A DNA stretch of 52,136 nucleotides, from positions 1 through 52,136 of the forward strand of contig JAZGFI010000006.1 in NCBI GenBank assembly GCA_036479435.1, written 5' to 3'. This document shows positions 1-52,136 of this stretch, one piece after another; positions within the stretch are counted from its first letter, which is position 1; each line of letters opens with the position of its first letter. The notes under the pieces were generated by a model that did not search any database, had not been told where the DNA came from, and saw nothing but the letters and a program-made list of their open reading frames with translations. Origin of the DNA: Planctomycetota bacterium. Lineage in GTDB: Bacteria > Planctomycetota > GCA-002687715 > DRQF01. Position numbers and translations under genes: made by a program.

Positions 1-48
1 CCCCGAGGTTTTCGAAGGCATGGCTCGGATGCCGAACACCAGGATGAA

Positions 49-74
49 TGAGGCTCAGAATCCAATGAGCCTCA
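49..74. repeat. 9-bp perfect inverted repeat (TGAGGCTCA-N8-TGAGCCTCA) overlapping the stop codon of the 72..512 gene
   Basis: Arms at 49-57 and 66-74 are exact reverse complements; no clear U-tract, so the function is uncertain. Confidence 0.6.
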
Positions 75-512
75 AAGAGCGTGGCGATAAATCGCCGAAT
101 TGCCCTCGACTAAGTTGGCTGCTGACAATGTAGGCACAGGTGGCGTCAAATCTGAACGGGGTTCGTGGCTGGGAGCATCCTTCGCTGAGCCGGCGTCTTG
201 CGTTCGCTCATCGAGTTGTGATATTTGCTGCGAGACATCATTGGCTTTCTCGAAGGGCTCGGAAGGGGTCCATCCAAAATTGATTGCTGACATTGGCCGG
301 TTTCCCTCCAGAACCCACTTCTGATACTTGGCCCACCGTTCCCGAAGATTGTCCATATTCTCATTAGGATCTATCAACCACATCGCGGAGATGTGGCCTT
401 TCCCATTGAAGTCCGACGATCCGTGTGTATGGATATGGAACGCTCGCGAAAGCCACTTCTTCCTATCGGAAAGTGGGCCGAGTAGTGACTCAAGAAGACT
501 TTTGATCCCCAT
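72..512 (-). CDS. Hypothetical protein (146 aa)
   Basis: ATG preceded by a strong RBS (GAAAGGAG); no recognisable family. Confidence 0.6.
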   Translation of the reverse strand: MGIKSLLESLLGPLSDRKKWLSRAFHIHTHGSSDFNGKGHISAMWLIDPNENMDNLRERWAKYQKWVLEGNRPMSAINFGWTPSEPFEKANDVSQQISQLDERTQDAGSAKDAPSHEPRSDLTPPVPTLSAANLVEGNSAIYRHAL

Positions 513-899
513 CTACTTCTCCTTTCTCGCCTTCGCTGCCGAAATTTCTCTGTTCTTGAATCACAGGATCATCCGCTCAACTTCATCGAGCGCCAATTTG
601 CCATGTCATCCAGTAGTCATGCCATTCCCCTTTTGCAAGGGCGGGAGACACGCATTGACTCGGGAGTGAACCCAACCACAGAAGCTACATTTGACCGCGT
701 TCTTTTCTTCTTCGGTCAACACTTGCTGCTGGAAACATGATCGGCAAATGACACCGGCATCGTCGACTGCCCGCGGCTCTTTCCGAACAGCTTCTCGAAG
801 GATTACATCCGTGCCGTGCAGATTTCGGAAACCTAACATGGCGCGAGAGATCTTGATCTGCGCTGCCAACTTTGGCCATGCCTCCCGAAACTTGCTCAT
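513..899 (-). CDS. Zinc-ribbon-like (CxxC...CxxC) hypothetical protein; conventional stop at 606, possible extension through two in-frame UGAs to TAG at 513
   Basis: CRSC...CSFCGW motif. The frame continues past TGA 606-608 and TGA 561-563 to TAG 513-515, which abuts the next ATG. Start at ATG 899 is a guess. Confidence 0.5.
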
Positions 900-969
900 T
901 CCATGGGCATCCAGCAATTCTCGAGATTATGCTCCACAGTGTTCCTTTTACATGAGTGGAGTTCCCCAA

Positions 970-1446
970 GTGTTTCTCGATCGAAAGATGCAAGAAGAGC
1001 TTCTATTGCGGTTGCGCGAAGATTATCCAGAGCCGGTGGAATTCCACGAAATTGCAGGAAGTGACGACCGGAATTTCCAGCAGAACGCGTTCTACTTGAA
1101 GGAACACGAGCTAATTGAAGGCTGGGATACTCAAGAACTCGGCGGGACCACTCCAACGGTTGAGACTGCAAGAATTACAAAGCTGGGGCTTGATCACCTC
1201 GAAGACGATGGCGGCATCGATGCAATTCGACGCACTGTCATCGTTCGTTTGGAAGCAGACGAAATCCGCGCGCTCATGACAGCCAAAATCGAGGCGGCTG
1301 ATATCCCGGCAACTCAAAAGGTCGAATTCTTGGAGCGACTAAAGTCGCTCGTTGGCAAGGCCTTCGACGACACTATTTTGAAGTTCCTCAAAGACGCGAT
1401 GAACAATCCAGAAGGCCTCGTTCGCATCTTCAGTCAAATCACATAG
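970..1446 (+). CDS. Hypothetical winged-helix-like protein of a type I associate with prophages (YL.EH.LI...IT..GLD.L.DDGG)
   Basis: Likely GTG start at 970 with GGAG RBS 8 nt upstream; the 691-969 extension in the ORF track overlaps an opposite-strand gene. Family assignment is from memory. Confidence 0.7.
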   Translation: MFLDRKMQEELLLRLREDYPEPVEFHEIAGSDDRNFQQNAFYLKEHELIEGWDTQELGGTTPTVETARITKLGLDHLEDDGGIDAIRRTVIVRLEADEIRALMTAKIEAADIPATQKVEFLERLKSLVGKAFDDTILKFLKDAMNNPEGLVRIFSQIT

Positions 1447-1555
1447 ACCTGCGTAAACAATTTAGAATGAACCGTTTATATGCCATCTGTTCACTTTTCC
1501 GCGTTTTCGGCCTCGAGTCAAGGTGCTCGACTCAGCCATCAAGAATGTGCGATCA

Positions 1556-1575
1556 TGTACAGAATAGCGTACAAT
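1556..1575 (+). promoter_or_regulatory. TA operator (TGTACA / CGTACA, 12-bp period) overlapping a TACAAT -10 element
   Basis: TGTACA 1556-1561, CGTACA 1568-1573 and TACAAT 1570-1575 lie just upstream of the antitoxin RBS; same geometry as the yefM-yoeB operator. Confidence 0.7.
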
Positions 1576-1591
1576 TCGCCGAGGTAGGACT

Positions 1592-1885
1592 ATGACACGC
1601 AGCACCGATATCACCAGCTTCACCGAGCACCGTCAGCATCTGAGGGATCACTTCCAGCAGATCAAAGAGACGGGCAGACCGCTCTACATCACAACAAATG
1701 GGCGCACCGATGCCGTCCTTCTCAGCCCGGAAGCCTATGACGCTCTGGCTGAAAAAGCGGAGATGATGGAAACCCTTGCGGCGCTCGACCGTGGCATGGA
1801 AGACGTTCGAGCTGGGCGAGGACGAGACATGAAGGAAGCGTTACGCGACATCGCTGACGAGCTTGGCTTGAAGCTTGAAGGATGA
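1592..1885 (+). CDS. Type II antitoxin, Phd/YefM family
   Basis: ETGRPLYITTNGRTDAVLLSPEAY motif, 97 aa, GAGGT RBS, ATGA overlap with the toxin gene. Confidence 0.92.
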   Translation: MTRSTDITSFTEHRQHLRDHFQQIKETGRPLYITTNGRTDAVLLSPEAYDALAEKAEMMETLAALDRGMEDVRAGRGRDMKEALRDIADELGLKLEG

Positions 1886-2304
1886 CCTACAGAGTTATCG
1901 TGACCTCTGCCGTAGAACGGCTTATTCTTGGCCAGGCGGCTTACATAGCTATCGAGCAAAGTGATCCCGAGCGCGCGGAAAAGTGGGTTCAAAAGGTCTT
2001 CAACGAGACCGAGAAGTTGGACGAGATGCCCCGTCGGTTTCAAAAAGCAACGGAAGACGCCTCGCGCGATTACGAAGTCAGGCGCATGCGGGTTGGTCAG
2101 TACCTTTTGTTCTTCACCATCGTTGAAGAAACGAAAACCGTCTGGGTCATCCACGCCAAAAGCACCCGCCAGAAAACACGGCCACATGATTTGCCGACCG
2201 ATCTTGAAGCCTTCACCCGGCTCGGAGACCAGTGGAAAGATCAGGTCAACGTCGAAGATGATTTCGACGATCCCCTGCCGGACAACGAAAATCCTAAAAA
2301 GTGA
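1882..2304 (+). CDS. Type II toxin, RelE/ParE family, with an acidic C-terminal extension
   Basis: MTYRVIVT...L.EMPRR...VRRMRVGQYLLFFTIVEETKTVWVIHA; translationally coupled to the antitoxin. Confidence 0.88.
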   Translation: MTYRVIVTSAVERLILGQAAYIAIEQSDPERAEKWVQKVFNETEKLDEMPRRFQKATEDASRDYEVRRMRVGQYLLFFTIVEETKTVWVIHAKSTRQKTRPHDLPTDLEAFTRLGDQWKDQVNVEDDFDDPLPDNENPKK

Positions 2305-2320
2305 ACACTTTGAGTGGGAA

Positions 2321-2423
2321 GTGTTCACCGACCACGTAGTTCTGGGCGGTTATCTGGGGGCCCTTCTCCTAGCCCTCGACGGCAAATCGTGAGCGCCTGA
2401 TCATGAAGATCACGAAGCACTAA
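2321..2423 (+). pseudogene. Possible decayed PIN-domain (VapC) toxin remnant
   Basis: Frame-broken fragments HVV-WAV and VSA*S*-ITK resemble the DTHVVLW and VSAASAWEIAIK motifs. Confidence 0.3.
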
Positions 2424-2425
2424 TG

Positions 2426-4129
2426 CTAATTGCCGAACAGTAACTGTAGACCATTTGAAATCGCATCGGGAGAGGTTGTTTGGGCCACCTGGTAGTAGAG
2501 TGAAATTCCCGCAATTGGAGGCCGAGAGAGAATCTCTGGGTGTCGGAATTCGCCAATTCCGTCGGCCATAGCCGTTGCCGTCAAAAACAAATCCTGAGGC
2601 AAAGGTGAAATCCACAGGGGATGCCCCGCGCCAAAAGTAGCACCATTCCCGGGCGCTGCACTGACGCCGACAAAAAGAGCTGCGTTGGGCAAGGCCCCCG
2701 TCAACTCGATGTAGCCCGTGCGGGGTTCTGTCGGAGATGGGACCCAAGCCAGCGACAGGCTGCTGCCTGCCGTTGGGTTGCCATAACTTTCTCCGCCGTG
2801 AGATTGCTTGAGAGTGATCAGAGTCGTTCCGGTGAAAACCGGGCCCGTTGGCGTAAAATTGATAGAGGTGGTCATCGGCTCGATTGTGACAATCTCCGCG
2901 ATGCCATCGCCGTTGGTGTCGCCAATCGCGCACTGAGCGTTGGTGCTGACACCGGGCCCCGCTGCGATGGATTCATGTCCAAATTCCAGAGTCTGCACCA
3001 AGCTGCCATCTCGCGACGAATAAATATATCCTCCTTCGCTTAGGACCGAGCCGTTGAGCAGAACGTCATCGCTGCCATCGCCATTGACGTCCCCGGCACT
3101 CACCATGGAACCAAAGAAGCCACCCGAAGGGTAGACCACCCAAAGCAAGGCTCCGGTCACACTGGAATAAGCCGAAACGTTGTTATTGAAGCTAGGCACG
3201 AGGAATCCCGCCGAAGATAAAACTAAAAAGTCCTTCACCGAGTCGCCGTCAATATCTTCGACCGCTAAAAGATTCTTGCCGAAAAGTTGTAGGGCGCTCC
3301 CCAAGAAACTTCGAATCGGGGAGTGATCCACGCCCGAATAAATCCGAGCGCCGCCACCCTGGTTAGCAAAAACTGAAAACGAAGTGGAAGACAAGATGTA
3401 GTCGTCTATTCCATCGCCATCGACGTCACCCAAGGAGGCGGAGGACGACAGGTTGAGCGGCCCGTTGAGCCCTCCGGAGAGATGGCTTCCGTCGGCCCCA
3501 TTGATAAGTTCGACGTAAAATTCGTAAGGACCGATCAAGATTGGACCGGAACCAGCCAGGCCTGAAACGACGAAGTCGACGATGCCGTCTGCGTTAAGGT
3601 CACCAACTGAAGAGATCTCATTCCCCTCAAACGAGAGTCCAGGCCAAGTCAAGGTCAGGATGGCTGGTGTCGCAACGTTGTCGAATATCTCGACCACCGT
3701 CGTCCAATAGGGCCCATTGGAGTTTGGGATGTTGACAACGGTCATCTCAGCGAATTCCTCGTCCCCGTCGCTGTCGATATCACCGAGGGCAAAAGGAACC
3801 ACAAGAGGAATCGTGGGAGAACTCGTCTGCCAATTCGAATAGGTTCTCAAGGCCCCGCCAGTCGCGCCGGAGTAAATCACGGACAAAGTCTCGCGAAGGA
3901 AGGTGCCGGGAATAGCTCGATCGAAATCCACATGATAATCCGCGTAGCCATCGTCATCGATATCGCCGATAGCGTGAAGACAACCATCTCCAGGAAATGA
4001 CTCGGAATGCGTCGCAACGCCGGGCAAATTCTGAGCGAATGCCTGTGAGGCCATGACCACAAATACAGCGGCTGTCAGCCAAGCGCAAGGGACAGTTACC
4101 GGGGCTTCAGTTTGGGAGAGAAACGCCAT
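2426..4129 (-). CDS. Secreted FG-GAP/VCBS-like repeat (integrin-alpha-like beta-propeller) protein with a C-terminal beta-rich domain
   Basis: Seven GD(I/V/L/T)(D/N)xDGxxD/E-type repeats (one EDIDGDSVKD variant), signal peptide (AFA-Q), ATG 4129 with GGAGG RBS. Confidence 0.85.
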   Translation of the reverse strand: MAFLSQTEAPVTVPCAWLTAAVFVVMASQAFAQNLPGVATHSESFPGDGCLHAIGDIDDDGYADYHVDFDRAIPGTFLRETLSVIYSGATGGALRTYSNWQTSSPTIPLVVPFALGDIDSDGDEEFAEMTVVNIPNSNGPYWTTVVEIFDNVATPAILTLTWPGLSFEGNEISSVGDLNADGIVDFVVSGLAGSGPILIGPYEFYVELINGADGSHLSGGLNGPLNLSSSASLGDVDGDGIDDYILSSTSFSVFANQGGGARIYSGVDHSPIRSFLGSALQLFGKNLLAVEDIDGDSVKDFLVLSSAGFLVPSFNNNVSAYSSVTGALLWVVYPSGGFFGSMVSAGDVNGDGSDDVLLNGSVLSEGGYIYSSRDGSLVQTLEFGHESIAAGPGVSTNAQCAIGDTNGDGIAEIVTIEPMTTSINFTPTGPVFTGTTLITLKQSHGGESYGNPTAGSSLSLAWVPSPTEPRTGYIELTGALPNAALFVGVSAAPGNGATFGAGHPLWISPLPQDLFLTATAMADGIGEFRHPEILSRPPIAGISLYYQVAQTTSPDAISNGLQLLFGN

Positions 4130-4464
4130 CTTACGACCTCCGAGAAAACGACGAGTACGCATTGAGGCTAATGTGCTGGACGATTTTCCAGGTGCAAAAA
4201 ATATTTCTCGCCTTCGTGTGGATGAGCATCTGCGCACGGCAAACACAGAAGGCGGGTGCGATGGATGTCAAGATAGTTGTCCCATTTTCAAATTAGTTAC
4301 GCCACATCTGGTCTCGGGTTCAGTCTGACCACATCGACGCGATTCCACGCCCTTGTTCCGAAATTCAAGAGGGCACTGGAGATGTTGAGAGAGTTGGAAT
4401 TGATTCGATCTACCTTGGTATCTCGACAAGTGCCGCCTACCCCGGAAGCGGGAACGATTTAAAG

Positions 4465-4767
4465 TTGGCGACAGGCATCAACGCGCCTCCAACAACAGGG
4501 GTGGGCCAAGAGATCAAGTCAGCTCTACCCTCGGACTTTTTGATCCTCCGGCTCCTTTCACTCAGCGGTAGCTGGCACGGAGACCCCTGTGTCGTTCTCG
4601 GACAGATCATCCCAACCGGAGTCGGTCCGACATTGTCGCTCAGTATTCCCGTTGGACTCTCAGGAAACAGCCTAATTCTGCAAGCAGTTGCGATTGATTT
4701 CGCGCCACCTGCAAGTGGATTAGGGATTTTTGAAACAACTGAGGCACACAAAATTCAGCTGCTGTGA
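4465..4767 (+). pseudogene. C-terminal fragment of a secreted protein (LSLSIP...LILQAVAID...T.A..I)
   Basis: Resembles only the C-terminal domain of the neighbouring FG-GAP protein; TTG start without RBS or signal peptide. Confidence 0.45.
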
Positions 4768-4788
4768 TCATTGATCAATGCAGCTGAA
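4754..4788. repeat. 35-bp imperfect palindrome TTCAGCTGC-TG-TGATCA-T-TGATCA-AT-GCAGCTGAA
   Basis: 15 of 17 symmetric positions are complementary; centred at 4771. Confidence 0.65.
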
Positions 4789-4973
4789 ATTCATTAAGCA
4801 AGAAACGAGGCGGCGCAGCCAGGGAAAGATTTCAGGCCTAGAGAGGAAGGAAATTTTTACTTGTATGGGACACAACCTGTTTGCGCAGCCTCTGATTGCC
4901 AGTTGCTGCGGTGAATTGGATCATCAGATTTTGGAGTCTGCACTGCGTCGCAAGTCTATTCAGATCACGGCTC

Positions 4974-5008
4974 GGAGTTCACAGATGTTTCTCGACCGAA
5001 AGATGTAA
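4974..5008 (+). repeat. Degenerate second copy of the 5' end (RBS + MFLDRKM) of the 970..1446 gene
   Basis: TGTTTCTCGAyCGAAAGATG matches 19/20 between 971-990 and 4986-5005; both copies are preceded by GGAGTTC; CAA is replaced by TAA in this copy. Confidence 0.75.
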
Positions 5009-5086
5009 AAAAACTGTCGGCGCTAACTCGCCGATGATTTTATTGTTGCTGGCGGTCGATAGGCCGCGAACTTACTCAACAACCCG

Positions 5087-5887
5087 CTAGCGGCTGCCAG
5101 GTCGCGTTGAGGTCTTGGGGCGGCTTTCGATGGCAGGCCGCGCCGGATCGCTGGCAATGGCAGCCTGCCGAGTTGCCTCTGTGGATTCGGCGAGGCGGCG
5201 CTGGGTGGCGCGGCGATTGTTGCGGATCAACCACCAGACCACGAGTCCCAGCATGGTGATGCCGCCGAAGAGGAAGACCGGGTTGCCCTGGATCATCTTC
5301 ATCTTCTCACCAAAAAGATGCGCAAGACTTGCCATGGCGAAGGCGCCGATGATGGCACCCAAAGCGATCCCGAGCATCGTTATGCGTTTGGAAAGACCCA
5401 AAAGGCGACCGAACAAAGACCCGCCGATCGCGCCGGTTCCAGAAAGTGGAAAGGTCACGAAAGCGATGATGCCGAAAAAGGTCACCTTTCTCATCCAGGG
5501 ATTGCGCCCGAGAATGCCCTTTCCGTTCTCTTGCATCGTCTCTATCTTTTTGCCGAAGCGCGGGATCTTGTAGAGCACGCCAATGTTGTAGACCGCAATG
5601 AAGCCGACGAGCAGATCCATGTAGACCACGAGGATCGCCAGCTTGAAGGGGCTGTCCAAAAAGCCCTCTTGGTGCAGGCCGCGCAGCACGATGAATTTAC
5701 CCGCGACGGTCGCCGTGGCCAGGGCGGTGGTGAAGAGCTCGAGCGTGGCGTCGCCACCGAAGAAGAAAAAGACCAACGACAACAACAGCACAGAGATGAC
5801 CACCGGCAGGCTCAGGCCGGAGTAGGACATCTCTTTGCTTTCATTGCGAAGCTGTTCGTCCGGGCGCGGCTCGTTCAAGGCCGACAT
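5087..5887 (-). CDS. Small multidrug export-like membrane protein (COG2426 family)
   Basis: Multiple TM helices and the FVTFPLSGTGAIGGSLFGRLLGL signature; AGAGG RBS. Confidence 0.8.
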   Translation of the reverse strand: MSALNEPRPDEQLRNESKEMSYSGLSLPVVISVLLLSLVFFFFGGDATLELFTTALATATVAGKFIVLRGLHQEGFLDSPFKLAILVVYMDLLVGFIAVYNIGVLYKIPRFGKKIETMQENGKGILGRNPWMRKVTFFGIIAFVTFPLSGTGAIGGSLFGRLLGLSKRITMLGIALGAIIGAFAMASLAHLFGEKMKMIQGNPVFLFGGITMLGLVVWWLIRNNRRATQRRLAESTEATRQAAIASDPARPAIESRPKTSTRPGSR

Positions 5888-5978
5888 CCTCTTCGTTAGG
5901 TGACTCGGGGTGACTGGTCGTGGTTGTGCTCGGGGCGAAGCGGGCGGCGTGGTTCATGGGAGCCCGGGCGCAAGGGGG

Positions 5979-6006
5979 ATTTTAGCAGCTGCCTCCACTG
6001 CTGCAA
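5979..6006 (-). promoter_or_regulatory. Putative sigma-70 promoter (TTGCAG-N16-TAAAAT with extended -10 TG)
   Basis: Minus-strand TGCTAAAAT about 90 nt upstream of the 5887 start. Confidence 0.45.
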
Positions 6007-6162
6007 CGACCCCCGTTTGCCTTTCACCAACTTAAGGTCCTATTAGGGTTTCGCGCGACCGGATTTTCGCTTTCAAGCTGATTTCCGAGTCCCGGTCTAA
6101 TACCAGCATTCTGGCCGAATGCGGCGCCAGGGCTCGAATAGGGGGCTTGAGCGGCTAGCTGA

Positions 6163-7404
6163 TCAATCCAGGAGCAGCGCAAGATCGTCCTGAAGGTCGC
6201 GGTAAGTTCGGTAGCGGTGCTGAGGTTTGGGCTCCATCATCCGCTGGATCAACATCCCGGTAGCCCGGCGCAAGGTCGGGGCCAAGGCGCGCGGATCCGG
6301 AGTTTTGCTCCGATCGAGATGTTGCACCGCAGCTTTATTCGTGCCAAATGGCAACACGCCGGTGGTCATCTGAAACAAACTGACGCCCAAGCTGTAAACG
6401 TCTCCCGCAAGGTCCGGTTTGGAATTCGCCAAGAATCGCTCGGGGGCCGCGTAGGCGGCAGTACCCTGCTGGCTACTGATTTCTGGCGAGACTCGACCCC
6501 GGCCCGCCATCGAATAGGAAAAGAACCGCGCGAGGCCAAAGTCACAGAGTTTGACCCGGTTGACTTCGTCGATGAGGAAGTTGCTCGGTTTGACGTCACC
6601 GTGGATGATTTTTTGCTGGGCCGCATAATCGAGCGCCAAAACGACTTGCCAGATCATCTCCAAAGCAACCGTTTCTTCGATTCGGCCCTCGCGGCGGATC
6701 ATGTGCCGGACTGAATCACCGTTGACATACTCCATGTCGATCCAGGTGAGGTCTTTCTCAGAGCCTCGCCCGTAGATCTGCACGATGTTGGGGTGTCTCA
6801 GCAACGTCAGAACGCGAGTTTCCTCCACAAAACGCACCAGATATGAAGGATGCTTGGCGAGGTGCGGCTTTAGGATCTTGAGTGCGACGGTGGCGTCGTC
6901 TTCTTCGCGACGCGCCTCAAACACGATGCCCATGCCGCCCGATCCGAGTCGACGGACCAAGCGGTAGCCCGGAAGATGGTAGGGGTCGAGCATGCGTTTT
7001 TTGGTGCGCTGCCCGGCGCGTGAACACTGCGGACACTTGGGCTCGTCGAAAGCCATCACATACCCGCACTGAAGGCAAGGCCGCACCTGTTCAGCTTCGT
7101 CTTCCTCCGGATCGGCTCCAAATCCCATGAGTGAAATCCTGACGTCGCCCACGTCGATGTAGTCACCGACTTTCATCAAACCCTGTTGCATGTAGATGCC
7201 ATTCACCCGAACCCCATGCCGGCTGGACATGTCTTCGGCGACGACCCGATCATCGGACACGCGGAACATGCAGTGCCGCCGCGACAAAGTCCCATGCCCC
7301 TTGAGCACGATGTCGCAGGAACGTGATCTGCCAACAACAAGTTCCTGGCCGGGGAACTCACGTTCGACTTCGGCACCATCTTCGTTGATCAAAAGGCGAA
7401 TCAT
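6163..7404 (-). CDS. FHA domain + double CxxC zinc ribbon + Hanks-type Ser/Thr protein kinase
   Basis: FHA (VGRS...SRRHC...S.HGVRVNG), CLQC/CPQC, LGSGGMG, VALK, HGDVKPSN, DFG and APE motifs; start moved to ATG 7404. Confidence 0.92.
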   Translation of the reverse strand: MIRLLINEDGAEVEREFPGQELVVGRSRSCDIVLKGHGTLSRRHCMFRVSDDRVVAEDMSSRHGVRVNGIYMQQGLMKVGDYIDVGDVRISLMGFGADPEEDEAEQVRPCLQCGYVMAFDEPKCPQCSRAGQRTKKRMLDPYHLPGYRLVRRLGSGGMGIVFEARREEDDATVALKILKPHLAKHPSYLVRFVEETRVLTLLRHPNIVQIYGRGSEKDLTWIDMEYVNGDSVRHMIRREGRIEETVALEMIWQVVLALDYAAQQKIIHGDVKPSNFLIDEVNRVKLCDFGLARFFSYSMAGRGRVSPEISSQQGTAAYAAPERFLANSKPDLAGDVYSLGVSLFQMTTGVLPFGTNKAAVQHLDRSKTPDPRALAPTLRRATGMLIQRMMEPKPQHRYRTYRDLQDDLALLLD

Positions 7405-7516
7405 GGGGTTAATATGGTGGCTGAAGTCAGTTCTGGCAAGAACACCGCATTTAGTTCGGCGGTAAAGGCGACGTTTAGGGGGGTGATCCCTTGGTACAAG
7501 CGGCAAAAACCGTCGA

Positions 7517-8995
7517 TCAAGCGTTGACCTTGGTCCGGTAGACGTAATTCTTGGCCTCGTGAGCTTGTCCCTTCACCAGCCGGCCGTAAATCGCTTCGAG
7601 TTCGCGAGCGTTGTCAATGACCGGCTTGATGTAGACCTCGCGCCCTGACAATTTCGAAACTTGCGTGGGGTCTTCGATCAAGGCCAACATCTTCTTGGCC
7701 AGGTCGTCGGCATTTCCAAGTTCAAAGGTCTGGCCATACTCGTTGTCGCGGACGAACTCGAGCATGCCGCCGCGGTCGGAGGCCAAGACCGGAGTCTTCG
7801 TCATGGCGGCTTCGTTCAAAGTCAAAGGAGCGTTTTCGTACCAAGTCGAGGGCACGACCAGGACATCCATTTCGGCCAAGACTTTGCCAACTTGTTTGTT
7901 GTCAAATCGGCCCTTGAAGGTGATGTAGTCGTAACCTTCGGCGGCCTTGCGGATTTTTTTGTCGTAATCCACGGTCCATTGATTCGGGGCACCAAAGATG
8001 TCGATCTTAAAGCCATCAATGCCTTTCAGTTTCTTTGCCGCTTCGACGAGAACGTGGACGCCCTTGGTGGGAATGATCGAACCCATAAAACCAAAACGCA
8101 ACACTTTTGATGCGGCGCGCGAGTGCATGGTGACGTGATCGAACTTCATGCCGTTCGGAGAGTGGACGATGCGGCCCGGAGAGATCCCGAAGATCCGAAT
8201 GAACTCGTCCCGCAAAAATGCCGAGGGCGTGATCAATAAATCCGCATGTCCAAGGGCTTCAATCATCTTTCGCGTTCGCACCGCGAAGGGATTTTTGCTG
8301 AGAACTTCAGGCTCAGGCAAATCGACCTTCGCGCCGATCATACTCCCGAACACCTTGCCGGCGGCGAAGGCCATCGCGCGAGGTTTACGAGCAAAAACGC
8401 CGGGCGTGTAGCGATAGCGGTGGCGGAACAACTGGTCGAAGGTTGGTTTTTTGGAGCCCGGTGCCGGAGTGTCTTTTCCTTTGGCGGCGTTTTCGTCCCA
8501 AGTCCACTCTGCACCGAAACAGCAAGGACCACACTTGGCGAAATCGATGTCATCGCAGAGAGAATTATCGGTGTAGCACATACGCTGACCCATCGGACAC
8601 ATGGTCCAAAAGTCGTGCAGGGTCATGACGATGGCGATCTTGCGTTTTTTGACTTCTTCGAGGCAGGTGTAAGACATGCCCAAGATGTGCTGAAAATGAA
8701 CCAGGTCTGGCTTCACCTCATCCAGATAGCTGGTGAAGATCGCCTCCGCCTTCGGGTCGGTGTAGGTGGCTTCAAAAGGGTTCCACTCCAGATCCGGCTT
8801 GTTCATGAGCCGGACTTTGTACCCGCTTCGGTTTTCGTCCACGATTGTGTAATCGGGCTGGTTTTTGTCGGCGAGACGTGAAAACACGAAAACGTCGTGA
8901 TCGTTGGCCAAAGCCTTCACGATGTTGTAGGTGTAGATGGCTGTTCCCGCGAACTCATAGGGCGGAAACTCATGTGTGACGTGCAGAATGCGCAT
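7517..8995 (-). CDS. Glycosyltransferase family 4 (GT-B)
   Basis: MRILHVTHEFPP start, PDLVHFQH, TLHDFW.MCP, KGVHVL, VPSTWYENAPLTLNEA. Confidence 0.92.
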   Translation of the reverse strand: MRILHVTHEFPPYEFAGTAIYTYNIVKALANDHDVFVFSRLADKNQPDYTIVDENRSGYKVRLMNKPDLEWNPFEATYTDPKAEAIFTSYLDEVKPDLVHFQHILGMSYTCLEEVKKRKIAIVMTLHDFWTMCPMGQRMCYTDNSLCDDIDFAKCGPCCFGAEWTWDENAAKGKDTPAPGSKKPTFDQLFRHRYRYTPGVFARKPRAMAFAAGKVFGSMIGAKVDLPEPEVLSKNPFAVRTRKMIEALGHADLLITPSAFLRDEFIRIFGISPGRIVHSPNGMKFDHVTMHSRAASKVLRFGFMGSIIPTKGVHVLVEAAKKLKGIDGFKIDIFGAPNQWTVDYDKKIRKAAEGYDYITFKGRFDNKQVGKVLAEMDVLVVPSTWYENAPLTLNEAAMTKTPVLASDRGGMLEFVRDNEYGQTFELGNADDLAKKMLALIEDPTQVSKLSGREVYIKPVIDNARELEAIYGRLVKGQAHEAKNYVYRTKVNA

Positions 8996-9235
8996 GCCGT
9001 CGTCCCAAGGTTTTGATGATGTCAGCGTAGCGGCCAGAGTCCGAACGGCGCCGACCGGTCTCTTGGATGCCCCACCATGTCTCGGAATTGCGGCCGGGTC
9101 AACCTTACCCCTTTGAAGCACTTATTCTGAGGCGTCCAACTTGCAGTCTTGTATCATGCCGCAAAGGGCTCTTATTGTTCCTGCGGAAACGAGTTGCGAG
9201 AACCGCCCGCGGACCAAGTTACCGCCGAGATCATC

Positions 9236-11671
9236 ATGCGAATCCTCTTTGTTTTGCATACTTATCCGCCGGACGCCTGGGGCGGCACCGAACTCCACGT
9301 TCAAGCCGTCGCACGGCACATGGCCAGCCAGCACCAAGTTGCCGTGTTTTGCCGCGGGGGCGATCCCCTGGGCAAACAGGATGACGTTCTCAAAAGCCGT
9401 GACGAATTCCGGCCCGCGGGCGCGAATCCCAAAAAGTCCGATCGCTGCCAGTTCATCGAAGTCACGCGCTTCAACAATCTCTTTCGAGACCACGAGTCCT
9501 TCGAGTGGACCTATAAGTATGAAGCGGCTCACCGCGCTTTCGAGGCCGAATTGGAGCGATTTCAACCCGACCTCGTCCACGTCCACCATCTGACCGGCCT
9601 GACGACCACGATTCTTGAGACCATCAAGCAGCGCGCCATCCCCCTGGTTTTTTCGCTGCACGACTTTTGGATGGTCTGCCCCCGGGGCCAACGGCTGCAC
9701 CCCAAAGAAGGGATCTGTGAGACAATCGACCGCAGCCTCTGTCATGAGTGCTTGGGGCGCATCTGGCCGCATTGGTTCCCTAAAGGCGTCCGCAGCCGCA
9801 AGGAAAAGTCCCGCTCCGGCAATGACCTTGCCGACTATGACCGCCATGCGAAAAAGATGCTGGCCCTTCCAGACTTGCTCTTGACGCCTTCTGCCTTTCA
9901 CCGCGAGAAAATGCTCGAAGGCACCGGAATCGACCCGGAGCGGATCATCGCTTTGGCCCACGGCCTCGATCATTTGCCCTTCGAAGCCCAGCCGGATCAC
10001 GACCCCAAACCCCGACCCAAGGTGATCGGCTACATTGGAACCGTCATCAACACCAAGGGCGTCCATGTGCTGCTGGAGGCCTTCAATCGGCTCGATGACC
10101 CCAATCTTGAGCTTCGTATCCATGGCGACACGCCCGCCTTCCACGAAAACGCCGAATATCTAAGCCTCATGCGGGATCGGGTACGAAGCCGCGGCCCGAT
10201 CCGATTCCTCGGCCACTACGACAACCACGAAGTGGCACCTTTACTCGCAGAAGTCGACATTCTGGTAGTGCCCTCCTTGTGGTGGGAGACCTTCTCCCTC
10301 ACGATACGCGAGTCAATCCTCGCTGGCGTGCCCGTCGTCGTGTCGGACATCGGCGCGATGAAAGAAGCCATCGACGACAGCGGCGCGGGACTCCTGTTTA
10401 AGACCGGTGATCCCGAAGACCTCGCTCGAACCCTGAAAGGGCTCATCGAGGATGACGATCTGCGCGCCAGATGTTCAGGGCACCGCGCGAAGGTCAAGAC
10501 GATCCAACAAAATTCTCGAGACTACCTCGCGCTCTACGAAGACGCGAAACGCATCTCCAAGAACCGCAAAGGCCAGCTAAACGTGACATCTTCCTCTTTC
10601 CCTAAGAAAAGCCGCTCTACCGAGTCGAAGGGCCGCTCCCGCCGCCCCTCATCCTCCCGTGACCGTGACGCCACGATCTCACACGATCCTGAGAACGACC
10701 TGAGTTTCAGCATCGAAAAGATCGGCGACGGCGAAGTGCATGTTCAATCCGCCGTCGAACGCGGTGACAGCACGCGGGTGTCCTTCGTTTTTGACTACGA
10801 TTCGTCGGCCGAAGCCAGCGAAGTTCGTCTCACGATCGATTTCAAAAAGACCGGTCCCAAGGTCATCCCGGCCGCGGACGATCTGCCTCCCGTCGGCGAA
10901 GCGCGCCGTGGCGCGACCCTGAGCGCAGACGCGATGGCGAAGTCGCAAGACCCGGATTGGGACGCCGAGATGCGCGAGCGCACCATGTACATGCGCGAAG
11001 GCAACCTCGGATCTCGCGATTCCGGGCGCCTCAAGGACCTCGTCGAAGAATCGACATTGGAAGAGCGTGATCTGCAAGATCCCGAGGAATGTCCCCGCGG
11101 TCGCTCGCGCTCATCCTCGTCCGACCGCGCCCATGATCATGATCGTGATCGCCCTCGTGAACGCAGCCGCAAGAGCCGGGACGACCGACCGAGTCGCAGC
11201 CATGACCGAGATCAAAGCCGCGACGACGATCGTGAAGATGCCCCTCGGGGGCGGAGTCGCGGACCTAGTCGCGAGCGAGGCCCTTCGTCCGAAGAACGTG
11301 AAGAGCGCCCGCGCCGGCCGCGCTCGGCCGACGACCGACCGGCATCGGTCGGGCGGAGTCAAAAATCGGAGAGGCCGGAATCAACCGGTCGGAGTCAAAG
11401 AACAGAACGACCAAAGTCGGACGATCGCGGCCAAAAGTCAGATCGACCGAGGCGCTCACGGAGCGACGAGAAACCCGCACCCAGAGCCAGAAAGGCGCCG
11501 AAGGGGGCCGAGGACTTGGTTTGGGGAAAGACCGAAGACGGCGATTGGAAGTTGCCCGAAACTTCGGTCAACCTTCCAAAAAAAGAAGATCTCCGCGCCC
11601 CGAACTACCGCGTCGGCAAACAGCCCGGCCACGGCGGGGCGCGCGGCGGCGGATTTGGCGAAGGGGTCTAA
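9236..11671 (+). CDS. Glycosyltransferase family 4 with a long, largely disordered charged C-terminal extension
   Basis: MRILFVLHTYPP, HDFWMVCP, KGVHVL, VPSLWWETFSLTIRE, followed by about 360 aa rich in R/D/S/E. Confidence 0.88.
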   Translation: MRILFVLHTYPPDAWGGTELHVQAVARHMASQHQVAVFCRGGDPLGKQDDVLKSRDEFRPAGANPKKSDRCQFIEVTRFNNLFRDHESFEWTYKYEAAHRAFEAELERFQPDLVHVHHLTGLTTTILETIKQRAIPLVFSLHDFWMVCPRGQRLHPKEGICETIDRSLCHECLGRIWPHWFPKGVRSRKEKSRSGNDLADYDRHAKKMLALPDLLLTPSAFHREKMLEGTGIDPERIIALAHGLDHLPFEAQPDHDPKPRPKVIGYIGTVINTKGVHVLLEAFNRLDDPNLELRIHGDTPAFHENAEYLSLMRDRVRSRGPIRFLGHYDNHEVAPLLAEVDILVVPSLWWETFSLTIRESILAGVPVVVSDIGAMKEAIDDSGAGLLFKTGDPEDLARTLKGLIEDDDLRARCSGHRAKVKTIQQNSRDYLALYEDAKRISKNRKGQLNVTSSSFPKKSRSTESKGRSRRPSSSRDRDATISHDPENDLSFSIEKIGDGEVHVQSAVERGDSTRVSFVFDYDSSAEASEVRLTIDFKKTGPKVIPAADDLPPVGEARRGATLSADAMAKSQDPDWDAEMRERTMYMREGNLGSRDSGRLKDLVEESTLEERDLQDPEECPRGRSRSSSSDRAHDHDRDRPRERSRKSRDDRPSRSHDRDQSRDDDREDAPRGRSRGPSRERGPSSEEREERPRRPRSADDRPASVGRSQKSERPESTGRSQRTERPKSDDRGQKSDRPRRSRSDEKPAPRARKAPKGAEDLVWGKTEDGDWKLPETSVNLPKKEDLRAPNYRVGKQPGHGGARGGGFGEGV
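11345..11452 (+). repeat. Three degenerate 36-bp (12-aa) coding repeats S..R(S/G)Q(K/R).(E/D)RP.
   Basis: SVGRSQKSERPE / STGRSQRTERPK / SDDRGQKSDRPR. Confidence 0.7.
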
Positions 11672-11674
11672 TCC

Positions 11675-12652
11675 TTGCCGGAAGAGCGGGCTCCCTACGT
11701 TTCGGTTTTTGTCCCCACTTACAATGGGGGGCCGCTCTTCGACCGCGTGCTGGAAGGTATTTTCAGCCAGAGAACCGATTTCGAATTCGAAGTCATCGCC
11801 ATTGACTCCGGGTCCAAAGACGAAACCCTGGAGACCTTGGGCCGCTATCCGGTGCGGGTCACCAAGATCCCCAACGCCGAGTTCAACCACGGCCTCACGC
11901 GCAACCACGGCGCCAAACTCGCCCGTGGCGAGATCTTGATCTTCACCGTCCAAGACGCCGTGCCCCACGGCGTCGATTGGATGCAAACTTTCGTCTCAAG
12001 CTTCGAAGACCCGCAAGTTGCGGGTGCCTACTGCCACCAAATCCCCCACGCCAATTGCGGCCCATTCCTGCGGCACCGCCTCAAGGACTGGGTGCGTGGC
12101 GAGGGCGCCGTCGAAGTCAAGCAGGTGCCATCGCCGATGGACTTTTGGCTCCTGCCCAGTCTTCAACGCTGGCGCACCATCGCCTTCGACAATGTCTGCA
12201 GTGCGGTGCGCACCAAGCTCATCCCCGAGCTCCCCTTCGTGCGTCGCCAGTTCGGCGAGGACATCACCTGGGCGAAGTCCGCCATTCTCGCGGGCCACAA
12301 AGTCGTCATGGACCCCCGCTGCGCCGTCGAGCACTCGCACAACAACTCGATTTGGTACGAGTTTCGCCGCGCCTACCTCGACCACCAAAACATCCACAAC
12401 CTCACCGGCCTTCAGCTTGCGCCGAATCTCCATCGGGTGATGGAGTACACCGGCGACTTGGCGTCGAACCTCTATCGTGCGCTTTGGGAAGACCGCGAAC
12501 TCAACACGGCCACGAAGCTGTGGTGGACGGCCAAGATCCCCGCCTTCGCATTCTCGCAAAACCTCTCGCAGATGCTCGGCCCGATGTCCGACCGCGCCAA
12601 AAAGCGCGGCTTTTGGTCGGCCTACGACCGCATCATGCGCCGCCGCATCTAA
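11675..12652 (+). CDS. Glycosyltransferase family 2 (rhamnosyltransferase-like)
   Basis: VSVFVPTYNG, IDSGSKD, FNHGLTRN, VQDAVP, FDNVCS, GED, HSHN motifs. Confidence 0.9.
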   Translation: MPEERAPYVSVFVPTYNGGPLFDRVLEGIFSQRTDFEFEVIAIDSGSKDETLETLGRYPVRVTKIPNAEFNHGLTRNHGAKLARGEILIFTVQDAVPHGVDWMQTFVSSFEDPQVAGAYCHQIPHANCGPFLRHRLKDWVRGEGAVEVKQVPSPMDFWLLPSLQRWRTIAFDNVCSAVRTKLIPELPFVRRQFGEDITWAKSAILAGHKVVMDPRCAVEHSHNNSIWYEFRRAYLDHQNIHNLTGLQLAPNLHRVMEYTGDLASNLYRALWEDRELNTATKLWWTAKIPAFAFSQNLSQMLGPMSDRAKKRGFWSAYDRIMRRRI

Positions 12653-12679
12653 CCACCTGAGTTTTCAAACTTTCCTCAT

Positions 12680-13009
12680 TTGGCGCAAAGACCGATTCAG
12701 GCCAGAGTGGAAGTCATCTCCGGAGATCAAGATTCCGTCCAACTCGACTACGAACCCCTGCGCCCCTGGGTGCTGTTCCTCAGTTTTGATCTGGGCTGGT
12801 TCCGCCTCAAGACTTCCTTCATCGAGGTGGCGGGAACCGGTGGCCTTCTCTCCGCCGGTCAACTCGTGGCCCAAGGTACTTTCGACGCCTTAAAGCACAC
12901 CACCTTGACGTTCGACTATCCCTTAGATTCCTTCTTCCACAATCTCAACGCCAGCTTGCAAAACCTAGGCGTGATCCCGGCATCGGCATCTAGCGATTCT
13001 CAAAAGTAG
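12680..13009 (+). CDS. Hypothetical protein (109 aa), possibly a fragment
   Basis: Coding-like codon usage downstream of the GT2 gene; TTG start without a clear RBS. Confidence 0.45.
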   Translation: MAQRPIQARVEVISGDQDSVQLDYEPLRPWVLFLSFDLGWFRLKTSFIEVAGTGGLLSAGQLVAQGTFDALKHTTLTFDYPLDSFFHNLNASLQNLGVIPASASSDSQK

Positions 13010-13125
13010 CGCGCACCCCTTGCTGCCCTAGAAAAACCAAGATCTCATGCGCCCGTCTCGCCTCCGGCCCATGCTAAATACAAGCTCGCCCCAAAAAGGC
13101 GACCTTCGTTCCGGGTGTTAGGGAA

Positions 13126-14376
13126 CTATCGTTGGGATTTTTCGGGAGCCGTTGGTACCTGATGCCTTCTAAACTCGGGAATCCGGGGCGGGTGATCTCG
13201 GTCAAAATTGCGGAGCCAAGCGAACTCGGCCGTTTGCTTTTTGATTCGCCACCAAGCTTGCACCTTGCTGAGGATTTCGGGGTCCTTTGGGCCGAAGCCG
13301 AGCTTGCGAACCCTGGACAAAGTGCAGGCAGCCTTGACCAAAAGCGAGAGTGGAAGTGTGAGTTGCGGGGTTTGAACCTTTCCCAAGCTGACACTCTTCT
13401 TCGGCACCTTCAGACGGCCAAGGTGAACAGCGTTTCGATTGGCTAATTGGTGGATGACTCGCAGGTGGTCGACAGCTCTGGCGTCAAAAGGCCGGTCGTC
13501 GACAATGAACTCGCCGAGGGCGTAGACCGCGGCCGTCCTCATCCTCGCGCCGATATAGTCGCTGGCACCTTTGCGGGGGGCGACGAGGGTGAGTTCAACC
13601 ACGGTGTTCCAGTCTGAAGAGCCCTTGCCATTGAGAAATCGGGCCGTCATGAGGCGGAGGTCGTGGATGCAAAGGTGTTGGCAATGAAGGTCTTCATGGA
13701 TCTTCTTTTTTAGGGCTCTCAGCGCCAAGCGCGAAACGGGGTTCGCGGCCGCTTTCAATTTGTGAAACTTGGCGTGCCGCTCGAGCATTACATCGAGTTT
13801 GCGGGCAGCATGGCTGAAAACCTCGGAGCTTTCTGCAACTTCAATGCACATGCAACCCGAGGAACCAAAAACCTGCTGGCCATCAGGGTCCATCAACAAG
13901 AAAAAGGCGTAGATCTGTTTGGTCCAAGGATCTCGATAATAATCGGCCTCCCAAGCCTTCAGAGCGGGAAGGCCCTGAGGGAATCCTGAATCCGTAGCGT
14001 TGATGAGAACTGGTACCGTTCTCTGGTTGATTGTCTCGGGAACCCCGGGCCGCTCTAGCATATTGATACGCATGGCGTGCTGGCCAGCTCAGACAAATGG
14101 GCTGTCAGAGTCCCCCATGAAGCGGACGTCAAAAACCAAGAGTACTGGTCGTCCCAGCTCCTCTGCCCGCTTGCGAGCGGCGTCAAGGTTCTTCGCCCAA
14201 CGTACCTTGCCCTTATAGTCCATCGACCGGGCGTGGGTCGACCGCTTCAATGATCTTGGGCCCTCAGCAGGCTTGGCCTCCGTGGCCCGCCGCTCTTGGC
14301 CCAGGGCACTGGACGCAAGACCGAGCATCGTCAGCCCCAAGAGCAGCATTCGAAACGGTGCGGTAGTGAGCTGCAT
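13126..14376 (-). CDS. Putative secreted thioredoxin-fold selenoprotein (SelN-like active-site segment), UGA at 14089-14091 read as Sec96; 416 aa
   Basis: ORFs 14089..14496 and 13126..14073 share a frame and are joined by TGA plus 5 codons. Signal peptide, then W..NLDAARKRA...GRPVLLVF...U...MR...L...V...IN...VPV and LLMDPDG thioredoxin-like elements span the TGA. Confidence 0.75.
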
Positions 14377-14406
14377 GGACGTTTCCCCGCAGGAATGAAA
14401 ATTTGG

Positions 14407-14494
14407 GTCACAGATCTTCGTTAATTTCCGATTCGACGATACTACCATGGCCTCGCGTGAACGCCGCCATCCCGGAAGTATTTCGATCTGTGAC
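14407..14494 (-). ncRNA. Candidate structured leader RNA closed by a perfect 10-bp stem
   Basis: GTCACAGATC/GATCTGTGAC arms with nested TTCCGG/TCGGAA, ATGGC/GCCAT and GCG/CGC stems; ends 30 nt before ATG 14376. Confidence 0.35.
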
Positions 14495-14580
14495 ATAGAT
14501 TACTTGCACCCTTCGGATATCGAAGACTCACCACGACTTCAGCGGCGGTGACATCGAGTTGACAGACTTTGCAGCTCCGG

Positions 14581-15108
14581 CATGCCTACATCGAGATGAC
14601 GCCTTTTTACCTCGTTAAGTAGGAGATCGACAAGAAGACGGGCTACTTGCGGGTCGATCGACCGCAGCGAAGTTCTTCGATGCCGCCCTCCCTTTATGGA
14701 TTTATTCCGCGTACTTACTGCGGGCCGCGGGTGCAGGAGCTCAGCCCGACGTCGCGGGCGGGCGATGGCGATCCCTTGGACATTTGCGTGTTGTGCGAGC
14801 GCCCGATCAACCGCGGTGAGGTGATTTTGGACGCCCGCGTTATCGGCGGGCTACAGATGGTCGACGGTGGCGAAGCTGACGACAAGATCATCGCGGTGTT
14901 TGCGAAGGATCGCATCTGGGGCGACGCGCATGATTTGAGTGATCTGCCGGAGGCCTTGCCGGAGCGACTGCGCCACTATTTTCTGACCTACAAACTGGTT
15001 CCGGGGGATTCTCCCGACGTCTCGATTGAAAGCGTCTACGGCGCCGAGCACGCACGCCGCGTGGTCGAGGCTTCGGTGGCTGACTATCAAGACCAATTTG
15101 GCGACTAG
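14581..15108 (+). pseudogene. ppa: Family I inorganic pyrophosphatase pseudogene (5'-truncated, internal TAG)
   Basis: [26 protein letters not shown]...YGFIPRT...GDGDPLDI...[13 protein letters not shown] 14620-14622 replaces the Tyr of KYE; N-terminus absent (in-frame TGA at 14560). Confidence 0.85.
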
Positions 15109-15128
15109 GCTTCCCGGATGACGCGGCG

Positions 15129-18100
15129 CTAGTTTCCAATTGGCAAGCCTGGGGACTCGGCGAAGAGTTTTTGCATGAAGACGCCTTCTTCTTTGAAGGC
15201 TGTGTCCTGCGGGAAACGAATCACCGCGAGAGCTGCGGCTTCTAGCCCCCGCTGAGGGGCGTCGCCATCGACGGCCTCCCAGGCGACGGCGAAGTAGCTC
15301 GGTTTGTGGTGCAAGACCTCGTCGAAAAGTCCGAGCGCCGTTTGCCAACTTTTCGCCGTCATGAAGCGGGCGGCTTGTCCCATGGACGTGGCCACGGAGT
15401 CGCGCCGGCGTTTGTCATCTTGCTCGGCAACCCATTCAAGATGCGAGCGGATCGCCTTCGCGTCCCCGGCGACCAAGGCCAAGAGAAACTCGACTTGGCG
15501 GCGGGTCTCATCTTGTTGTTGAAGCTGTTGGGCGTTGGGATGACCTTGATCGAGGGTGCGCTTGAACTCTTTGCTTAATCGTGCCGCCAGTTGCTGGTCG
15601 AAGGTCGCATGTCCTTCGTCAAAAAGGCGCGTCAAACGCCCAGCCCAGTAGTAAGGAGACGCTTTCGTCCAGGCGAGGCTTTGTACGAGGCCGGCGGTCC
15701 CAGCCCGCGCCGTGGTGACGCGGCTCGCCGGTGGCTTCCCAGTTTTTTCCAACATGGCTTCAAACAGGGGTCTGCCAAAGGCGGCTTCGTAGTAGTCACC
15801 GACGATTGAGTCCACCAAAGCTGGAGTGTCCTTAGTGTCGGGATCGCTAAAGGCAATATCAGAGATCCAGGTCTCGGCGTGGGCCATGGCTAAGCGCATG
15901 TTTTCATCGGCGAATGCAGCGTCGCGATCAAGCCTCAGAGTCTCAGCCACGAGACTGACGAAACTGCGCACGAAGTTCCGCATCTCAGCAAGCCCTGGAT
16001 CTTCCTCAAAGCGCTTCGGATTATCTTTCAGCGTCCCCAGCATGAATTGGAGTTGGGGTCCGGCAAACCGGACCAAGTGCTCACCGACGAACTTTCGACC
16101 GGCAACCGCGTCCTTGCCCGTCATGATCGCCAGCGCCGCGAAGTTAAGCGAGCTAGAAACAACGGCTGGATTCCGGCGACGAAGGAGCGCGTTGATCTTT
16201 TCATCAACAATCTTCAGCTCGCGTTCGATGGCTTTTCTGTCGCCTAATTCGTAGAGGTCGCCGAGCAACCTCAGCCGAGTTTGAAGGGCTGGGTCCTCGC
16301 CGAACGCCATGGCTTTTCGTAGATAGCCTACGGCTTGACCGTGCTGCCCGGTGCGCTCGGACAAGCCCGATAACTCCAAGTAATTCGCGGGGTCGTCGTC
16401 ACCTGAGGCGACGAGATTTTTCATCTTGTCGAAGCCCCGCGCGTAGGTGTGGTAGTGCCAATCGCGCTGAACATCGATCATCGTGGTCGCGTAGTCGGCA
16501 TGGAGAAAAATCCGCCAGCCCAGAGCCCACATCGATCTTGTATTCTCGCCCGAAAAGCGAATGGCGACGGGCAGCGCGTCTGGGTCAACGCTCTCCAAAG
16601 AGCCGAAGTGTCGGTAGGCAGCGGCCAGGGCCTCCGGGAGTTTGTCGGCCTTGAACTCTAGCGGGGGGCCGGTGTGAAGCACGTAGACGCGCCAGCCTTC
16701 TTTTGCATCCTGCGCCGCAAAAGCCAGCGCGTTGTGGCGCGGGACATTCATGATGTGCGCGAGCCTTCCCTGACGCTGCGCCAGGGCCTGATAGAGCTCG
16801 GCAATGTCGTCACAGTCACCGCGACACACGCCACCTGCAGCCGTCGCGAGGGTTTGTTCGACAGATTGATGAATCTCCCCCATCGCGCCTTCGTATCCGA
16901 TGAGACCGGGGTGGCGCGTGTCGGGGCTGTCGTTCACATAAGAGAACAGGTACTCCCCCACGAGGTCGAGGTGTGCTGCGTCGGGTAGGGCCTTGGCGGC
17001 TTGATCTAGGAACTCACTGGGCCGGCCAACCTGTGGTGGCAAGACCAGGCCATGCACCGTCGCCAGCATGCGAACACCTCCGGTCCAGCTCGGCACCACC
17101 AGATGCGGCGGCAAGTAGCCCGCCAAAACCTGGGGTCGACGTCGGTCCTTAGCCGGAAAGTGAGCCCGCCAGGTATTCTCTTCAACCAACAGCCCTTCTT
17201 GATGATTCCAACGCACCAGCTCGGCGTCCTCGACATAGGCCACGGCCTCGAGGATTTTGGCGCTGGCGGGATCGGCCCCGGCCGCAATCTTGACAATGAC
17301 TTTGACGCTGGGAGCGTTACGGGCGTAATCCGGCTCCGGCGCATCCGCCGCCCAGGTCGTCATCTCAGGCTGGCGATAGACCCAAAGGCGGCGGCCAAAG
17401 GTGTCCTTTAGCAGTTGGTATTCTCGGCCTTCTCCGCGAAAAGTCGCCAGGGCTCGAGGGCGTAGCGAGGCTGCAACCGCTGCCTCGACGGCTTTCACTT
17501 CTTGAGCCTCGCCGAGATAGTTGCGCAGCCAACCGTTTTCCACCACGCGACGCGCAAGCGCCGGGGTGACGTGATCGTCGTCATCGCTGGTGGCGTGCCG
17601 CGGCAGGCGGCTAATGAGGTGCTTCACGGCTTTGCGCGCCAAGGGACTTCCCCATGACTCAACCATAGCTTTGAGTTTCGCCACCGCTGCCTTTAGCTCG
17701 GCATCGACATCGGCGCGATCACTTGCGGCCTCGGCCTTGAGGACGGCATCCTTCACGATGAGGTGATCAGAGGTGATGAGATGGGGCCCGGCCAAAAGGC
17801 TCCAGCCCAAACGGATCCCGGCCAAGCCGACCTCGGCCTTTTGGGCGCGAGCCAACAGATCCGAGACATGATCCAGAGCGGCAAAGTGGTCGCGTTCGAT
17901 CACCTTGAGATCGACAAAAATCTCAGAGTCTCCCACCCGGATGGAAGGCCGCAGATCGCCATCGACACCCGTGACGCGGAATTTTTGGTCCTGGGCACTC
18001 TTCAAAAAGAGCGCGTCACCGTCGCGCACGAAGGCCGGTGATTTCGGCAGCACTTCGAGCAGAGTGTCCGCGTCCCCGGCTTGGGCCCGAAGGCCTCCTG

Positions 18101-18152
18101 CGGCAAGCAACAAGGCGAACACGGCGAGACAAAGTTGACGAATGGCGATCAT
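15129..18152 (-). CDS. Large secreted protein with a transglutaminase-like core and TPR-like helical C-terminal half
   Basis: Signal peptide; GVCRGDCDDIAELY...PRHNALA...VYVLH; TPR-like YLELSGL...GQHGQAVGYLRKA; AGGA RBS. Confidence 0.7.
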   Translation of the reverse strand: MIAIRQLCLAVFALLLAAGGLRAQAGDADTLLEVLPKSPAFVRDGDALFLKSAQDQKFRVTGVDGDLRPSIRVGDSEIFVDLKVIERDHFAALDHVSDLLARAQKAEVGLAGIRLGWSLLAGPHLITSDHLIVKDAVLKAEAASDRADVDAELKAAVAKLKAMVESWGSPLARKAVKHLISRLPRHATSDDDDHVTPALARRVVENGWLRNYLGEAQEVKAVEAAVAASLRPRALATFRGEGREYQLLKDTFGRRLWVYRQPEMTTWAADAPEPDYARNAPSVKVIVKIAAGADPASAKILEAVAYVEDAELVRWNHQEGLLVEENTWRAHFPAKDRRRPQVLAGYLPPHLVVPSWTGGVRMLATVHGLVLPPQVGRPSEFLDQAAKALPDAAHLDLVGEYLFSYVNDSPDTRHPGLIGYEGAMGEIHQSVEQTLATAAGGVCRGDCDDIAELYQALAQRQGRLAHIMNVPRHNALAFAAQDAKEGWRVYVLHTGPPLEFKADKLPEALAAAYRHFGSLESVDPDALPVAIRFSGENTRSMWALGWRIFLHADYATTMIDVQRDWHYHTYARGFDKMKNLVASGDDDPANYLELSGLSERTGQHGQAVGYLRKAMAFGEDPALQTRLRLLGDLYELGDRKAIERELKIVDEKINALLRRRNPAVVSSSLNFAALAIMTGKDAVAGRKFVGEHLVRFAGPQLQFMLGTLKDNPKRFEEDPGLAEMRNFVRSFVSLVAETLRLDRDAAFADENMRLAMAHAETWISDIAFSDPDTKDTPALVDSIVGDYYEAAFGRPLFEAMLEKTGKPPASRVTTARAGTAGLVQSLAWTKASPYYWAGRLTRLFDEGHATFDQQLAARLSKEFKRTLDQGHPNAQQLQQQDETRRQVEFLLALVAGDAKAIRSHLEWVAEQDDKRRRDSVATSMGQAARFMTAKSWQTALGLFDEVLHHKPSYFAVAWEAVDGDAPQRGLEAAALAVIRFPQDTAFKEEGVFMQKLFAESPGLPIGN

Positions 18153-18227
18153 GGCCTGAGTTCCTAGGTTTCCAACTTCAGTGAACAGCGATCATAACAG
18201 CGTGAGGTTGCGGACAATTCCCGCGAT

Positions 18228-18833
18228 TCAAATCTTCAGGAGCTGAGCATCGTGATAGCGGGACAAAAACAGCAGTGCCGCGCTGGCACCGCAGAGCGCC
18301 ATGAACATGTCCCACTGAGAATCCCAGACATCGCCTTGGGTCCCCAGGAAATCCGTGGCACCACCGCTGGTCGCTAAAGCCGCCCACCATTCGATTAGTT
18401 CATAAAACGCGCTGAAGGCGAGGCAAATCGACACGACGATGAAAAACAGCCACTTCCCGCTCACCAGCGGCGATCGCCTCAAGAGGATTTCACGGGCCAA
18501 TATGGCTGGAACGAACCCCTGAGCCAAGTGGCCGATGCGGTCGTAGTGATTGCGTTCGAATCCAAAGAGATCTTGCATCCAAAACCCCAGCGGCACCCGG
18601 GCATAGGTGTAGTGCGCGCCCACGATCAGGATGATCGCGTGGACGAACAACAAGCGATACAGCAATGGTGTCAGCGGGAAGGCCCGCGCACTGCCGAGCA
18701 AAAGGGGAACACCCAAGAAAATCGGCGCCACTTCCATGCCCCAAGTGGCGAGATCGTGGACTCCGATCAAAGACCAAAGCATGGCCAAGGCGGTGAGAGC
18801 CAGGAGAATTAGGGGCTCGCGCAATGGCAGCAC
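18228..18833 (-). CDS. DUF2238 (YjdF-like) inner membrane protein
   Basis: GAHYTYARVPLG, RNHYDRIGH, YELIEWW and FLGTQGDVWDSQWDM signatures. Confidence 0.92.
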   Translation of the reverse strand: MLPLREPLILLALTALAMLWSLIGVHDLATWGMEVAPIFLGVPLLLGSARAFPLTPLLYRLLFVHAIILIVGAHYTYARVPLGFWMQDLFGFERNHYDRIGHLAQGFVPAILAREILLRRSPLVSGKWLFFIVVSICLAFSAFYELIEWWAALATSGGATDFLGTQGDVWDSQWDMFMALCGASAALLFLSRYHDAQLLKI

Positions 18834-18836
18834 TCG

Positions 18837-20534
18837 CTAGGCCGCGAGATAGATGACTAGGAAGGCCGCCAAGACGATAGCGATCCACAACACCGAGCCG
18901 CTCGTCGCCCAGGTGCGCGAGAAAAAGCCACCGGGGCCGCAGAGTCGGAGCACCAAAGTGTGACCTCCGTGCAGCAGGCCAAAGACGATGTCGAGGACGG
19001 CGGCATGGATCTCGGCGATGAACTTGCGCGCACGCCCGACTAGGGCCGGGCCTAGTTTGCGATAGGTCCAATCAAAGTCGAGGTTCGTCGACCGCAACTC
19101 CGCGGGGTAGACCTTGATCTTGACCAGGACCCAAAAGGCCAAGGCCGCGAAGAGCAACAGCTCAAGCTGCGATATCACATGCGCCATGGTGTAGGGCGCA
19201 TAGTCAACTTCGTAGGGCAAGATCCGGTACAAAAGACCGGGAGCGATGCCCAAGAGCAGGCAGATGAAGGCCGCGATTCCCATCGCGACGAGCATGTTCC
19301 AAGGGGCTTCTTTGACCTTCCAACCCTGGTCGTGGGCGAAGAAGCTAAAGAAAGGAACCTTGATGCCCGAGTGATCCACCACGCCGGCTGATGCAAAGAT
19401 CAAAACGATGTAGGTCAGCATCAAACCGCCTTCGCCCGCGGCGGACAAGATCAGCGACTTGCTCACAAACCCACTGAACAGGGGGAAAGCCGAGATCGAC
19501 ATGGCGCCGATGACGCAAAAGAGTGCCGTGAGAGGCATCGACTTGTAGAGCCCGCCCAACTCCGAAGCCTTCGTCGTGCCGGTGCGCGTCAAGACCGCGC
19601 CCATGGACATGAACAACAAGGATTTGTAGAGGATGTGGGCGAAAGCGTGCGCCGCGGTGCCGTTAAGCGACAATTCCGTGCCGATGCCGATGCCGACGAC
19701 CATGAACCCCAACTGGTTGTTGAGGCTGTAGGCGAGGACGCGGCGCAGATCGTTCTCGATCACCGCGAAGAAGATCGGGAACACGGTCATCGTGGCCCCA
19801 ATCCAGATCAAACAATCCGTACCCGCGAAGCCGCGAGCCAAGGCGTAGATCGCCAGCTTCGTCGTGAAAGCGCTAAGGAACACCGTGCCCGAAGGACTCG
19901 CCTGCGGGTAGGCATCTTGCAGCCAGTTGTGCAAGAGCGGAAACGCGGCCTTGATCCCGAAGGAAAAGAAGATGCACCAGCTTGCGGGCGAGCCGAGCTC
20001 CATGCGCTCGAAGGCCAAATCGCCGGTGGATTGATACTGCAGCACGGCGCCCGCGAGCAACAGCACGCCGGACATGACCTGGATGATCAGGTAGCGCATT
20101 CCACAGCGCAGGCGTTTTTCGCCGCCTGGAGCCCAAAGCAGAAACACCGAGGTGACCGCAGTGAGTTCCCAATAGACAAACAAGGTGACGAGGTCGCCCG
20201 CAAAAACCGCGGCAATCGCGGCACCTGCATAACTGAGAGCGGCAGTGTGCTCGAGCCTGCTTTTGACTTGCAAGGCGAACAGCGCACCGAGGAAAGCCGC
20301 GATGTGAAAGACGTATCCCCACACCAAGCTCAGCCGGTCGACGCGAACGAGTTCGAGCTGAGCGCCAAAGAGCTCAAGGCCCATGCTGCAGCCATCGCCC
20401 CAATACTGGAGCAGGTGCCAGAAACTCAAAGCTGGAAGTAGAAGCAGCGCGGACTGAAGAACACGTCCCTTCAAAAACGGCAGCACAAAGGCGCCGAGGA
20501 CGAGAATCAGTCCCGGAGGAAGACTAGCCATCAT
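18837..20534 (-). CDS. mrpD: Mrp/Mnh cation/H+ antiporter subunit D-type (third copy)
   Basis: Proton-antiporter membrane domain: WE, IKAAFPLLHNWL, AFTTK, LAYS, HILYKSLLFM. Confidence 0.9.
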   Translation of the reverse strand: MMASLPPGLILVLGAFVLPFLKGRVLQSALLLLPALSFWHLLQYWGDGCSMGLELFGAQLELVRVDRLSLVWGYVFHIAAFLGALFALQVKSRLEHTAALSYAGAAIAAVFAGDLVTLFVYWELTAVTSVFLLWAPGGEKRLRCGMRYLIIQVMSGVLLLAGAVLQYQSTGDLAFERMELGSPASWCIFFSFGIKAAFPLLHNWLQDAYPQASPSGTVFLSAFTTKLAIYALARGFAGTDCLIWIGATMTVFPIFFAVIENDLRRVLAYSLNNQLGFMVVGIGIGTELSLNGTAAHAFAHILYKSLLFMSMGAVLTRTGTTKASELGGLYKSMPLTALFCVIGAMSISAFPLFSGFVSKSLILSAAGEGGLMLTYIVLIFASAGVVDHSGIKVPFFSFFAHDQGWKVKEAPWNMLVAMGIAAFICLLLGIAPGLLYRILPYEVDYAPYTMAHVISQLELLLFAALAFWVLVKIKVYPAELRSTNLDFDWTYRKLGPALVGRARKFIAEIHAAVLDIVFGLLHGGHTLVLRLCGPGGFFSRTWATSGSVLWIAIVLAAFLVIYLAA

Positions 20535-20817
20535 AGTAGTCCTCCCCTCGCTTCAACCACCGGCGCAGATAGCTCGCGGTCAACACGATGAAGGTGTAGG
20601 CCAAAAAGCCAAATATCCCGAAGAACATCGGCCAGTGTTCGAAGCTGAAATAGCCGTGCTTGTGCATCAACAGATCAATGGGCAGCAAGATGGCACAGGC
20701 GATAAACAGACCTTTGACGATCTTGTTGATGTTGGCGGGTTTTTCGAACCACCCCGGAGGCGTCGATCCACCCGGTGCGCGTGCATCCTCTTTGGGGATG
20801 GGCGTTAAGTCAGACAT
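20524..20817 (-). CDS. Small two-TM membrane protein within the mrp operon (97 aa)
   Basis: TGATG overlap with the upstream mrpD; HKHGYFSFE..P.FFGIFGF...LKRGEDYY. Confidence 0.8.
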   Translation of the reverse strand: MSDLTPIPKEDARAPGGSTPPGWFEKPANINKIVKGLFIACAILLPIDLLMHKHGYFSFEHWPMFFGIFGFLAYTFIVLTASYLRRWLKRGEDYYDG

Positions 20818-22298
20818 CAACGACCCCCTCCCAGCATGCGGAGCGGGGCCAACAACAATTCGATTTTGCCCGCGAGGAAAAAGAGCGCCACGCTCATCAC
20901 CGCCGTGGTCACCAAGGCCATCAGGCAGGCAACGGGGGCCTCGACGATTTTGGTTTTTTCGCCCGGTGGCGTTTGCGGATCGGGAGCGAAGAATCCCCAC
21001 ACGGGGATGGGCATCAGGTAGGCGATGTTGAGCAGCGAACTGATCATCAAAGCCGCGAGCAAGGCCCACTGCTCGGCCTCGGCCGTGGCGAGAGCCAAGT
21101 ACCACTTGCTCCAGGCGCCTCCGCAGGGAGGCAGGCCAATCACCGCGATAGCGCCCACGAAAAAGGCCGCCATGGTGATGGGCATGCGCCGGCCAAGGCC
21201 GCGCATGTCGCTGATTTCAGTTTTGTGCGCGGCGACGATGAAGGCCCCGGCGCAAAAGAAGAGCGTGATCTTGCCAAAGGCGTGCATCGCGATGTGCAGG
21301 CTCGCCCCCATGATGCCGAGATCGTTGGCCAGCATAGCCCCCAGCACAATGTAGGAGAGCTGGCTCACAGTTGAGTAGGCGAGGCGTTCTTTTAGGTTGT
21401 CCTTGGTCATCGCGATGAGCGAGGCGGCGAGCATGGTGTAGCCCGCGACGTACATCAAGATGGTGCTGAGCCCCTGCTCATGCAAGAGATCAATACCAAA
21501 GATGTACAAGGTGACTTTCAATACGGTGAAGACACCCACCTTCACGACCGCAACGGCGTGCAGCAAGGCGGATACTGGAGTCGGCGCCACCATCGCGGCG
21601 GGTAGCCAGCGGTGAAAGGGCATCAACGCGGCTTTGCCGGTGCCAAAGATGTAAAGCATCAAGAGCGCCACCAAAACACCGCGACTCGCGCTGCCTTTGA
21701 GGATGCCGCCCGGCTCAAAATCCAAGGTGCCGGTGAGGTGGTAGGTCCACAAGATCGCCAGCAACATGAAGGCAATCGATCCGAAAATCAGAATGCCAAA
21801 GTAAATCCGACCGCCGCGCATGGCCTCTTTGGTGCCGTGATGGGTCACCAAAGGGTAGGTCAGCAGGGTCATGAGTTCGTAGAAGAAAAACAAGGTCAGC
21901 ATGTTGCCGGCAAAAGCGGCGCCGATTGCGGCGAAGATCGCGGCCGAGAAAAAGCAGAAGAACCTCGTTTGGTTCTTCTCATGATGACCGCGCATGTAGC
22001 CCGCGGCGTAGATTGTGGTCACCGACCACAAAGAAGATGCCACGAGCGCGAACAAAGCACCCAAGGGTTCAACTTTGAAGGCAATCGACAGGCCGGGCAC
22101 AAACTCGAACAAGCTGAAGGCCGGTCGCCCGCCCCAGTACACCTCTTTGGTGAGGTACACGACGATGGCGAAGAGAGCCAAGCCGCACAACACGGCCTGG
22201 CCTTCGCGCAAATTCGGGCGCGCGCTGAACAATAAGGTGCCGCCGACCGCCACGAGCGGCAACATGAGCGCCAGCTGAATCGCGAATTCGGGAGTCAT
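20817..22298 (-). CDS. mrpD: Mrp/Mnh antiporter subunit D family (second copy)
   Basis: KAALMPFHRWLPAAMVAPTPVSALLHAVAVVK, RLAYSTVSQLSY, HAFGKITLFF. Confidence 0.92.
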   Translation of the reverse strand: MTPEFAIQLALMLPLVAVGGTLLFSARPNLREGQAVLCGLALFAIVVYLTKEVYWGGRPAFSLFEFVPGLSIAFKVEPLGALFALVASSLWSVTTIYAAGYMRGHHEKNQTRFFCFFSAAIFAAIGAAFAGNMLTLFFFYELMTLLTYPLVTHHGTKEAMRGGRIYFGILIFGSIAFMLLAILWTYHLTGTLDFEPGGILKGSASRGVLVALLMLYIFGTGKAALMPFHRWLPAAMVAPTPVSALLHAVAVVKVGVFTVLKVTLYIFGIDLLHEQGLSTILMYVAGYTMLAASLIAMTKDNLKERLAYSTVSQLSYIVLGAMLANDLGIMGASLHIAMHAFGKITLFFCAGAFIVAAHKTEISDMRGLGRRMPITMAAFFVGAIAVIGLPPCGGAWSKWYLALATAEAEQWALLAALMISSLLNIAYLMPIPVWGFFAPDPQTPPGEKTKIVEAPVACLMALVTTAVMSVALFFLAGKIELLLAPLRMLGGGR

Positions 22299-23773
22299 GG
22301 ATGGCTCCCCAACAGCTCACTTGCGGCCTGCGAGGCAAAACCCACGGACCAAGACGTCGACAAGCCAAACCACAAAGACGCCCCAATCACCAGCAAAGTC
22401 GGAATGAGCAGGGGCAAGGGTGCCTCCCGCACGGTTTTGTGCGGATCGGCGGGTTCCTTCAGGTATAGGGTCTCGACAATGCGCCAGACGTAGACCACCG
22501 CGAGCAGCGAGCTCAGCAAGATCATGGCCGCCACCGGCCAGAGGCCGCGGTCAAAGGCACCGCTGACGAGGTACCACTTCGATACAAATCCAGCCGTCGT
22601 GGGCACCCCGATCAAGCCGAGTCCGCCCAAAGCGATCGCCAGCGAGGTGTAGGGCATCGTGCGCCCAGCGCCGCGAAGGTCATCGAGTTTTGAGCTGCCG
22701 TAGCGGTGCATCAAGCAACCGACGGCCAAAAAGAGCCCGCCCTTAGTAAGGGCGTGGTTAAACATGTGGACGATCGCACCCGTCAGGCCAGCCACGTTGG
22801 CAAGACTGGCACCGAGGACCATGTAGCCGATCTGCGCCACACTGGAATACGCCAGCAGTCGCTTCAGGTCGGTCTGGAAAATCGCCACCGCGGAAGCGAT
22901 GAACATGCCCGCAATGGCCAGCGGCATGAGGACAGCGTCGAGTGCCAACTGCCGAAACGCGAACGCCCCGCCAAAGATCGTAAAGACGAAGCGCAGGAAG
23001 ATGTAGACCGAGACTTTCGTGGCCGTCGAAGCTAAAAAGGCGGTGACGGCGCTGGGTGCGGATGCGTAGGCGTTTGGCAACCAAAAGTGCAAGGGAAAAA
23101 ACGCCATCTTCAGCGAGATACCAACGGTCAAAAAGGCGAAGGCCACCAAGACTGTGCGATGATGTTCGAGGGGCTGAATCTTCTCGGCCATCTCGGCCAT
23201 GTTCAGCGTACCGGTCATCATGTAGAGCAAACCGATCCCAATGAGGATGAAGGTCGCTCCGATCGTGCCGGTCACCAAGTACTGAAAAGCTGCGAGTAGA
23301 GCCCGTCGCCTACGGCCCAGACTGATGAGGGCGTAAGACGAAAGGGCTGAGATCTCTAAAAAGACGAACAGATTGAACATGTCGCCGGTCGCAGCGATGC
23401 CCATCAAGCCCGCCAGGCACAGCAAGAACACCGTGCCGAAGAGATAGGCTTGTCGCTCGTCGAGTTCCTTCGCGATGCTGCGCGTCGAGTAGGTCCCGAC
23501 TGCCGCACCCATCGCCGAAACAAACAAGATGACGAAAGCACCGAGCATGTCGATGCGATACTCGATGCCCCAGGGCGAGGGCCAATCGCCCAAACGGTAA
23601 ACCACCACGCCTTCGGTCACCACCCGGTGAATCAGGGCGATGGCCATGGCGAAGACGGCCCAAGTTACGGCGACGATGAATCCCAAGGCCGGCTTGCGAC
23701 CGCGCACCAAAAGGCAAAGGGGCGCCGCGATCAAAGGAACGATAATGGTGAGGGCGGGTAGGTGATGGCTCAT
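22295..23773 (-). CDS. mrpD: Mrp/Mnh antiporter subunit D family (first copy)
   Basis: GD.FNLFVFLEI, K.AFFPLHFWLPNAY, LKRLLAYSSVAQIGY, NHALTKGGLF. Confidence 0.92.
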   Translation of the reverse strand: MSHHLPALTIIVPLIAAPLCLLVRGRKPALGFIVAVTWAVFAMAIALIHRVVTEGVVVYRLGDWPSPWGIEYRIDMLGAFVILFVSAMGAAVGTYSTRSIAKELDERQAYLFGTVFLLCLAGLMGIAATGDMFNLFVFLEISALSSYALISLGRRRRALLAAFQYLVTGTIGATFILIGIGLLYMMTGTLNMAEMAEKIQPLEHHRTVLVAFAFLTVGISLKMAFFPLHFWLPNAYASAPSAVTAFLASTATKVSVYIFLRFVFTIFGGAFAFRQLALDAVLMPLAIAGMFIASAVAIFQTDLKRLLAYSSVAQIGYMVLGASLANVAGLTGAIVHMFNHALTKGGLFLAVGCLMHRYGSSKLDDLRGAGRTMPYTSLAIALGGLGLIGVPTTAGFVSKWYLVSGAFDRGLWPVAAMILLSSLLAVVYVWRIVETLYLKEPADPHKTVREAPLPLLIPTLLVIGASLWFGLSTSWSVGFASQAASELLGSHP

Positions 23774-24132
23774 GCGTCTTCCGCGTCCAGCGCTAGGATC
23801 TCATCTTCTTCAACCGTGCCGTAGGCTTCTTTGATCCGCACGATCAAGGCCAATGCCACCGAGGTCGTCGCAACGCCCACGACAATCGCGGTCAGCATCA
23901 AGACACTTGGCAAGGGATTGGAGTAGATGTCAAATCCCTCTTTGAGCACCGGGGCGGTACCGCCGTCGACTTTGCCCATTGAGACGTAGAGCAGGATGAC
24001 CGAAGCCTGGAAGATGTTTAGCCCGATGACCTTCTTCACGAGATGCCCGCGGGCGATCACGATGTAGAAACCGGTCATCATCAAAAAGATGACGATCCAG
24101 TAGTTAAACAGGCCAAAAAAGGTATCCATCAC
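23770..24132 (-). CDS. mrpC: Mrp/Mnh antiporter subunit C
   Basis: KKVIGL, NPLPSVLMLTAIVVG. Confidence 0.93.
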   Translation of the reverse strand: MMDTFFGLFNYWIVIFLMMTGFYIVIARGHLVKKVIGLNIFQASVILLYVSMGKVDGGTAPVLKEGFDIYSNPLPSVLMLTAIVVGVATTSVALALIVRIKEAYGTVEEDEILALDAEDA

Positions 24133-24554
24133 CTACGCCCCCGCGATGCCAGTGCGTAAAAGATGGCAATCATCGCGTGCGACACCGTGATGCCCACACC
24201 GAGTTCGATCAACAACAAACCCAAGTGCTGTCCGTGGATGGGATGCGCGGGCGACAGGGCGTTGTAGGCAAGGAAGTTTCCGCCGAACAACATGCAGGCG
24301 ACGCCGACTCCGGCGTAAACCAACACGCCGAGGGCGATCATGGTTTCAACGAAGATGGGAGGCACGACTCGCATCGCATTCTTCAACCCGAAGATCAAAG
24401 CGTACAACACAATGCCGGAGGCGTAGATGACGCCCGCTTGAAAACCGCCGCCTGGCCCAAAGTCGCCGTGAAACTGGACGTAGAACGCGAAAAGTAAGAT
24501 GTAGGGAATGAGCAGCTTGCCGGCGGCAACGCGGAGAATGGTGTGTTGTTTCAC
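24129..24554 (-). CDS. mrpB: Mrp/Mnh antiporter subunit B
   Basis: HGDFGPGGGFQAG, IELGVG. Confidence 0.93.
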   Translation of the reverse strand: MKQHTILRVAAGKLLIPYILLFAFYVQFHGDFGPGGGFQAGVIYASGIVLYALIFGLKNAMRVVPPIFVETMIALGVLVYAGVGVACMLFGGNFLAYNALSPAHPIHGQHLGLLLIELGVGITVSHAMIAIFYALASRGRR

Positions 24555-25132
24555 GCCTCGTTCTCCTCGTCGTCAAACACCTCGACGACTTCGTCGTCTT
24601 CGCGCCGTCTAAGTAGCATCAAGACGGTGACCGCTGCGGTAAAGACCACGACGGTTTCTCCAAAAGTGTCGTAGCCCCGGTAGCTGCCGAGAACGCCCGT
24701 CACGATGTTCGGAACGTCGATTTCTTTGGGGGTCGTCTCAAGGTAGCTCGGGTCGGGATGGACGTGAATCGGAGCTCCGGGGTCGCCGTAGTGTGGCATG
24801 TCCAAAGTGCCATAGACCAGCACCATTCCCGTCAAGGTGACCACAACCAAGGCCGTGATCGGTCGTTTGCGACTCGGCTGAACTGATTCGCCACCCACCA
24901 ATGCGAGCGTGCCCAGCATCAACACCGTCGAGAGTCCCGCCCCCACCGCCGCTTCAGTGAAAGCAACATCCGGGGCGTCGAGCCACAGCATCCAAGTCGC
25001 GCCTAGCAGGCTGAAGATGCCGGTTAGCATCACGGCGGGCCACAGACTTCGCATGCGGACGATCAGCACGGCCGTCGCAACCAAGAGTGCGAGGATCAAA
25101 ACATGAGCGTGCTCGCCCAAAAACAGCATCAC
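24551..25132 (-). CDS. DUF4040/MnhB-related antiporter subunit (equivalent to the MrpA C-terminal part)
   Basis: APDVAFTEAAVGAG, PNIVT.VL.SYRGYDTFGE. Confidence 0.9.
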   Translation of the reverse strand: MMLFLGEHAHVLILALLVATAVLIVRMRSLWPAVMLTGIFSLLGATWMLWLDAPDVAFTEAAVGAGLSTVLMLGTLALVGGESVQPSRKRPITALVVVTLTGMVLVYGTLDMPHYGDPGAPIHVHPDPSYLETTPKEIDVPNIVTGVLGSYRGYDTFGETVVVFTAAVTVLMLLRRREDDEVVEVFDDEENEA

Positions 25133-25458
25133 TCCTCCGATCGTTCTGGCCTCCCATCATGGAGCAGAGGCTCAACACCTCGGGCCAAAGCCGACTTCGC
25201 CAGTGCGTGGGCGGCCGTTGGGCTCGTCACTAAAAAGAGGAAGAAGATCATGAAGAGTTTCACAAGGGCCAGCGTCAGGCCAGCTTGAAACGCGAGCCCC
25301 AGCAGAATGAGAAAGGCGCCCATCGTGTCGATGATGCTGGCCGCGTGCATGCGCGTGTAGATATCGGGAAAGCGCAAGATTCCCAGCGCCCCGATGATCA
25401 AAAAGGCCCCACCCGCGATGAAGCAAAACCAGCTCAGGATGTCACACAAGACCGTCAT
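25129..25458 (-). CDS. mrpG: Mrp/Mnh antiporter subunit G
   Basis: G.LRFPDIYTRMHAAS, TSPTAAHALA. Confidence 0.93.
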   Translation of the reverse strand: MTVLCDILSWFCFIAGGAFLIIGALGILRFPDIYTRMHAASIIDTMGAFLILLGLAFQAGLTLALVKLFMIFFLFLVTSPTAAHALAKSALARGVEPLLHDGRPERSEE

Positions 25459-25748
25459 GAGGCCTCGTCTCCAGCCCCGTCAAGTCCCGTCTCCTTCTCG
25501 AAGAACCCGTACTTGGAAAAGCGGAGAACTGCGATGACGCCGATGAAATTGATCAAGGCGTAAACCAAGCCGAGGTCTAAGAAATCCGGGCGGCCCGACA
25601 TGAAGGCAAAAACCGAAATCAACAACACGGTCACGGTGCCGAAGCTATTCAAAGCTAGAATTCGATCGAAAACCGTTGGGCCCCATCCCGCCCTAATTAA
25701 GAGCATGAACAAAGTCGTAACCGTAGCGGCGACCGCGACCAAGTACAT
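25455..25748 (-). CDS. mrpF: Mrp/Mnh antiporter subunit F
   Basis: GPTVFDRILA, LD..LVYALINF. Confidence 0.93.
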   Translation of the reverse strand: MYLVAVAATVTTLFMLLIRAGWGPTVFDRILALNSFGTVTVLLISVFAFMSGRPDFLDLGLVYALINFIGVIAVLRFSKYGFFEKETGLDGAGDEAS

Positions 25749-26251
25749 CAGTCGCCTCCCTCAATCGCAGCCGTGACTTTTTTGTCCATGATGCCCTCTT
25801 TGAGCCAACGGGCTGAGCGCCGCGACAGGGCGTGAACAACCAGTGTGTTGCCTTCGACGCCAACGGTCAGGGTACCCGGCGTCAAGGTGATGGAGTTCGC
25901 ATACATCGTGCGCCCAAGGTCCGTCTTCTGCCCCATCTCGATGCGAATGATGTCGGGTTGCACCGGAATCTCTGGATGCAAAATGCGCTGGGCCACCTTC
26001 AAGTTCGAGCTGAAGATCTCGCCCATCAACCAAAAGCCGAGCCGGGGAAAACGCGGCACCAAAGCCAGCAGGTCGCCCTCGCGATCCACCAACCCCATGC
26101 GAAAAGATAAAAAGACCACCACCACGACCGATGCCAGCCCAAATCCCAAGGTGAGGGGAAGGAAGTAGCCCGACCAAAGCAGCCAAACGCCACCTAAAGT
26201 CACGGTCAATGACACGACGCTAGAGATCTTATTTTGTGATCGAAAACTCAA
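25748..26251 (-). CDS. mrpE: Mrp/Mnh antiporter subunit E
   Basis: WLLWSG, ANSITLTPGT, VHAL; start uncertain (TTG 26251 follows a purine-rich tract). Confidence 0.9.
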   Translation of the reverse strand: MSFRSQNKISSVVSLTVTLGGVWLLWSGYFLPLTLGFGLASVVVVVFLSFRMGLVDREGDLLALVPRFPRLGFWLMGEIFSSNLKVAQRILHPEIPVQPDIIRIEMGQKTDLGRTMYANSITLTPGTLTVGVEGNTLVVHALSRRSARWLKEGIMDKKVTAAIEGGD

Positions 26252-26381
26252 TCCCCGCCCCTTCCCAACGATCCTTCTAAAGCGTGATCGAACGCAGAGC
26301 CGCGCCGACCTGAGCGAAATCATAAAGTCTTGCCCTATCCCGTCTACCGACGATCGGCCCTCGCCTCAGCCCGACCGTCAC

Positions 26382-26409
26382 TTGCATATCTTTTGAGCAA
26401 CAATACACT
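26382..26409 (+). promoter_or_regulatory. Putative sigma-70 promoter TTGCAT-N16-TACACT
   Basis: AT-rich patch in the divergent mrpE / HEAT-VWA intergenic region. Confidence 0.4.
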
Positions 26410-26673
26410 TACTATAAGTAGCAACTCTCGTCCAAAAGGTGGGTCGGGCCTTTCTCGGCGACACAAAAACACAGAAGCCAATGCAAATGCCGATCATCGC
26501 GACGAAAGGGCGCCGCCAACAAGATGGTGCAACCTTCCCGCGCGGTCATCCCCGAGGTCAATTTCCTTGTTTCGGCGATCGAGTCTCCGGGAAATTCTGA
26601 AGCCTATTCGTAGCGGCAGGCGGCATCGCTAAGCTACAAACTCTCGCCGAAAGATTCATGGAACCCCCACCCA

Positions 26674-28305
26674 ATGCCCAGTTTTTGCCACCGCACGCTT
26701 GCTTTCGCGGCAATTCTTCTTGGCCTCAGTGCCTACGGAGCCGCGGCACAAGACGCCACAAAGCGTTTTGCGAAACTCAAAAGACAGTATGCGGATGCGC
26801 GCGGTGATCACTCTCTTCAAGGCGCCCGCGGATTGGTGACGATCGTCCGCCGAGTCCCCGAGATCAGTTTTGCCGACCATAAAAAGCTCCGCGCCAAAGC
26901 CGAGAAGTTCCTGCAGAGAATCGTGACGGGTAAGGGCTCGGATCAGATGTTTCGCGTGCGGGTCGCGGCCTTGGAATCGCTCGCCTCCTTGGCCCAGTCA
27001 AAATCAAGCGCCAGCTTCTTCCTAAAAACTCTCCAGAACAACGACCGTTCACTACGCACGATTGACTACTGGGCAACGCGGGCGCTCCGCAACGCACAGG
27101 ACCCAGGATTCGTGAAGGCCATTGCGGCGAAAGGTCTCGGGCATAAGAGAGCGGCGGTTCGTCGCGCCGTCCTCTCCGGTCTCGCGAAGGTCAAGACTGA
27201 CGAGCTTAGAACGGTCGTCAGAAGCGAAGAAAAGTTGATCTTGAAGGCCCTCAAAGACCGCGATGAGCTCAATCGCTACTACGCCGTTCGCCTCATCGCT
27301 GCTGTCAAGCTCGAATCCGCACTGCCGCAAGTCATCGAAGCAGCGTTTAGCAAGAAGGCCCTCGTTCGAATGGCGGCTGCCTACTCACTCGGGGAGTTCT
27401 CCGACAAGCCCCAAGCTTGGAAGACGCTCTCGGTCATGCTTAAAGACCCGCAAGCGCGGGTGCGAGAAGAAGCCGTCATTTCATGTGCGCGTGGTGCTGG
27501 CTCCAAAGCCATCCCAGTCTTGATCGCGCGTCTTGACCAAGAACCCTTGCGCATACAGTCGGCGATCTTCGAGGCCCTCGAAACGATCTCCGGGATGAAG
27601 GGGCGCGTCGCCCGCAAAAAAAGTCTCTGGGAGTCGTGGTGGTTGGCCAACCGCGAGGAACTCCTGAACGGCAACAGCGACGCCGACACAGCCAAGAAAG
27701 TGAAGCCAGCCGGCGAGACCAAGTACGCCGTCAACTACTACGGCATCCCTCTGCAATCGGACAAAGTTGTCTTTGTCGTCGACATCAGCGGCAGCATGGA
27801 GTTCGGCGCCGAGGCCGGCGGCGAAAAACGAATAGACGTGGCTCGCAAAAAGCTGCTTGAGGTCGTCCAAAAACTCGACAAAAAGACCCAGTTCAATGTC
27901 TTGGCCTTCTCAGGCTCCAACCTCTACTACAAATCCAAAGGCCTCATGCCCTGCACGCCTGAGAACAAACGAAAAGTCTCGAAGTGGATTCGCGGGCTCA
28001 AGACCGGCGGCGGCACCAACACTTACGCAGCACTCGAGGCCATCTTCGAAGAGTATTCCAAGGCCGACACCTTGTACCTGCTATCCGACGGAAGCCCCTC
28101 AAGCGGCAAGGTCTATCAGCAAGAACACCTCATCGCTCAGGTCCACAAATGGAACCTCCGCCGCCGCCTTCGCATCCACACCATCGCCCTTTTATCCGGA
28201 GACATCCCCAAGACGGGCCCCCTGGCCGACGAGAAGAACGAAGCCGCGCGCTTCATGAAGCAGCTAGCCGACATCACCGGCGGCAGCTTCGTCCTCGAGG
28301 ACTAG
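26674..28305 (+). CDS. Secreted HEAT-repeat + von Willebrand factor A domain protein
   Basis: Signal peptide; L.D....VR..A HEAT repeats; MIDAS motif VVFVVDISGSM, GGTNT and LLSDG.P. Confidence 0.9.
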   Translation: MPSFCHRTLAFAAILLGLSAYGAAAQDATKRFAKLKRQYADARGDHSLQGARGLVTIVRRVPEISFADHKKLRAKAEKFLQRIVTGKGSDQMFRVRVAALESLASLAQSKSSASFFLKTLQNNDRSLRTIDYWATRALRNAQDPGFVKAIAAKGLGHKRAAVRRAVLSGLAKVKTDELRTVVRSEEKLILKALKDRDELNRYYAVRLIAAVKLESALPQVIEAAFSKKALVRMAAAYSLGEFSDKPQAWKTLSVMLKDPQARVREEAVISCARGAGSKAIPVLIARLDQEPLRIQSAIFEALETISGMKGRVARKKSLWESWWLANREELLNGNSDADTAKKVKPAGETKYAVNYYGIPLQSDKVVFVVDISGSMEFGAEAGGEKRIDVARKKLLEVVQKLDKKTQFNVLAFSGSNLYYKSKGLMPCTPENKRKVSKWIRGLKTGGGTNTYAALEAIFEEYSKADTLYLLSDGSPSSGKVYQQEHLIAQVHKWNLRRRLRIHTIALLSGDIPKTGPLADEKNEAARFMKQLADITGGSFVLED

Positions 28306-28720
28306 GCAGCACCCCAACAGCAACGGCAACGCGGGCAGGCCGTTGAAAAGAAACGCTGTAGTTTAGGGGAGGAAGTCGGCCGATGAGGGTGCTACGGCCT
28401 GATGCCAGAGGTGGGCTATGGTAGGCAGCCCTGAGGTTGGGGAATTGCGTCATCGAAGGTGATCCTGATCAACTTTTGCTCGGCATATCGCTTGCGGCGG
28501 GGATTCTTCACCTTTGCGGTGGCAAGGCGCTTTGTTCGGGTTGGGCGGGAAATGGCAGAGCGACTCTTGCGGCAAAGCCGTTGCCCCGCACGCGAAGTGC
28601 TTATTCGCTTGAAGGCAGAGAACGTCTACCTCGACAAGCACTTCGGCGTCACGCTTCGCTGAGGAATCGCTATCCGCGGTGCCTCGCTGCTGTAAGATCA
28701 AGTTCGGCCAAAGGAGATTC

Positions 28721-30784
28721 ATGTCGGTGCGCTTATTCCTTTTTTTGGTTTTGAACTTGCTGCCGGTTGTCGTTTGGGCCCAGGAGCCACCGAGCGATGA
28801 TGACTTGGGGCAGTTGCAGTGTCGCATTCGAGATGCGGTGAGGCGGGTTGCACCGGCGACAGTGGGCGTGCGAACCAAAAAAGATGGCCAGGGTGGTCGG
28901 GGGAGTGGCGTCATTGTGACCGCCGATGGCTTGGTCATGACCGCGGCTCACTGCATGGCGAAGATTGGTTCGAAGTGTTGGGTGGTCTTGCCGAGCGGGC
29001 GTGTGTTGGCGGCGGTCAATTTGGGTAAAGGCAAATCATCCGACGCGGGCCTGATGCAGATTACCGCAAAAGGCCCCTGGCCTTTTGCCCCCTTGGGCAA
29101 GTCGAAGGACTTGGCGCGGCGGCAGATTTGCTTGGCCTTGGGGCACCCCGGGGGATTTTCGGCTGGGCGGGCGCCCGTGGTTCGAGTCGGCGCCGTGTTG
29201 GGATTTCGCAGCGATCACGGCGAGTTTTTGCGAACAACTTGTGTCGTGAGGCCTGGAGATTCCGGCGGGCCACTGATTGACCTCGACGGCAAGGTCATTG
29301 GCATCCACAGCAACATCTCCGCTTCTCTGCGCGAGAACTTCCAGGTTCCGGCGGAAGTCTATCGACGTGATTGGGATCGCATGCTGGCGGGGAAATTCGT
29401 GAAGCCAAGAAAGGCAAAAGGCAAGAACAAGAAATCCGCTGCGCCTTATCTTGGGCTCAAGTGCCGCAACACCGCGAACGGTTGCGAGGTCATGGAAGTC
29501 GCTGAGAACTCCTCGGCGGCGGCCGCTGGCTTGAGAGTTAAGGACCTCATCTTGACGGTCGACGGCGTCGGCGTGAGCGACCGTCGAGCGCTTCGGCGGC
29601 GAGTCCGCGAGAGCCGGATCGGCGATCTGATCCGTGTCCGGGCGCAGCGCGGTGAATTTGAGTTGAAGATCACTATTGAGCTCAGATCCAAAGTGGTTCC
29701 CAAGGACAAAATCGAGGTCGAGAGCGACGGCACCGTGGCAGAGAATGAAGTGCTGAATCGCGAGGAGTTGGTCGGCGAAGCCCCAGATCGCAAGGCGGAA
29801 CGAAAAATAGAGGCTTGGCTCCGCGATGATCATCGCTTGGTTGACCTCTTCCAATCAACCGCCGAGAGAGTGGAGGCCGCCCTTTGTGAGTTGAGCTGGA
29901 AAGTACAGGGAAAAGACCGAGTTGCCAGCGGGCTCCTGGTCTCGGGTGAGGGCGAATTGCTTCCGAAGTCTTCTGAGCTTGCGAGCGACGATTTGCTCAT
30001 CCGGGTTAAGTTGAAGGACGGCCGTGAGTCGCCGGCAAAGGTTCTGGCCAGGGATGCCGCGAGTGACCTATGTCTGTTGCGAGTGCCGCTCGATGAAGTG
30101 TCGCATTTGGCGCCAGTGCGGGGGCGACGTTTCGCGCGTCTTCGCGTCGGCGACCTTTTACTGAGTTCCTCGGTACAGGGCGGATTGGAGTGGGGAGTTC
30201 TGAGCGTCGCATCCCCAACGATTGAGGGCTCAGCCGGCGGCTACCTCGGCATCAAATTCGCCAAGTTCGACGACTACGGCACGCTTATCTCAAGTCTTGA
30301 GGATGATAGTCCGCTTCATGGTGCGGGAGTCGGGGCGGGCGATGCCATCCTTGCGGTCAATGGCCAGGCAGTGGCCAATGTGCGCGAGGCGAAGGCGGCG
30401 CTGCAGGCGTTTGGGCCCGAAAAACGCCTTACGCTGCGCATCCGCCGCGGCGTCAAAGAAATGGACTTTGAAGTGTTGGTGGGCAAGCCGCCCGTTCGAG
30501 CCATGGGTCCCGGTGGGAGCGGCGGTGCCGCCAAGACCAGCCGCCACCGGGGTCCCTATCCCGATGCCTACTTGCACGATGCGATTATTACGCCGGCCGG
30601 ATGTGTGGGACCCGTGACAGACCTCAAAGGTCGGTTCATCGGTCTAAACATCGCGCGCGCGACGCGCACGGATACGGTCGCCTTGACGACAACTGCCGTC
30701 GTGAGAGCTTTGGCGCGCTTGCGCGCCAAAGCGGCGCGAGTCCTCAATTCAAAACGCCTCCGTCGCCACCGCAGCACTCCCTAA
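28721..30784 (+). CDS. Secreted tandem trypsin-like protease-PDZ protein (HtrA/S1C-like); second protease domain degenerate
   Basis: AAGGAG RBS at ATG 28721; TAAHC, SDAGL and GDSGGP triad in domain 1; PDZ loops YLGL and YLGI; domain 2 reads LPKSSE / DLCLL / GCVGP. Confidence 0.88.
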   Translation: MSVRLFLFLVLNLLPVVVWAQEPPSDDDLGQLQCRIRDAVRRVAPATVGVRTKKDGQGGRGSGVIVTADGLVMTAAHCMAKIGSKCWVVLPSGRVLAAVNLGKGKSSDAGLMQITAKGPWPFAPLGKSKDLARRQICLALGHPGGFSAGRAPVVRVGAVLGFRSDHGEFLRTTCVVRPGDSGGPLIDLDGKVIGIHSNISASLRENFQVPAEVYRRDWDRMLAGKFVKPRKAKGKNKKSAAPYLGLKCRNTANGCEVMEVAENSSAAAAGLRVKDLILTVDGVGVSDRRALRRRVRESRIGDLIRVRAQRGEFELKITIELRSKVVPKDKIEVESDGTVAENEVLNREELVGEAPDRKAERKIEAWLRDDHRLVDLFQSTAERVEAALCELSWKVQGKDRVASGLLVSGEGELLPKSSELASDDLLIRVKLKDGRESPAKVLARDAASDLCLLRVPLDEVSHLAPVRGRRFARLRVGDLLLSSSVQGGLEWGVLSVASPTIEGSAGGYLGIKFAKFDDYGTLISSLEDDSPLHGAGVGAGDAILAVNGQAVANVREAKAALQAFGPEKRLTLRIRRGVKEMDFEVLVGKPPVRAMGPGGSGGAAKTSRHRGPYPDAYLHDAIITPAGCVGPVTDLKGRFIGLNIARATRTDTVALTTTAVVRALARLRAKAARVLNSKRLRRHRSTP

Positions 30785-30906
30785 AACAGCTCACGCCATG
30801 TGCGCAAACCCGCAGCATTCGCGTCAAACGTTTTTCACTAACCTTTCAAAACCAAGATCAAGTCTCCACCCATTCTGGCGACCGATCAACTTGCGCGGAA
30901 CGTGGG

Positions 30907-31467
30907 CTATTCGGCTCGCTTTTTCATCATCGATTCGATGCGGCCAAGGCTATCGCGGATGTCAGCGAGGATCTCTGTAGTGTCGGAGGTCGAGTTTTGG
31001 GAAACGGTGGCGGCAACATCGGATTTGACCGTAACGCGATCGCGTTGGGCGAGGACCGCGTCTCGAAAGTCGCGAGCGTTCTCTACGGCCGTCAAGGTGA
31101 CCAGCGCACTTTGCCCCGAGCCGCCAGCGGTTTCGATCGAAAGCGACTGAATGTCGAAGTAGCGCATGATCGGGCCCTGTATGAGGCCTAGGTCGGTGAT
31201 CTTGTCGAGCGGAACGGTTTTTTCTTGGCGTACGAAAAGTCCCCGGCTTACTTTTAGAGTCCTCTCAGTCAGGGTGCAGCTCATGTTGTCGAGGTATTTC
31301 TTCGTGAGGGCGAGACCGAGCGGTATCCACAGCAGCAACAAGGGAATCCCCACGCAACTGAAAGTCAGTGCGATGGTGCCGGAGAGCAACCAGTACTGGC
31401 AGACTTTGGGATTGAACTTTGCTTCGAGTAACACGGTGTCGTCATTCATGATCGGCTCCAAGGTCAT
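30907..31467 (-). CDS. Bacterial PH domain (bPH_2) membrane protein
   Basis: One or two N-terminal TM segments, then RGLFVRQEKTVPLDKITD...QGPIMRYF...IETAG. Confidence 0.88.
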   Translation of the reverse strand: MTLEPIMNDDTVLLEAKFNPKVCQYWLLSGTIALTFSCVGIPLLLLWIPLGLALTKKYLDNMSCTLTERTLKVSRGLFVRQEKTVPLDKITDLGLIQGPIMRYFDIQSLSIETAGGSGQSALVTLTAVENARDFRDAVLAQRDRVTVKSDVAATVSQNSTSDTTEILADIRDSLGRIESMMKKRAE

Positions 31468-31567
31468 TCATTTCTCGGTTGGGCATTAGAGCCCGGATCG
31501 CCGCGCTTGCCAATATGCGCCGCCGAGTTGTTAAGACCTCATTGCAGTTTTCCTTCAGGAGTTTGCC

Positions 31568-32056
31568 GTGGCCTCGCTTCAAATCCGTCCACTGACTCGC
31601 CTCGACAACCCTCAAATTGCCGAGGTGATCCGCGCCGTCATGCCGGAGTTTGGGGCGCAGGGACCAGGCTTTGCCATCCACGATCCCGAGGTCGATGCGA
31701 TGCATGCCGCCTATTCGTTAGTTCGCGCCGCGTATTTTGTGGTGGAAGAAGACAATCGCGTGGTGGGAGGTGCTGGTTACGCAGTCCTAGAGGGCGGTGA
31801 CCGGGATATTTGCGAGCTGCGGAAGATGTACTTTTTGCCCGAGCTTCGTGGCCGCGGAGTCGGTGCCGACATCCTGAAGTTTGTCTTGGCTCAAGCGGCC
31901 GCGGCGGGATTTCGCCGCTGCTACTTGGAGACCTTGACGGGCATGGATGCGGCCAAAACTCTCTATCGCCGTTTTGGGTTTGAAACCCTCGACGGCCCCT
32001 TGGGCTGCACCGGGCACTTTGGCTGCGACACCTGGATGATTCGGGATCTCGATTGA
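31568..32056 (+). CDS. GNAT family N-acetyltransferase (YjgM-like)
   Basis: CELRKMYFLPELRGRGVG, CYLET, A..LY..FGF, GCTGHFGCD; AGGAG RBS. Confidence 0.92.
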   Translation: MASLQIRPLTRLDNPQIAEVIRAVMPEFGAQGPGFAIHDPEVDAMHAAYSLVRAAYFVVEEDNRVVGGAGYAVLEGGDRDICELRKMYFLPELRGRGVGADILKFVLAQAAAAGFRRCYLETLTGMDAAKTLYRRFGFETLDGPLGCTGHFGCDTWMIRDLD

Positions 32057-32087
32057 GCCTCCACCAGTTTGTCACGTGACCAAAACA

Positions 32088-32140
32088 CTCAAGGCCTCCA
32101 ATCTACGCGACCTTGGGACGCGGAAAGAGGAGGCCTTGAG
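32088..32140. terminator. 12-bp perfect inverted repeat between convergent genes; probable 3'-end structure
   Basis: CTCAAGGCCTCC (32088-32099) / GGAGGCCTTGAG (32129-32140) with a nested CGCG/CGCG stem; no long U-tract. Confidence 0.6.
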
Positions 32141-32158
32141 ACTTACAGGCGAGCTGAG

Positions 32159-33175
32159 TTAGTTCAGTCCTCGCCCCCGGACTCGCGAAGAGGAACTGCC
32201 ATTCGACCGAGTGGCGCGGGACGCTTTTCGGTTGATCTTTGACCTTGCGTCTCCGAGGAAGTTGTTGGTGCGGATGACGCGCTTTTTTTTGACAACGCGA
32301 CGCGTTGCCCTTTTCTTGGGGCCTCAGCTAGGAGCCTTCCTTTTGACGCCGCGACGCGGCGCCTTCTTTTTGGGTCCTCAGCTTGCGGCGCGTTTTTTGA
32401 CGACGCGGCGGGCGGCGGCTTTTTTTGGTGACCGGGGGGAACTCAAGCTTCGGGCTGCGCTGGCTCGCCGATTGAAGGAAGGGCTCGACTTATCGATGAC
32501 CTTCGCTCCCGCTAGTGCCTTGAAGACGAAAGTCTCGTAGGGAGCCGTGCGGCTGGTGTCAAAAGACTTAAACACCGTCCGTCTCATGACGCGATCTCGG
32601 CGATCAAACTGCTCAATGCGCAGAGGGATCCCGGTTTGTTGATCAAAGGCCGACACCTGTCGGGTGTAGGCTGCGCGCGATCTTTTGTGCGGGGTCAGTT
32701 CCAGAACCCAGCAGGGTCGCCCCAAGACCTTGGCCTCGGGCAGAAGCTTGACCTCATCGTTGCGCAGACGCGCATTGAGGACAGGATTCTGCGGCGGCAT
32801 GCTCGGAGCCGCGTCTTTGGTTACCACGGTTCTGCCGGCAACATCACCCCAGGAGTAGATCATCTTGCCATCGCGAATCGAGGTGTGCTTAAGCGGCTTG
32901 GTGCTGCCGTCGGCGGTGGGCATCTGGCCTCGGGTCTCGATGCGCCATTTGATCAGCCGCCCGGATTGCTGCCAATCCTGCACGACCCGGCTTTTCTGCT
33001 CGCGCCTGAATTCAATTCCAGTGAAAACGCTGTTTTCTATTTCGGCGTGAAACGCCGAGGTTGCCTTGGCCCGCCTCGCGATCTTTTTACCGATCGACTC
33101 GGTTGTTTCTTGCCCCGTCGCGATACCGACAGACAAAAACAGGCCCAGGGCTCCCATTAAGGAAATCCGTTGCAT
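32159..33175 (-). CDS. Secreted LolA-like fold protein with a basic 18-aa repeat tail containing two in-frame UGAs (putative Sec266 and Sec284); 338 aa if read through, 265 aa if not
   Basis: Signal peptide; V.GRPCWVLELTP...D.QTGIPLR.E..D...F.F...GAKVID. The frame continues S*GPKKKAPRRGVKRKAPS*GPKKRATRRVVKKKR...LN to TAA 32159-32161. Confidence 0.75.
32291..32309 (-). promoter_or_regulatory. Putative bacterial SECIS hairpin 2 (GGCAACGC-GUC-GCGUUGUC)
   Basis: 8-bp stem starting 14 nt after UGA 32324-32326; loop begins GU. Confidence 0.7.
32345..32363 (-). promoter_or_regulatory. Putative bacterial SECIS hairpin 1 (GGCGCCGC-GUC-GCGGCGUC)
   Basis: 8-bp stem starting 14 nt after UGA 32378-32380; two compensatory pair changes relative to hairpin 2. 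Confidence 0.7.
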
Positions 33176-33300
33176 AGTGGTCTCATTGTGTACGGACTAG
33201 TTTGGGTACGTCCGTATCCCCATTCGGCCCGCGGCCGCTCAAACATGAGGCCTGCATTTTGTTGCACACAATGCGGCGGTGCGGGACTAATTTCGAGGAC

Positions 33301-34143
33301 TTAGTCCTTTTCAATCGCAAGCAAAAAGGCATTCGCGAGCGGAAGGAAGACCGGCGACCCCAACCAGGGCCAACGCATGCCGTCGAACTTTGGCAGTAAC
33401 ACTTCAAGCCAGCGGAAGTACCGGGGGAACAGATACACTCCCCGAAGGCCAATGACACGCCCACACCCAGACCGCGCCACGCGAACGAATTCGGCCGGGC
33501 GGCGGCGGATAGCGTGTTTTTGAGGCCGCCACTGACCTTTGCGCCAAGCTTTTGAAACCGCCAGCAGGTGCCCCACGAGGCCGTGGGCCGAGTTGCGGTT
33601 TAGAGTGATGATGTAGGCGCGGCCACCCGGTTCCAACACTCTGAGCATCTCGCGCAAGGCAGTAGCTCCGTCTTCGATGTGCTGGAGGACACCGACATTG
33701 ATGAGGCCCTCAAAAACTTGGTCGGCAAATGGCAACTTGAGGACGTCGGCCTGCACCAAGGGCACCGCAACTGGCCCTTCGACCGCTTCCAGGACCGCGC
33801 GCGCGCGCCCTAACATGCCCTCGGAGAAATCTGCGCCGACGGGCCGCAGACCATCTTCACGCAGATGCAGGCAGTACACGCCCGAACCACATCCAAGATC
33901 CAAAATTCGGGATGCTTTTTTTAGCGGCCAACGCCGCAAGGCTCGTCCAATTTCTTCCAGGCGCCGTTCGAGGCCATGCTCGGACCAGCCCGAGATTTTG
34001 GCGGCGCTTCCGCCGCGGGCGGCGAATCGATCAAAGCGATCGCGCCAGGCGGACTCGAAAGACGCACTGGGGGCCGCTTTACCGGCGTCGGCGGGAGCGG
34101 AATGTGGGTTCTTATTCACGTCGACTGGACTCACTGGCCTCAC
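33301..34143 (-). CDS. Class I SAM-dependent methyltransferase
   Basis: ILDLGCGSG, GADFSEGML, ADVLKLPFAD, EMLRVLEPGG; start codon uncertain. Confidence 0.9.
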   Translation of the reverse strand: MRPVSPVDVNKNPHSAPADAGKAAPSASFESAWRDRFDRFAARGGSAAKISGWSEHGLERRLEEIGRALRRWPLKKASRILDLGCGSGVYCLHLREDGLRPVGADFSEGMLGRARAVLEAVEGPVAVPLVQADVLKLPFADQVFEGLINVGVLQHIEDGATALREMLRVLEPGGRAYIITLNRNSAHGLVGHLLAVSKAWRKGQWRPQKHAIRRRPAEFVRVARSGCGRVIGLRGVYLFPRYFRWLEVLLPKFDGMRWPWLGSPVFLPLANAFLLAIEKD

Positions 34144-34159
34144 ATCTTTCGTACCTAGA

Positions 34160-34176
34160 TGTCGATATATCCGACA
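34160..34176. promoter_or_regulatory. Palindromic regulator site TGTCG-ATATATC-CGACA
   Basis: Perfect 5-bp arms in a divergent intergenic region; 14/17 identical to the site at 38481. Confidence 0.6.
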
Positions 34177-34254
34177 GATTGTCTGCATTTGCAACGACAA
34201 CTAGATGAAAGATCATGGCAACTCGGTGCATCCAGCCGAAGAGCGAACCGGAAG

Positions 34255-35211
34255 ATGAGTGAAGAACTGGCCAAAGGTTGGGAAGAGTGGTCGAAGACGG
34301 TGGCAGGTGCCCTCGCTCTGGACCTATCGTCCACCTTGGGCTCGCCGGTGAGCGCCGAAGTTGAAAAAGCTGAGATGATCAGCGACGTCGATGTCCGTTC
34401 AAGTCTTCCCTCCGATACCACCGGCTGTTTCGCGAATCTGAAGGAAGGCGGCGCCATCGCCCTGCTCCTAGGAGGCCCCAACGCCCTTACGCTCGCCAAG
34501 GCTAAGAACGGTGGCGAGAGCGTGACCGTCGGAGACGATGAGAAGTCAGCGCTAGAAGAACTTGGCAAAGGCCTTGCCGGCGTCCTCCAAGAAGCTTCAA
34601 TGCCTTTGTGTTCAATCGCACCCATCTGGGAAGAGACCAGCGTCGCCTTTATGGCGGACTCAACCTGGGAGGGCGGCGAGGACCGAGTGCCTTCGGGGGA
34701 CCTTTTGCGAAGCGTCATGGTATTGACGCCACAGCAAGGCGAGACGATCACCATTGAGGTCATCTTGGCCCAGGATCTATGCGATGTGCCTTTCGATAAG
34801 ATGCCCGCCTACCGCGACTCTGCGGACGACGAAGTCGACCTCGATGCGCCGCGCCACATCTTGAGCTTCTGCTCTGATGCGAAGATTGCCGAACGCATTG
34901 CTGAATTTGTGAGTGAAGAGGACTCGCACAAGTCTGCCGAGTCAGTTTCGGACTTCTTGGAGCGCTTCGACGACGACGACATCAACGTCGGCATTATCGA
35001 AGTCAAAAGCGGGGATGAATTCTGGTTGCCCTTGCTCGGCGATCTCAAGGGTAGGCTTGATAAGCCGCTCATCGTCGTTCTGGAAGAACCTAAGACTTGG
35101 CGGGTGGTTCAATGCGGCAGGCTTGGACTTTTCGGCGTGCTGAGCCCCGAGTTCAGCGGGCGCGACTTTCAAGGACGCGTCCGCAGCGAACGGCTTCAGC
35201 CCGCGTCTTGA
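34255..35211 (+). CDS. CheC/FliM/FliY-like domain fused to a degenerate receiver-like domain
   Basis: LSSTLGSPV, DEKSALEELG helix motif and a C-terminal alpha/beta segment; located next to fliMN; ATG 34255. Confidence 0.55.
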   Translation: MSEELAKGWEEWSKTVAGALALDLSSTLGSPVSAEVEKAEMISDVDVRSSLPSDTTGCFANLKEGGAIALLLGGPNALTLAKAKNGGESVTVGDDEKSALEELGKGLAGVLQEASMPLCSIAPIWEETSVAFMADSTWEGGEDRVPSGDLLRSVMVLTPQQGETITIEVILAQDLCDVPFDKMPAYRDSADDEVDLDAPRHILSFCSDAKIAERIAEFVSEEDSHKSAESVSDFLERFDDDDINVGIIEVKSGDEFWLPLLGDLKGRLDKPLIVVLEEPKTWRVVQCGRLGLFGVLSPEFSGRDFQGRVRSERLQPAS

Positions 35212-35594
35212 ATGACTTCCGTGACGCGGAGCCCATAGTGGTCGTCAACAACGACGATTTCGCCCTTGGCAATCAGCTTGTCGCCGATCACGAGGTCAAT
35301 CGGCTCGCCCGCCGCGCGTTCCAGATCGATAACGGTGCCCGGCAGCAGATCTAACACTTCCGAGATGGTCTTCCGTACCATGCCGACTCTTGCGGTCACC
35401 GCTACACTAACGTCCATGACACGGCCGAGATTGTTGACTCCCGTCGCCGAGTTCGGAGCCGTGACCGAAGACACAAGCTCTTCAAGTTCCACCGGAGCCA
35501 CCGAGGCCGCCATCGTATTCGGATCTGAGACGTCCGGAATCGTGGCCTCTGCCACCGAGGCGCTTGGGTTTTCGTTGTTGTTTTCGTCGCTCAT
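35196..35594 (-). CDS. fliN: Flagellar motor switch protein FliN
   Basis: MDVSV.V...G...I.E.L.L.PGTVIDLERAAGEPIDL...AKGEIVVVDDHYGLRVTE. Confidence 0.93.
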   Translation of the reverse strand: MSDENNNENPSASVAEATIPDVSDPNTMAASVAPVELEELVSSVTAPNSATGVNNLGRVMDVSVAVTARVGMVRKTISEVLDLLPGTVIDLERAAGEPIDLVIGDKLIAKGEIVVVDDHYGLRVTEVIQDAG

Positions 35595-36589
35595 GCTTGG
35601 GCGCCTTTTGTGAATGGTTGTGAGCTAGTGGTGTTGGCGAGTTCCGTTATCGAAAAAGCCATGCTGCTTCCCTTGCGGCCCAGAGTGCCGCGGTATTTTT
35701 CGACGCCCTCAACCAAGAAAGTAAAGGCGTCACCTGGCTTGGTGTCGAGCACAATGACGTCTCCCTCTTCTAGCTCGGTAACTTCCGCCAAAGTCAGTTC
35801 ACGGGAGCCGACGTTGATACTCGTATCGACCTGAACGTCGGCAATCCTCGTTTCAAGCGCGTGGCGGCGACCGACAACGCTTTCTTCGCTTTGCACCGGA
35901 AGACTCGCGACCGCCTCAATGGCGGGCAAAAGCTCCGCGAAGGGTAGCGCTAGAACGAAATCCCACTGGGTGTCTTCATCGAGGCTTGCGCTGTAGCGCG
36001 CCACGATGCAGCTTTCGGCTTCGGCGAAGGGACGAATCTCGTCTACGGAGTCAAAACTCCCGGTCCAGGCAATCGTAAGCGGCGTGATCGTCGAAAGGGA
36101 CTGTTGGTGCACCTGTAGAAAAGGCGACATGACGTTCGAGAGAACACGTTGTTCGATAGTCGTGAGATTGCGGCCCAGGGCCGTCTGTCGGCCCAATCCC
36201 CCCAGCAGAAGGTCAATGATCGAAGTGACCGTCAGCTCCGGCGTGATCAAGTAGGCCGGTTGGCCGAGTTCGTTGACGTCGAGCCGAAAAAGACAAGATG
36301 CTCCCGGCGTCTTTTCGATGAAGGGTCCGAAGCGTTGTTGGTCCAGGCTTTCGAGCTTGAACTCAATACGGTGGCGCAACACAGCACTGAACTCGGACGC
36401 CGACCGGGCCGCGATGGCCTCAAACCTGAGCCGCATCGCCGCGAGCAAATCCGGGCGCAAAAGATTCGGGTTTTCAGCTCCCCAATCCGAGGTGCGGTTA
36501 CGCAACTCTCGCTGCACCATCTTCCGCGAGCGGAAACGGCCAAGGAGGGCGTCGATACCTTGAATATCGAGAACGTCGTCTTGAGTCAT
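35591..36589 (-). CDS. fliM: Flagellar motor switch protein FliM
   Basis: N-terminal VL....IDALL CheY-binding-like peptide, IDLLLGG.G, R.LT.IE and a C-terminal SpoA domain; ATGA-coupled to fliN. Confidence 0.88.
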   Translation of the reverse strand: MTQDDVLDIQGIDALLGRFRSRKMVQRELRNRTSDWGAENPNLLRPDLLAAMRLRFEAIAARSASEFSAVLRHRIEFKLESLDQQRFGPFIEKTPGASCLFRLDVNELGQPAYLITPELTVTSIIDLLLGGLGRQTALGRNLTTIEQRVLSNVMSPFLQVHQQSLSTITPLTIAWTGSFDSVDEIRPFAEAESCIVARYSASLDEDTQWDFVLALPFAELLPAIEAVASLPVQSEESVVGRRHALETRIADVQVDTSINVGSRELTLAEVTELEEGDVIVLDTKPGDAFTFLVEGVEKYRGTLGRKGSSMAFSITELANTTSSQPFTKGAQA

Positions 36590-36680
36590 GAATTCCCGGT
36601 GGCCACGGCTCGGTTCAATAGGACCTTGCCTGCATAATTATCGTTCGCAAACCCAAGCGACTGAAGGGAAAGGGCCAAGC

Positions 36681-37511
36681 TCAGGCTTGGAAGTCGCCCG
36701 CGGCCATCGTGAGAACCTGCCCTGAGATCGCTCCGGCGGCTGAAGAAGCCAACCAAGCGACCATGGCGGCAACTTCGTCCGGCTCGACGATGCGGCCAAG
36801 CGGAAGATTTTTCTCGACTTTTGACCGCGCCTCGGCGGGAGTTGTCGCAGATTCCGACGCAATCGCTTCAAAACCCTGCTGCGCCATGGCGGTGTCGGTC
36901 CAGCCCGGACAAACCGCGTTAACCGTGATCCGCATGGGGGCGAGATCACAAGCGAGAGCCCTGGCCAACCCGATCGTCGCAGCTTTAGAGGCGCCGTAAA
37001 TCGAAAACCCCGGAACGCCCATGCGACCGAGGAGGCTCGCAATCAGAATCACGCGGCCCCTGCCGCCCTCAACCAAAGTCGGAGGGCCATCGGGCTCCGG
37101 CCGCCGGCGCGGGGCCAGCTCCCGAACCATGCGGTGATTCGCCCCGGCATTGAGCTCCAAGGTGCGATCAAGATGGGCCAGCGCAGCCAAGTCGTCCTTA
37201 GGGTCAGGGCCACCCTCCCCTGCGTTGCCGACGAAGACTTCGAGTTTCGAGTGGCGTTGGCCCATTTCTTTTAGCCACGCATGAGTCGCGTCGCGGTCTC
37301 GAAGGTCCAGCGCCGCCGCTCCCACGACGGCGTCGCCAATCTGGGCGACCGCAACGTCCAGCTCCTGAGGATCGAGGTTGGTGAGTTCAAGTCGGTAGCC
37401 GTCGGCGGCAAAGCGCTTCGCGATGGCCAAACCAATGCCACGGCCGGCGCCGGTGACCAGAGCCAAAGGTCGTTGATCTGAAGTGCCATGAGCTGTGGAG
37501 CTGGAAGCCAT
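36681..37511 (-). CDS. SDR family NAD(P)-dependent oxidoreductase
   Basis: TGAGRGIG, NAG, YGASK, NAVCPG. Confidence 0.92.
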   Translation of the reverse strand: MASSSTAHGTSDQRPLALVTGAGRGIGLAIAKRFAADGYRLELTNLDPQELDVAVAQIGDAVVGAAALDLRDRDATHAWLKEMGQRHSKLEVFVGNAGEGGPDPKDDLAALAHLDRTLELNAGANHRMVRELAPRRRPEPDGPPTLVEGGRGRVILIASLLGRMGVPGFSIYGASKAATIGLARALACDLAPMRITVNAVCPGWTDTAMAQQGFEAIASESATTPAEARSKVEKNLPLGRIVEPDEVAAMVAWLASSAAGAISGQVLTMAAGDFQA

Positions 37512-37538
37512 GAACGCAGTCTGAAACGCAGACTCGGA

Positions 37539-38177
37539 TCAGTCAAGCAGGCCGCGTTGGCCGAAGGCCTCCCGCAGCTTGCCCGACTTCTCGAACCGGA
37601 TCGCATCCATCCCCATTTTCGCCGCGACCGCTACGTTCTTGGCGTTGTCGTCCACGAAAATCGCGCCCTCCGCGCGCATCTCGGCCAACGCCAAAGCGCG
37701 CTCAAAGGCGGCCACATCGGGTTTCCGGAGACCCTCATGGCAAGAAACAAAGGTCCAGCGGCCAAAGCGGCTCAAACCGAGCCGACTCTCGATTTCGCGG
37801 TACCAATCGCTGTAGTTGGAGACGAAATGCAGCACAACTCCGCGCTCGCTAAGCTCTGCGCAAAGCTCCTCCATGCCCTCCAACCAGGAATAAGCCTCAA
37901 ATGTCGATCGCTTCAAACCCTCGATATCGAAAGGCCTGCGGTCCAAAAAGAAATTGTCCACAAACCAGGCTTCGTCGCGAACCCCTTCTTCGAACAGACG
38001 CCAAGCGTCGGGATGCTTGAGGGCAATCAGCTCCTCCAAGTCGAAGCCAAAAAAGGCCGGCATCACCCGATAGAACGGGTCATAGACCAAAGTGCTCATG
38101 ACGTCGATGAGCAAAGATTGCGGGGCTGAAGGCTGCACGGTTCGTCTCGGGGTTAGGCCGTTAATGGTGTCCCTCAC
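37539..38177 (-). CDS. HAD-superfamily hydrolase resembling plant plastid FMN hydrolase (FHY1-like)
   Basis: LLIDVMSTLVYDPFY...PAFFG...KHP, SNY, G.RKPD and FVDD motifs; start may be GTG 38138. Confidence 0.85.
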   Translation of the reverse strand: MRDTINGLTPRRTVQPSAPQSLLIDVMSTLVYDPFYRVMPAFFGFDLEELIALKHPDAWRLFEEGVRDEAWFVDNFFLDRRPFDIEGLKRSTFEAYSWLEGMEELCAELSERGVVLHFVSNYSDWYREIESRLGLSRFGRWTFVSCHEGLRKPDVAAFERALALAEMRAEGAIFVDDNAKNVAVAAKMGMDAIRFEKSGKLREAFGQRGLLD

Positions 38178-38235
38178 TGTGGCAAGGCGGCGCTCGGCGT
38201 CAAGACAATCGCCCCAAACGGTCGATCTGGACTAA

Positions 38236-38424
38236 ATGCGGGACTCCAAACCCAAAACACGCGGCTTCCTCGGCATCTTTTTTGATTGCTGCCAAACCTA
38301 CGGCCGCATCTATGCCAATGCCGCCAACAGCCACTACGCTGGCCATTGCCCGCGCTGCCTGCGCCCCATCCGCATCCGAATCGGCCAAGGCGGCAGCAAG
38401 CAGCGCTTGTTCAGAGCCCGCTAG
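38236..38424 (+). CDS. Small Cys-rich zinc-ribbon-like protein (F.CC..Y.RIY.N...Y.G.CPRC)
   Basis: 62 aa, four Cys in a CC + CxxC arrangement, coding-like codon usage, directly upstream of the fliO operon. Confidence 0.8.
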   Translation: MRDSKPKTRGFLGIFFDCCQTYGRIYANAANSHYAGHCPRCLRPIRIRIGQGGSKQRLFRAR

Positions 38425-38480
38425 GCAAGCTCGGTACCGCGGCGGAAAAGTCTTCTGCACCGTCGCAATGAACGGCAGCC

Positions 38481-38497
38481 TGTCGAATTATCCGACG
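38481..38497. promoter_or_regulatory. Candidate enhancer (UAS) TGTCGAATTATCCGACG
   Basis: About 100 bp upstream of the sigma-54 promoter at 38595; near-copy of the 34160 palindrome. Confidence 0.55.
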
Positions 38498-38594
38498 GTT
38501 CACGTCAACCTCCCCCATCGCCGCCTCGGCGCACCCACCACCTAACTCCATTGAAGCGAGCGCCTTAGATCAGCTTGGCTCCATCCACTGTACT

Positions 38595-38610
38595 TGGCAC
38601 GCCGCTCGCT
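38595..38610 (+). promoter_or_regulatory. Sigma-54 -24/-12 promoter TGGCACG-CCGC-TCGCT for the fliO-flhA operon
   Basis: Exact TGGCACG with GG-N10-GC spacing, 60 nt upstream of GTG 38671. Confidence 0.75.
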
Positions 38611-38670
38611 AACTATCCGCCTCGCGCACCTTGGGGTGCCGTCTTTAGTCGAGTCGGAAAGGATGACCAG

Positions 38671-39387
38671 GTGCGCCGGAAACTTCTGCAGAAGCTCGGA
38701 CGTGGTGCTGATGCCAAACTGACACTCGCGGGCGCGGGCCTGCTGGTGATCGCGGCATTTCTCGGCGCCAGCCTCATTGATTTCGATGGTCCTTCGACGC
38801 CAGATGAAGACTCGAAGCAAGACGCGAAGTTGGCACTCACCGAAAGCGCCGCGCTGCCCATAGGAGCTAAGGCTAGCGATTCCAAACCCAAAACTAGCCC
38901 GCTTAGACAACGCAAGTCTTTGCGGCCGCCGCGAGCCACGAACGTTGCTTCGCCGGGAAGGTTGATCACCGGTTTTCTCATCGTGCTGTGCTTGGGGGTG
39001 GGCGGGATTCTGTTCGGTCGCAAGTTCTTGAAGCGGGTTCGCATGACCCCGCAAGGAAAACGCATTCTGTCTGTGGTGGACGCCATTCCTTTGGGTGGGA
39101 AACGACAGATCTATGTCGTGGAAGTTTACGGTCGCCGCATTGTGGTCGGGGCGACCGCCGATTCGCTCAGCGTACTCAGCGAGTTTGAGGCCTGTGATCT
39201 GGAGCTTGGTGACGCCGCCGATGCGGCAACGAACAACACCGTGGTCGCAGCTAAGACCGAACGAATCGCCGCCTCCAAGGTTCGAGCGCCCAAGACTGCT
39301 GTCGGCGCCGGGGACCTTCCGAACGACTTCAAGCAAATGCTTGAACGACAAAGCCGCAACACCACTTCCATCGAGATCGAAGCATGA
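38671..39387 (+). CDS. fliO: Flagellar biosynthesis protein FliO/FliZ family
   Basis: TM segment then LSVVDAIPLGGKRQIYVVEVYGRRIVVG; ATGA-coupled to fliP; start moved downstream of the sigma-54 site. Confidence 0.85.
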   Translation: MRRKLLQKLGRGADAKLTLAGAGLLVIAAFLGASLIDFDGPSTPDEDSKQDAKLALTESAALPIGAKASDSKPKTSPLRQRKSLRPPRATNVASPGRLITGFLIVLCLGVGGILFGRKFLKRVRMTPQGKRILSVVDAIPLGGKRQIYVVEVYGRRIVVGATADSLSVLSEFEACDLELGDAADAATNNTVVAAKTERIAASKVRAPKTAVGAGDLPNDFKQMLERQSRNTTSIEIEA

Positions 39388-40130
39388 TGCGCCGCCTTCT
39401 CCTCAGTCTGTTTGCCTTACTTGGCGCTCCCGCCATCGCGCTGGCGCAAGACAATGTGCTCCCTGATCTGTCGGGGGTCGGCAGCGGTGACGGCGATCTT
39501 TCGTCGCCCGTCAACATCGTCTTGGTGCTCACAGCTTTAGCTTTGGCTCCGGCGATCCTCATGACGGTGACGGCCTTCACGCGCATCGTGATCGTTTTGT
39601 CCTTCGTGAGAAAAGCGCTCTCCGTGCAGGACATGCCTCCGAATCAGGTGGTCATTGGCTTGGCCCTATTTTTGACCATCGTCGCGATGAACCCGACGCT
39701 CACCGAGATCTATGAGCAAGCCGCCAAGCCCTACATGGAAGACGAGATCGGCTTCGCGGTTGCAAGCGAACGCGCCTTGGACAGCCTTCATGTCTTCATG
39801 CGCCAGCACACGCACGAAGATGAGATCGAGCTCTTTTTGGAACTGACCGAAACGCCGCCGCCGGAGACGCCGGAGCAGGTGCCCATCACGGTCATGATTC
39901 CGGCTTTTGCGCTCTCGGAGGTGAAGATCGCCTTCAAGATGGGCTTTTTGATCTACATCCCGTTTTTGGTCGTCGACATTGTGATCGCCAGCATCTTGCT
40001 CGCGATGGGCATGTTCATGTTGCCGCCCGTCATCATCTCAACCCCCTTCAAGATTCTTCTCTTCGTCATGGTGGACGGCTGGACGCTCGTCATCGGTTCG
40101 CTGATGCAAAGCTTCCAGGTGCCACTTTGA
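39384..40130 (+). CDS. fliP: Flagellar export gate protein FliP
   Basis: T.FTRIVIVLS, PPNQV, IPAFALSE, MGMFMLPP, PFKILLFV.VDGW. Confidence 0.96.
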   Translation: MMRRLLLSLFALLGAPAIALAQDNVLPDLSGVGSGDGDLSSPVNIVLVLTALALAPAILMTVTAFTRIVIVLSFVRKALSVQDMPPNQVVIGLALFLTIVAMNPTLTEIYEQAAKPYMEDEIGFAVASERALDSLHVFMRQHTHEDEIELFLELTETPPPETPEQVPITVMIPAFALSEVKIAFKMGFLIYIPFLVVDIVIASILLAMGMFMLPPVIISTPFKILLFVMVDGWTLVIGSLMQSFQVPL

Positions 40131-40144
40131 GAAAGGCCTAAGCC

Positions 40145-40414
40145 ATGGATGAAAACTACATCGTGAATCTCGGAGGAGAGATGTTCCGCCTGACCGCCCT
40201 CATCGCCGCACCGGCCATGCTGGTGGGAATGATGGTGGGCATCGTGATGGCCTTGTTTCAGGCTATCACCAGCGTCCAAGAACAGACCCTGACCATGATC
40301 CCGAAGATCTTTGCGGTCGCTTTAACGCTCGTTCTCATGATGCCTTGGATCTTGCACACGCTGGTGTCGTTCACCGCCGAGATCTTCCGCTCCCTCGGCG
40401 ATGCGATCTACTAG
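40145..40414 (+). CDS. fliQ: Flagellar export gate protein FliQ
   Basis: FQAITSVQEQTLT.IPK; GGA-poor RBS but correct size (89 aa) and position. Confidence 0.95.
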   Translation: MDENYIVNLGGEMFRLTALIAAPAMLVGMMVGIVMALFQAITSVQEQTLTMIPKIFAVALTLVLMMPWILHTLVSFTAEIFRSLGDAIY

Positions 40415-40423
40415 GAACTAACG

Positions 40424-41194
40424 GTGGATCAAGAAACCCTCGAAGTTTTCGTGCGCTTTCACTTTCTGCATTGGGCGCGATGCGTGGCCATGCTGGGCCC
40501 GATCCCCATTTTCGGCGAAGGCGTGGGAGCTCGCGTTGGCAAGCTCGGCCTCGGCATCATGCTGGGCTCCATCTTCGCCTTGAATTCAGGCATGGGCGAG
40601 TTCGCCGATCCCGGTTTTGGCATGCGCCTTTTTCTTTGCCTCGCAAACGAGGCCTTGCTCGGGATTCTGTTTGGCTTCGTAGCGAACATTGCGTTCTCAG
40701 CGATTCGCATCGCCGGCCACCTCATTGGTACCGAAATGGGCTTCAGTATGGCGAGCATTCAAGACCCTATTACCGGAGTCAACGTCCAGGTCGTCGCGCA
40801 CATCATCGAGTCCTTTAGCTTTTTGTTGTTCTTCGCCGTAGGAGGGCATCACACCCTTCTCCGCGCGCTCTACCAATCATTTGATCGCTACCGCGTTGGC
40901 GAGCTTGGGCTCAGTCGTGAGCTGATTGAAGCCGTGGTGATCTACAGCTCCGGCATCTTCGCCGCGGCCTTTCAGCTCGCGGCCCCGATCTTCGTCGCCA
41001 TGATTCTGACCGGAGTGTCCTTGGCGATCCTCGCCAAGTTAGCGCCTCAGTTGCAAATCATGCAGTTCGCATTCAGTTTCAAGATCTTAGCCGGGATCAT
41101 GTTGATCTTGGCCACTCTGCCCACCTTGGTCGCCTCGATGCACTTCATCTTTGACCGCGGCGATCAGTTCTTCCTCGAAATCACGAGTCCCTGA
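40424..41194 (+). CDS. fliR: Flagellar export gate protein FliR
   Basis: E.LLG..FG, AG..I...MGF, DP..G, GGHH, APQLQI. Confidence 0.93.
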   Translation: MDQETLEVFVRFHFLHWARCVAMLGPIPIFGEGVGARVGKLGLGIMLGSIFALNSGMGEFADPGFGMRLFLCLANEALLGILFGFVANIAFSAIRIAGHLIGTEMGFSMASIQDPITGVNVQVVAHIIESFSFLLFFAVGGHHTLLRALYQSFDRYRVGELGLSRELIEAVVIYSSGIFAAAFQLAAPIFVAMILTGVSLAILAKLAPQLQIMQFAFSFKILAGIMLILATLPTLVASMHFIFDRGDQFFLEITSP

Positions 41195-42274
41195 ATGGCG
41201 GACGAAAGTAGCGGAGAAAAAACAGAGCAACCGACGGCCAAAAAACTGTCGGAAGCGCGCGAAAAAGGCAACGTGGCGATGAGCAAAGAAGTGCTCGGCG
41301 CGACGGTGTTTATCATTGGTATCAGCACCATCAAGATCACCGGCGGCGAGCTCTTCGATACCATCGCCGACCTCATGCGAACGATGTTTAGCCTGCCGGT
41401 CGACCGGCTCTACGACCTCAGCGGCCCAACCCAACTCCTGCAAGGTCTCGGCGGAGAGATCGGCAGCATCTTGATGCCCATTATGATCGCTCTCTTCGTA
41501 GCCGTCGGCCTCGCGGGGTTCTTGCAGGTTGGCATCGGATTCTCATTGAAACCTCTATCGCCCGACGCGACGAAACTCGACCCGGTCAAAGGAGTGAAGA
41601 AGCTCTTCGGGCTCGACAACATGATGCTCACCGGGATGAGCCTCGTGAAGATGACCTTGGTTGGCATCGTCGCGGTGTATGTGGTCGTCAACTCCCTAGA
41701 AACCGTCGCCGGACTTGCCGACAAGGACATTGAAACCTCGGGCCTAGTCTTAGCGGCACTGCTGTTCAACTTGGTTTTCAAGATTGCGGCGGGCCTTACC
41801 CTCATCGCGCTCATCGACCTTTTCTACCGGCGTTGGAAGCACAACAAAGACCTCATGATGAGCAAGCAAGAGGTCAAGGATGAGGGGAAGATGGCCGAAG
41901 GCGATCCGCTGGTCAAAGCCAAGATTCGCGAGAACCAACGCAAGATGGCCATGCGAAGAATGAAAGGCGACGTCCAAGAGGCTGACGTTGTCGTAAGAAA
42001 CCCGACCCACTTTGCGGTGGCTTTGAAGTACGACGGCGATGCTCACGCACCGCGCGTCGTCGCCAAGGGGCGAGCGCTCATGGCTCTTCGCATTATTGAG
42101 ATCGCCGAGGAGGCTGGGGTGACCATCGTCGAGAACCGACCGCTCGCTCGCAACTTGTATCGCAGTGTTCGCGTTGGCGACTGGATTCCAGAGCGGCTCT
42201 TCATGGCTGTCGCAGAGGTCTTGTCCTACGTCTACCGCAAGCGCGGTCGCAAAATGAACCCGGCTGAAGGTTAA
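41195..42274 (+). CDS. flhB: Flagellar export protein FlhB
   Basis: EKTEQPT.KKL..AREKG, MSKQEVKDE.K..EGDP and the NPTH autocleavage motif. Confidence 0.96.
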   Translation: MADESSGEKTEQPTAKKLSEAREKGNVAMSKEVLGATVFIIGISTIKITGGELFDTIADLMRTMFSLPVDRLYDLSGPTQLLQGLGGEIGSILMPIMIALFVAVGLAGFLQVGIGFSLKPLSPDATKLDPVKGVKKLFGLDNMMLTGMSLVKMTLVGIVAVYVVVNSLETVAGLADKDIETSGLVLAALLFNLVFKIAAGLTLIALIDLFYRRWKHNKDLMMSKQEVKDEGKMAEGDPLVKAKIRENQRKMAMRRMKGDVQEADVVVRNPTHFAVALKYDGDAHAPRVVAKGRALMALRIIEIAEEAGVTIVENRPLARNLYRSVRVGDWIPERLFMAVAEVLSYVYRKRGRKMNPAEG

Positions 42275-42288
42275 AGGGACCCGCGACG

Positions 42289-44403
42289 ATGGCTGAGAAA
42301 CCCAAAAAGTCCGAAGGCCTTAGAGGCGAGATGATCCTCGGCTTTGGTGTCATGGCGATGATCTTCATGTTGATCATCCCCTTGCCGCCAGCCCTGCTCG
42401 ATATCCTGCTAGCGGTCAATATCGCTTTTGCCATCTTGGTCTTGTTGATCACCTTGGGCGCCAAGGAAGCGCTAGAACTTTCGACCTACCCGACGATTCT
42501 GTTACTCACGACACTCTTTAGGCTGGCGCTCAACGTCGCCTCAACCCGCTTGATTCTGCTCAAAGGACAGCCCGGAGAGGTCATTCAGGCCTTCGGCGAT
42601 TTTGTGGTCGGCGGCAACCTGGTCGTGGGGATCATCATCTTTGCGATCTTGGTCATCATTCAATTCATCGTCATCACCAAGGGTTCTGGCCGCGTGTCAG
42701 AAGTTGCCGCTCGCTTCACCCTGGACGCGATGCCCGGCAAGCAGATGGCGATCGACGCAGACCTCAATGCGGGTTTGATCGACGAAGAGCAAGCTCGTTC
42801 ACGACGCGAGAAGATCTCAAAAGAGGCTGAGTTCTACGGATCTATGGATGGAGCCTCGAAGTTCGTTCGCGGCGACGCCATCGCGGGGCTCATCATCAAT
42901 GCGGTCAACGTCGTCGGCGGCGTCGTCGTCGGGACGATGGGTGGCCTCGGGATTGCCGAGGCCTTGGAGCGCTACACCATTTTGACCATCGGGGATGGCT
43001 TGGTCAGTCAGATCCCAGCCCTCATCATCGCGGTGAGCGCGGGTCTACTGGTGACCAAGACTTCTTCCAATGAACGCGTCGCCGACGAGTTCAAGTTTCA
43101 GTTATTCGGCAACGTCCGCGCGATGGGCATCGGCGCCTCCGTCATGTGCCTGTTGGCGCTCATTCCCGGCTTTCCGAAACTCCCGTTCATCGTGATGGGG
43201 CTCGCGATATTTGCTCTGCAACGCAGCGTCATACGATCGAAAGCACAACAAGAAGCAGCTCCCCCTCCCGACCCGCTCCAAGAAGAAGAAGAGGAGGGAG
43301 CCGAGCTCACCCCCGAAGCTCTCGGACGCCTACTTGAAGTCGACCGCATGGGGATTGAAATCGGATTCAGACTCATCTCCCTCGTGGACACCGATAAAAA
43401 GGGCGGGCTGCTCGATCACATTGCGATGATAAGGCGGCAATTCGCCAAGGACCAAGGCATGGTGGTGCCCCCGATTCGCCTCAAAGACAATCTGAGCCTC
43501 GACCCGAATGCCTATCGCATCCTGATTTCCGGCCAGGAAGTCGCCAGGGGCGAACTTTATCCCAACCACGTTCTCGCGATGGACCCCGGCTCTGCCACTG
43601 AAGAGATCCAAGGAATTCGCGGCATCGACCCGACTTTCGGCATGCCCGCGACCTGGGTGCGTGACGAGAATCGCGCGGAAGCTGAAATGCTCGGTTATGC
43701 GGTTGTCGATGCGGTCAGTGTCATGATCACGCACCTTACGGAGACCATCCGGCGACACGGCGACGAGCTTTTGTCTCGCGATGACGTACAAACCCTACTC
43801 GACCGCTTGAAGGAACATTCACCAACCGTCGTCAAGGAATTGGTCCCGGACATTCTCGGCCTGGGTGAGATTCAGCAGGTCATGCAGAACCTGATGCGCG
43901 AGCGCGTGTCGGTGCGAAACCTCGGGCAAATTCTCGAAGTCCTGGCCGACCACGGCAAACAGATCAAAGACATCGGGCAACTCACCGAACTCGTCCGCCA
44001 ACGGCTCGCGCGTTCGATCTGCGCCCAGCACGCAAGCCCTGAGGGCATCCTCCACGCGATTGTCCTCGACCCCGAGCTCGAATCCGCCATCGAAGCCGAG
44101 GTCTTGGGCCAAGAATCTGCCGGGGGTCTGCAGGCCGCAGGTCTCCAACGGCTGCAAGAAAGTGCCGTCGACGCCTGGACCGCGGCCGTTCGCAAGGGTC
44201 ACCAACCGGTCATCTTGACGCGCGCGTCGGTGCGGCGGTACTTCGCCGAGATCTTCGCAGGCCTAAACCCGGCGCTGACGATCCTCTCCTACAACGAAGT
44301 GGCGCCGGTCAAACAGGTCGAGCCGGTCGGTCAGATTTCTTTGACAACTACAGAACCGCGGCCCGCTCCCCAGGCAGCGCCGCGAACCGCCGCAGCGAGA
44401 TAG
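42289..44403 (+). CDS. flhA: Flagellar export protein FlhA
   Basis: RVSEVAARFTLDAMPGKQMAIDADL, FYGSMDGASKFVRGDAIAG, LTIGDGLVSQIP. Confidence 0.97.
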   Translation: MAEKPKKSEGLRGEMILGFGVMAMIFMLIIPLPPALLDILLAVNIAFAILVLLITLGAKEALELSTYPTILLLTTLFRLALNVASTRLILLKGQPGEVIQAFGDFVVGGNLVVGIIIFAILVIIQFIVITKGSGRVSEVAARFTLDAMPGKQMAIDADLNAGLIDEEQARSRREKISKEAEFYGSMDGASKFVRGDAIAGLIINAVNVVGGVVVGTMGGLGIAEALERYTILTIGDGLVSQIPALIIAVSAGLLVTKTSSNERVADEFKFQLFGNVRAMGIGASVMCLLALIPGFPKLPFIVMGLAIFALQRSVIRSKAQQEAAPPPDPLQEEEEEGAELTPEALGRLLEVDRMGIEIGFRLISLVDTDKKGGLLDHIAMIRRQFAKDQGMVVPPIRLKDNLSLDPNAYRILISGQEVARGELYPNHVLAMDPGSATEEIQGIRGIDPTFGMPATWVRDENRAEAEMLGYAVVDAVSVMITHLTETIRRHGDELLSRDDVQTLLDRLKEHSPTVVKELVPDILGLGEIQQVMQNLMRERVSVRNLGQILEVLADHGKQIKDIGQLTELVRQRLARSICAQHASPEGILHAIVLDPELESAIEAEVLGQESAGGLQAAGLQRLQESAVDAWTAAVRKGHQPVILTRASVRRYFAEIFAGLNPALTILSYNEVAPVKQVEPVGQISLTTTEPRPAPQAAPRTAAAR

Positions 44404-44415
44404 TCCGCGTTAAGC

Positions 44416-44448
44416 AAAAAGAGACCCAAGCCCGTAAGCCTGGGTCTC
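44416..44448 (-). terminator. Intrinsic terminator for the 44495..45505 gene
   Basis: GAGACCCA/TGGGTCTC stem followed by U5 on the minus strand; a second 9-bp inverted repeat lies at 44455-44489. Confidence 0.75.
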
Positions 44449-44494
44449 CCGATACAGCGTTAGATTCCGCGCCGTTCGACCTAACGCTGAATTT

Positions 44495-45505
44495 CTAGCT
44501 ACAAAACGAAGGCGGAATGTCGATTTCGATCTCCGTTTCTGGTTCCGGTTCGGGCTCGGCTTCGGGCTCCGGCTCGAGTTCGAAGGGAGTGTTTAGCTCA
44601 ACGCTGGAAGCGGCCGGGAAGGACATGCCGACCGGTGCCATGAACTCGATCATCATGCCGATCGCCAAATCCGCCAGAGTGACGGCAACGGTCGGGGCGT
44701 CGATATCGACGTAGGTCGTGTCGCTGTTCACGAACACGCCGACATTGAGCACCGAGAAGCCCGAGGGACCGATGCCCTGGACGCGGCCTTTGACGCGCGC
44801 GAAGCCTTCAGAGTCTTCGAGGCAGAGTTCTTCCGCCACAACGTTGCCGTTCGCGTCGTAAAGTCCTTGGGCCACAATCCAGTCGCCAACCACCAAGTCG
44901 GACATCTGGGTGAAATTCTCGAACTGCGTCGTTGGCGTCACGACCATCGTGATGCCGGCGATCATGATCGAAGTCGTACTGCCGGCAACAAACTCGCCAC
45001 GAGCGCGGGCTCGGCTATTTTCACCGGGCGTGAGCAGCAAGGGCGCGGTCATGGTCGAGACGACTTCCACTTGGGTAGCGCCACTCAGGGCAAATCCAAA
45101 CATCGCGGTCGGGTCGTTGACCAGGGCTTGAAGCGAAGCCTCGGTTCCCACGGGGAAAGACCCGAGGCTACCCGGGGGCAGCATGAGTTCGGTGTTCCCG
45201 CTGGCATCGAGCTGACCGCCAATCGTGCCCCAGGGTTGATCCAAACGAATGTGCAGGGTGCCGAGACCCGGCACAACGGTGCCGGAGTTGTAGTTGCCGA
45301 AAAGCAAGAAGTAGTCGGCATTCGCCGGTCCTTCTAACTTCAGCACGCTCGGGTCCAGGCGACCCAAGAATGACTGGCGAGGATAAGCACCTTCATCATT
45401 TTCGTTGACAATGAGGGATGCCGCGGCTGAGTTGGTCTGTTGGCCGTAGGCGAAACCGCCCAGCATCAGGCAAAGGGCGAGGGCGAGGTGGAAAAATCGC
45501 ATCAT
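44495..45505 (-). CDS. Secreted protein with an N-terminal beta-rich domain, two DUF5666-like domains and an EP-repeat tail
   Basis: AAGGAG RBS, signal peptide, G....V...T.F/Y...L.VG..I...G repeats, EPEPEAEPEPEPE. Confidence 0.8.
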   Translation of the reverse strand: MMRFFHLALALCLMLGGFAYGQQTNSAAASLIVNENDEGAYPRQSFLGRLDPSVLKLEGPANADYFLLFGNYNSGTVVPGLGTLHIRLDQPWGTIGGQLDASGNTELMLPPGSLGSFPVGTEASLQALVNDPTAMFGFALSGATQVEVVSTMTAPLLLTPGENSRARARGEFVAGSTTSIMIAGITMVVTPTTQFENFTQMSDLVVGDWIVAQGLYDANGNVVAEELCLEDSEGFARVKGRVQGIGPSGFSVLNVGVFVNSDTTYVDIDAPTVAVTLADLAIGMMIEFMAPVGMSFPAASSVELNTPFELEPEPEAEPEPEPETEIEIDIPPSFCS

Positions 45506-45567
45506 GGACTCCTTTGGAATCGTGAAGGGGCGGCGCGGAGATGGTCTTTGGCGCAGTGCGGGGTAAG

Positions 45568-45583
45568 CGCAAAGACAGTGCCC
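45568..45583 (-). promoter_or_regulatory. Sigma-54 promoter GGGCAC-TGTCT-TTGCG
   Basis: GG-N10-GC with one mismatch to TGGCAC-N5-TTGC, about 60 nt upstream of the 45505 start. Confidence 0.7.
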
Positions 45584-45786
45584 GGCAACCAAATCCCTCC
45601 TCAGGCCAGCCATTCTTGGGGCCAAGACCGTCGTCAAGGCTCGATGTCGGTTGAGAACCGCCAACAGCGGCCGTATCGAGCGTAAGGCCGCCAATGAACA
45701 AACCGACCTCACTCTCCCAGATGAATCCCAGGGCCAGATCTATTGCAGCCAGATCCACGCCCGAAATGGCAAAGTTCTTTGACATC

Positions 45787-45805
45787 GTGTCCGCATATCG
45801 GACAC
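45787..45805. promoter_or_regulatory. Candidate enhancer palindrome GTGTCCG-CATAT-CGGACAC (TGT-N11-ACA)
   Basis: Perfect 7-bp arms about 205 bp upstream of the sigma-54 promoter at 45583. Confidence 0.55.
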
Positions 45806-45894
45806 TTGCTCTTCGCCGATCCTTGACACGGAGTCGAGAACTGCTTGGAACTGCCGTCCCAATCCCTGCGCCGCGACGCCCTCAAACGGCTACT

Positions 45895-47472
45895 TTGGGG
45901 CCGCTGAGGACGCTATTGCTCCTTTCGCTCCTCGTCTCATTGGCCGGCTGCGGTCGTGCCGGCGATGCGGCCGATGCGGCCGATGCGGCCGATGCGGCCG
46001 ATGCGAAAGCTCGGGTCGCCGTCCTAGGCTTCCATTCCGGCCCGGACACCCTGGACCCGCTCCGTTTCCGGACCACTCGAGCCGAATCCATTTTGTCTGA
46101 GCTCATCGACCTGACGCTTCTCCGCCACAATCCGATCAGCGATTCCACCGAGCCCTGGTTGGCGAGCGAACTGCCAAAAAGGGAGGGCTCAGCCTGGCTC
46201 TGGACCCTGCCCCGAGACGCCCGCCGCGACGATGGCCGACAACTTCGAGCGCAAGACGCCGTGCGCACCGTGGAGTACCTCCGTGCCCACGCCGATCAGG
46301 CCGGTGAATTACTGGCGTCCATGGCCCACCTCGAAGAAATCAAAGTCGTCGATGCCCGCCACTTCCTTACGCAATTCGATCAGTCACATTCAGCCACCGC
46401 CTTCGCCTTCGGACGTCTTTTTCATGTCCTGCCGCCATCCGTTCTGCGGGATGATCTCACAGCGGAGGCCAATGATTGGGGAGTCGGCCCCTATCGCGTT
46501 GTCGAACACAAGCGCTCCGGTACCCAGTTCGCCAAGATCTCTAACTGGTGGGGTTCGAAGTTGCCGCGTTTCGCGAGACGCTTTTCATGTGAGCGCATCG
46601 ACTACCGTTACCTGTCCGACCCTGCCACCTTGCTTCGCCTTCTCGAAGAAGGTGTCCTCCATTTAGCTGGCCTTCCATCTGTCGGTGCGGCGCCGGAAAC
46701 TCCCGGCCTCAAGGTCGAGAGCATCGCCACCGGCGTCCTCAGCTATGTGGCATGGAACAGCAAAAAGAGGCCCTTTGATCGAGCCAAAGTCCGCCGACTC
46801 CTAGGCGCGTCCATCCCTCGTGGCTGGATTCTGAAGCGACTTGCCAACGGCACTGCGACGCCCATCCAAGTGCCCTTTGACACCAAGAGCACAGGGGGCG
46901 ACCCCGCTATCGCCCGCCATGACGACGACCTCGAACTCGCCAAGTTGCCCATCTTCGAAAAACACGAAGACCGTGTGCATTACGAGTCGCAACCTTGGCG
47001 CATCCACCTCCTCATCCCCGTGGGTGCAAAATGGGCCGTACAAGTGGCCAAAGGATGGGCGGAGTCGCTGCGACAAGATGGAATCGAGTTGGTCGTCGAG
47101 CCCTTGCAAGTCAAAGCTTTGCTGGCGCGGCTTGAGGCGGGAGATTTCGATGGCTGCCTTTTGATTTGGCGGGGCCGCAAAACGCGCGACACTCTGCGGG
47201 GGCTTTTGCACTCAAGCGAAACCAAGCCCGGGGGCCGCAACTTTTCGGGACTCGTTGACGCCGAGCTCGATGCGGCCATCGCCGCGCTGGAGTCCGCAGA
47301 GGACGGCGAACAGCTGCGCGCGGCCCAGGATCAACTCAACCGCCGAGCGCTCGCCTTATCTGGAGTGTCGTTTCTTTTTCGTCACCGGGCTCGAGTCGGC
47401 ATTCGGCGCGACCTGATCGACATCGAGACAAGTACGCGCGGCCTCGACCTCACCACACTGCGCTGCCGGTGA
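45895..47472 (+). CDS. Family 5 (Opp/Dpp-like) solute-binding lipoprotein without adjacent permeases
   Basis: Lipobox LAG-C, PDTLDP, PWLA, DG..L.A.D, GVGPYRV, N.K..PF....VRR and NFSG..D.ELD; start uncertain (TTG 45895 preferred over ATG 45694). Confidence 0.82.
   Translation: MGPLRTLLLLSLLVSLAGCGRAGDAADAADAADAADAKARVAVLGFHSGPDTLDPLRFRTTRAESILSELIDLTLLRHNPISDSTEPWLASELPKREGSAWLWTLPRDARRDDGRQLRAQDAVRTVEYLRAHADQAGELLASMAHLEEIKVVDARHFLTQFDQSHSATAFAFGRLFHVLPPSVLRDDLTAEANDWGVGPYRVVEHKRSGTQFAKISNWWGSKLPRFARRFSCERIDYRYLSDPATLLRLLEEGVLHLAGLPSVGAAPETPGLKVESIATGVLSYVAWNSKKRPFDRAKVRRLLGASIPRGWILKRLANGTATPIQVPFDTKSTGGDPAIARHDDDLELAKLPIFEKHEDRVHYESQPWRIHLLIPVGAKWAVQVAKGWAESLRQDGIELVVEPLQVKALLARLEAGDFDGCLLIWRGRKTRDTLRGLLHSSETKPGGRNFSGLVDAELDAAIAALESAEDGEQLRAAQDQLNRRALALSGVSFLFRHRARVGIRRDLIDIETSTRGLDLTTLRCR
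45961..46005 (+). repeat. In-frame 9-bp tandem repeat (GCCGATGCG) x5
   Basis: Four exact units plus one with a single mismatch; encodes GDA-ADA-ADA-ADA-ADA right after the lipobox. Confidence 0.9.
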
Positions 47473-50400
47473 TGGCTACGGACATGGACGTGGCCGCGAA
47501 GCCAACCCGGACTTTTCGCAACGGGCGTTACCTGGAGCTAAGTCTCATCGGCGTCGGTGCCGAATCAGAAGTCATCCTCGCTCTCGATCTCATCGAGGAT
47601 CGACAGGTCATCCTCAAGTGGCAGCGGATGTCGAACCGTGTTCCCGACGGCGACGACCCCATTCTCGATACTTTTCGCCGCCTCTCTACACTCGCTCACC
47701 CCGGGCTTGGCACAGACGTTGATTGCTACTACGAGCCGGCGCTCGGAAGCTGGGTCTTGGTTGAAACTTCGGTCAAGGCTCGCGATCTCGCCAAGCTCGC
47801 CCCGGAACTCGACGCCGACGAACTCGATGACGTGTTCTTGGATCTCGTACACATTCTGGACCACCTCCATGCCGCTGGTCTTCGCCATGGTGACTTGAAA
47901 CCGCAGAATGTCATCCTCGCTCGGCGCGGCGGGTTGCGGCGCGCCCGCATCATCGACTTTGGCATGACCCGCGCCGCGGCTGACCCTTGGTTCCCCGGCG
48001 GCACCCCGAGCTACTTGCCCCCCGAAATCGCCCTTCAGGGCCCCTCCGAACAGATGGATTGGTACGCGCTTGGGGTCATGCTACGCGACTTGAGATCGCC
48101 CGAGCGGGCCAACGACCGCCTCAGCCAGCTTCGTGACGCCTGCCTCGAACCCGATCCCGCCGCCCGCCGCGAATCCCTTTCCGAATGGAAACGTCCCTAC
48201 CGTGCGGGCCGTGACTACGAATTCACTCTGTCTCTATCCGCCATTCGCCAGAAAAAGGCGGACCTTTTGGCCCGAGTCTTGCGCTCTGCCCTTGATGAAA
48301 ACCACCCCGCAAATTTCATCAGCCTAAGCGGCGGCGTGGGCACGAAGCGAGAGCTCCTGATTCGCCGCCTTGCTTTCGAACTTCGCCGCAACGAAAGAGC
48401 CGTTGTTTCGTTAAGCGGTCCATTTTCGAGCGGCCGACTGCGAGAACTCGCCGGCACCGCTTGCGGTCGGCGGCTGAGTTCGCTGCGCCAGTCGGAAGAG
48501 ACCGACGCGACCGACTTTGGCGGAGCCACTCGGTCTTCGATCCTCGGGTTTCTAAAGGAGGTTCGCGCCGACCGAACCCTCTTCATCCTGCTCGAACCCG
48601 AGGCCGCCGAGTCGAAAGCCGCAGCCGAACTGGCTTTGAGCCTTCGCTCTTTTCGCCGCGCGGCCACCGGGCTCGAGACGGCCAAGGTGGTCTTGGTGGC
48701 GACCGATGAACTAAAGATGGCCGCCGATCACCAAATTCCCCTGCCCACCTTTGATGGAGAAGAGCTCAGCGAGCTAGTTCAGGTGGCGTTTCCTTCGCCC
48801 GAGAAAACTAACCCTGGCCAACTCATTGCCGGCGCCAGCAAGATAGCGAGTGCGGTCCAGGGAAGCCTCCGTGTTTTCGAGTCACTGCTCGCCAAAGGTC
48901 TAGAAAAGGGGCTAGTTGATTACCGTCGCGGGCGCATGAGGTTTGAGGTCCCCGCCCTAAGCCGCCTCGCCGAAGGCATCCGCAGCCAGCACCAACACCG
49001 CCAGCGAATTTCGCGGCAAAAACTCCAAGGATCGCCGGTCGCCGCCACTCTTGCTGCCAACTTCGGGGCCCTCGACCTTGCGACCTTGACCGAGCTTTCT
49101 CGGCTCGGCAAAGAGGACTTCGAAGCCGAGCTTGGCTACCTTTGTGATCATCACGAAGTCTTTGTGCAGGAGGCCCCGGCTTTCATCGTAACCCTGCGCG
49201 ATCCCCAGAGAGTCGATGTATCAGATCAACTGGCGTGGCCGCTAAGTCGCCCTTTCTCCGATGCAAACGACGCTAAAAGTCGAGCTTTGAAGCTCGTCTC
49301 GCATCTTGCTCCGTGGATGAAGACGCAGGCGTTCGAGGCACTCCATCACCTCGAACGCGCGAGTTGCCAGTGGCGTTTTGCCGAGGCCATTTTGGACCTG
49401 CTCGAGCCCCTCATCCGCGGCCTCTTGTCGAGTCAGCAAGGCGAACAAGCGGATCAACTCTGCCGAGAACTCCAGACGCGTGATGGCATCCTGGGCTTAA
49501 GGGCGCTGCGCTTAGGTGCCGAGCTCGAAGTTGCTCGCGGTGAGTTTGCCCGGGCGCTCGAAAAGTTAAGCACGATCGCGACACGAGAATGGAAGATCGA
49601 TCCACAGATCGAATCAGAACTTAGCGCGGCCCACTCCATCCGCGCTTATCTCGAACTACTTCGCGGTGACCTCGACCGAGCAGCACAAGCCTTGGACCTT
49701 GGCCTAGACCGAGGTGAACGAGCGGGAGGCTACCACCGGAGTTCGACTGAGAATTTTCATCGGGCGCGGCTGCTGACGCTGCGCGCCACTCTCCACACCC
49801 GAATCGGCGATCTGGAGGCGGCGGCCGATGACTACCGCGCCGCCATGAAGATCTGGCGCTCTTTGGGGCGCAGCGCCGACCTTGCCGCAACACGGGCCAA
49901 CTTTGCCCTGTTGCTTGAGCGCCGGGGCGAAGCCGACCAGGCCTACGACGAGTTGGCGGATGCCGTTCGCGTACTGGAAAACTGCGGCCGACTCGATCAG
50001 CTAGCCGCCAGCCACGCCAACTTAGGGGCCCTCCAAGACCGGCGGGGCAAGTTGGATGAGGCAGCTTGGTGCCATCGGCGCGCGGCCTTTTTGTTCGGAC
50101 TCGTCGGCGACTACCGCCGCGCCGGAGCCAGCCGCGCGAGTGTTTGCATCGCTGAGCTGGGCCGCGTTCCGCTCGTCGCCACCCGCCGCGAACTGGCCGC
50201 GGCGAGAAAGGTCATGGGCGAGGACGCTGACCCTAGAGCCCGCGCCATCGTCGCGGAACACCAAGCGCGTGTGGCCTTGGCGCTCGGGCGGCGCGCTGAG
50301 TTTCGGCAGCAGATGAAGTCAGCGATTGCCGCCGGCGAACTGACCTCGTCCGATGAAACCGTCCGAACCCTTAAGGACCTGGGCAACAGCGAGCCCTGGC

Positions 50401-52130
50401 GGGCCTTAGAAGGCACTCCCGCGAGCTTGAGCTTCGCCCCCGCATTCCTTGCTGATGAGCAGGCCCGCGATCCCATCACGCGCGGCCTCGGTTTGCTTTC
50501 GAAAATCCGTGACGGCGAACCGAAAGATGCTCAGCAACATTGGCGCCGCTTGTTGCGCAGCCTTGACACTTGGGAGCAAGAAATGACCCTTCGCCAAAAA
50601 ACTCTATTTCGTTCGCTCGTGGTCAATCCGGCCTTTTTTGCCCTGCGCCGTGAACTCGATAGCCAACTTAGCGAACACCCTCAGGGGAGCGGCGGCGACA
50701 TCGTGGGCTACGCGAAGCACTTGTTTGCCTCCGACTCACCCGAGGAGGCTTGGAGTACTTTGGTCAAAAAAACCACCCGCGACACTCCAGCGCTGCGCGC
50801 CGCCGTCATTGACGTCACGGGCAATCGCGAGTTTACGATCTTAGTGGCCAGCAAAGGCCTAAAGAAGAACGAGCTCAGTCGTAACTTCATCTCGCGTTTG
50901 AGTGATCAAGACCAAGCCTTCTTCGTGGCCGACGCGGGGTCGGATGAACAGCTCGGTTTCGCGGAAAGTGTGCGGCGCCTGGGCCTTCTTTCGGTGGGTG
51001 GCATCCCTATCGACCACCCTGGCGAAGCCAAGCGCTGGCTTTACGTCGACGCTCCCATCGAAGTGGGCGCCTTCGACGACGAGGCTATTAGCCAGCTCAC
51101 GGCGCTCAGCGATTTGACGGCCGCCTTTGTCGGGTCGTATCGCTTCCAGCCTCTTGACCCCGACGAGAGAAGACGCCTTCGAGATGAGATTACATCGAGA
51201 GTCGAGGAGCTAGAGCACAAACGCGAGCACAACGGACAAGGCGAGATACCGGGGCGCTCGCGCAAGGTCGGCCAGCTCAACTTTTTGATCCGCAAGGCCG
51301 CCGCCTCCGACCTGGATGTCCTCATCCAAGGGGAATCCGGGGTCGGAAAGGAGCTCGTCGCGGAAGCGCTTCATGTGCGTTCATCACGTAGGGCGGCTCC
51401 TTTCATCACCATTGACCTCGCAGCCTTGCCGGAGTCGTTGTTCGAACGCGAGCTCTTCGGGCACGAGGCCGGGGCGTTCTCGGGAGCGCACGAATCCCAC
51501 CCGGGCTTGTTGCGCTTAGCGTCGGGCGGCACCGTGTTCTTCGACGGCGTAGATCAGCTAGCGAAGTCCCTGCAATCCAAGTTGCTGCGGGTCCTGGAGT
51601 CGCGGCGCCTGCGGCCTCTGGGCGGAACCGGCGACGTTGAAGTTGATCTTCGAGTGCTCTCATCCGCGAGGCAGTCCTTACGCGACAACCCGAATTTCCG
51701 CGAGGATCTTTACTACCGCCTCGCTCGCATCGAAATAGAAGTGCCGGCCCTTCGCGAGCGCATGGAAGACCTCGACCTACTGTTGCAGTCCTTCGCCGAT
51801 AGGATGGGTCGGAGCAAATTGCAGTTCGACAGCGCGGCTTGGGCGGGGCTTGAAAACTATGGTTGGCCGGGAAACATTCGCGAGCTCTCCAACCTCGTGG
51901 AACGCCTCCACGCCTTCGTGGCGCCGCAGCGCAAGGTCACCGTCGCTGACCTACCGCGAACCATTCTCAAGGGCGATGCCGGTCGCCCGCAGACGATTGA
52001 CGACGCCGTCAGAACCGCGCTGAAGAACGCTATGGACTGGTCAAATGGGCAGAAAAGCCTTGCCGCAAAGGCCTTGGGTATTTCGCGCTCAACTCTCTAC
52101 AAGAAACTCGAAGAATACGGCGAGGCCTAG
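47469..52130 (+). CDS. Ser/Thr kinase + degenerate STAND-like ATPase + TPR + GAF + sigma-54 activator (AAA+, Fis-type HTH)
   Basis: HGDLKPQN, DFG and GTPSY; TPR-like repeats; GESGVGKE, ELFGHEAGAFSGA, FREDLYYRL, WPGNIREL and AAKALGISRSTLYKKL. Confidence 0.92.
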   Translation: MMATDMDVAAKPTRTFRNGRYLELSLIGVGAESEVILALDLIEDRQVILKWQRMSNRVPDGDDPILDTFRRLSTLAHPGLGTDVDCYYEPALGSWVLVETSVKARDLAKLAPELDADELDDVFLDLVHILDHLHAAGLRHGDLKPQNVILARRGGLRRARIIDFGMTRAAADPWFPGGTPSYLPPEIALQGPSEQMDWYALGVMLRDLRSPERANDRLSQLRDACLEPDPAARRESLSEWKRPYRAGRDYEFTLSLSAIRQKKADLLARVLRSALDENHPANFISLSGGVGTKRELLIRRLAFELRRNERAVVSLSGPFSSGRLRELAGTACGRRLSSLRQSEETDATDFGGATRSSILGFLKEVRADRTLFILLEPEAAESKAAAELALSLRSFRRAATGLETAKVVLVATDELKMAADHQIPLPTFDGEELSELVQVAFPSPEKTNPGQLIAGASKIASAVQGSLRVFESLLAKGLEKGLVDYRRGRMRFEVPALSRLAEGIRSQHQHRQRISRQKLQGSPVAATLAANFGALDLATLTELSRLGKEDFEAELGYLCDHHEVFVQEAPAFIVTLRDPQRVDVSDQLAWPLSRPFSDANDAKSRALKLVSHLAPWMKTQAFEALHHLERASCQWRFAEAILDLLEPLIRGLLSSQQGEQADQLCRELQTRDGILGLRALRLGAELEVARGEFARALEKLSTIATREWKIDPQIESELSAAHSIRAYLELLRGDLDRAAQALDLGLDRGERAGGYHRSSTENFHRARLLTLRATLHTRIGDLEAAADDYRAAMKIWRSLGRSADLAATRANFALLLERRGEADQAYDELADAVRVLENCGRLDQLAASHANLGALQDRRGKLDEAAWCHRRAAFLFGLVGDYRRAGASRASVCIAELGRVPLVATRRELAAARKVMGEDADPRARAIVAEHQARVALALGRRAEFRQQMKSAIAAGELTSSDETVRTLKDLGNSEPWRALEGTPASLSFAPAFLADEQARDPITRGLGLLSKIRDGEPKDAQQHWRRLLRSLDTWEQEMTLRQKTLFRSLVVNPAFFALRRELDSQLSEHPQGSGGDIVGYAKHLFASDSPEEAWSTLVKKTTRDTPALRAAVIDVTGNREFTILVASKGLKKNELSRNFISRLSDQDQAFFVADAGSDEQLGFAESVRRLGLLSVGGIPIDHPGEAKRWLYVDAPIEVGAFDDEAISQLTALSDLTAAFVGSYRFQPLDPDERRRLRDEITSRVEELEHKREHNGQGEIPGRSRKVGQLNFLIRKAAASDLDVLIQGESGVGKELVAEALHVRSSRRAAPFITIDLAALPESLFERELFGHEAGAFSGAHESHPGLLRLASGGTVFFDGVDQLAKSLQSKLLRVLESRRLRPLGGTGDVEVDLRVLSSARQSLRDNPNFREDLYYRLARIEIEVPALRERMEDLDLLLQSFADRMGRSKLQFDSAAWAGLENYGWPGNIRELSNLVERLHAFVAPQRKVTVADLPRTILKGDAGRPQTIDDAVRTALKNAMDWSNGQKSLAAKALGISRSTLYKKLEEYGEA

Positions 52131-52136
52131 ATTGTG

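Follow-up and report, generated by a model that had tools for sequence, protein, structure and literature searches.

Predicted selenocysteine codons in a selenoprotein-rich planctomycete, with a likely pair in the repeated basic tail of a LolA-like protein

The genome that holds the window analysed here (a stretch of 52,136 nucleotides from a Planctomycetota bacterium) encodes tRNA-Sec, SelA, SelB and SelD and is predicted to produce about 35 to 49 selenoproteins; its in-frame UGAs are probably recoded through a hairpin with a GU-starting loop located at a variable distance from the UGA. A first-pass annotation of the window had proposed five selenocysteine (Sec) codons, at 561, 606, 14089, 32324 and 32378. 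All five UGAs are indeed there, on the minus strand (TCA on the plus strand; Table 1). Comparison of sequences indicates that 14089 is almost certainly a Sec codon and that 32378 and 32324 likely encode Sec, whereas 561 and 606 likely do not. This changes the order of support first given (strong at 32.3 kb, good at 14.1 kb, tentative at 0.6 kb): 14089 is the best supported of the five sites, the 32.3 kb pair is likely but has no tail homologue, and 561 and 606 are unsupported. The frames, all of them described as plausible at first, stand for 14089 and for the 32.3 kb pair but not at 0.6 kb, where each UGA has one flank with a negative coding margin. As established for bacteria, SelB with Sec-tRNA would bind the hairpin just 3' of the UGA and deliver Sec ahead of the release factor.

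Table 1. Coordinates of the features discussed (positions in the window)
Feature	Position	Strand	Description
Frame with UGAs at 606 and 561	513..917	-	Unsupported as selenoprotein or gene
Predicted exported selenoprotein gene	13126..14376	-	416 aa via one UGA; N-terminus resembling a signal peptide, then thioredoxin-fold domain and helical C-terminal domain; unnamed family
In-frame UGA	14089..14091	-	Start of helix after first core strand; TGA/TGC column in family
Weak proximal hairpin	14058..14071	-	UCAA loop at +23, 5 bp, -2.0 kcal/mol; without GU loop
Distal GU-loop hairpin, candidate long-spacer SECIS	14037..14047	-	GUU at +46, 4 bp
LolA-like/RseB-fold exported protein gene	32158..33175	-	265 aa to first UGA; 338 aa with both UGAs read through to TAA
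54-bp repeat R1	32390..32443	-	Undisputed coding part; Arg codon at UGA position of R2/R3; no hairpin
54-bp repeat R2	32336..32389	-	UGA at 32378-32380, context S-U-G-P-K-K-K
SECIS-type hairpin of R2	32345..32363	-	8 bp, GUC loop at +23, -13.5 kcal/mol
54-bp repeat R3	32282..32335	-	UGA at 32324-32326, context S-U-G-P-K-K-R
SECIS-type hairpin of R3	32291..32309	-	8 bp, GUC loop at +23, -9.6 kcal/mol; two pairs altered on both sides relative to R2
12-bp inverted repeat	32088..32140	.	Between read-through TAA and stop of convergent GNAT gene

Sec decoding and the insertion hairpin

The organism is a Sec-decoding bacterium in which UGA is otherwise a stop. As in the bacterial Sec insertion system, all four components (selA, selB, selD and tRNA-Sec) are present, each above its curated cut-off; tRNA-Sec and SelB, the absence of which had been named as evidence against recoding, are thus both encoded. 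The selD gene itself carries an in-frame TGA. As noted earlier, UGA is a normal stop elsewhere, and it is the most frequent one (1929 of 4314 called genes). Suppressor-type tRNAs that insert Cys or Trp exist in some bacteria, and homologues have Cys at many of the recoded columns. However, only one of the 44 tRNAs found has a UCA anticodon, and this tRNA scores above the Rfam cut-off for tRNA-Sec and adjoins selD and selA. Together with the stop usage and with the hairpins that mark read-through sites, this makes a real read-through with Cys or Trp inserted by such a suppressor very improbable. Known selenoprotein genes with an in-frame UGA include those for SelD, FdhF, SelW, VPGUxxT and MsrA, among others. 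In total, 35 selenoprotein genes are well supported and up to 49 are predicted in this genome, which is 92% complete, in agreement with the initial description of a selenoprotein-rich organism.

According to PMC13188914, the bacterial SECIS (bSECIS) consensus combines a 3-9 nt loop whose first or second position is G, frequently with G or U next to it, a 4-16 bp stem and a spacing of 16-37 nt. Our strict hairpin rule was set up after the folds of the 32 calibration sites had been viewed. A strict hairpin is present at 32 of 44 protein-supported UGAs and absent at 12; these 32 and both tail UGAs of the 32.3 kb gene conform to the consensus, with GGUC, CGUG or GUU/GUC loops. Both tail UGAs have a G/GU loop within the 16-37 nt range and a stability of at least -7.5 kcal/mol. 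The 32 loops start anywhere from +18 to +37, with only five at +22/23, and the calibrators proposed earlier, SelD and formate dehydrogenase (FdhF), have offsets of +33 and +19. Hence, the fixed SECIS spacing of +22/+23 initially suggested does not hold.

A permissive hairpin, loose enough to include all five UGAs (at least 4 bp, -1 kcal/mol or lower, loop at +22/23), follows 115/1345 gene-ending TGA, 51/765 TAA, 62/812 TAG and 173/1500 Cys codons. With such hairpins behind 7-12% of stops and Cys codons, the +22/23 offset alone is weak evidence. GU-loop hairpins at this offset are found after only 5/1345 TGA, 5/765 TAA, 7/812 TAG and 9/1500 Cys codons. In the genome-wide scan that had been recommended, the strict hairpin combined with coding margins gives an excess of TGA: 40 of 2328 hairpin-bearing TGA have a margin above 1 on both sides, versus 2/599 TAA and 0/891 TAG. 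Furthermore, among stops flanked in frame by called genes, the hairpin is found at 30/129 TGA versus 0/98 TAA and 0/107 TAG. Ordinary stops are not enriched in strict GU hairpins (14/1055 TAA and 16/1198 TAG, against a background of 1.4%). Coding potential by itself gives no excess of TGA over TAA or TAG, so that either a hairpin or homology is required. A relaxed hairpin rule did not discriminate (extra passes for 27/220 TGA, 11/124 TAA and 21/156 TAG). Four hand-picked sites, all devoid of a hairpin, were left out of the tally: the true stop of a triose-phosphate isomerase gene, a stop before a TetR/SDR-like stretch, and TGAs inside 5'-nucleotidase and IS21 transposase frames that we read as putative nonsense mutations.

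As had been reported, each of the five UGAs is followed by a possible hairpin whose loop begins at +22/+23, but these hairpins are not equivalent: those of 32378 and 32324 have a GUC loop on 8 bp, those of 14089 and 561 only 5 bp and that of 606 a GAA loop. Neither 606 (8 bp, -8.5 kcal/mol) nor 561 (GCAG loop, 5 bp, -2.4 kcal/mol) passes the strict rule. The 0.6 kb frame has no homologue in 300 other genomes (0/300), nor in the protein database with queries of 73-235 aa. Two CxxC-like pairs in this frame give sub-threshold zinc-ribbon matches only, and a HEPN/DUF86 remnant was considered and rejected, no PF01934 match being obtained at E<=1. Although loops at +21 to +23 are common among true sites (9/32), the idea that all five UGAs encode Sec with a fixed spacing is hardly credible in view of the observed range of offsets, the loops of 561 and 606, which do not start with GU, their negative margins and the absence of homologues in both searches.

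The thioredoxin-fold gene at 14.1 kb

In the family of the 14.1 kb gene, the column of the UGA holds TGA in 19 of 21 loci (from 19 genomes) and TGC (Cys) in the other two, and TGA is fixed at this one column in the 19 loci at 23-37% protein identity. Moreover, 13 of the 14 database proteins that span this column have Cys. As the first-pass annotation had expected for standard gene calling, the gene is fragmented in the annotation, where its two parts appear as distinct proteins of 95 and 315 aa; likewise, 53 of 70 non-self database matches start just past the UGA column. The 315-aa frame could thus be viewed as a separate gene starting at an ATG five codons downstream, 14089 being an ordinary stop or a nonsense mutation, since gene callers begin the protein there in many genomes and a strict hairpin is lacking. 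However, the TGA stays at one column across these divergent loci and alternates with Cys, and the joined protein folds confidently as a predicted structure (mean pLDDT 80), with a thioredoxin domain that spans the UGA. This explanation is therefore highly unlikely.

In thioredoxin-fold proteins, the catalytic Cys lies at the start of the helix following the first core strand, as does the UGA here. The best structural match of the N-terminal domain model is 3f9u_B (Z 11.0, rmsd 3.1, 123 aligned residues), and DsbH, DsbD-gamma and AGR-type chains are at the top of both structure-match lists; Foldseek returned nothing at E<=0.001. With Sec at 14089, the product is predicted to be an exported thioredoxin-fold oxidoreductase of 416 aa having Sec as its single catalytic residue. 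With the (seleno)proteins of NF041383 (VPGUxxT) and NF041199 (Trx7/PDZ) it has in common an exported N-terminal domain of the Trx7/DsbH-like type, in which Sec occupies the corresponding position. Unlike them, it lacks the VPG motif, the resolving Cys/Thr at +3 and the MsrA-like or PDZ part, and has instead a helical C-terminal domain of about 200 residues. The protein scores 20.2 bits against NF041383 (E=3.7e-4, cut-off 275) and has no VPGUxxT motif; 15 relatives are likewise far under this cut-off. A true NF041383 member is encoded on another contig of the genome. The 14.1 kb gene would represent an unnamed selenoprotein family present mostly as fragments in databases. No member was found among 196 metagenome candidate contigs.

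The +23 hairpin that had been taken for the SECIS of 14089 is trivial and not of the type used by this genome. In the five close loci, no bSECIS with a G/GU loop occurs within 16-37 nt; this clade departs from the bSECIS consensus, its sole GU-loop hairpin being at +45/46, beyond that window. In the four close relatives, this distal hairpin is at +45 with 5-8 bp. Its presence is compatible with codon chance in the 14.1 kb gene itself (P=0.38), versus 0.0007-0.06 in the four relatives. More distant TGA-bearing members have a GU-loop hairpin at +21 to +26 in 11 of 14 cases. Recoding at 14089 probably operates through the hairpin at +45/46, and the clade may provide a natural test of the maximum SECIS-UGA distance in bacteria; our literature search found no paper on a 45-nt SECIS spacing.

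The LolA-like gene at 32.3 kb and its repeated tail

The N-terminal domain encoded at 32.3 kb is above the Pfam cut-offs of PF17131 (47 bits versus 30) and PF03888, and look-alike clusters of the protein are LolA/RseB-like. It thus belongs to the LolA-like/MucB-RseB N-terminal fold proteins, with a putative lipoprotein-carrier function. Read-through would extend it from 265 to 338 aa, adding a disordered Lys/Arg-rich tail in which S-U-G-P-K-K occurs in two repeats and a separate hairpin accompanies each of them. Failed read-through at either UGA would yield shorter forms of 265 or 283 aa; tail length would therefore depend on selenium supply. Four sequencing runs were compared at 32.3 kb, one of them possibly the source of this DNA; one run contains the stretch in a single piece and two further runs span both UGAs, all without any base difference. 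Hence, this stretch is not an assembly error; no strain variant was seen in the runs examined.

Sec at 32378 and 32324 is considered likely from the repeats and their hairpins. Although 13 of 54 bases have changed between R2 and R3, the TGA, the GUC loop and 8 pairs are retained in each, two of the pairs by compensated changes. The stem stayed intact in about 1.2% of simulations having at least 4 stem changes, and when each repeat was recoded synonymously 3000 times, about 2% of the trials yielded a hairpin that passed. R3 and R1 are separated by 16 base changes but agree at 10 of 14 residues (P=0.00025; null mean 5.1); for R2 versus R3 by themselves, residue conservation falls short of significance (P=0.05-0.08). 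The set of 40 TGA that combine strict hairpin and coding margin genome-wide includes both tail UGAs; their downstream margins are low (1.7 and 1.5), in a range where two other sites are likely false. A Lys-rich open frame after the stop was found only in this gene among 3343.

Alternatively, the LolA-like gene could truly end at 32378, with R2 and R3 being a recently silenced basic tail or a duplicated stop-plus-terminator unit whose hairpins serve transcription termination. A tail silenced lately would still appear coding, the R2 hairpin begins 15 nt past the stop, and both hairpins, read on the plus strand, precede T-runs and are scored as terminator-like (7 sites versus 2.9 in shuffles). 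In addition, no homologue with Cys or TGA in the tail was found in the protein database, metagenome contigs, class genomes or LolA-like matches. The database search returned only the protein itself, and none of 163 metagenome candidates had the tail. The search of 22 genomes of the class gave one weak match (28% identity), whose Ala/Pro/Lys tail lacks Cys and ends at a TGA without a hairpin; 12 other LolA-like matches, for about three of which the frame choice is doubtful, have no such tail. However, termination accounts poorly for the retention of TGA, loop and pairs in diverged repeats, or for stems that fold better on the minus than on the plus strand owing to G-U pairs (only 6 bp on the plus strand), and ordinary stops show no enrichment in such hairpins. 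Directly behind the read-through TAA there is another inverted repeat, of 12 bp, which is likely the true hairpin at the transcript end. We therefore regard a true stop at 32378 as rather unlikely, and Sec at both UGAs as the better explanation.

Nearly all known bacterial selenoproteins have Sec in a redox or metal motif with Cys homologues, on which search methods rely; Sec in a low-complexity tail would therefore escape them. Here, the surroundings of both UGAs are a basic repeat of low complexity instead of such a motif, and a Sec-bearing polycation tail is the strange part of our findings. No LolA-like family is listed among the 119 selenoprotein families in Table 1 of PMC13188914, and our literature search found no paper on Sec in a disordered bacterial tail. 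If true, this would show that tandem duplication can carry Sec codons, together with their hairpins, into regions without a catalytic role, where they may tune protein length.

A probable selenium-rich planctomycete class

The number of selenoproteins in this genome is high, under the records of 57 and 63 genes cited in PMC13188914 for an Olavius symbiont and a Methylomirabilota MAG, respectively. Other papers give 46 for Desulfosediminicola flagellatus (PMC12013277), 39 for Syntrophobacter (PMC5029168) and only six for the planctomycete strain P1 (PMC4807772). The total here is similar to those of selenoprotein-rich bacteria, and many families are common to them (TlpA/ResA, AhpD, HMA, SelW, MsrA, FdhF, DUF3179, deiodinase-like). 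The richest organisms are described in a review as predominantly anaerobic (PMC13188914), whereas this member of the Planctomycetota has three matches to heme-copper oxidase subunit I, and dsrA was looked for in the genome and not found. Both selA and an in-frame TGA in AhpC/TSA domains occur in 23/23 genomes of the class, which suggests that a lineage rich in selenium and showing signs of oxygen respiration has been overlooked. Our literature search found no paper on a selenoprotein-rich class of Planctomycetota; a groundwater MAG study (ref. 66 of PMC13188914) or supplements may cover these families.

Taken jointly, these data allow a broader reading, possible rather than probable: a selenoprotein type absent from the catalogue of PMC13188914, with Sec in the tandemly repeated units of a polycationic, disordered tail, a SECIS for each and no Cys counterpart, in which selenium supply would set a short, medium or long tail on an exported LolA/RseB-fold protein. 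Its host class would be oxygen-respiring Planctomycetota that place most of their approximately 49 selenoproteins beyond the cytoplasm, have Sec within flexible linkers in several of them, and also use a SECIS 45 nt from the UGA. By a crude heuristic, export-like N-termini are found in 35/47 selenoprotein genes versus 890/3769 of all genes. The lineage offers a precedent for the tail UGAs: in another gene, a TGA recurs within a Gly/Ser-rich linker in three other genera, two of which also have a GU-loop hairpin there.

Selenocysteine decoding and the predicted selenoproteome of the genome

At 5.47 Mb, with 92% completeness and 1% contamination, the genome encodes tRNA-Sec, selB, selD and selA, each above its curated cut-off. 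One contig unites selA, selD and tRNA-Sec, and selD carries an in-frame TGA. As the first-pass annotation had stated, UGA is a normal stop elsewhere; it is the commonest one (1929 of 4314 called genes) and recoding is therefore site-specific.

A codon model was built, genes were called and every stop was examined in six frames. The hairpin rule was calibrated on 32 sites chosen for their protein motif or for paralogy. Of these, 30 are followed by a hairpin whose loop contains GU and starts 18 to 35 nt after the UGA (+18 to +35), versus 4-6% of control stops or Cys codons; the first figure is in-sample, since folds were seen before the rule was drawn up. Out of sample, the strict rule recovered FdhF, PrxQ, a DF-family gene and a ResA-like UxxU gene, all matched afterwards by NCBIfam. 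In a symmetric test (hairpin and coding margin >1 on both sides), 40 of 2328 TGA, 2 of 599 TAA and none of 891 TAG codons were retained. Four hand-picked sites devoid of hairpin were rejected as Sec, being true stops or likely nonsense mutations.

Protein-level support, i.e. a family model spanning the UGA, paralogues or Sec/Cys pairs among orthologues, was obtained for 35 genes (44 UGAs). These include 13 TlpA/ResA-like, four HMA, two AhpD-like and two DUF3179 genes, one each of VPGUxxT, deiodinase-like, DsbD-Trx, SelW, DF, PrxQ, FdhF, MsrA and SelD, and five unnamed. Eleven further genes (motif with hairpin, or weak family match), two weak or broken ones and the 32.3 kb gene bring the tally to up to 49, in agreement with the proposed selenoprotein-rich organism. 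This total is near the 46 reported for Desulfosediminicola flagellatus (PMC12013277) and lower than the record selenoproteomes of 57 and 63 given in PMC13188914. By a crude heuristic, 35 of 47 predicted selenoprotein genes have a signal-peptide-like start, versus 890 of 3769 genes overall.

The strict hairpin follows 32 of the 44 supported UGAs at +18 to +37, a pattern that fits the bSECIS consensus given in PMC13188914 (spacing 16-37 nt, loop start G or GU). Only five lie at +22/23, so the SECIS spacing is not fixed as had been supposed; the calibrators suggested for it, SelD and formate dehydrogenase (FdhF), lie at +33 and +19.

In the class (GCA-002687715 in GTDB), all 23 genomes have selA above cut-off. 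An in-frame TGA occurs in one or more AhpC/TSA matches of every genome, as judged from 150 listed out of 286 matches. Three COX1-family matches, together with no dsrA match in this 92% complete genome, suggest that the organism may respire oxygen, as far as an incomplete genome indicates.

Hairpins at the five flagged UGAs

All five flagged UGAs are present on the minus strand. After each, a hairpin can indeed be drawn whose loop lies at +22/23, but these hairpins are not equivalent: two are trivial and one has a GAA loop (Table). Equally permissive hairpins trail 7-12% of ordinary stops or Cys codons (115/1345 TGA, 51/765 TAA, 62/812 TAG, 173/1500 Cys).

The UGAs at 561 and 606 have no GU-start loop and coding margins are negative on one side of each. 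Their frame has no match in 300 other genomes, nor does the protein database contain one of 73-235 aa. It lies in a GC-poorer stretch (52% versus 58%), adjoins a repeat seen at many contig ends and is partly opposite a plus-strand gene with a paralogue. Hence, rather than recoded codons, 561 and 606 are best read as chance stops. The repeat itself probably marks the terminus of an insertion element or MITE.

Table. Features in the window and, where a contig (C) is named, elsewhere in the same genome (G000)
Feature	Position	Strand	Observation
Repeat end	1-130		~127 bp repeat, >25 places, mostly contig ends, 88-100% identical
0.6 kb frame	513..917	-	
UGA	561	-	trivial hairpin, -2.4 kcal/mol, loop +22/23
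UGA	606	-	GAA loop, +22/23
Phd/YefM antitoxin, ParE toxin	1592-2304	+	GC-poorer contig start; stop/start overlapping
14.1 kb gene	13126..14376	-	
UGA	14089	-	trivial hairpin, -2.0 kcal/mol, loop +22/23
Inorganic pyrophosphatase	14602-15108	+	Pfam match begins at model position 22; in-frame TAG at 14620
32.3 kb gene	32158..33175	-	
54-bp repeats R1, R2, R3	32390..32443, 32336..32389, 32282..32335	-	
UGAs (R2, R3)	32378, 32324	-	8-bp GU-loop hairpins, strong (-13.5 and -9.6 kcal/mol); only such pair among the five
Tandem UGA-UGA, exported genes (L110, L113, L111)	C103:140343, C119:38585, C55:7338	+, -, +	
Tandem UGA-UGA	C30:41643	-	fourth, weaker case
ResA/TlpA-like, exported (L065)	C218:1689, 1680	-	UxxU active site; single hairpin for both (+30, +21)
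Gene without Pfam or NCBIfam family (L063)	C116:19854, 19869	+	UGAs five codons apart in Gly/Ser-rich linker; one GGUC hairpin for both (+37, +22)
Selenoprotein candidates outside catalogued selenoprotein families	C220:1002, C295:7573, C126:2861, C209:1612, C226:1647, C283:2013, C97:31012		
5'-nucleotidase	C117:47342	-	in-frame TGA, no hairpin; read as nonsense mutation
IS21 transposase	C89:679	+	in-frame TGA, no hairpin; read as nonsense mutation
Second repeated element	near ends of C24, C185, C211, C237, C247		very stable 11-bp hairpin (-22.6 kcal/mol)

The 14.1 kb and 32.3 kb genes

With its UGA read through, the 14.1 kb gene starts at the ATG at 14376 and encodes 416 aa, the N-terminus resembling a signal peptide. 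Databases store it as 95-aa and 315-aa pieces, bearing out the expectation that standard annotation fragments selenoproteins, and 53 of 70 non-self relatives start just past the UGA. Cys occupies the UGA column in 13 of the 14 relatives that span it. At the DNA level, this column holds 19 TGA and two TGC (21 loci in 19 genomes, leaving out one locus with the C-terminal part only). The closest relatives of the gene, which belong to the same family, are labelled Planctomycetota at 4/4 loci. In the predicted structure (mean pLDDT 80), residues 50-210 form a thioredoxin fold, with DsbH, DsbD-gamma and AGR-type domains as the closest matches (Z 11.0, rmsd 3.1, 123 aligned), and the 14089 site is predicted at the helix start following the first core strand. 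Membership of NF041383 or NF041199 was ruled out.

Under a relaxed 4-bp rule, a GU hairpin occurs at +21 to +26 in 11 of 14 distant TGA-bearing members and in neither of two Cys members. None of the five loci of the window's clade has it; they have a GU hairpin at +45/46 instead, and all five use GGG (17% usage) for the same Gly. This hairpin beats synonymous recoding in four relatives (P=0.0007, 0.002, 0.004 and 0.06); the window's own copy has only 4 bp and is no better than chance (P=0.38). We infer that the clade may have a relocated, long-spacer SECIS.

The 32.3 kb gene encodes an N-terminus resembling a signal peptide, a domain of LolA-like/RseB fold and a basic tail made up in part of three repeats of 54 bp. 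In R1, Arg is encoded where R2 and R3 have a UGA, and only the latter two form a hairpin, in each case with a GUC loop. Between R2 and R3, 13 of 54 bases differ, eight of them at third codon positions; taken alone, this comparison is borderline (P=0.05-0.08). Four differences fall in the stem as two fully compensated pairs, and the stem survives in about 1.2% of simulations with at least four stem changes. The hairpin is not dictated by the peptide: among 3000 recodings of each repeat, about 2% produce it. A G-U pair present in both copies fits a minus-strand RNA better than it does the plus strand or a DNA palindrome. R3, which lies past both UGAs, has 10 of 14 residues in common with R1 in spite of 16 base changes (null 5.1, P=0.00025, assuming evenly spread changes). 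Moreover, a Lys-rich open frame lies 3' of this gene only, among 3343, and a 12-bp inverted repeat lies beyond the TAA at 32158. TGAs also occur in low-complexity segments of the lineage: a linker rich in Gly and Ser, encoded on another contig, has one to three of them in three other genera, two of which also show GU-loop hairpins. Several observations speak against Sec in the tail: coding margins of its UGAs are low, both hairpins also read as plus-strand terminator-like sites, the one relative found has a Cys-free tail, and no homologue carrying the tail was found in the protein database, metagenome contigs or class genomes. Taken together, we consider it fairly probable that Sec is encoded at 32378 and 32324. 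The tail would then, at a guess, lengthen the protein in a selenium-dependent way, yielding forms of 265, 283 and 338 aa, and its two Sec residues might be free for diselenide formation or metal binding outside the cytoplasm.

The mechanism is already known, most families are already catalogued and planctomycetes with a few selenoproteins are on record (PMC4807772). As far as the literature searched and the 119 families tabulated in PMC13188914 show, four things are new: a Planctomycetota class rich in selenoproteins and biased towards export, the family of the 14.1 kb gene, the +45 hairpin of that family, and the proposed Sec-bearing basic tail.

Further UGA sites and a possible nonsense mutation

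At the tandem UGA-UGA site of exported genes, relatives have C-U, U-U, T-U, G-U or a single U. Such residues occur in 19/19 loci of the C103/C119 family (own copy counted), a family present in 20 of the 23 genomes of the class, as well as in 5/5 of the C55 family. The selenoprotein candidates outside catalogued selenoprotein families include C-U proteins and FG-GAP repeat proteins, two paralogues of which have W-U-C; one candidate has a GU hairpin at +39. In the window, the TAG at 14620 together with a coding-like frame upstream suggests that a nonsense mutation hit the N-terminus of the pyrophosphatase.

Follow-up and report, generated by a model that had tools for sequence, protein, structure and literature searches.

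We present here a gene on the minus strand of a 52,136-nucleotide stretch of Planctomycetota DNA (contig JAZGFI010000006.1, assembly GCA_036479435.1; hereafter, the window) that appears as two open reading frames (ORFs) and is very likely one gene with an in-frame TGA read as selenocysteine (Sec). Conservation and the accompanying machinery make insertion of Sec at codon 96 nearly certain, and export of the product is highly probable. Our preferred reading of the whole, that this single gene with UGA as Sec encodes an exported, thioredoxin-fold, single-selenol oxidoreductase of the periplasm, is probable. The protein and its relatives apparently form an uncatalogued family of exported thioredoxin-fold selenoproteins.

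The minus-strand frame runs from 14376 to 13126 and specifies 416 residues with one in-frame TGA (14091-14089, codon 96), followed by five codons and then by the ATG at 14073 that starts the 315-aa downstream ORF. A public protein collection stores the two halves apart, as proteins of 95 aa (P0003) and 315 aa (P0002). An earlier note on this DNA, which gave no strand, had described two ORFs that share a frame and are split only by this TGA and five codons; this was borne out, and the peptides that it quoted from the joined ORFs are all present in the 416-residue translation. Its proposal that the two form one gene with UGA as Sec is supported by the TGA/Cys column and the joined homologues described below. 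Feature coordinates are listed in Table 1. A longer ORF starting at 14496 was dropped in favor of 14376 on account of the Shine-Dalgarno-like motif, the leader, and the database start. No Shine-Dalgarno-like motif was seen before the ATG at 14073, and a sigma-70-like promoter was looked for and not found. The codon-usage score per codon is neutral in the upstream half (0.002) and 0.034 in the downstream half, with alternative frames far lower. Assembly error as the cause of the TGA was ruled out by contigs from 4 of 4 runs (3 samples and 2 studies, some of them possibly the origin of this DNA), all of which cover the position with no other letter. Genome-wide reassignment was ruled out because TGA is a normal stop in this genome, the commonest one of long ORFs (623/1416). 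Three PSCyt1 domains mark the genome as probably planctomycete; a DUF1559 search drew a blank, and the best-labeled runs come from an invertebrate metagenome.

Table 1. Features of the gene and its surroundings (window positions).
Feature	Position	Strand	Description or basis
Shine-Dalgarno-like GGGGA	14384..14388	-	7 nt ahead of ATG 14376; read by eye
Whole gene, read through one TGA	13126..14376	-	416 codons plus TAG; homologues similar on either side of TGA
Signal peptide predicted at residues 1-26, cleavable, without a lipobox	14299..14376	-	Hydrophobic peak at residues 6-26; similar leaders in homologues
Thioredoxin-fold domain, residues 55-206, DUF255/DsbH/DsbD-gamma type	13759..14214	-	AlphaFold2 model
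In-frame TGA, predicted selenocysteine 96	14089..14091	-	Column of the first Cys of CxxC in DUF255 proteins
SECIS candidate A (that of the earlier note)	14058..14071	-	5-bp stem; UCAA loop at +23, lacking G
SECIS candidate B	14037..14047	-	4-bp hairpin, G-first loop GUU at +46
Cys175	13852..13854	-	Co-occurs with Cys236
Cys236	13669..13671	-	Partner of Cys175
All-helical C-terminal domain, residues 222-392, long-form clade only	13201..13713	-	AlphaFold2, mean pLDDT 89.5; alignment; genome search

Homologues with the same TGA are 35-37% identical to the protein over ~330 aa spanning both sides of that codon. The protein query matched in 25 of 401 genomes of a sample of the phylum, and 31 loci yielded 33 matches to a domain profile (30 with TGA, 2 with TGC, and 1 short of the column). 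After two duplicates from overlapping loci were removed, 30 distinct sites, this gene included, have TGA at 28 and TGC at 2, counts that are not independent since the genomes are kin; no further stop lies inside any domain hit. Of the TGA sites, 20 lie in the narrow family, which has long and short forms, 7 in more distant subfamilies, and 1 in a VPGUxxT member (L037). Both TGC sites fall in the narrow family, among its long and short forms, and Sec/Cys96 is kept in 10/10 long-form sequences that span the column. The 72 database relatives mostly start just after the column (53); 14 span it (12 with C, 1 with R, and 1 with G) and 5 cover other parts, where C may partly be U displayed as C, and Cys codons read from DNA number only 2. 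The search for homologues with Cys or TGA in the column and similarity on both sides, as suggested by the earlier note, thus succeeded; among DNA-verified homologues, every sense codon there is one for Cys, and the halves are joined wherever DNA covers both. Together with the distribution of the machinery, the TGA/TGC pattern is as Sec predicts and not as a nonsense mutation predicts, and a nonsense mutation was ruled out by this column. Word-indexed protein searches returned nothing beyond the gene's own half, and a scan of genome contigs with the single protein as the query gave no match.

TGA-containing paralogues also occur in tandem, three in a row and two in a row (G339:C92, loci L040 and L042; G326:C3, locus L035). 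A 652-aa database protein (P0012) that begins past one Sec column and breaks off shortly ahead of another hints at a tandem protein with two Sec residues. By eye, the ORF lists of 10 regions show no conserved gene neighbors that would name a substrate, a point against the preferred reading; neighbors within the window are glycosyltransferases and a pyrophosphatase. The window also holds a 1007-aa ORF (15129-18152, minus strand) with no Pfam hit at an E value of 0.01.

The genome contains selA, selB, and selD above cutoffs as well as tRNA-Sec (selC), the full selABCD set that the earlier note had proposed to locate, and selD itself carries a TGA. Among the 21 other TGA genomes, selA is present in 20, versus 288/401 across the phylum sample, and tRNA-Sec scores above the cutoff in 19; the lone genome without selA is 84% complete and carries selB. 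No selA, selB, or tRNA-Sec was found in either TGC genome (completeness, 94% and 91%). One congeneric pair shows both states: G233 (L029) has TGA with selA, selB, and tRNA-Sec, versus TGC and none of the three found in G291 (L031). The change from Sec to Cys is described as rare in bacteria in a 2026 review (PMC13188914). Congeneric Sec/Cys pairs tied to the presence or loss of the machinery offer a clean natural test of what Sec contributes. The selA rate in the phylum sample is high for a group without a selenoproteome link in the literature searched, where nothing was found that pairs Planctomycetes or Planctomycetota with selenoprotein terms.

The predicted leader supports the earlier claim of a secreted protein; it was judged from hydrophobicity and homologue leaders. 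An AlphaFold2 model built from 68 sequences (mean pLDDT, 86.6) matches the DsbD-gamma-like structure 3f9u (Z, 11.9; rmsd, 2.7; 121 aligned) and the DUF255 structure 3ira (Z, 10.7; rmsd, 3.7; 141 aligned), followed among the top matches by AGR3 (Z, 10.2), DsbH, and UAS (Z, 8.9). Foldseek points to the same structural group, at E values above 0.001. This fold match and the alignment to the first Cys of DUF255 proteins agree with the earlier placement of the TGA at the redox residue of a thioredoxin fold, and they show the predicted Sec96 where the active-site helix begins, in the position of the attacking Cys of thioredoxins. A CxxU or UxxC partner is absent, as had been noted; Gly stands at +2 and there is no Cys at +3, leaving a single Sec and no CxxC dithiol. 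The residue before strand 3, which we take to be the cis-Pro position of thioredoxins, is Ala, Gly, or Ser in 32/32 long-form sequences and never Pro, so classical disulfide exchange may not apply. Cys175 and Cys236 are both present in 19 of these 32 sequences, both missing in 12, and discordant in 1, and from this co-occurrence they likely form a disulfide pair. The C-terminal domain matched none of 48,161 chains at a Z score of 5 or more (best, 4.1), a missing match that is no proof of a new fold, and it had no Foldseek match at an E value of 0.001 and no Pfam hit. Long forms that cover this helical domain were found in 7/401 genomes, with at least three copies in one.

PMC13188914 gives a bacterial SECIS consensus with G in the first two loop positions and the loop ~16-37 nt from the UGA, and it places some selenoprotein genes outside this model. 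The hairpin scan required -3 kcal/mol, less strict than the energy limit of that study, and 4 stacked pairs. A consensus hairpin follows 19/28 TGA sites and 0/2 TGC sites, where synonymous shuffles expect 5.1/28 and the background rates are 13% for 1500 Cys codons and 10% for 615 TGA stops. The 9 TGA sites without a consensus hairpin at the usual distance include this gene, whose loop at +23 is UCAA and whose G-first loop at +46 breaks the published distance rule; both points count against the preferred reading. SECIS windows were separated from control windows by the position-and-loop test and not by folding-energy z-scores; folding energy after the TGA was unusual at 0/28 sites (z below -1.64).

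The hairpin GCGUA-UCAA-UAUGC without a loop G, reported earlier at +23, does exist, and its register is kept with two compensating pairs in one homologue (L015); it is no more stable than synonymous shuffles (z, -0.99), and a better-conserved hairpin lies at +46. The four closest homologues have a G-first loop at +45 on stems of 5-8 bp, so that a G-first loop at +45/46 is found in 5/5 of the closest group, four of the five being from one genus, against a background of 2.3%. Synonymous shuffling yields an equally strong stem in 9% of cases for this gene, whose stem is the weakest of the five, and in 0-7.5% for the four homologues. Only 2 of the 45 fourfold-degenerate columns never vary across the five, one of them a Gly codon in the candidate B hairpin; part of the stem is dictated by a Pro-Gly-Val-Pro peptide, which counts against it. 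The +23 hairpin is probably not the best SECIS candidate, the one at +46 being better conserved. As the recoding element, the +46 loop would have a little better than an even chance, the +23 loop would be a considerably weaker candidate, and some other structure would be slightly weaker again. A broader scenario is tentative and, taken whole, rather doubtful: in this subclade, the SECIS may have moved to 45-46 nt past the UGA, outside 16-37 nt, with SelB recoding over a greater distance than current models or search tools permit. The family, whose C-terminal domain may have a new fold, could likewise be one offshoot of a large and uncatalogued group of single-Sec thioredoxins, exported by Planctomycetota and other bacteria, that was the source of the active-site domain of animal selenoprotein N. 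A SECIS at +46, if true, would widen the rule for bacterial recoding.

Under the preferred reading, SelB and Sec-tRNA would insert Sec at codon 96, as conservation and machinery suggest, and the 26-residue leader would be cleaved on export. Sec96, which alignment and model place at the attacking-Cys site, would act as a selenolate without a CxxC partner on a disulfide, sulfenic acid, or peroxide of an envelope target. Recycling could proceed via a DsbD-type membrane electron donor (the genome has one DsbD_TM gene) or via the Cys175-Cys236 pair, and the helical domain might, at a guess, select the target.

The leading rival, itself unlikely, accepts Sec and makes the protein a periplasmic metal or ligand binder or a redox sensor instead of a catalytic oxidoreductase, in which Sec96 and C-x-C/C-x-x-x-C clusters bind a soft metal or switch the helical domain. 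The lack of a resolving Cys beside Sec and of Pro before strand 3 would suit such a role, as would the extra Cys at 175, 177, 232, and 236 and the presence of the noncatalytic AGR3 and UAS among the nearest solved folds. Against this, among 32 long-form sequences, Cys177 occurs in 10 and Cys232 in 1, and the 175/236 pair is missing in 12, whereas position 96 is Sec or Cys in every spanning sequence and coincides with the attacking position of CxxC enzymes. It is very improbable that UGA is no longer efficiently recoded here, the SECIS having decayed and the gene being a decaying or two-piece remnant. The absence of a consensus SECIS within 16-37 nt, the weak +46 stem, and the merely neutral codon usage of the upstream half would fit decay, but both halves are intact and similar to homologues with the same TGA, no ribosome-binding motif precedes the second ATG, the 4 runs show no variant, alternative frames score far lower, and two separate products would part strand 1 from the rest of the fold, with no leader on the large half.

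A third rival, that the protein is a bacterial orthologue of selenoprotein N (SelN) with a SelN-like function, is likewise very improbable, and orthology is largely refuted. PMC12839072 describes SelN as having an SCUG motif, an Arg four residues after Sec, an EF-hand, and an N-terminal membrane anchor. When GTDB genomes were scanned for the motif, 3 stretches matched. Two of these are in-frame bacterial genes in which S-C-TGA-G is accompanied by a SECIS-like loop of the G-first kind; they are bacterial SelN orthologues (L048:1-825, plus strand; L049:2673-3863, minus strand) from uncultured Burkholderiales and Vulcanimicrobiota metagenome-assembled genomes (MAGs). One of them retrieved a sea-star protein, P0076, named only "EF-hand domain-containing," which we take to be of SelN type since it has a hydrophobic stretch in its N-terminal part, an EF-hand, and a motif followed by Arg at +4, as described in PMC12839072. 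The L049 product and P0076 align over 397 columns with 26% identity (E, 7e-39), so true bacterial SelN orthologues exist elsewhere. A doctoral thesis reportedly describes a Poribacteria SelN orthologue.

Some evidence does draw the family toward SelN. Its profile aligns, Sec on Sec, with P0076 at an E value of 1.8e-5 and with a bacterial SelN orthologue at 2.3e-11, short-form relatives carry C-U-x-G-G-R, and both families have a lone Sec in an exported or luminal protein. The link to a VPGUxxT selenoprotein is as good (E, 2.2e-9), and BLAST finds no similarity between the protein and P0076 (best E, 0.5, elsewhere in the protein). The SelN-like label of the earlier note was therefore overstated: with a three-sequence SelN-domain profile, the protein does no better (8.4 bits) than a DUF255 protein does (9.1 bits); short forms score 14-39. 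The ungapped lineup with eukaryotic SelN given in that note, tested here against the animal sequence, holds only in part: R (+7) and LE (+11/+12) agree and N does not; DUF255 proteins also align ungapped in the same region. The protein reads F-V-U-A-G-Q-H and lacks SCUG with Arg at +4. Pfam EF-hand hits are present in P0076 and absent here, but the bacterial SelN orthologues likewise give none, so this absence alone is not decisive. The long N-terminal region of SelN is also missing, since the thioredoxin domain begins at residue 55 after a leader that looks cleavable. In a 45-row tree, SelN rows group apart (100/100) and the protein lies in the long-form clade (97/91, 13/14 rows), with the deep order not settled. 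Judged by sequence, it is not a SelN orthologue and appears to be a distant, superfamily-level cousin, a kinship shared with VPGUxxT. Like SelN, it would work with one Sec at the attacking position in an oxidizing compartment. No SelN structure was present in the PDB copy searched.

Other TGA genes were seen in the genome. In the window, 33175-32141 (minus strand) encodes a LolA-like exported protein with a Lys/Arg-rich tail and two S-TGA-G-P repeats (TGAs at 32381-32379 and 32327-32325), each trailed by an equivalent hairpin; no homologue was found in 60 other genomes searched, and Sec there is only putative. Elsewhere, three more Trx7-type genes have a TGA at the redox position (L043:2030-3181, plus strand, and L045:1579-1830, minus strand, both in G000:C46; L044:1960-3207, minus strand, in G000:C262), with the motifs F-C-U, C-V-U, and U-I-P-U, the last a partial match, to the start of NF041199; two of the three have consensus SECIS-like loops. 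In a further gene (G000:C1, L046:1478-3355, plus strand), a Trx7-like domain whose active position carries neither Cys nor Sec is fused to prenyltransferase/squalene-cyclase-like repeats.

These results add a well-supported selenoprotein family that curated models overlook and that gene callers split, leaving 53/72 database relatives as fragments, and they place selenocysteine outside the cytoplasm in a phylum where selA is common. The soluble bacterial members would make it easier to study the single-Sec thioredoxin chemistry that they have in common with SelN; as models for SelN itself, the true bacterial orthologues are better suited.

Known families come near the protein without including it. 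Pfam gave no hit at an E value of 0.01, and no NCBIfam model reached its cutoff. The VPGUxxT models NF041383 and NF041382 came closest, scoring 20.5 of 275 and 12.1 of 350 bits with no VPGU motif present; NF041199 gave no hit at an E value of 1 and weak hits in 3/14 relatives only. The 2026 inventory of 119 families in Table 1 of PMC13188914 holds no SelN-like name and no fitting motif, the nearest entries being VPGUxxT and Trx7/PDZ. For two natural homologues, the ESM Atlas returned unnamed clusters (0.92 and 0.91), thioredoxin/HEAT leads below 0.9, and no SelN cluster. No description of the family was found in the accessible literature; the supplements of PMC13326102 and PMC12013277, BSepDB, and groundwater-MAG candidates could hold members.

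The family probably belongs to a Trx7/DUF255-type selenoprotein radiation that also takes in the VPGUxxT proteins and the SelN domain. VPGUxxT proteins (OS_HP5 in PMC13188914 Table 1) share the same Trx7-type domain start and have Sec in the same column, and L037, a full member (285 bits), was retrieved by the protein described here, which differs in its F-V-U-A-G motif, a longer loop before Sec, and another C-terminal domain. The Trx7/PDZ (seleno)protein NF041199 is likewise a Trx7-type exported selenoprotein; ours has no PDZ domain, has another motif, and falls far below the cutoff of 300. DUF255/Thioredox_DsbH (PF03190; 3ira and 7tkv), Thioredoxin_7 (PF13899), DsbH (2ju5), and 3f9u share the fold and the position of the attacking residue; unlike them, the protein carries Sec instead of the first Cys and lacks the second, and it has inserted helices and a helical C-terminal domain of its own. 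With selenoprotein N, it has in common a homologous thioredoxin-type domain, a single Sec in the same position, and an exported or luminal location, but it lacks SCUG, Arg at +4, the EF-hand, the transmembrane anchor, and the long N-terminal region, and it belongs to a separate clade in which the thioredoxin domain comes first and a helical domain follows.

Follow-up and report, generated by a model that had tools for sequence, protein, structure and literature searches.

The locus studied here raises the question of whether two in-frame UGA codons near the 3' end of a LolA-like gene, each followed by a hairpin, are read as selenocysteine (Sec) or as stops. The gene lies on contig JAZGFI010000006.1 of a Planctomycetota bacterium, in a window (the whole stretch of DNA that was analyzed) of 52,136 nt. 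A preliminary description of this DNA had proposed a Sec codon with its own SECIS element, multiplied by tandem duplication in the basic tail of an exported protein. In this analysis, the first UGA was tentatively assigned as a plain stop codon in a truncated tail. This was regarded as somewhat more likely than a new type of selenoprotein, because the relatives of the gene gave the latter no support.

Gene Organization and Protein Fold

The gene, its product, and the convergent gene were located in the window as follows.
33175..32378, minus strand: LolA-fold gene with a predicted exported product; ORF from ATG 33175 to TGA 32380–32378, 265 aa
32378..33175, minus strand: layout of the LolA-fold protein, with a signal-peptide-like N-terminus, a LolA-like domain to about residue 231, and then a basic tail
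31568..32056, plus strand: convergent GNAT acetyltransferase gene (Pfam Acetyltransf_1, 58.6 bits)

The second in-frame TGA of the gene was found 54 nt past the first, at 32326–32324 on the minus strand. With TGA read as a sense codon, the frame reached the TAA at 32161–32159, giving a protein of 338 aa. The LolA-fold protein scored 47.6 bits with Pfam PF17131 (LolA_like), for which the cut-off is 30, and 28 bits with MucB_RseB (PF03888). Its AlphaFold model had a pLDDT of 86.7 and a pTM of 0.77, and the top Foldseek matches of the model were LolA, LolA3, RseB, and MucB, with a probability of 1.0. The half-barrel fold, together with the domain match above the cut-off, placed the protein in the LolA-like superfamily, in agreement with the fold named in the preliminary description. 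The domain and the fold were common to the LolA, LolB, RseB, and MucB half-barrel proteins, and the N-terminus was signal-peptide-like. Unlike these named proteins, the LolA-fold protein belonged to a subfamily without a name, in which about three in ten members carried a tail rich in Lys, Glu, Pro, and Ala. Many of these tails finished in a short basic-hydrophobic end. No second LolA-like copy was found in the genome.

Repeats, Stop Codons, and Hairpins

A tandem repeat with a period of 54, 2.7 copies, and 75% matches was reported at 32285–32428 by Tandem Repeats Finder. The region of the tail contained the following features.
32381..32434, minus strand: repeat unit 1, certainly translated; first codon CGG (Arg); without hairpin
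32327..32380, minus strand: repeat unit 2; first codon TGA 32380–32378
32273..32326, minus strand: repeat unit 3; first codon TGA 32326–32324; last three to four codons diverging from the repeat
32345..32363, minus strand: hairpin 1; 8-bp stem with one G-U pair, GUC loop at 32355–32353, 14 nt past the first TGA
32291..32309, minus strand: hairpin 2; 8-bp stem, GUC loop at 32301–32299, 14 nt past the second TGA
32159..32272, minus strand: candidate coding frame of 37 codons behind the repeats, ending in TAA 32161–32159
32081..32140, minus strand: 12-bp inverted repeat, arms 32140–32129 and 32099–32088, separated by 29 nt with additional folding; probable terminator for the minus-strand transcript

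The repeat units translated as the preliminary description had written them, and both TGAs were present in the context AGC-TGA-GGN-CCC. The 54-nt unit was unique in the genome, where no dispersed copies were found. Hairpins 1 and 2 differed at exactly four stem positions, where one G-C pair and one C-G pair were each replaced by A-U in a compensated manner, and no stem change was uncompensated. The G-U pair common to both hairpins paired only on the mRNA strand. In repeat unit 1, three C-C mismatches occurred at the stem positions, and the isolated fold had only −4.3 kcal/mol. The earlier account of the compensated stems, the shared G-U pair, and the hairpin-less unit with CGG was therefore accurate. 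In isolation, hairpin 1 had −15.0 kcal/mol, and both the MFE and the centroid fold of a 331-nt context contained it. Hairpin 2 had −11.0 kcal/mol in isolation; in the longer context, other pairings competed with it and the MFE lacked it. Furthermore, across the first 14 codons of repeats 2 and 3, the six differences outside the stem were all synonymous or K/R swaps.

The TAA was located 18 nt from the 12-bp inverted repeat, as had been noted. The inverted repeat was followed by UGUUUUG in the direction of the LolA-fold gene, and both the MFE and the centroid fold contained it as a long stem-loop. It was missing from the terminator scan, which admitted loops of 3–8 nt only.

Selenocysteine Machinery and Verified SECIS Elements

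The preliminary description had made its proposal dependent on the genes for Sec insertion, and the full set was found in the genome: selB (323 bits), selA (526 bits), selD (372 bits), and tRNA-Sec (67 bits), all above the curated cut-offs. The selD gene carried one in-frame TGA of its own, and the genome contained dozens of selenoprotein genes. Twelve Pfam-verified selenoprotein genes and selD were taken as a verified set of 13 SECIS elements. In all 13 genes, Sec was within a redox or metal-binding domain that spanned the UGA.

The bSECIS model, as far as it is set out in the part of the source used here (PMC13188914), has a loop of 3–9 nt, a stem of 4–16 bp, a G within the first two nucleotides of the loop, and a UGA-loop distance of 16–37 nt. 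Both candidate hairpins agreed with every one of these constraints: the GUC loop has 3 nt, the stem has 8 bp, and the loop lies 22 nt from the UGA. Compared with the 13 verified elements, their spacing, stem length, and GU-bearing loop were within the range, and their stabilities were −15.0 and −11.0 kcal/mol versus −6.7 to −13.1 kcal/mol. The bSECIS-like character claimed for the hairpins was thus upheld. The same descriptor at a stem of at least 7 bp fitted 12 of the 13 verified elements.

These results favor an explanation in which SelB, acting at the hairpin 14 nt past each UGA, recodes both codons and yields a product of 338 aa whose basic, disordered tail contains two Sec residues. The machinery was complete in a genome rich in selenoproteins, and the spacing and stability were like those of the verified elements. 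Other ribosomes would stop and release the 265-aa form, and the ratio of the long to the short form could track the selenium supply. Such recoding was judged possible and, on the whole, rather unlikely. The loop context C-GUC-G was absent from the 13 verified elements, whose loops were GGUC(U), CGUG(A/U), GGU, or GUU, and hairpin 2 would have to form against the competing pairings in its context. Moreover, none of the 13 verified genes had Sec outside a redox or metal site, nor did such Sec appear among the 119 families counted by a review, as far as the part of that review used here goes.

Outside the features included in the explicit descriptor, the verified elements shared little. Among 1820 TGA-ending genes with no other sign of Sec, the descriptor also gave about 18 matches. 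The Rfam models SECIS_2 to SECIS_5 gave no match in 32050–32500 up to E = 10, but only one of the 13 verified loci was matched by them, namely FdhA (SECIS_3, 47.4 bits, below gathering). In addition, the base after the UGA was too weak a signal to be used, with G in 41–46% of Sec sites versus 30% of stops.

Chance Tests and Possible Translation past the First UGA

When the same codons were shuffled, such a hairpin was obtained in 0.18% and 0.09% of the trials for the two sites, and an 8-bp stem in 0.03% and 0.01%. Across the genome, 1.2% of randomly chosen positions had the hairpin, and 0.5% had one of 8 bp. With 0.01–0.18% of the codon shuffles giving the hairpins, a chance origin was ruled out. 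Recoding by SelB is favored by this non-randomness given the codons, by the two compensated pairs, and by the G-U pair that forms only on the mRNA strand. It is also favored by the retention of TGA in both units while the adjacent codons varied synonymously. An ordinary truncation, unlike this locus, predicts no non-random, compensated hairpin at SECIS distance from each stop, and the assignment of the first UGA as a plain stop leaves the strong non-randomness of the hairpins without explanation.

The signals of translation past the UGA were not significant, which weighs against recoding. The frame was open to the TAA just before the terminator-like inverted repeat, as recoding would have it. 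However, 862 of the 1792 TGA-ending genes (48%) stayed open for at least 72 codons to the next TAA or TAG, and two of the three minus-strand frames were open behind the repeats; therefore, the open frame was uninformative. Between repeats 2 and 3, six of the ten differences were at third positions (p = 0.077), as were four of the six outside the stem (p = 0.10). Neither value was significant, and the earlier argument that the synonymous differences pointed to translated sequence fell short accordingly. Between repeats 1 and 3, nine of the fifteen differences were at third positions (p = 0.031), and the changes that made the stem were mostly third-position changes. This excess was as expected for a hairpin arising in translated sequence. 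The codon score was −0.065 per codon past the UGA, −0.112 for codons 232–265, which are certainly translated, and −0.139 for the 37-codon frame, while the downstream scores of the 13 verified selenoprotein genes were all at least +0.169. The low score was no argument against translation, because the tail that is certainly translated also scored low. A likeness between the parts of the tail on either side of the repeats, in the form of an N-R-R/K-A-S...R-S stretch, was not significant when compared with shuffles (p = 0.09), had no counterpart in the DNA sequence, and was dropped.

Possible Assembly Errors and Other Modes of Read-Through

UGA is the leakiest stop codon in bacteria, and the two TGAs might be passed by a near-cognate tRNA or under a different genetic code, with no role for Sec, or they might be errors of the assembly. 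These possibilities were considered highly improbable. Contigs from the public runs of two studies were identical (X3 over the whole stretch, X6 over 31975–32413), and the assembly artifact was rejected on the identity of both TGAs in them. Four public runs, all represented by contigs, were compared for strain variation at 80% likeness, and 0 differences were found. No RNA run was listed for the locus. TGA was the commonest stop of the long ORFs (800/1792), which indicates that the genome does not reassign it.

Possible Plus-Strand Terminators

The preliminary description had itself named termination on the plus strand as an alternative that would speak against Sec. The UGAs would then be plain stops, and the hairpins would be kept as plus-strand terminators that end the convergent GNAT transcripts ahead of the LolA-like coding region. 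Three terminator-like sites were found on the plus strand (32267–32283, 32293–32307, and 32347–32361), and seven sites were found in 2 kb versus 3.0 ± 1.7 in shuffles; a second scan reproduced the three sites. These three border the 265-aa coding region on its 3' side, a position that would suit the blocking of antisense transcription, and compensated pairs fit any selected stem. The sites resembled Rho-independent terminators in the GC-rich stem, the 3-nt loop, and the T-run.

The differences from Rho-independent terminators were in the place of the sites, a mismatch, and the origin of the T-runs. Genome-wide, a hairpin with a T-run was enriched only within 50 nt past stops (3.0% versus about 1%), whereas the present sites were 211–291 nt beyond the end of the GNAT gene at 32056. 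On the plus strand, A and C face each other in place of the G-U pair, so that the stem has only 6 bp and is separated from the T-run by 2 nt. The plus-strand T-runs arose from Lys codons, and they were present in the hairpin-less unit 1 as well. In addition, termination gives no account of the GU loop or of the fixed distance to the TGA. As an objection to Sec, plus-strand termination thus proved weak, its sites being beyond the 50-nt zone of enrichment, and this explanation was regarded as improbable. Canonical terminators were rare here and absent at such a distance from stops, and the lack of a supported alternative role for the hairpins counts against the assignment of the first UGA as a plain stop.

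Relatives and Conservation of the Tail

The search for relatives covered 1.84 billion representatives and gave no close relative above 29% identity; none of the 150 relatives listed exceeded 29% identity to the LolA-fold protein. Among clusters (5.8 billion searched), only the LolA-fold gene itself was found, and the scans of metagenome and genome contigs gave no relative confirmed by tblastn. A tail of at least 30 aa was present in 44 of the 150 listed family members. Neither Cys nor UGA was found in any of the 58 other homolog tails of at least 20 aa, which could not be aligned residue by residue. In a profile search of 401 genomes of the phylum, 31 other family genes with DNA were obtained; none of them, the 11 that ended in TGA among them, had a TGA followed by a SECIS-like hairpin. 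The tails of the long-tailed family genes L023 and L026 were uninterrupted. The alternation of Cys and UGA for which the preliminary description had looked to relatives was therefore not seen in the 58 tails and 31 genes.

The nearest relative was found in G003, the only genome of the same family with this gene. This genome is Sec-capable (selB 362 bits); even so, its tail was uninterrupted and contained neither Cys nor UGA. Recoding is opposed by this tail, as well as by the lack of a Cys homolog and of a second case in the family. Arg at the TGA columns had also been named earlier as evidence against Sec. This was borne out in part: the only alignable sequence, repeat unit 1, had Arg there (CGG), which likewise opposes recoding. 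On the other side, long tails occurred in the family, and the end of the read-through tail resembled that of the nearest relative by eye only, a likeness that was given little weight.

Proposed Truncation of the Tail

A plain stop at the first UGA would be reached as follows. Translation would end at UGA 32380–32378, giving an exported LolA-fold protein of 265 aa with a basic tail of 34 residues. What follows, two more 54-nt units and then 37 codons, would be the remnant of a longer disordered tail. We infer that an Arg codon heading a repeat unit changed from CGA to TGA by a C-to-T substitution, which cut the tail, with unit 1 retaining CGG, and that the stop-bearing unit was then copied once in register. 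A single in-register copy of a 54-nt unit would keep the frame automatically. The transcript would continue to the inverted-repeat terminator past the old TAA, and the hairpins would be real structures of the 3' untranslated region, which satisfy the loose bSECIS rules without useful Sec insertion and are probably unused by SelB.

As in ordinary nonsense-truncated tails, TGA here was one transition from the Arg codon CGA. The loss of the tail was plausibly tolerated, because 106 of the 150 family members had no tail of at least 30 aa. Selection to keep the tail would need no SECIS element, since a single-base change would turn TGA back into a sense codon in eight of the nine possible cases.

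Comparison with Known Systems

The locus resembled bacterial selenoprotein genes with bSECIS elements in its arrangement: a UGA was followed by a short stem-loop with G or GU starting a small apical loop, and there was one hairpin per UGA. It differed from them in that the UGA was outside a redox or metal motif and outside any conserved domain, no Cys homolog was found, and the paralogous unit had Arg. One hairpin per UGA was also found in other multi-UGA genes of the genome. For instance, an HMA-type gene on contig C124 of the same genome, two of whose UGA sites were covered in this analysis, had repeated units, each with a UGA and a hairpin, like the tail of the LolA-fold gene. These repeats arose most simply by tandem duplication. 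Its unit was a folded domain with the UGA at the place of the HMA metal-binding Cys, whereas the unit of the LolA-fold gene encoded 18 basic, disordered residues. Other HMA genes of the genome had the pattern GMxU. Thus, the duplication of a unit of Sec codon and SECIS element, presented in the preliminary description as a new kind, was in principle already present in this genome, and the part that would be new is the non-redox, disordered context.

To our knowledge, selenoprotein P is the only well-known case in which Sec is not simply catalytic. In vertebrates, it has several Sec codons per mRNA and serves in selenium transport, as stated in the parts of the sources used here (PMC5727441, PMC8230778). 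Unlike the LolA-fold gene, the gene of selenoprotein P is eukaryotic, with SECIS elements in the 3' UTR that serve all UGAs. The two proteins had no relation in sequence or fold, and the likeness was one of idea only.

If Sec were inserted at this locus, it would be a bacterial selenoprotein with Sec outside a redox or metal-site fold and without relatives in a Cys form, originating by tandem copying of an 18-residue unit with its SECIS. Sec would then, for the first time in bacteria, have a role that is neither catalytic nor at a metal site. Possible roles would be, for instance, a selenium-dependent choice between two protein forms, or the handling of selenium or metals in the periplasm. The roles put forward in the preliminary description, namely selenium storage, metal capture, and diselenide links, are speculative. 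The discovery of bacterial selenoproteins depends either on homologs with Cys or on conservation of the coding sequence past the UGA, and is therefore blind to Sec in fast-evolving, low-complexity regions. If the tail is made, such blind spots do contain selenoproteins. If it is not made, the locus is a warning that a plain stop can precede a hairpin that agrees with all bSECIS rules, is compensated, and looks native.

Another in-frame TGA of the window, at 41192–41194, was set aside as a candidate: it separated two adjacent genes in the same frame, with Met directly after the TGA.

The LolA-Like Gene and Its Repeated Tail

The LolA-like gene and the surrounding features occupied the following positions of the window.

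33175 to 32378, minus strand: LolA-like open reading frame, from ATG 33175 to TGA 32380-32378, 265 aa
Upstream of the LolA-like gene: methyltransferase gene
Neighbour of the LolA-like gene: gene of a bPH_2 protein
32345-32363, minus strand: hairpin 1, 8-bp stem and GUC loop, 14 nt behind the first TGA
32291-32309, minus strand: hairpin 2, 8-bp stem and GUC loop, 14 nt behind the second TGA (32326-32324)
32081-32140: 12-bp inverted repeat, beginning 18 nt past the TAA and 31 nt past the GNAT stop
End at 32056, plus strand: neighbouring GNAT gene, convergent with the LolA-like gene

The product matched the LolA_like domain of Pfam (PF17131) with 47.6 bits (cut-off 30), and MucB_RseB was a second, weaker match. 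The structure modelled from 51 family sequences was confident (pLDDT 86.7, pTM 0.77), and its closest structures in Foldseek were LolA3, LolA, RseB, and MucB, with a probability of 1.0. The N-terminus resembles a signal peptide, and a basic tail starts after about residue 231. According to Tandem Repeats Finder, the tail repeat has a period of 54 nt, 2.7 copies, and 75% matches. The first codon in frame was CGG in unit 1 and TGA in units 2 and 3, and the frame read through the TGAs ended at TAA 32161-32159, giving 338 aa. The two hairpins differed at four stem positions, which made up two compensated pairs, and had one G-U pair in common; the same positions of unit 1 held three C-C mismatches. 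The inverted repeat formed a long stem-loop in a 331-nt fold, and the whole region was much more stably folded than its shuffles (z = −4.6). Its 29-nt spacer folds itself, and a U-run stands behind the repeat in the minus direction only. Because of this U-run and the distances to the TAA and the GNAT stop, the inverted repeat likely terminates the LolA-like transcript, no matter at which stop translation ends. On re-examination, the preliminary description of repeats, TGAs, hairpins, compensated pairs, and inverted repeat was correct throughout.

A 109-codon open frame at 32211-32540 (plus strand) overlapped the repeats and the last part of the LolA-like domain in antisense orientation. Since its codon score was about zero and no Pfam family matched, it is probably no gene.

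Accuracy and Occurrence of the Sequence

Both TGAs and the surrounding stretch were identical, with 0 differences, in contigs of public sequencing runs from two studies; those of run X3 covered all of the stretch and those of run X6 covered 32413 down to 31975. Assembly error as the source of the TGAs was thus ruled out. No strain variation was found at the locus among the public-run contigs compared, and none of the runs listed for the locus was an RNA run. Among runs X1-X8, the identical locus occurred in invertebrate-associated metagenomes and in runs of 2025 labelled with a single organism, and a part of it occurred in a seawater metagenome. Accordingly, the bacterium seems to live in association with a marine host and to show little variation among these samples.

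Selenocysteine Capacity of the Genome

The genome can insert selenocysteine (Sec). The preliminary description had proposed Sec at both UGAs and named the Sec machinery as its first check; selA, selB, selD, and tRNA-Sec were all found with scores above the curated cut-offs, and selD itself contained an in-frame TGA. The genes selA and selD and the tRNA-Sec gene adjoined on one strand of contig C117 (about 33648-36236), and selB lay apart on contig C237. Furthermore, selB was present in 5/5 same-family genomes tested.

A scan for coding signal on both sides of a TGA and a downstream SECIS-like hairpin gave 116 in-frame TGA sites, many of them within recognisable redox or metal-binding motifs. 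When 20 of these sites were run through Pfam with the TGA read as Cys, a domain match spanned the UGA in 15 and exceeded the Pfam cut-off in 12, namely AhpC-TSA/Redoxin (5), CMD (2), DUF3179 (2), HMA (2), and Molybdopterin (FdhA, 1). These 12 sites and that of selD were taken as the verified set of 13. The selenoproteome of this genome is very large. Examples of the TGA sites, by contig, are C263:3983, C131, C185:14439, C62:1647, C201:8912, C96, C262:46936, C163, C69, C141, and C109:1396. At least seven thioredoxin-like paralogs possessed a W-U-G/P-P-C motif, and the GGUC loop started 34 nt behind the UGA in all of them. In addition, two proteins (on contigs C295, locus L055, and C220) had a motif of the W-U-C-x-x-x-C type shortly before their FG-GAP repeats. 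In Pfam, the FG-GAP match started 9-10 residues behind the UGA and did not span it; these proteins may be a selenoprotein family outside the domains tested.

The in-frame TGA at window 41192-41194 (plus strand), flanked on either side by strong coding signal, proved to be the boundary of two adjacent same-frame genes with Met directly behind the TGA. Their products may be membrane components of an export apparatus of the flagellar type. Such adjacent genes are the commonest false positive of read-through scans.

Comparison of the Hairpins with SECIS Elements

The bacterial SECIS (bSECIS) model given in PMC13188914 has an apical loop of 3-9 nt, an upper stem of 4-16 bp, a UGA-to-loop distance of 16-37 nt, and a G within the first two nucleotides of the loop. 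Both hairpins agreed with all four points (3 nt, 8 bp, 22 nt, and GU, respectively). A descriptor with a perfect stem of at least 7 bp, and a loop of 3-6 nt that has GU at its positions 1-2 or 2-3 and begins 18-40 nt from the U of UGA fitted 12 of the 13 verified elements, and all 13 with a stem of 6 bp. The fit at random genome positions was 1.2% (8 bp: 0.5%), and codon shuffles behind each TGA gave 0.18% and 0.09% (8 bp: 0.03% and 0.01%). Therefore, the hairpins are a real feature and no side effect of the Ala, Arg, Pro, and Gly codons. The descriptor also fitted 23 of 1820 TGA-ending genes, with the LolA-like gene among them. At least four of the 23 look like selenoprotein genes themselves (two Pfam-verified, one with a below-cut-off domain match spanning the UGA, and one WUGPC paralog), and a basic tail behind the stop was found in none of the 18 remaining genes.

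The isolated stability was −15.0 kcal/mol for hairpin 1 and −11.0 kcal/mol for hairpin 2, and −6.7 to −13.1 kcal/mol for the verified elements. Hairpin 2 had competing pairings in longer folding contexts. The loop context C-GUC-G was absent from the 13 verified elements, which had GGUC(U), CGUG(A/U), GGU, or GUU. The Rfam SECIS models gave no match at the locus, but they recognised only 1 of 13 positive controls. The compensated change between the hairpins was one dinucleotide on each arm, so a small number of events, or templated mutation inside a near-palindrome, could account for the compensated pairs.

The hairpins might act as terminators on the plus strand, where both stems and a third weak one (32267-32283) each have a T-run and score as terminator-like. 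However, the T-runs are the complement of Lys codons and are present also in the stem-less unit 1, and the G-U pair turns into a mismatch on this strand. Moreover, terminator-like sites were enriched genome-wide only up to 50 nt past stops (3.0% against about 1%), and the sites here lie 211-291 nt past the GNAT stop. We consider plus-strand termination improbable.

Translation behind the TGA

Neither the open frame, nor the codon usage, nor the pattern of differences was decisive for translation behind the TGA. Read-through gave at least 72 codons to the next TAA or TAG in 862 of 1792 TGA-ending genes, and two of the three minus-strand frames were open behind the repeats. The codon score per codon was −0.065 in the post-UGA part and at least +0.169 downstream of the UGA in 13/13 verified sites. 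The certainly translated tail (codons 232-265) itself scored −0.112, and thus codon usage does not work as a measure for a basic tail of this kind. Only the comparison of units 2 and 3 informs on the period since the TGA arose. In their first 14 codons, 10 of 42 positions differed, and six of these differences fell on the third base of a codon (p = 0.077); for differences not in the stem, the count was 4 of 6 (p = 0.10). Between units 1 and 3, third positions made up 9 of 15 differences (p = 0.031). This underpowered pattern would fit translation and is suggestive. The stretches of tail on either side of the repeats were not significantly alike (p = 0.09).

Relatives and Origin of the TGA

The best of 295 HMMER matches in 1.84 billion representatives was 29% identical to the LolA-like protein, and word-based and pattern-based searches for close relatives found only the gene itself. 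A profile search found the family in 53 of 401 genomes of the phylum. At least 30 residues stood behind the domain in 44 of 150 listed homologs; homolog tails were typically rich in Lys, Glu, Pro, and Ala, and many had a short basic-hydrophobic motif at the end. The alternation of Cys and UGA that the preliminary description proposed to look for in relatives did not appear: Cys occurred in none of 58 other homolog tails of at least 20 aa, and the tail of about 70 residues in the nearest relative, which is Sec-capable and the only same-family genome with the gene, had neither UGA nor Cys. Its last residues resembled the end of the read-through frame by eye, which carries little weight. A SECIS-like hairpin behind the stop was found in none of 31 other family genes with DNA, 11 of them TGA-ending, and the long tails at loci L023 and L026 were uninterrupted. 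Because the aligned codon of unit 1 encodes Arg (CGG), the simplest origin of the TGAs would be a nonsense change from CGA rather than a change from Cys to Sec.

A plain stop in a truncated tail, with hairpins that do not serve Sec, has somewhat less than an even chance, and its main weakness is that the hairpins are left unexplained. Real Sec insertion at both UGAs is possible but rather unlikely, and across reasonable priors the estimate extends from quite unlikely to just short of even. In its favour, each UGA is followed at a suitable distance by a hairpin that is non-random, compensated, and of the SECIS type of this organism; both UGAs are conserved between units, and the selenoproteins of the genome are unusually many and varied. 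However, the standard selenoprotein tests gave no Cys homolog and no domain at the UGA, and no relative close enough to compare the flanks was found; the paralogous codon of unit 1 is Arg, the nearest relative manages without Sec or Cys in its tail, and each of the 13 verified Sec sites belongs to the redox or metal-site type. Nearly any single change of a TGA could, moreover, restore a tail worth keeping. The two-Sec interpretation is supported in part. How much the hairpins weigh depends mostly on the prior for Sec in a disordered, non-redox tail. Other or unknown readings take the rest.

If Sec is inserted, the mechanism would be the usual bacterial one of UGA and bSECIS, in which every UGA has a hairpin of its own; other multi-UGA genes of this genome are built likewise. 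The novelty would lie in where Sec stands, namely in a repeated unit of 18 residues within the disordered, basic tail of a LolA-fold protein that lacks Cys-form relatives. PMC13188914 puts the number of prokaryotic selenoprotein families at 119, nearly all with Cys homologs and a small subset with 2-3 Sec. Among the papers listed by a literature search, none linked LolA-type proteins with bacterial Sec; the one paper that matched on all terms dealt with the lola gene of Drosophila. The abstracts found on multi-Sec bacterial proteins and Planctomycetes selenoproteomes described nothing alike, and PMC13188914 may list further families. The locus is worth a direct experiment, since the test is simple and informative whichever way it falls.

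About 3 in 10 members of the LolA-like subfamily (homologs P0003-P0151) had tails of 30-80 residues. Many of these ended in a K-G-L-(L/F)-x-K-L-K-like or L-P-K-L-P-K-like motif, which might perhaps serve as a membrane contact or as a plug for the half-barrel.
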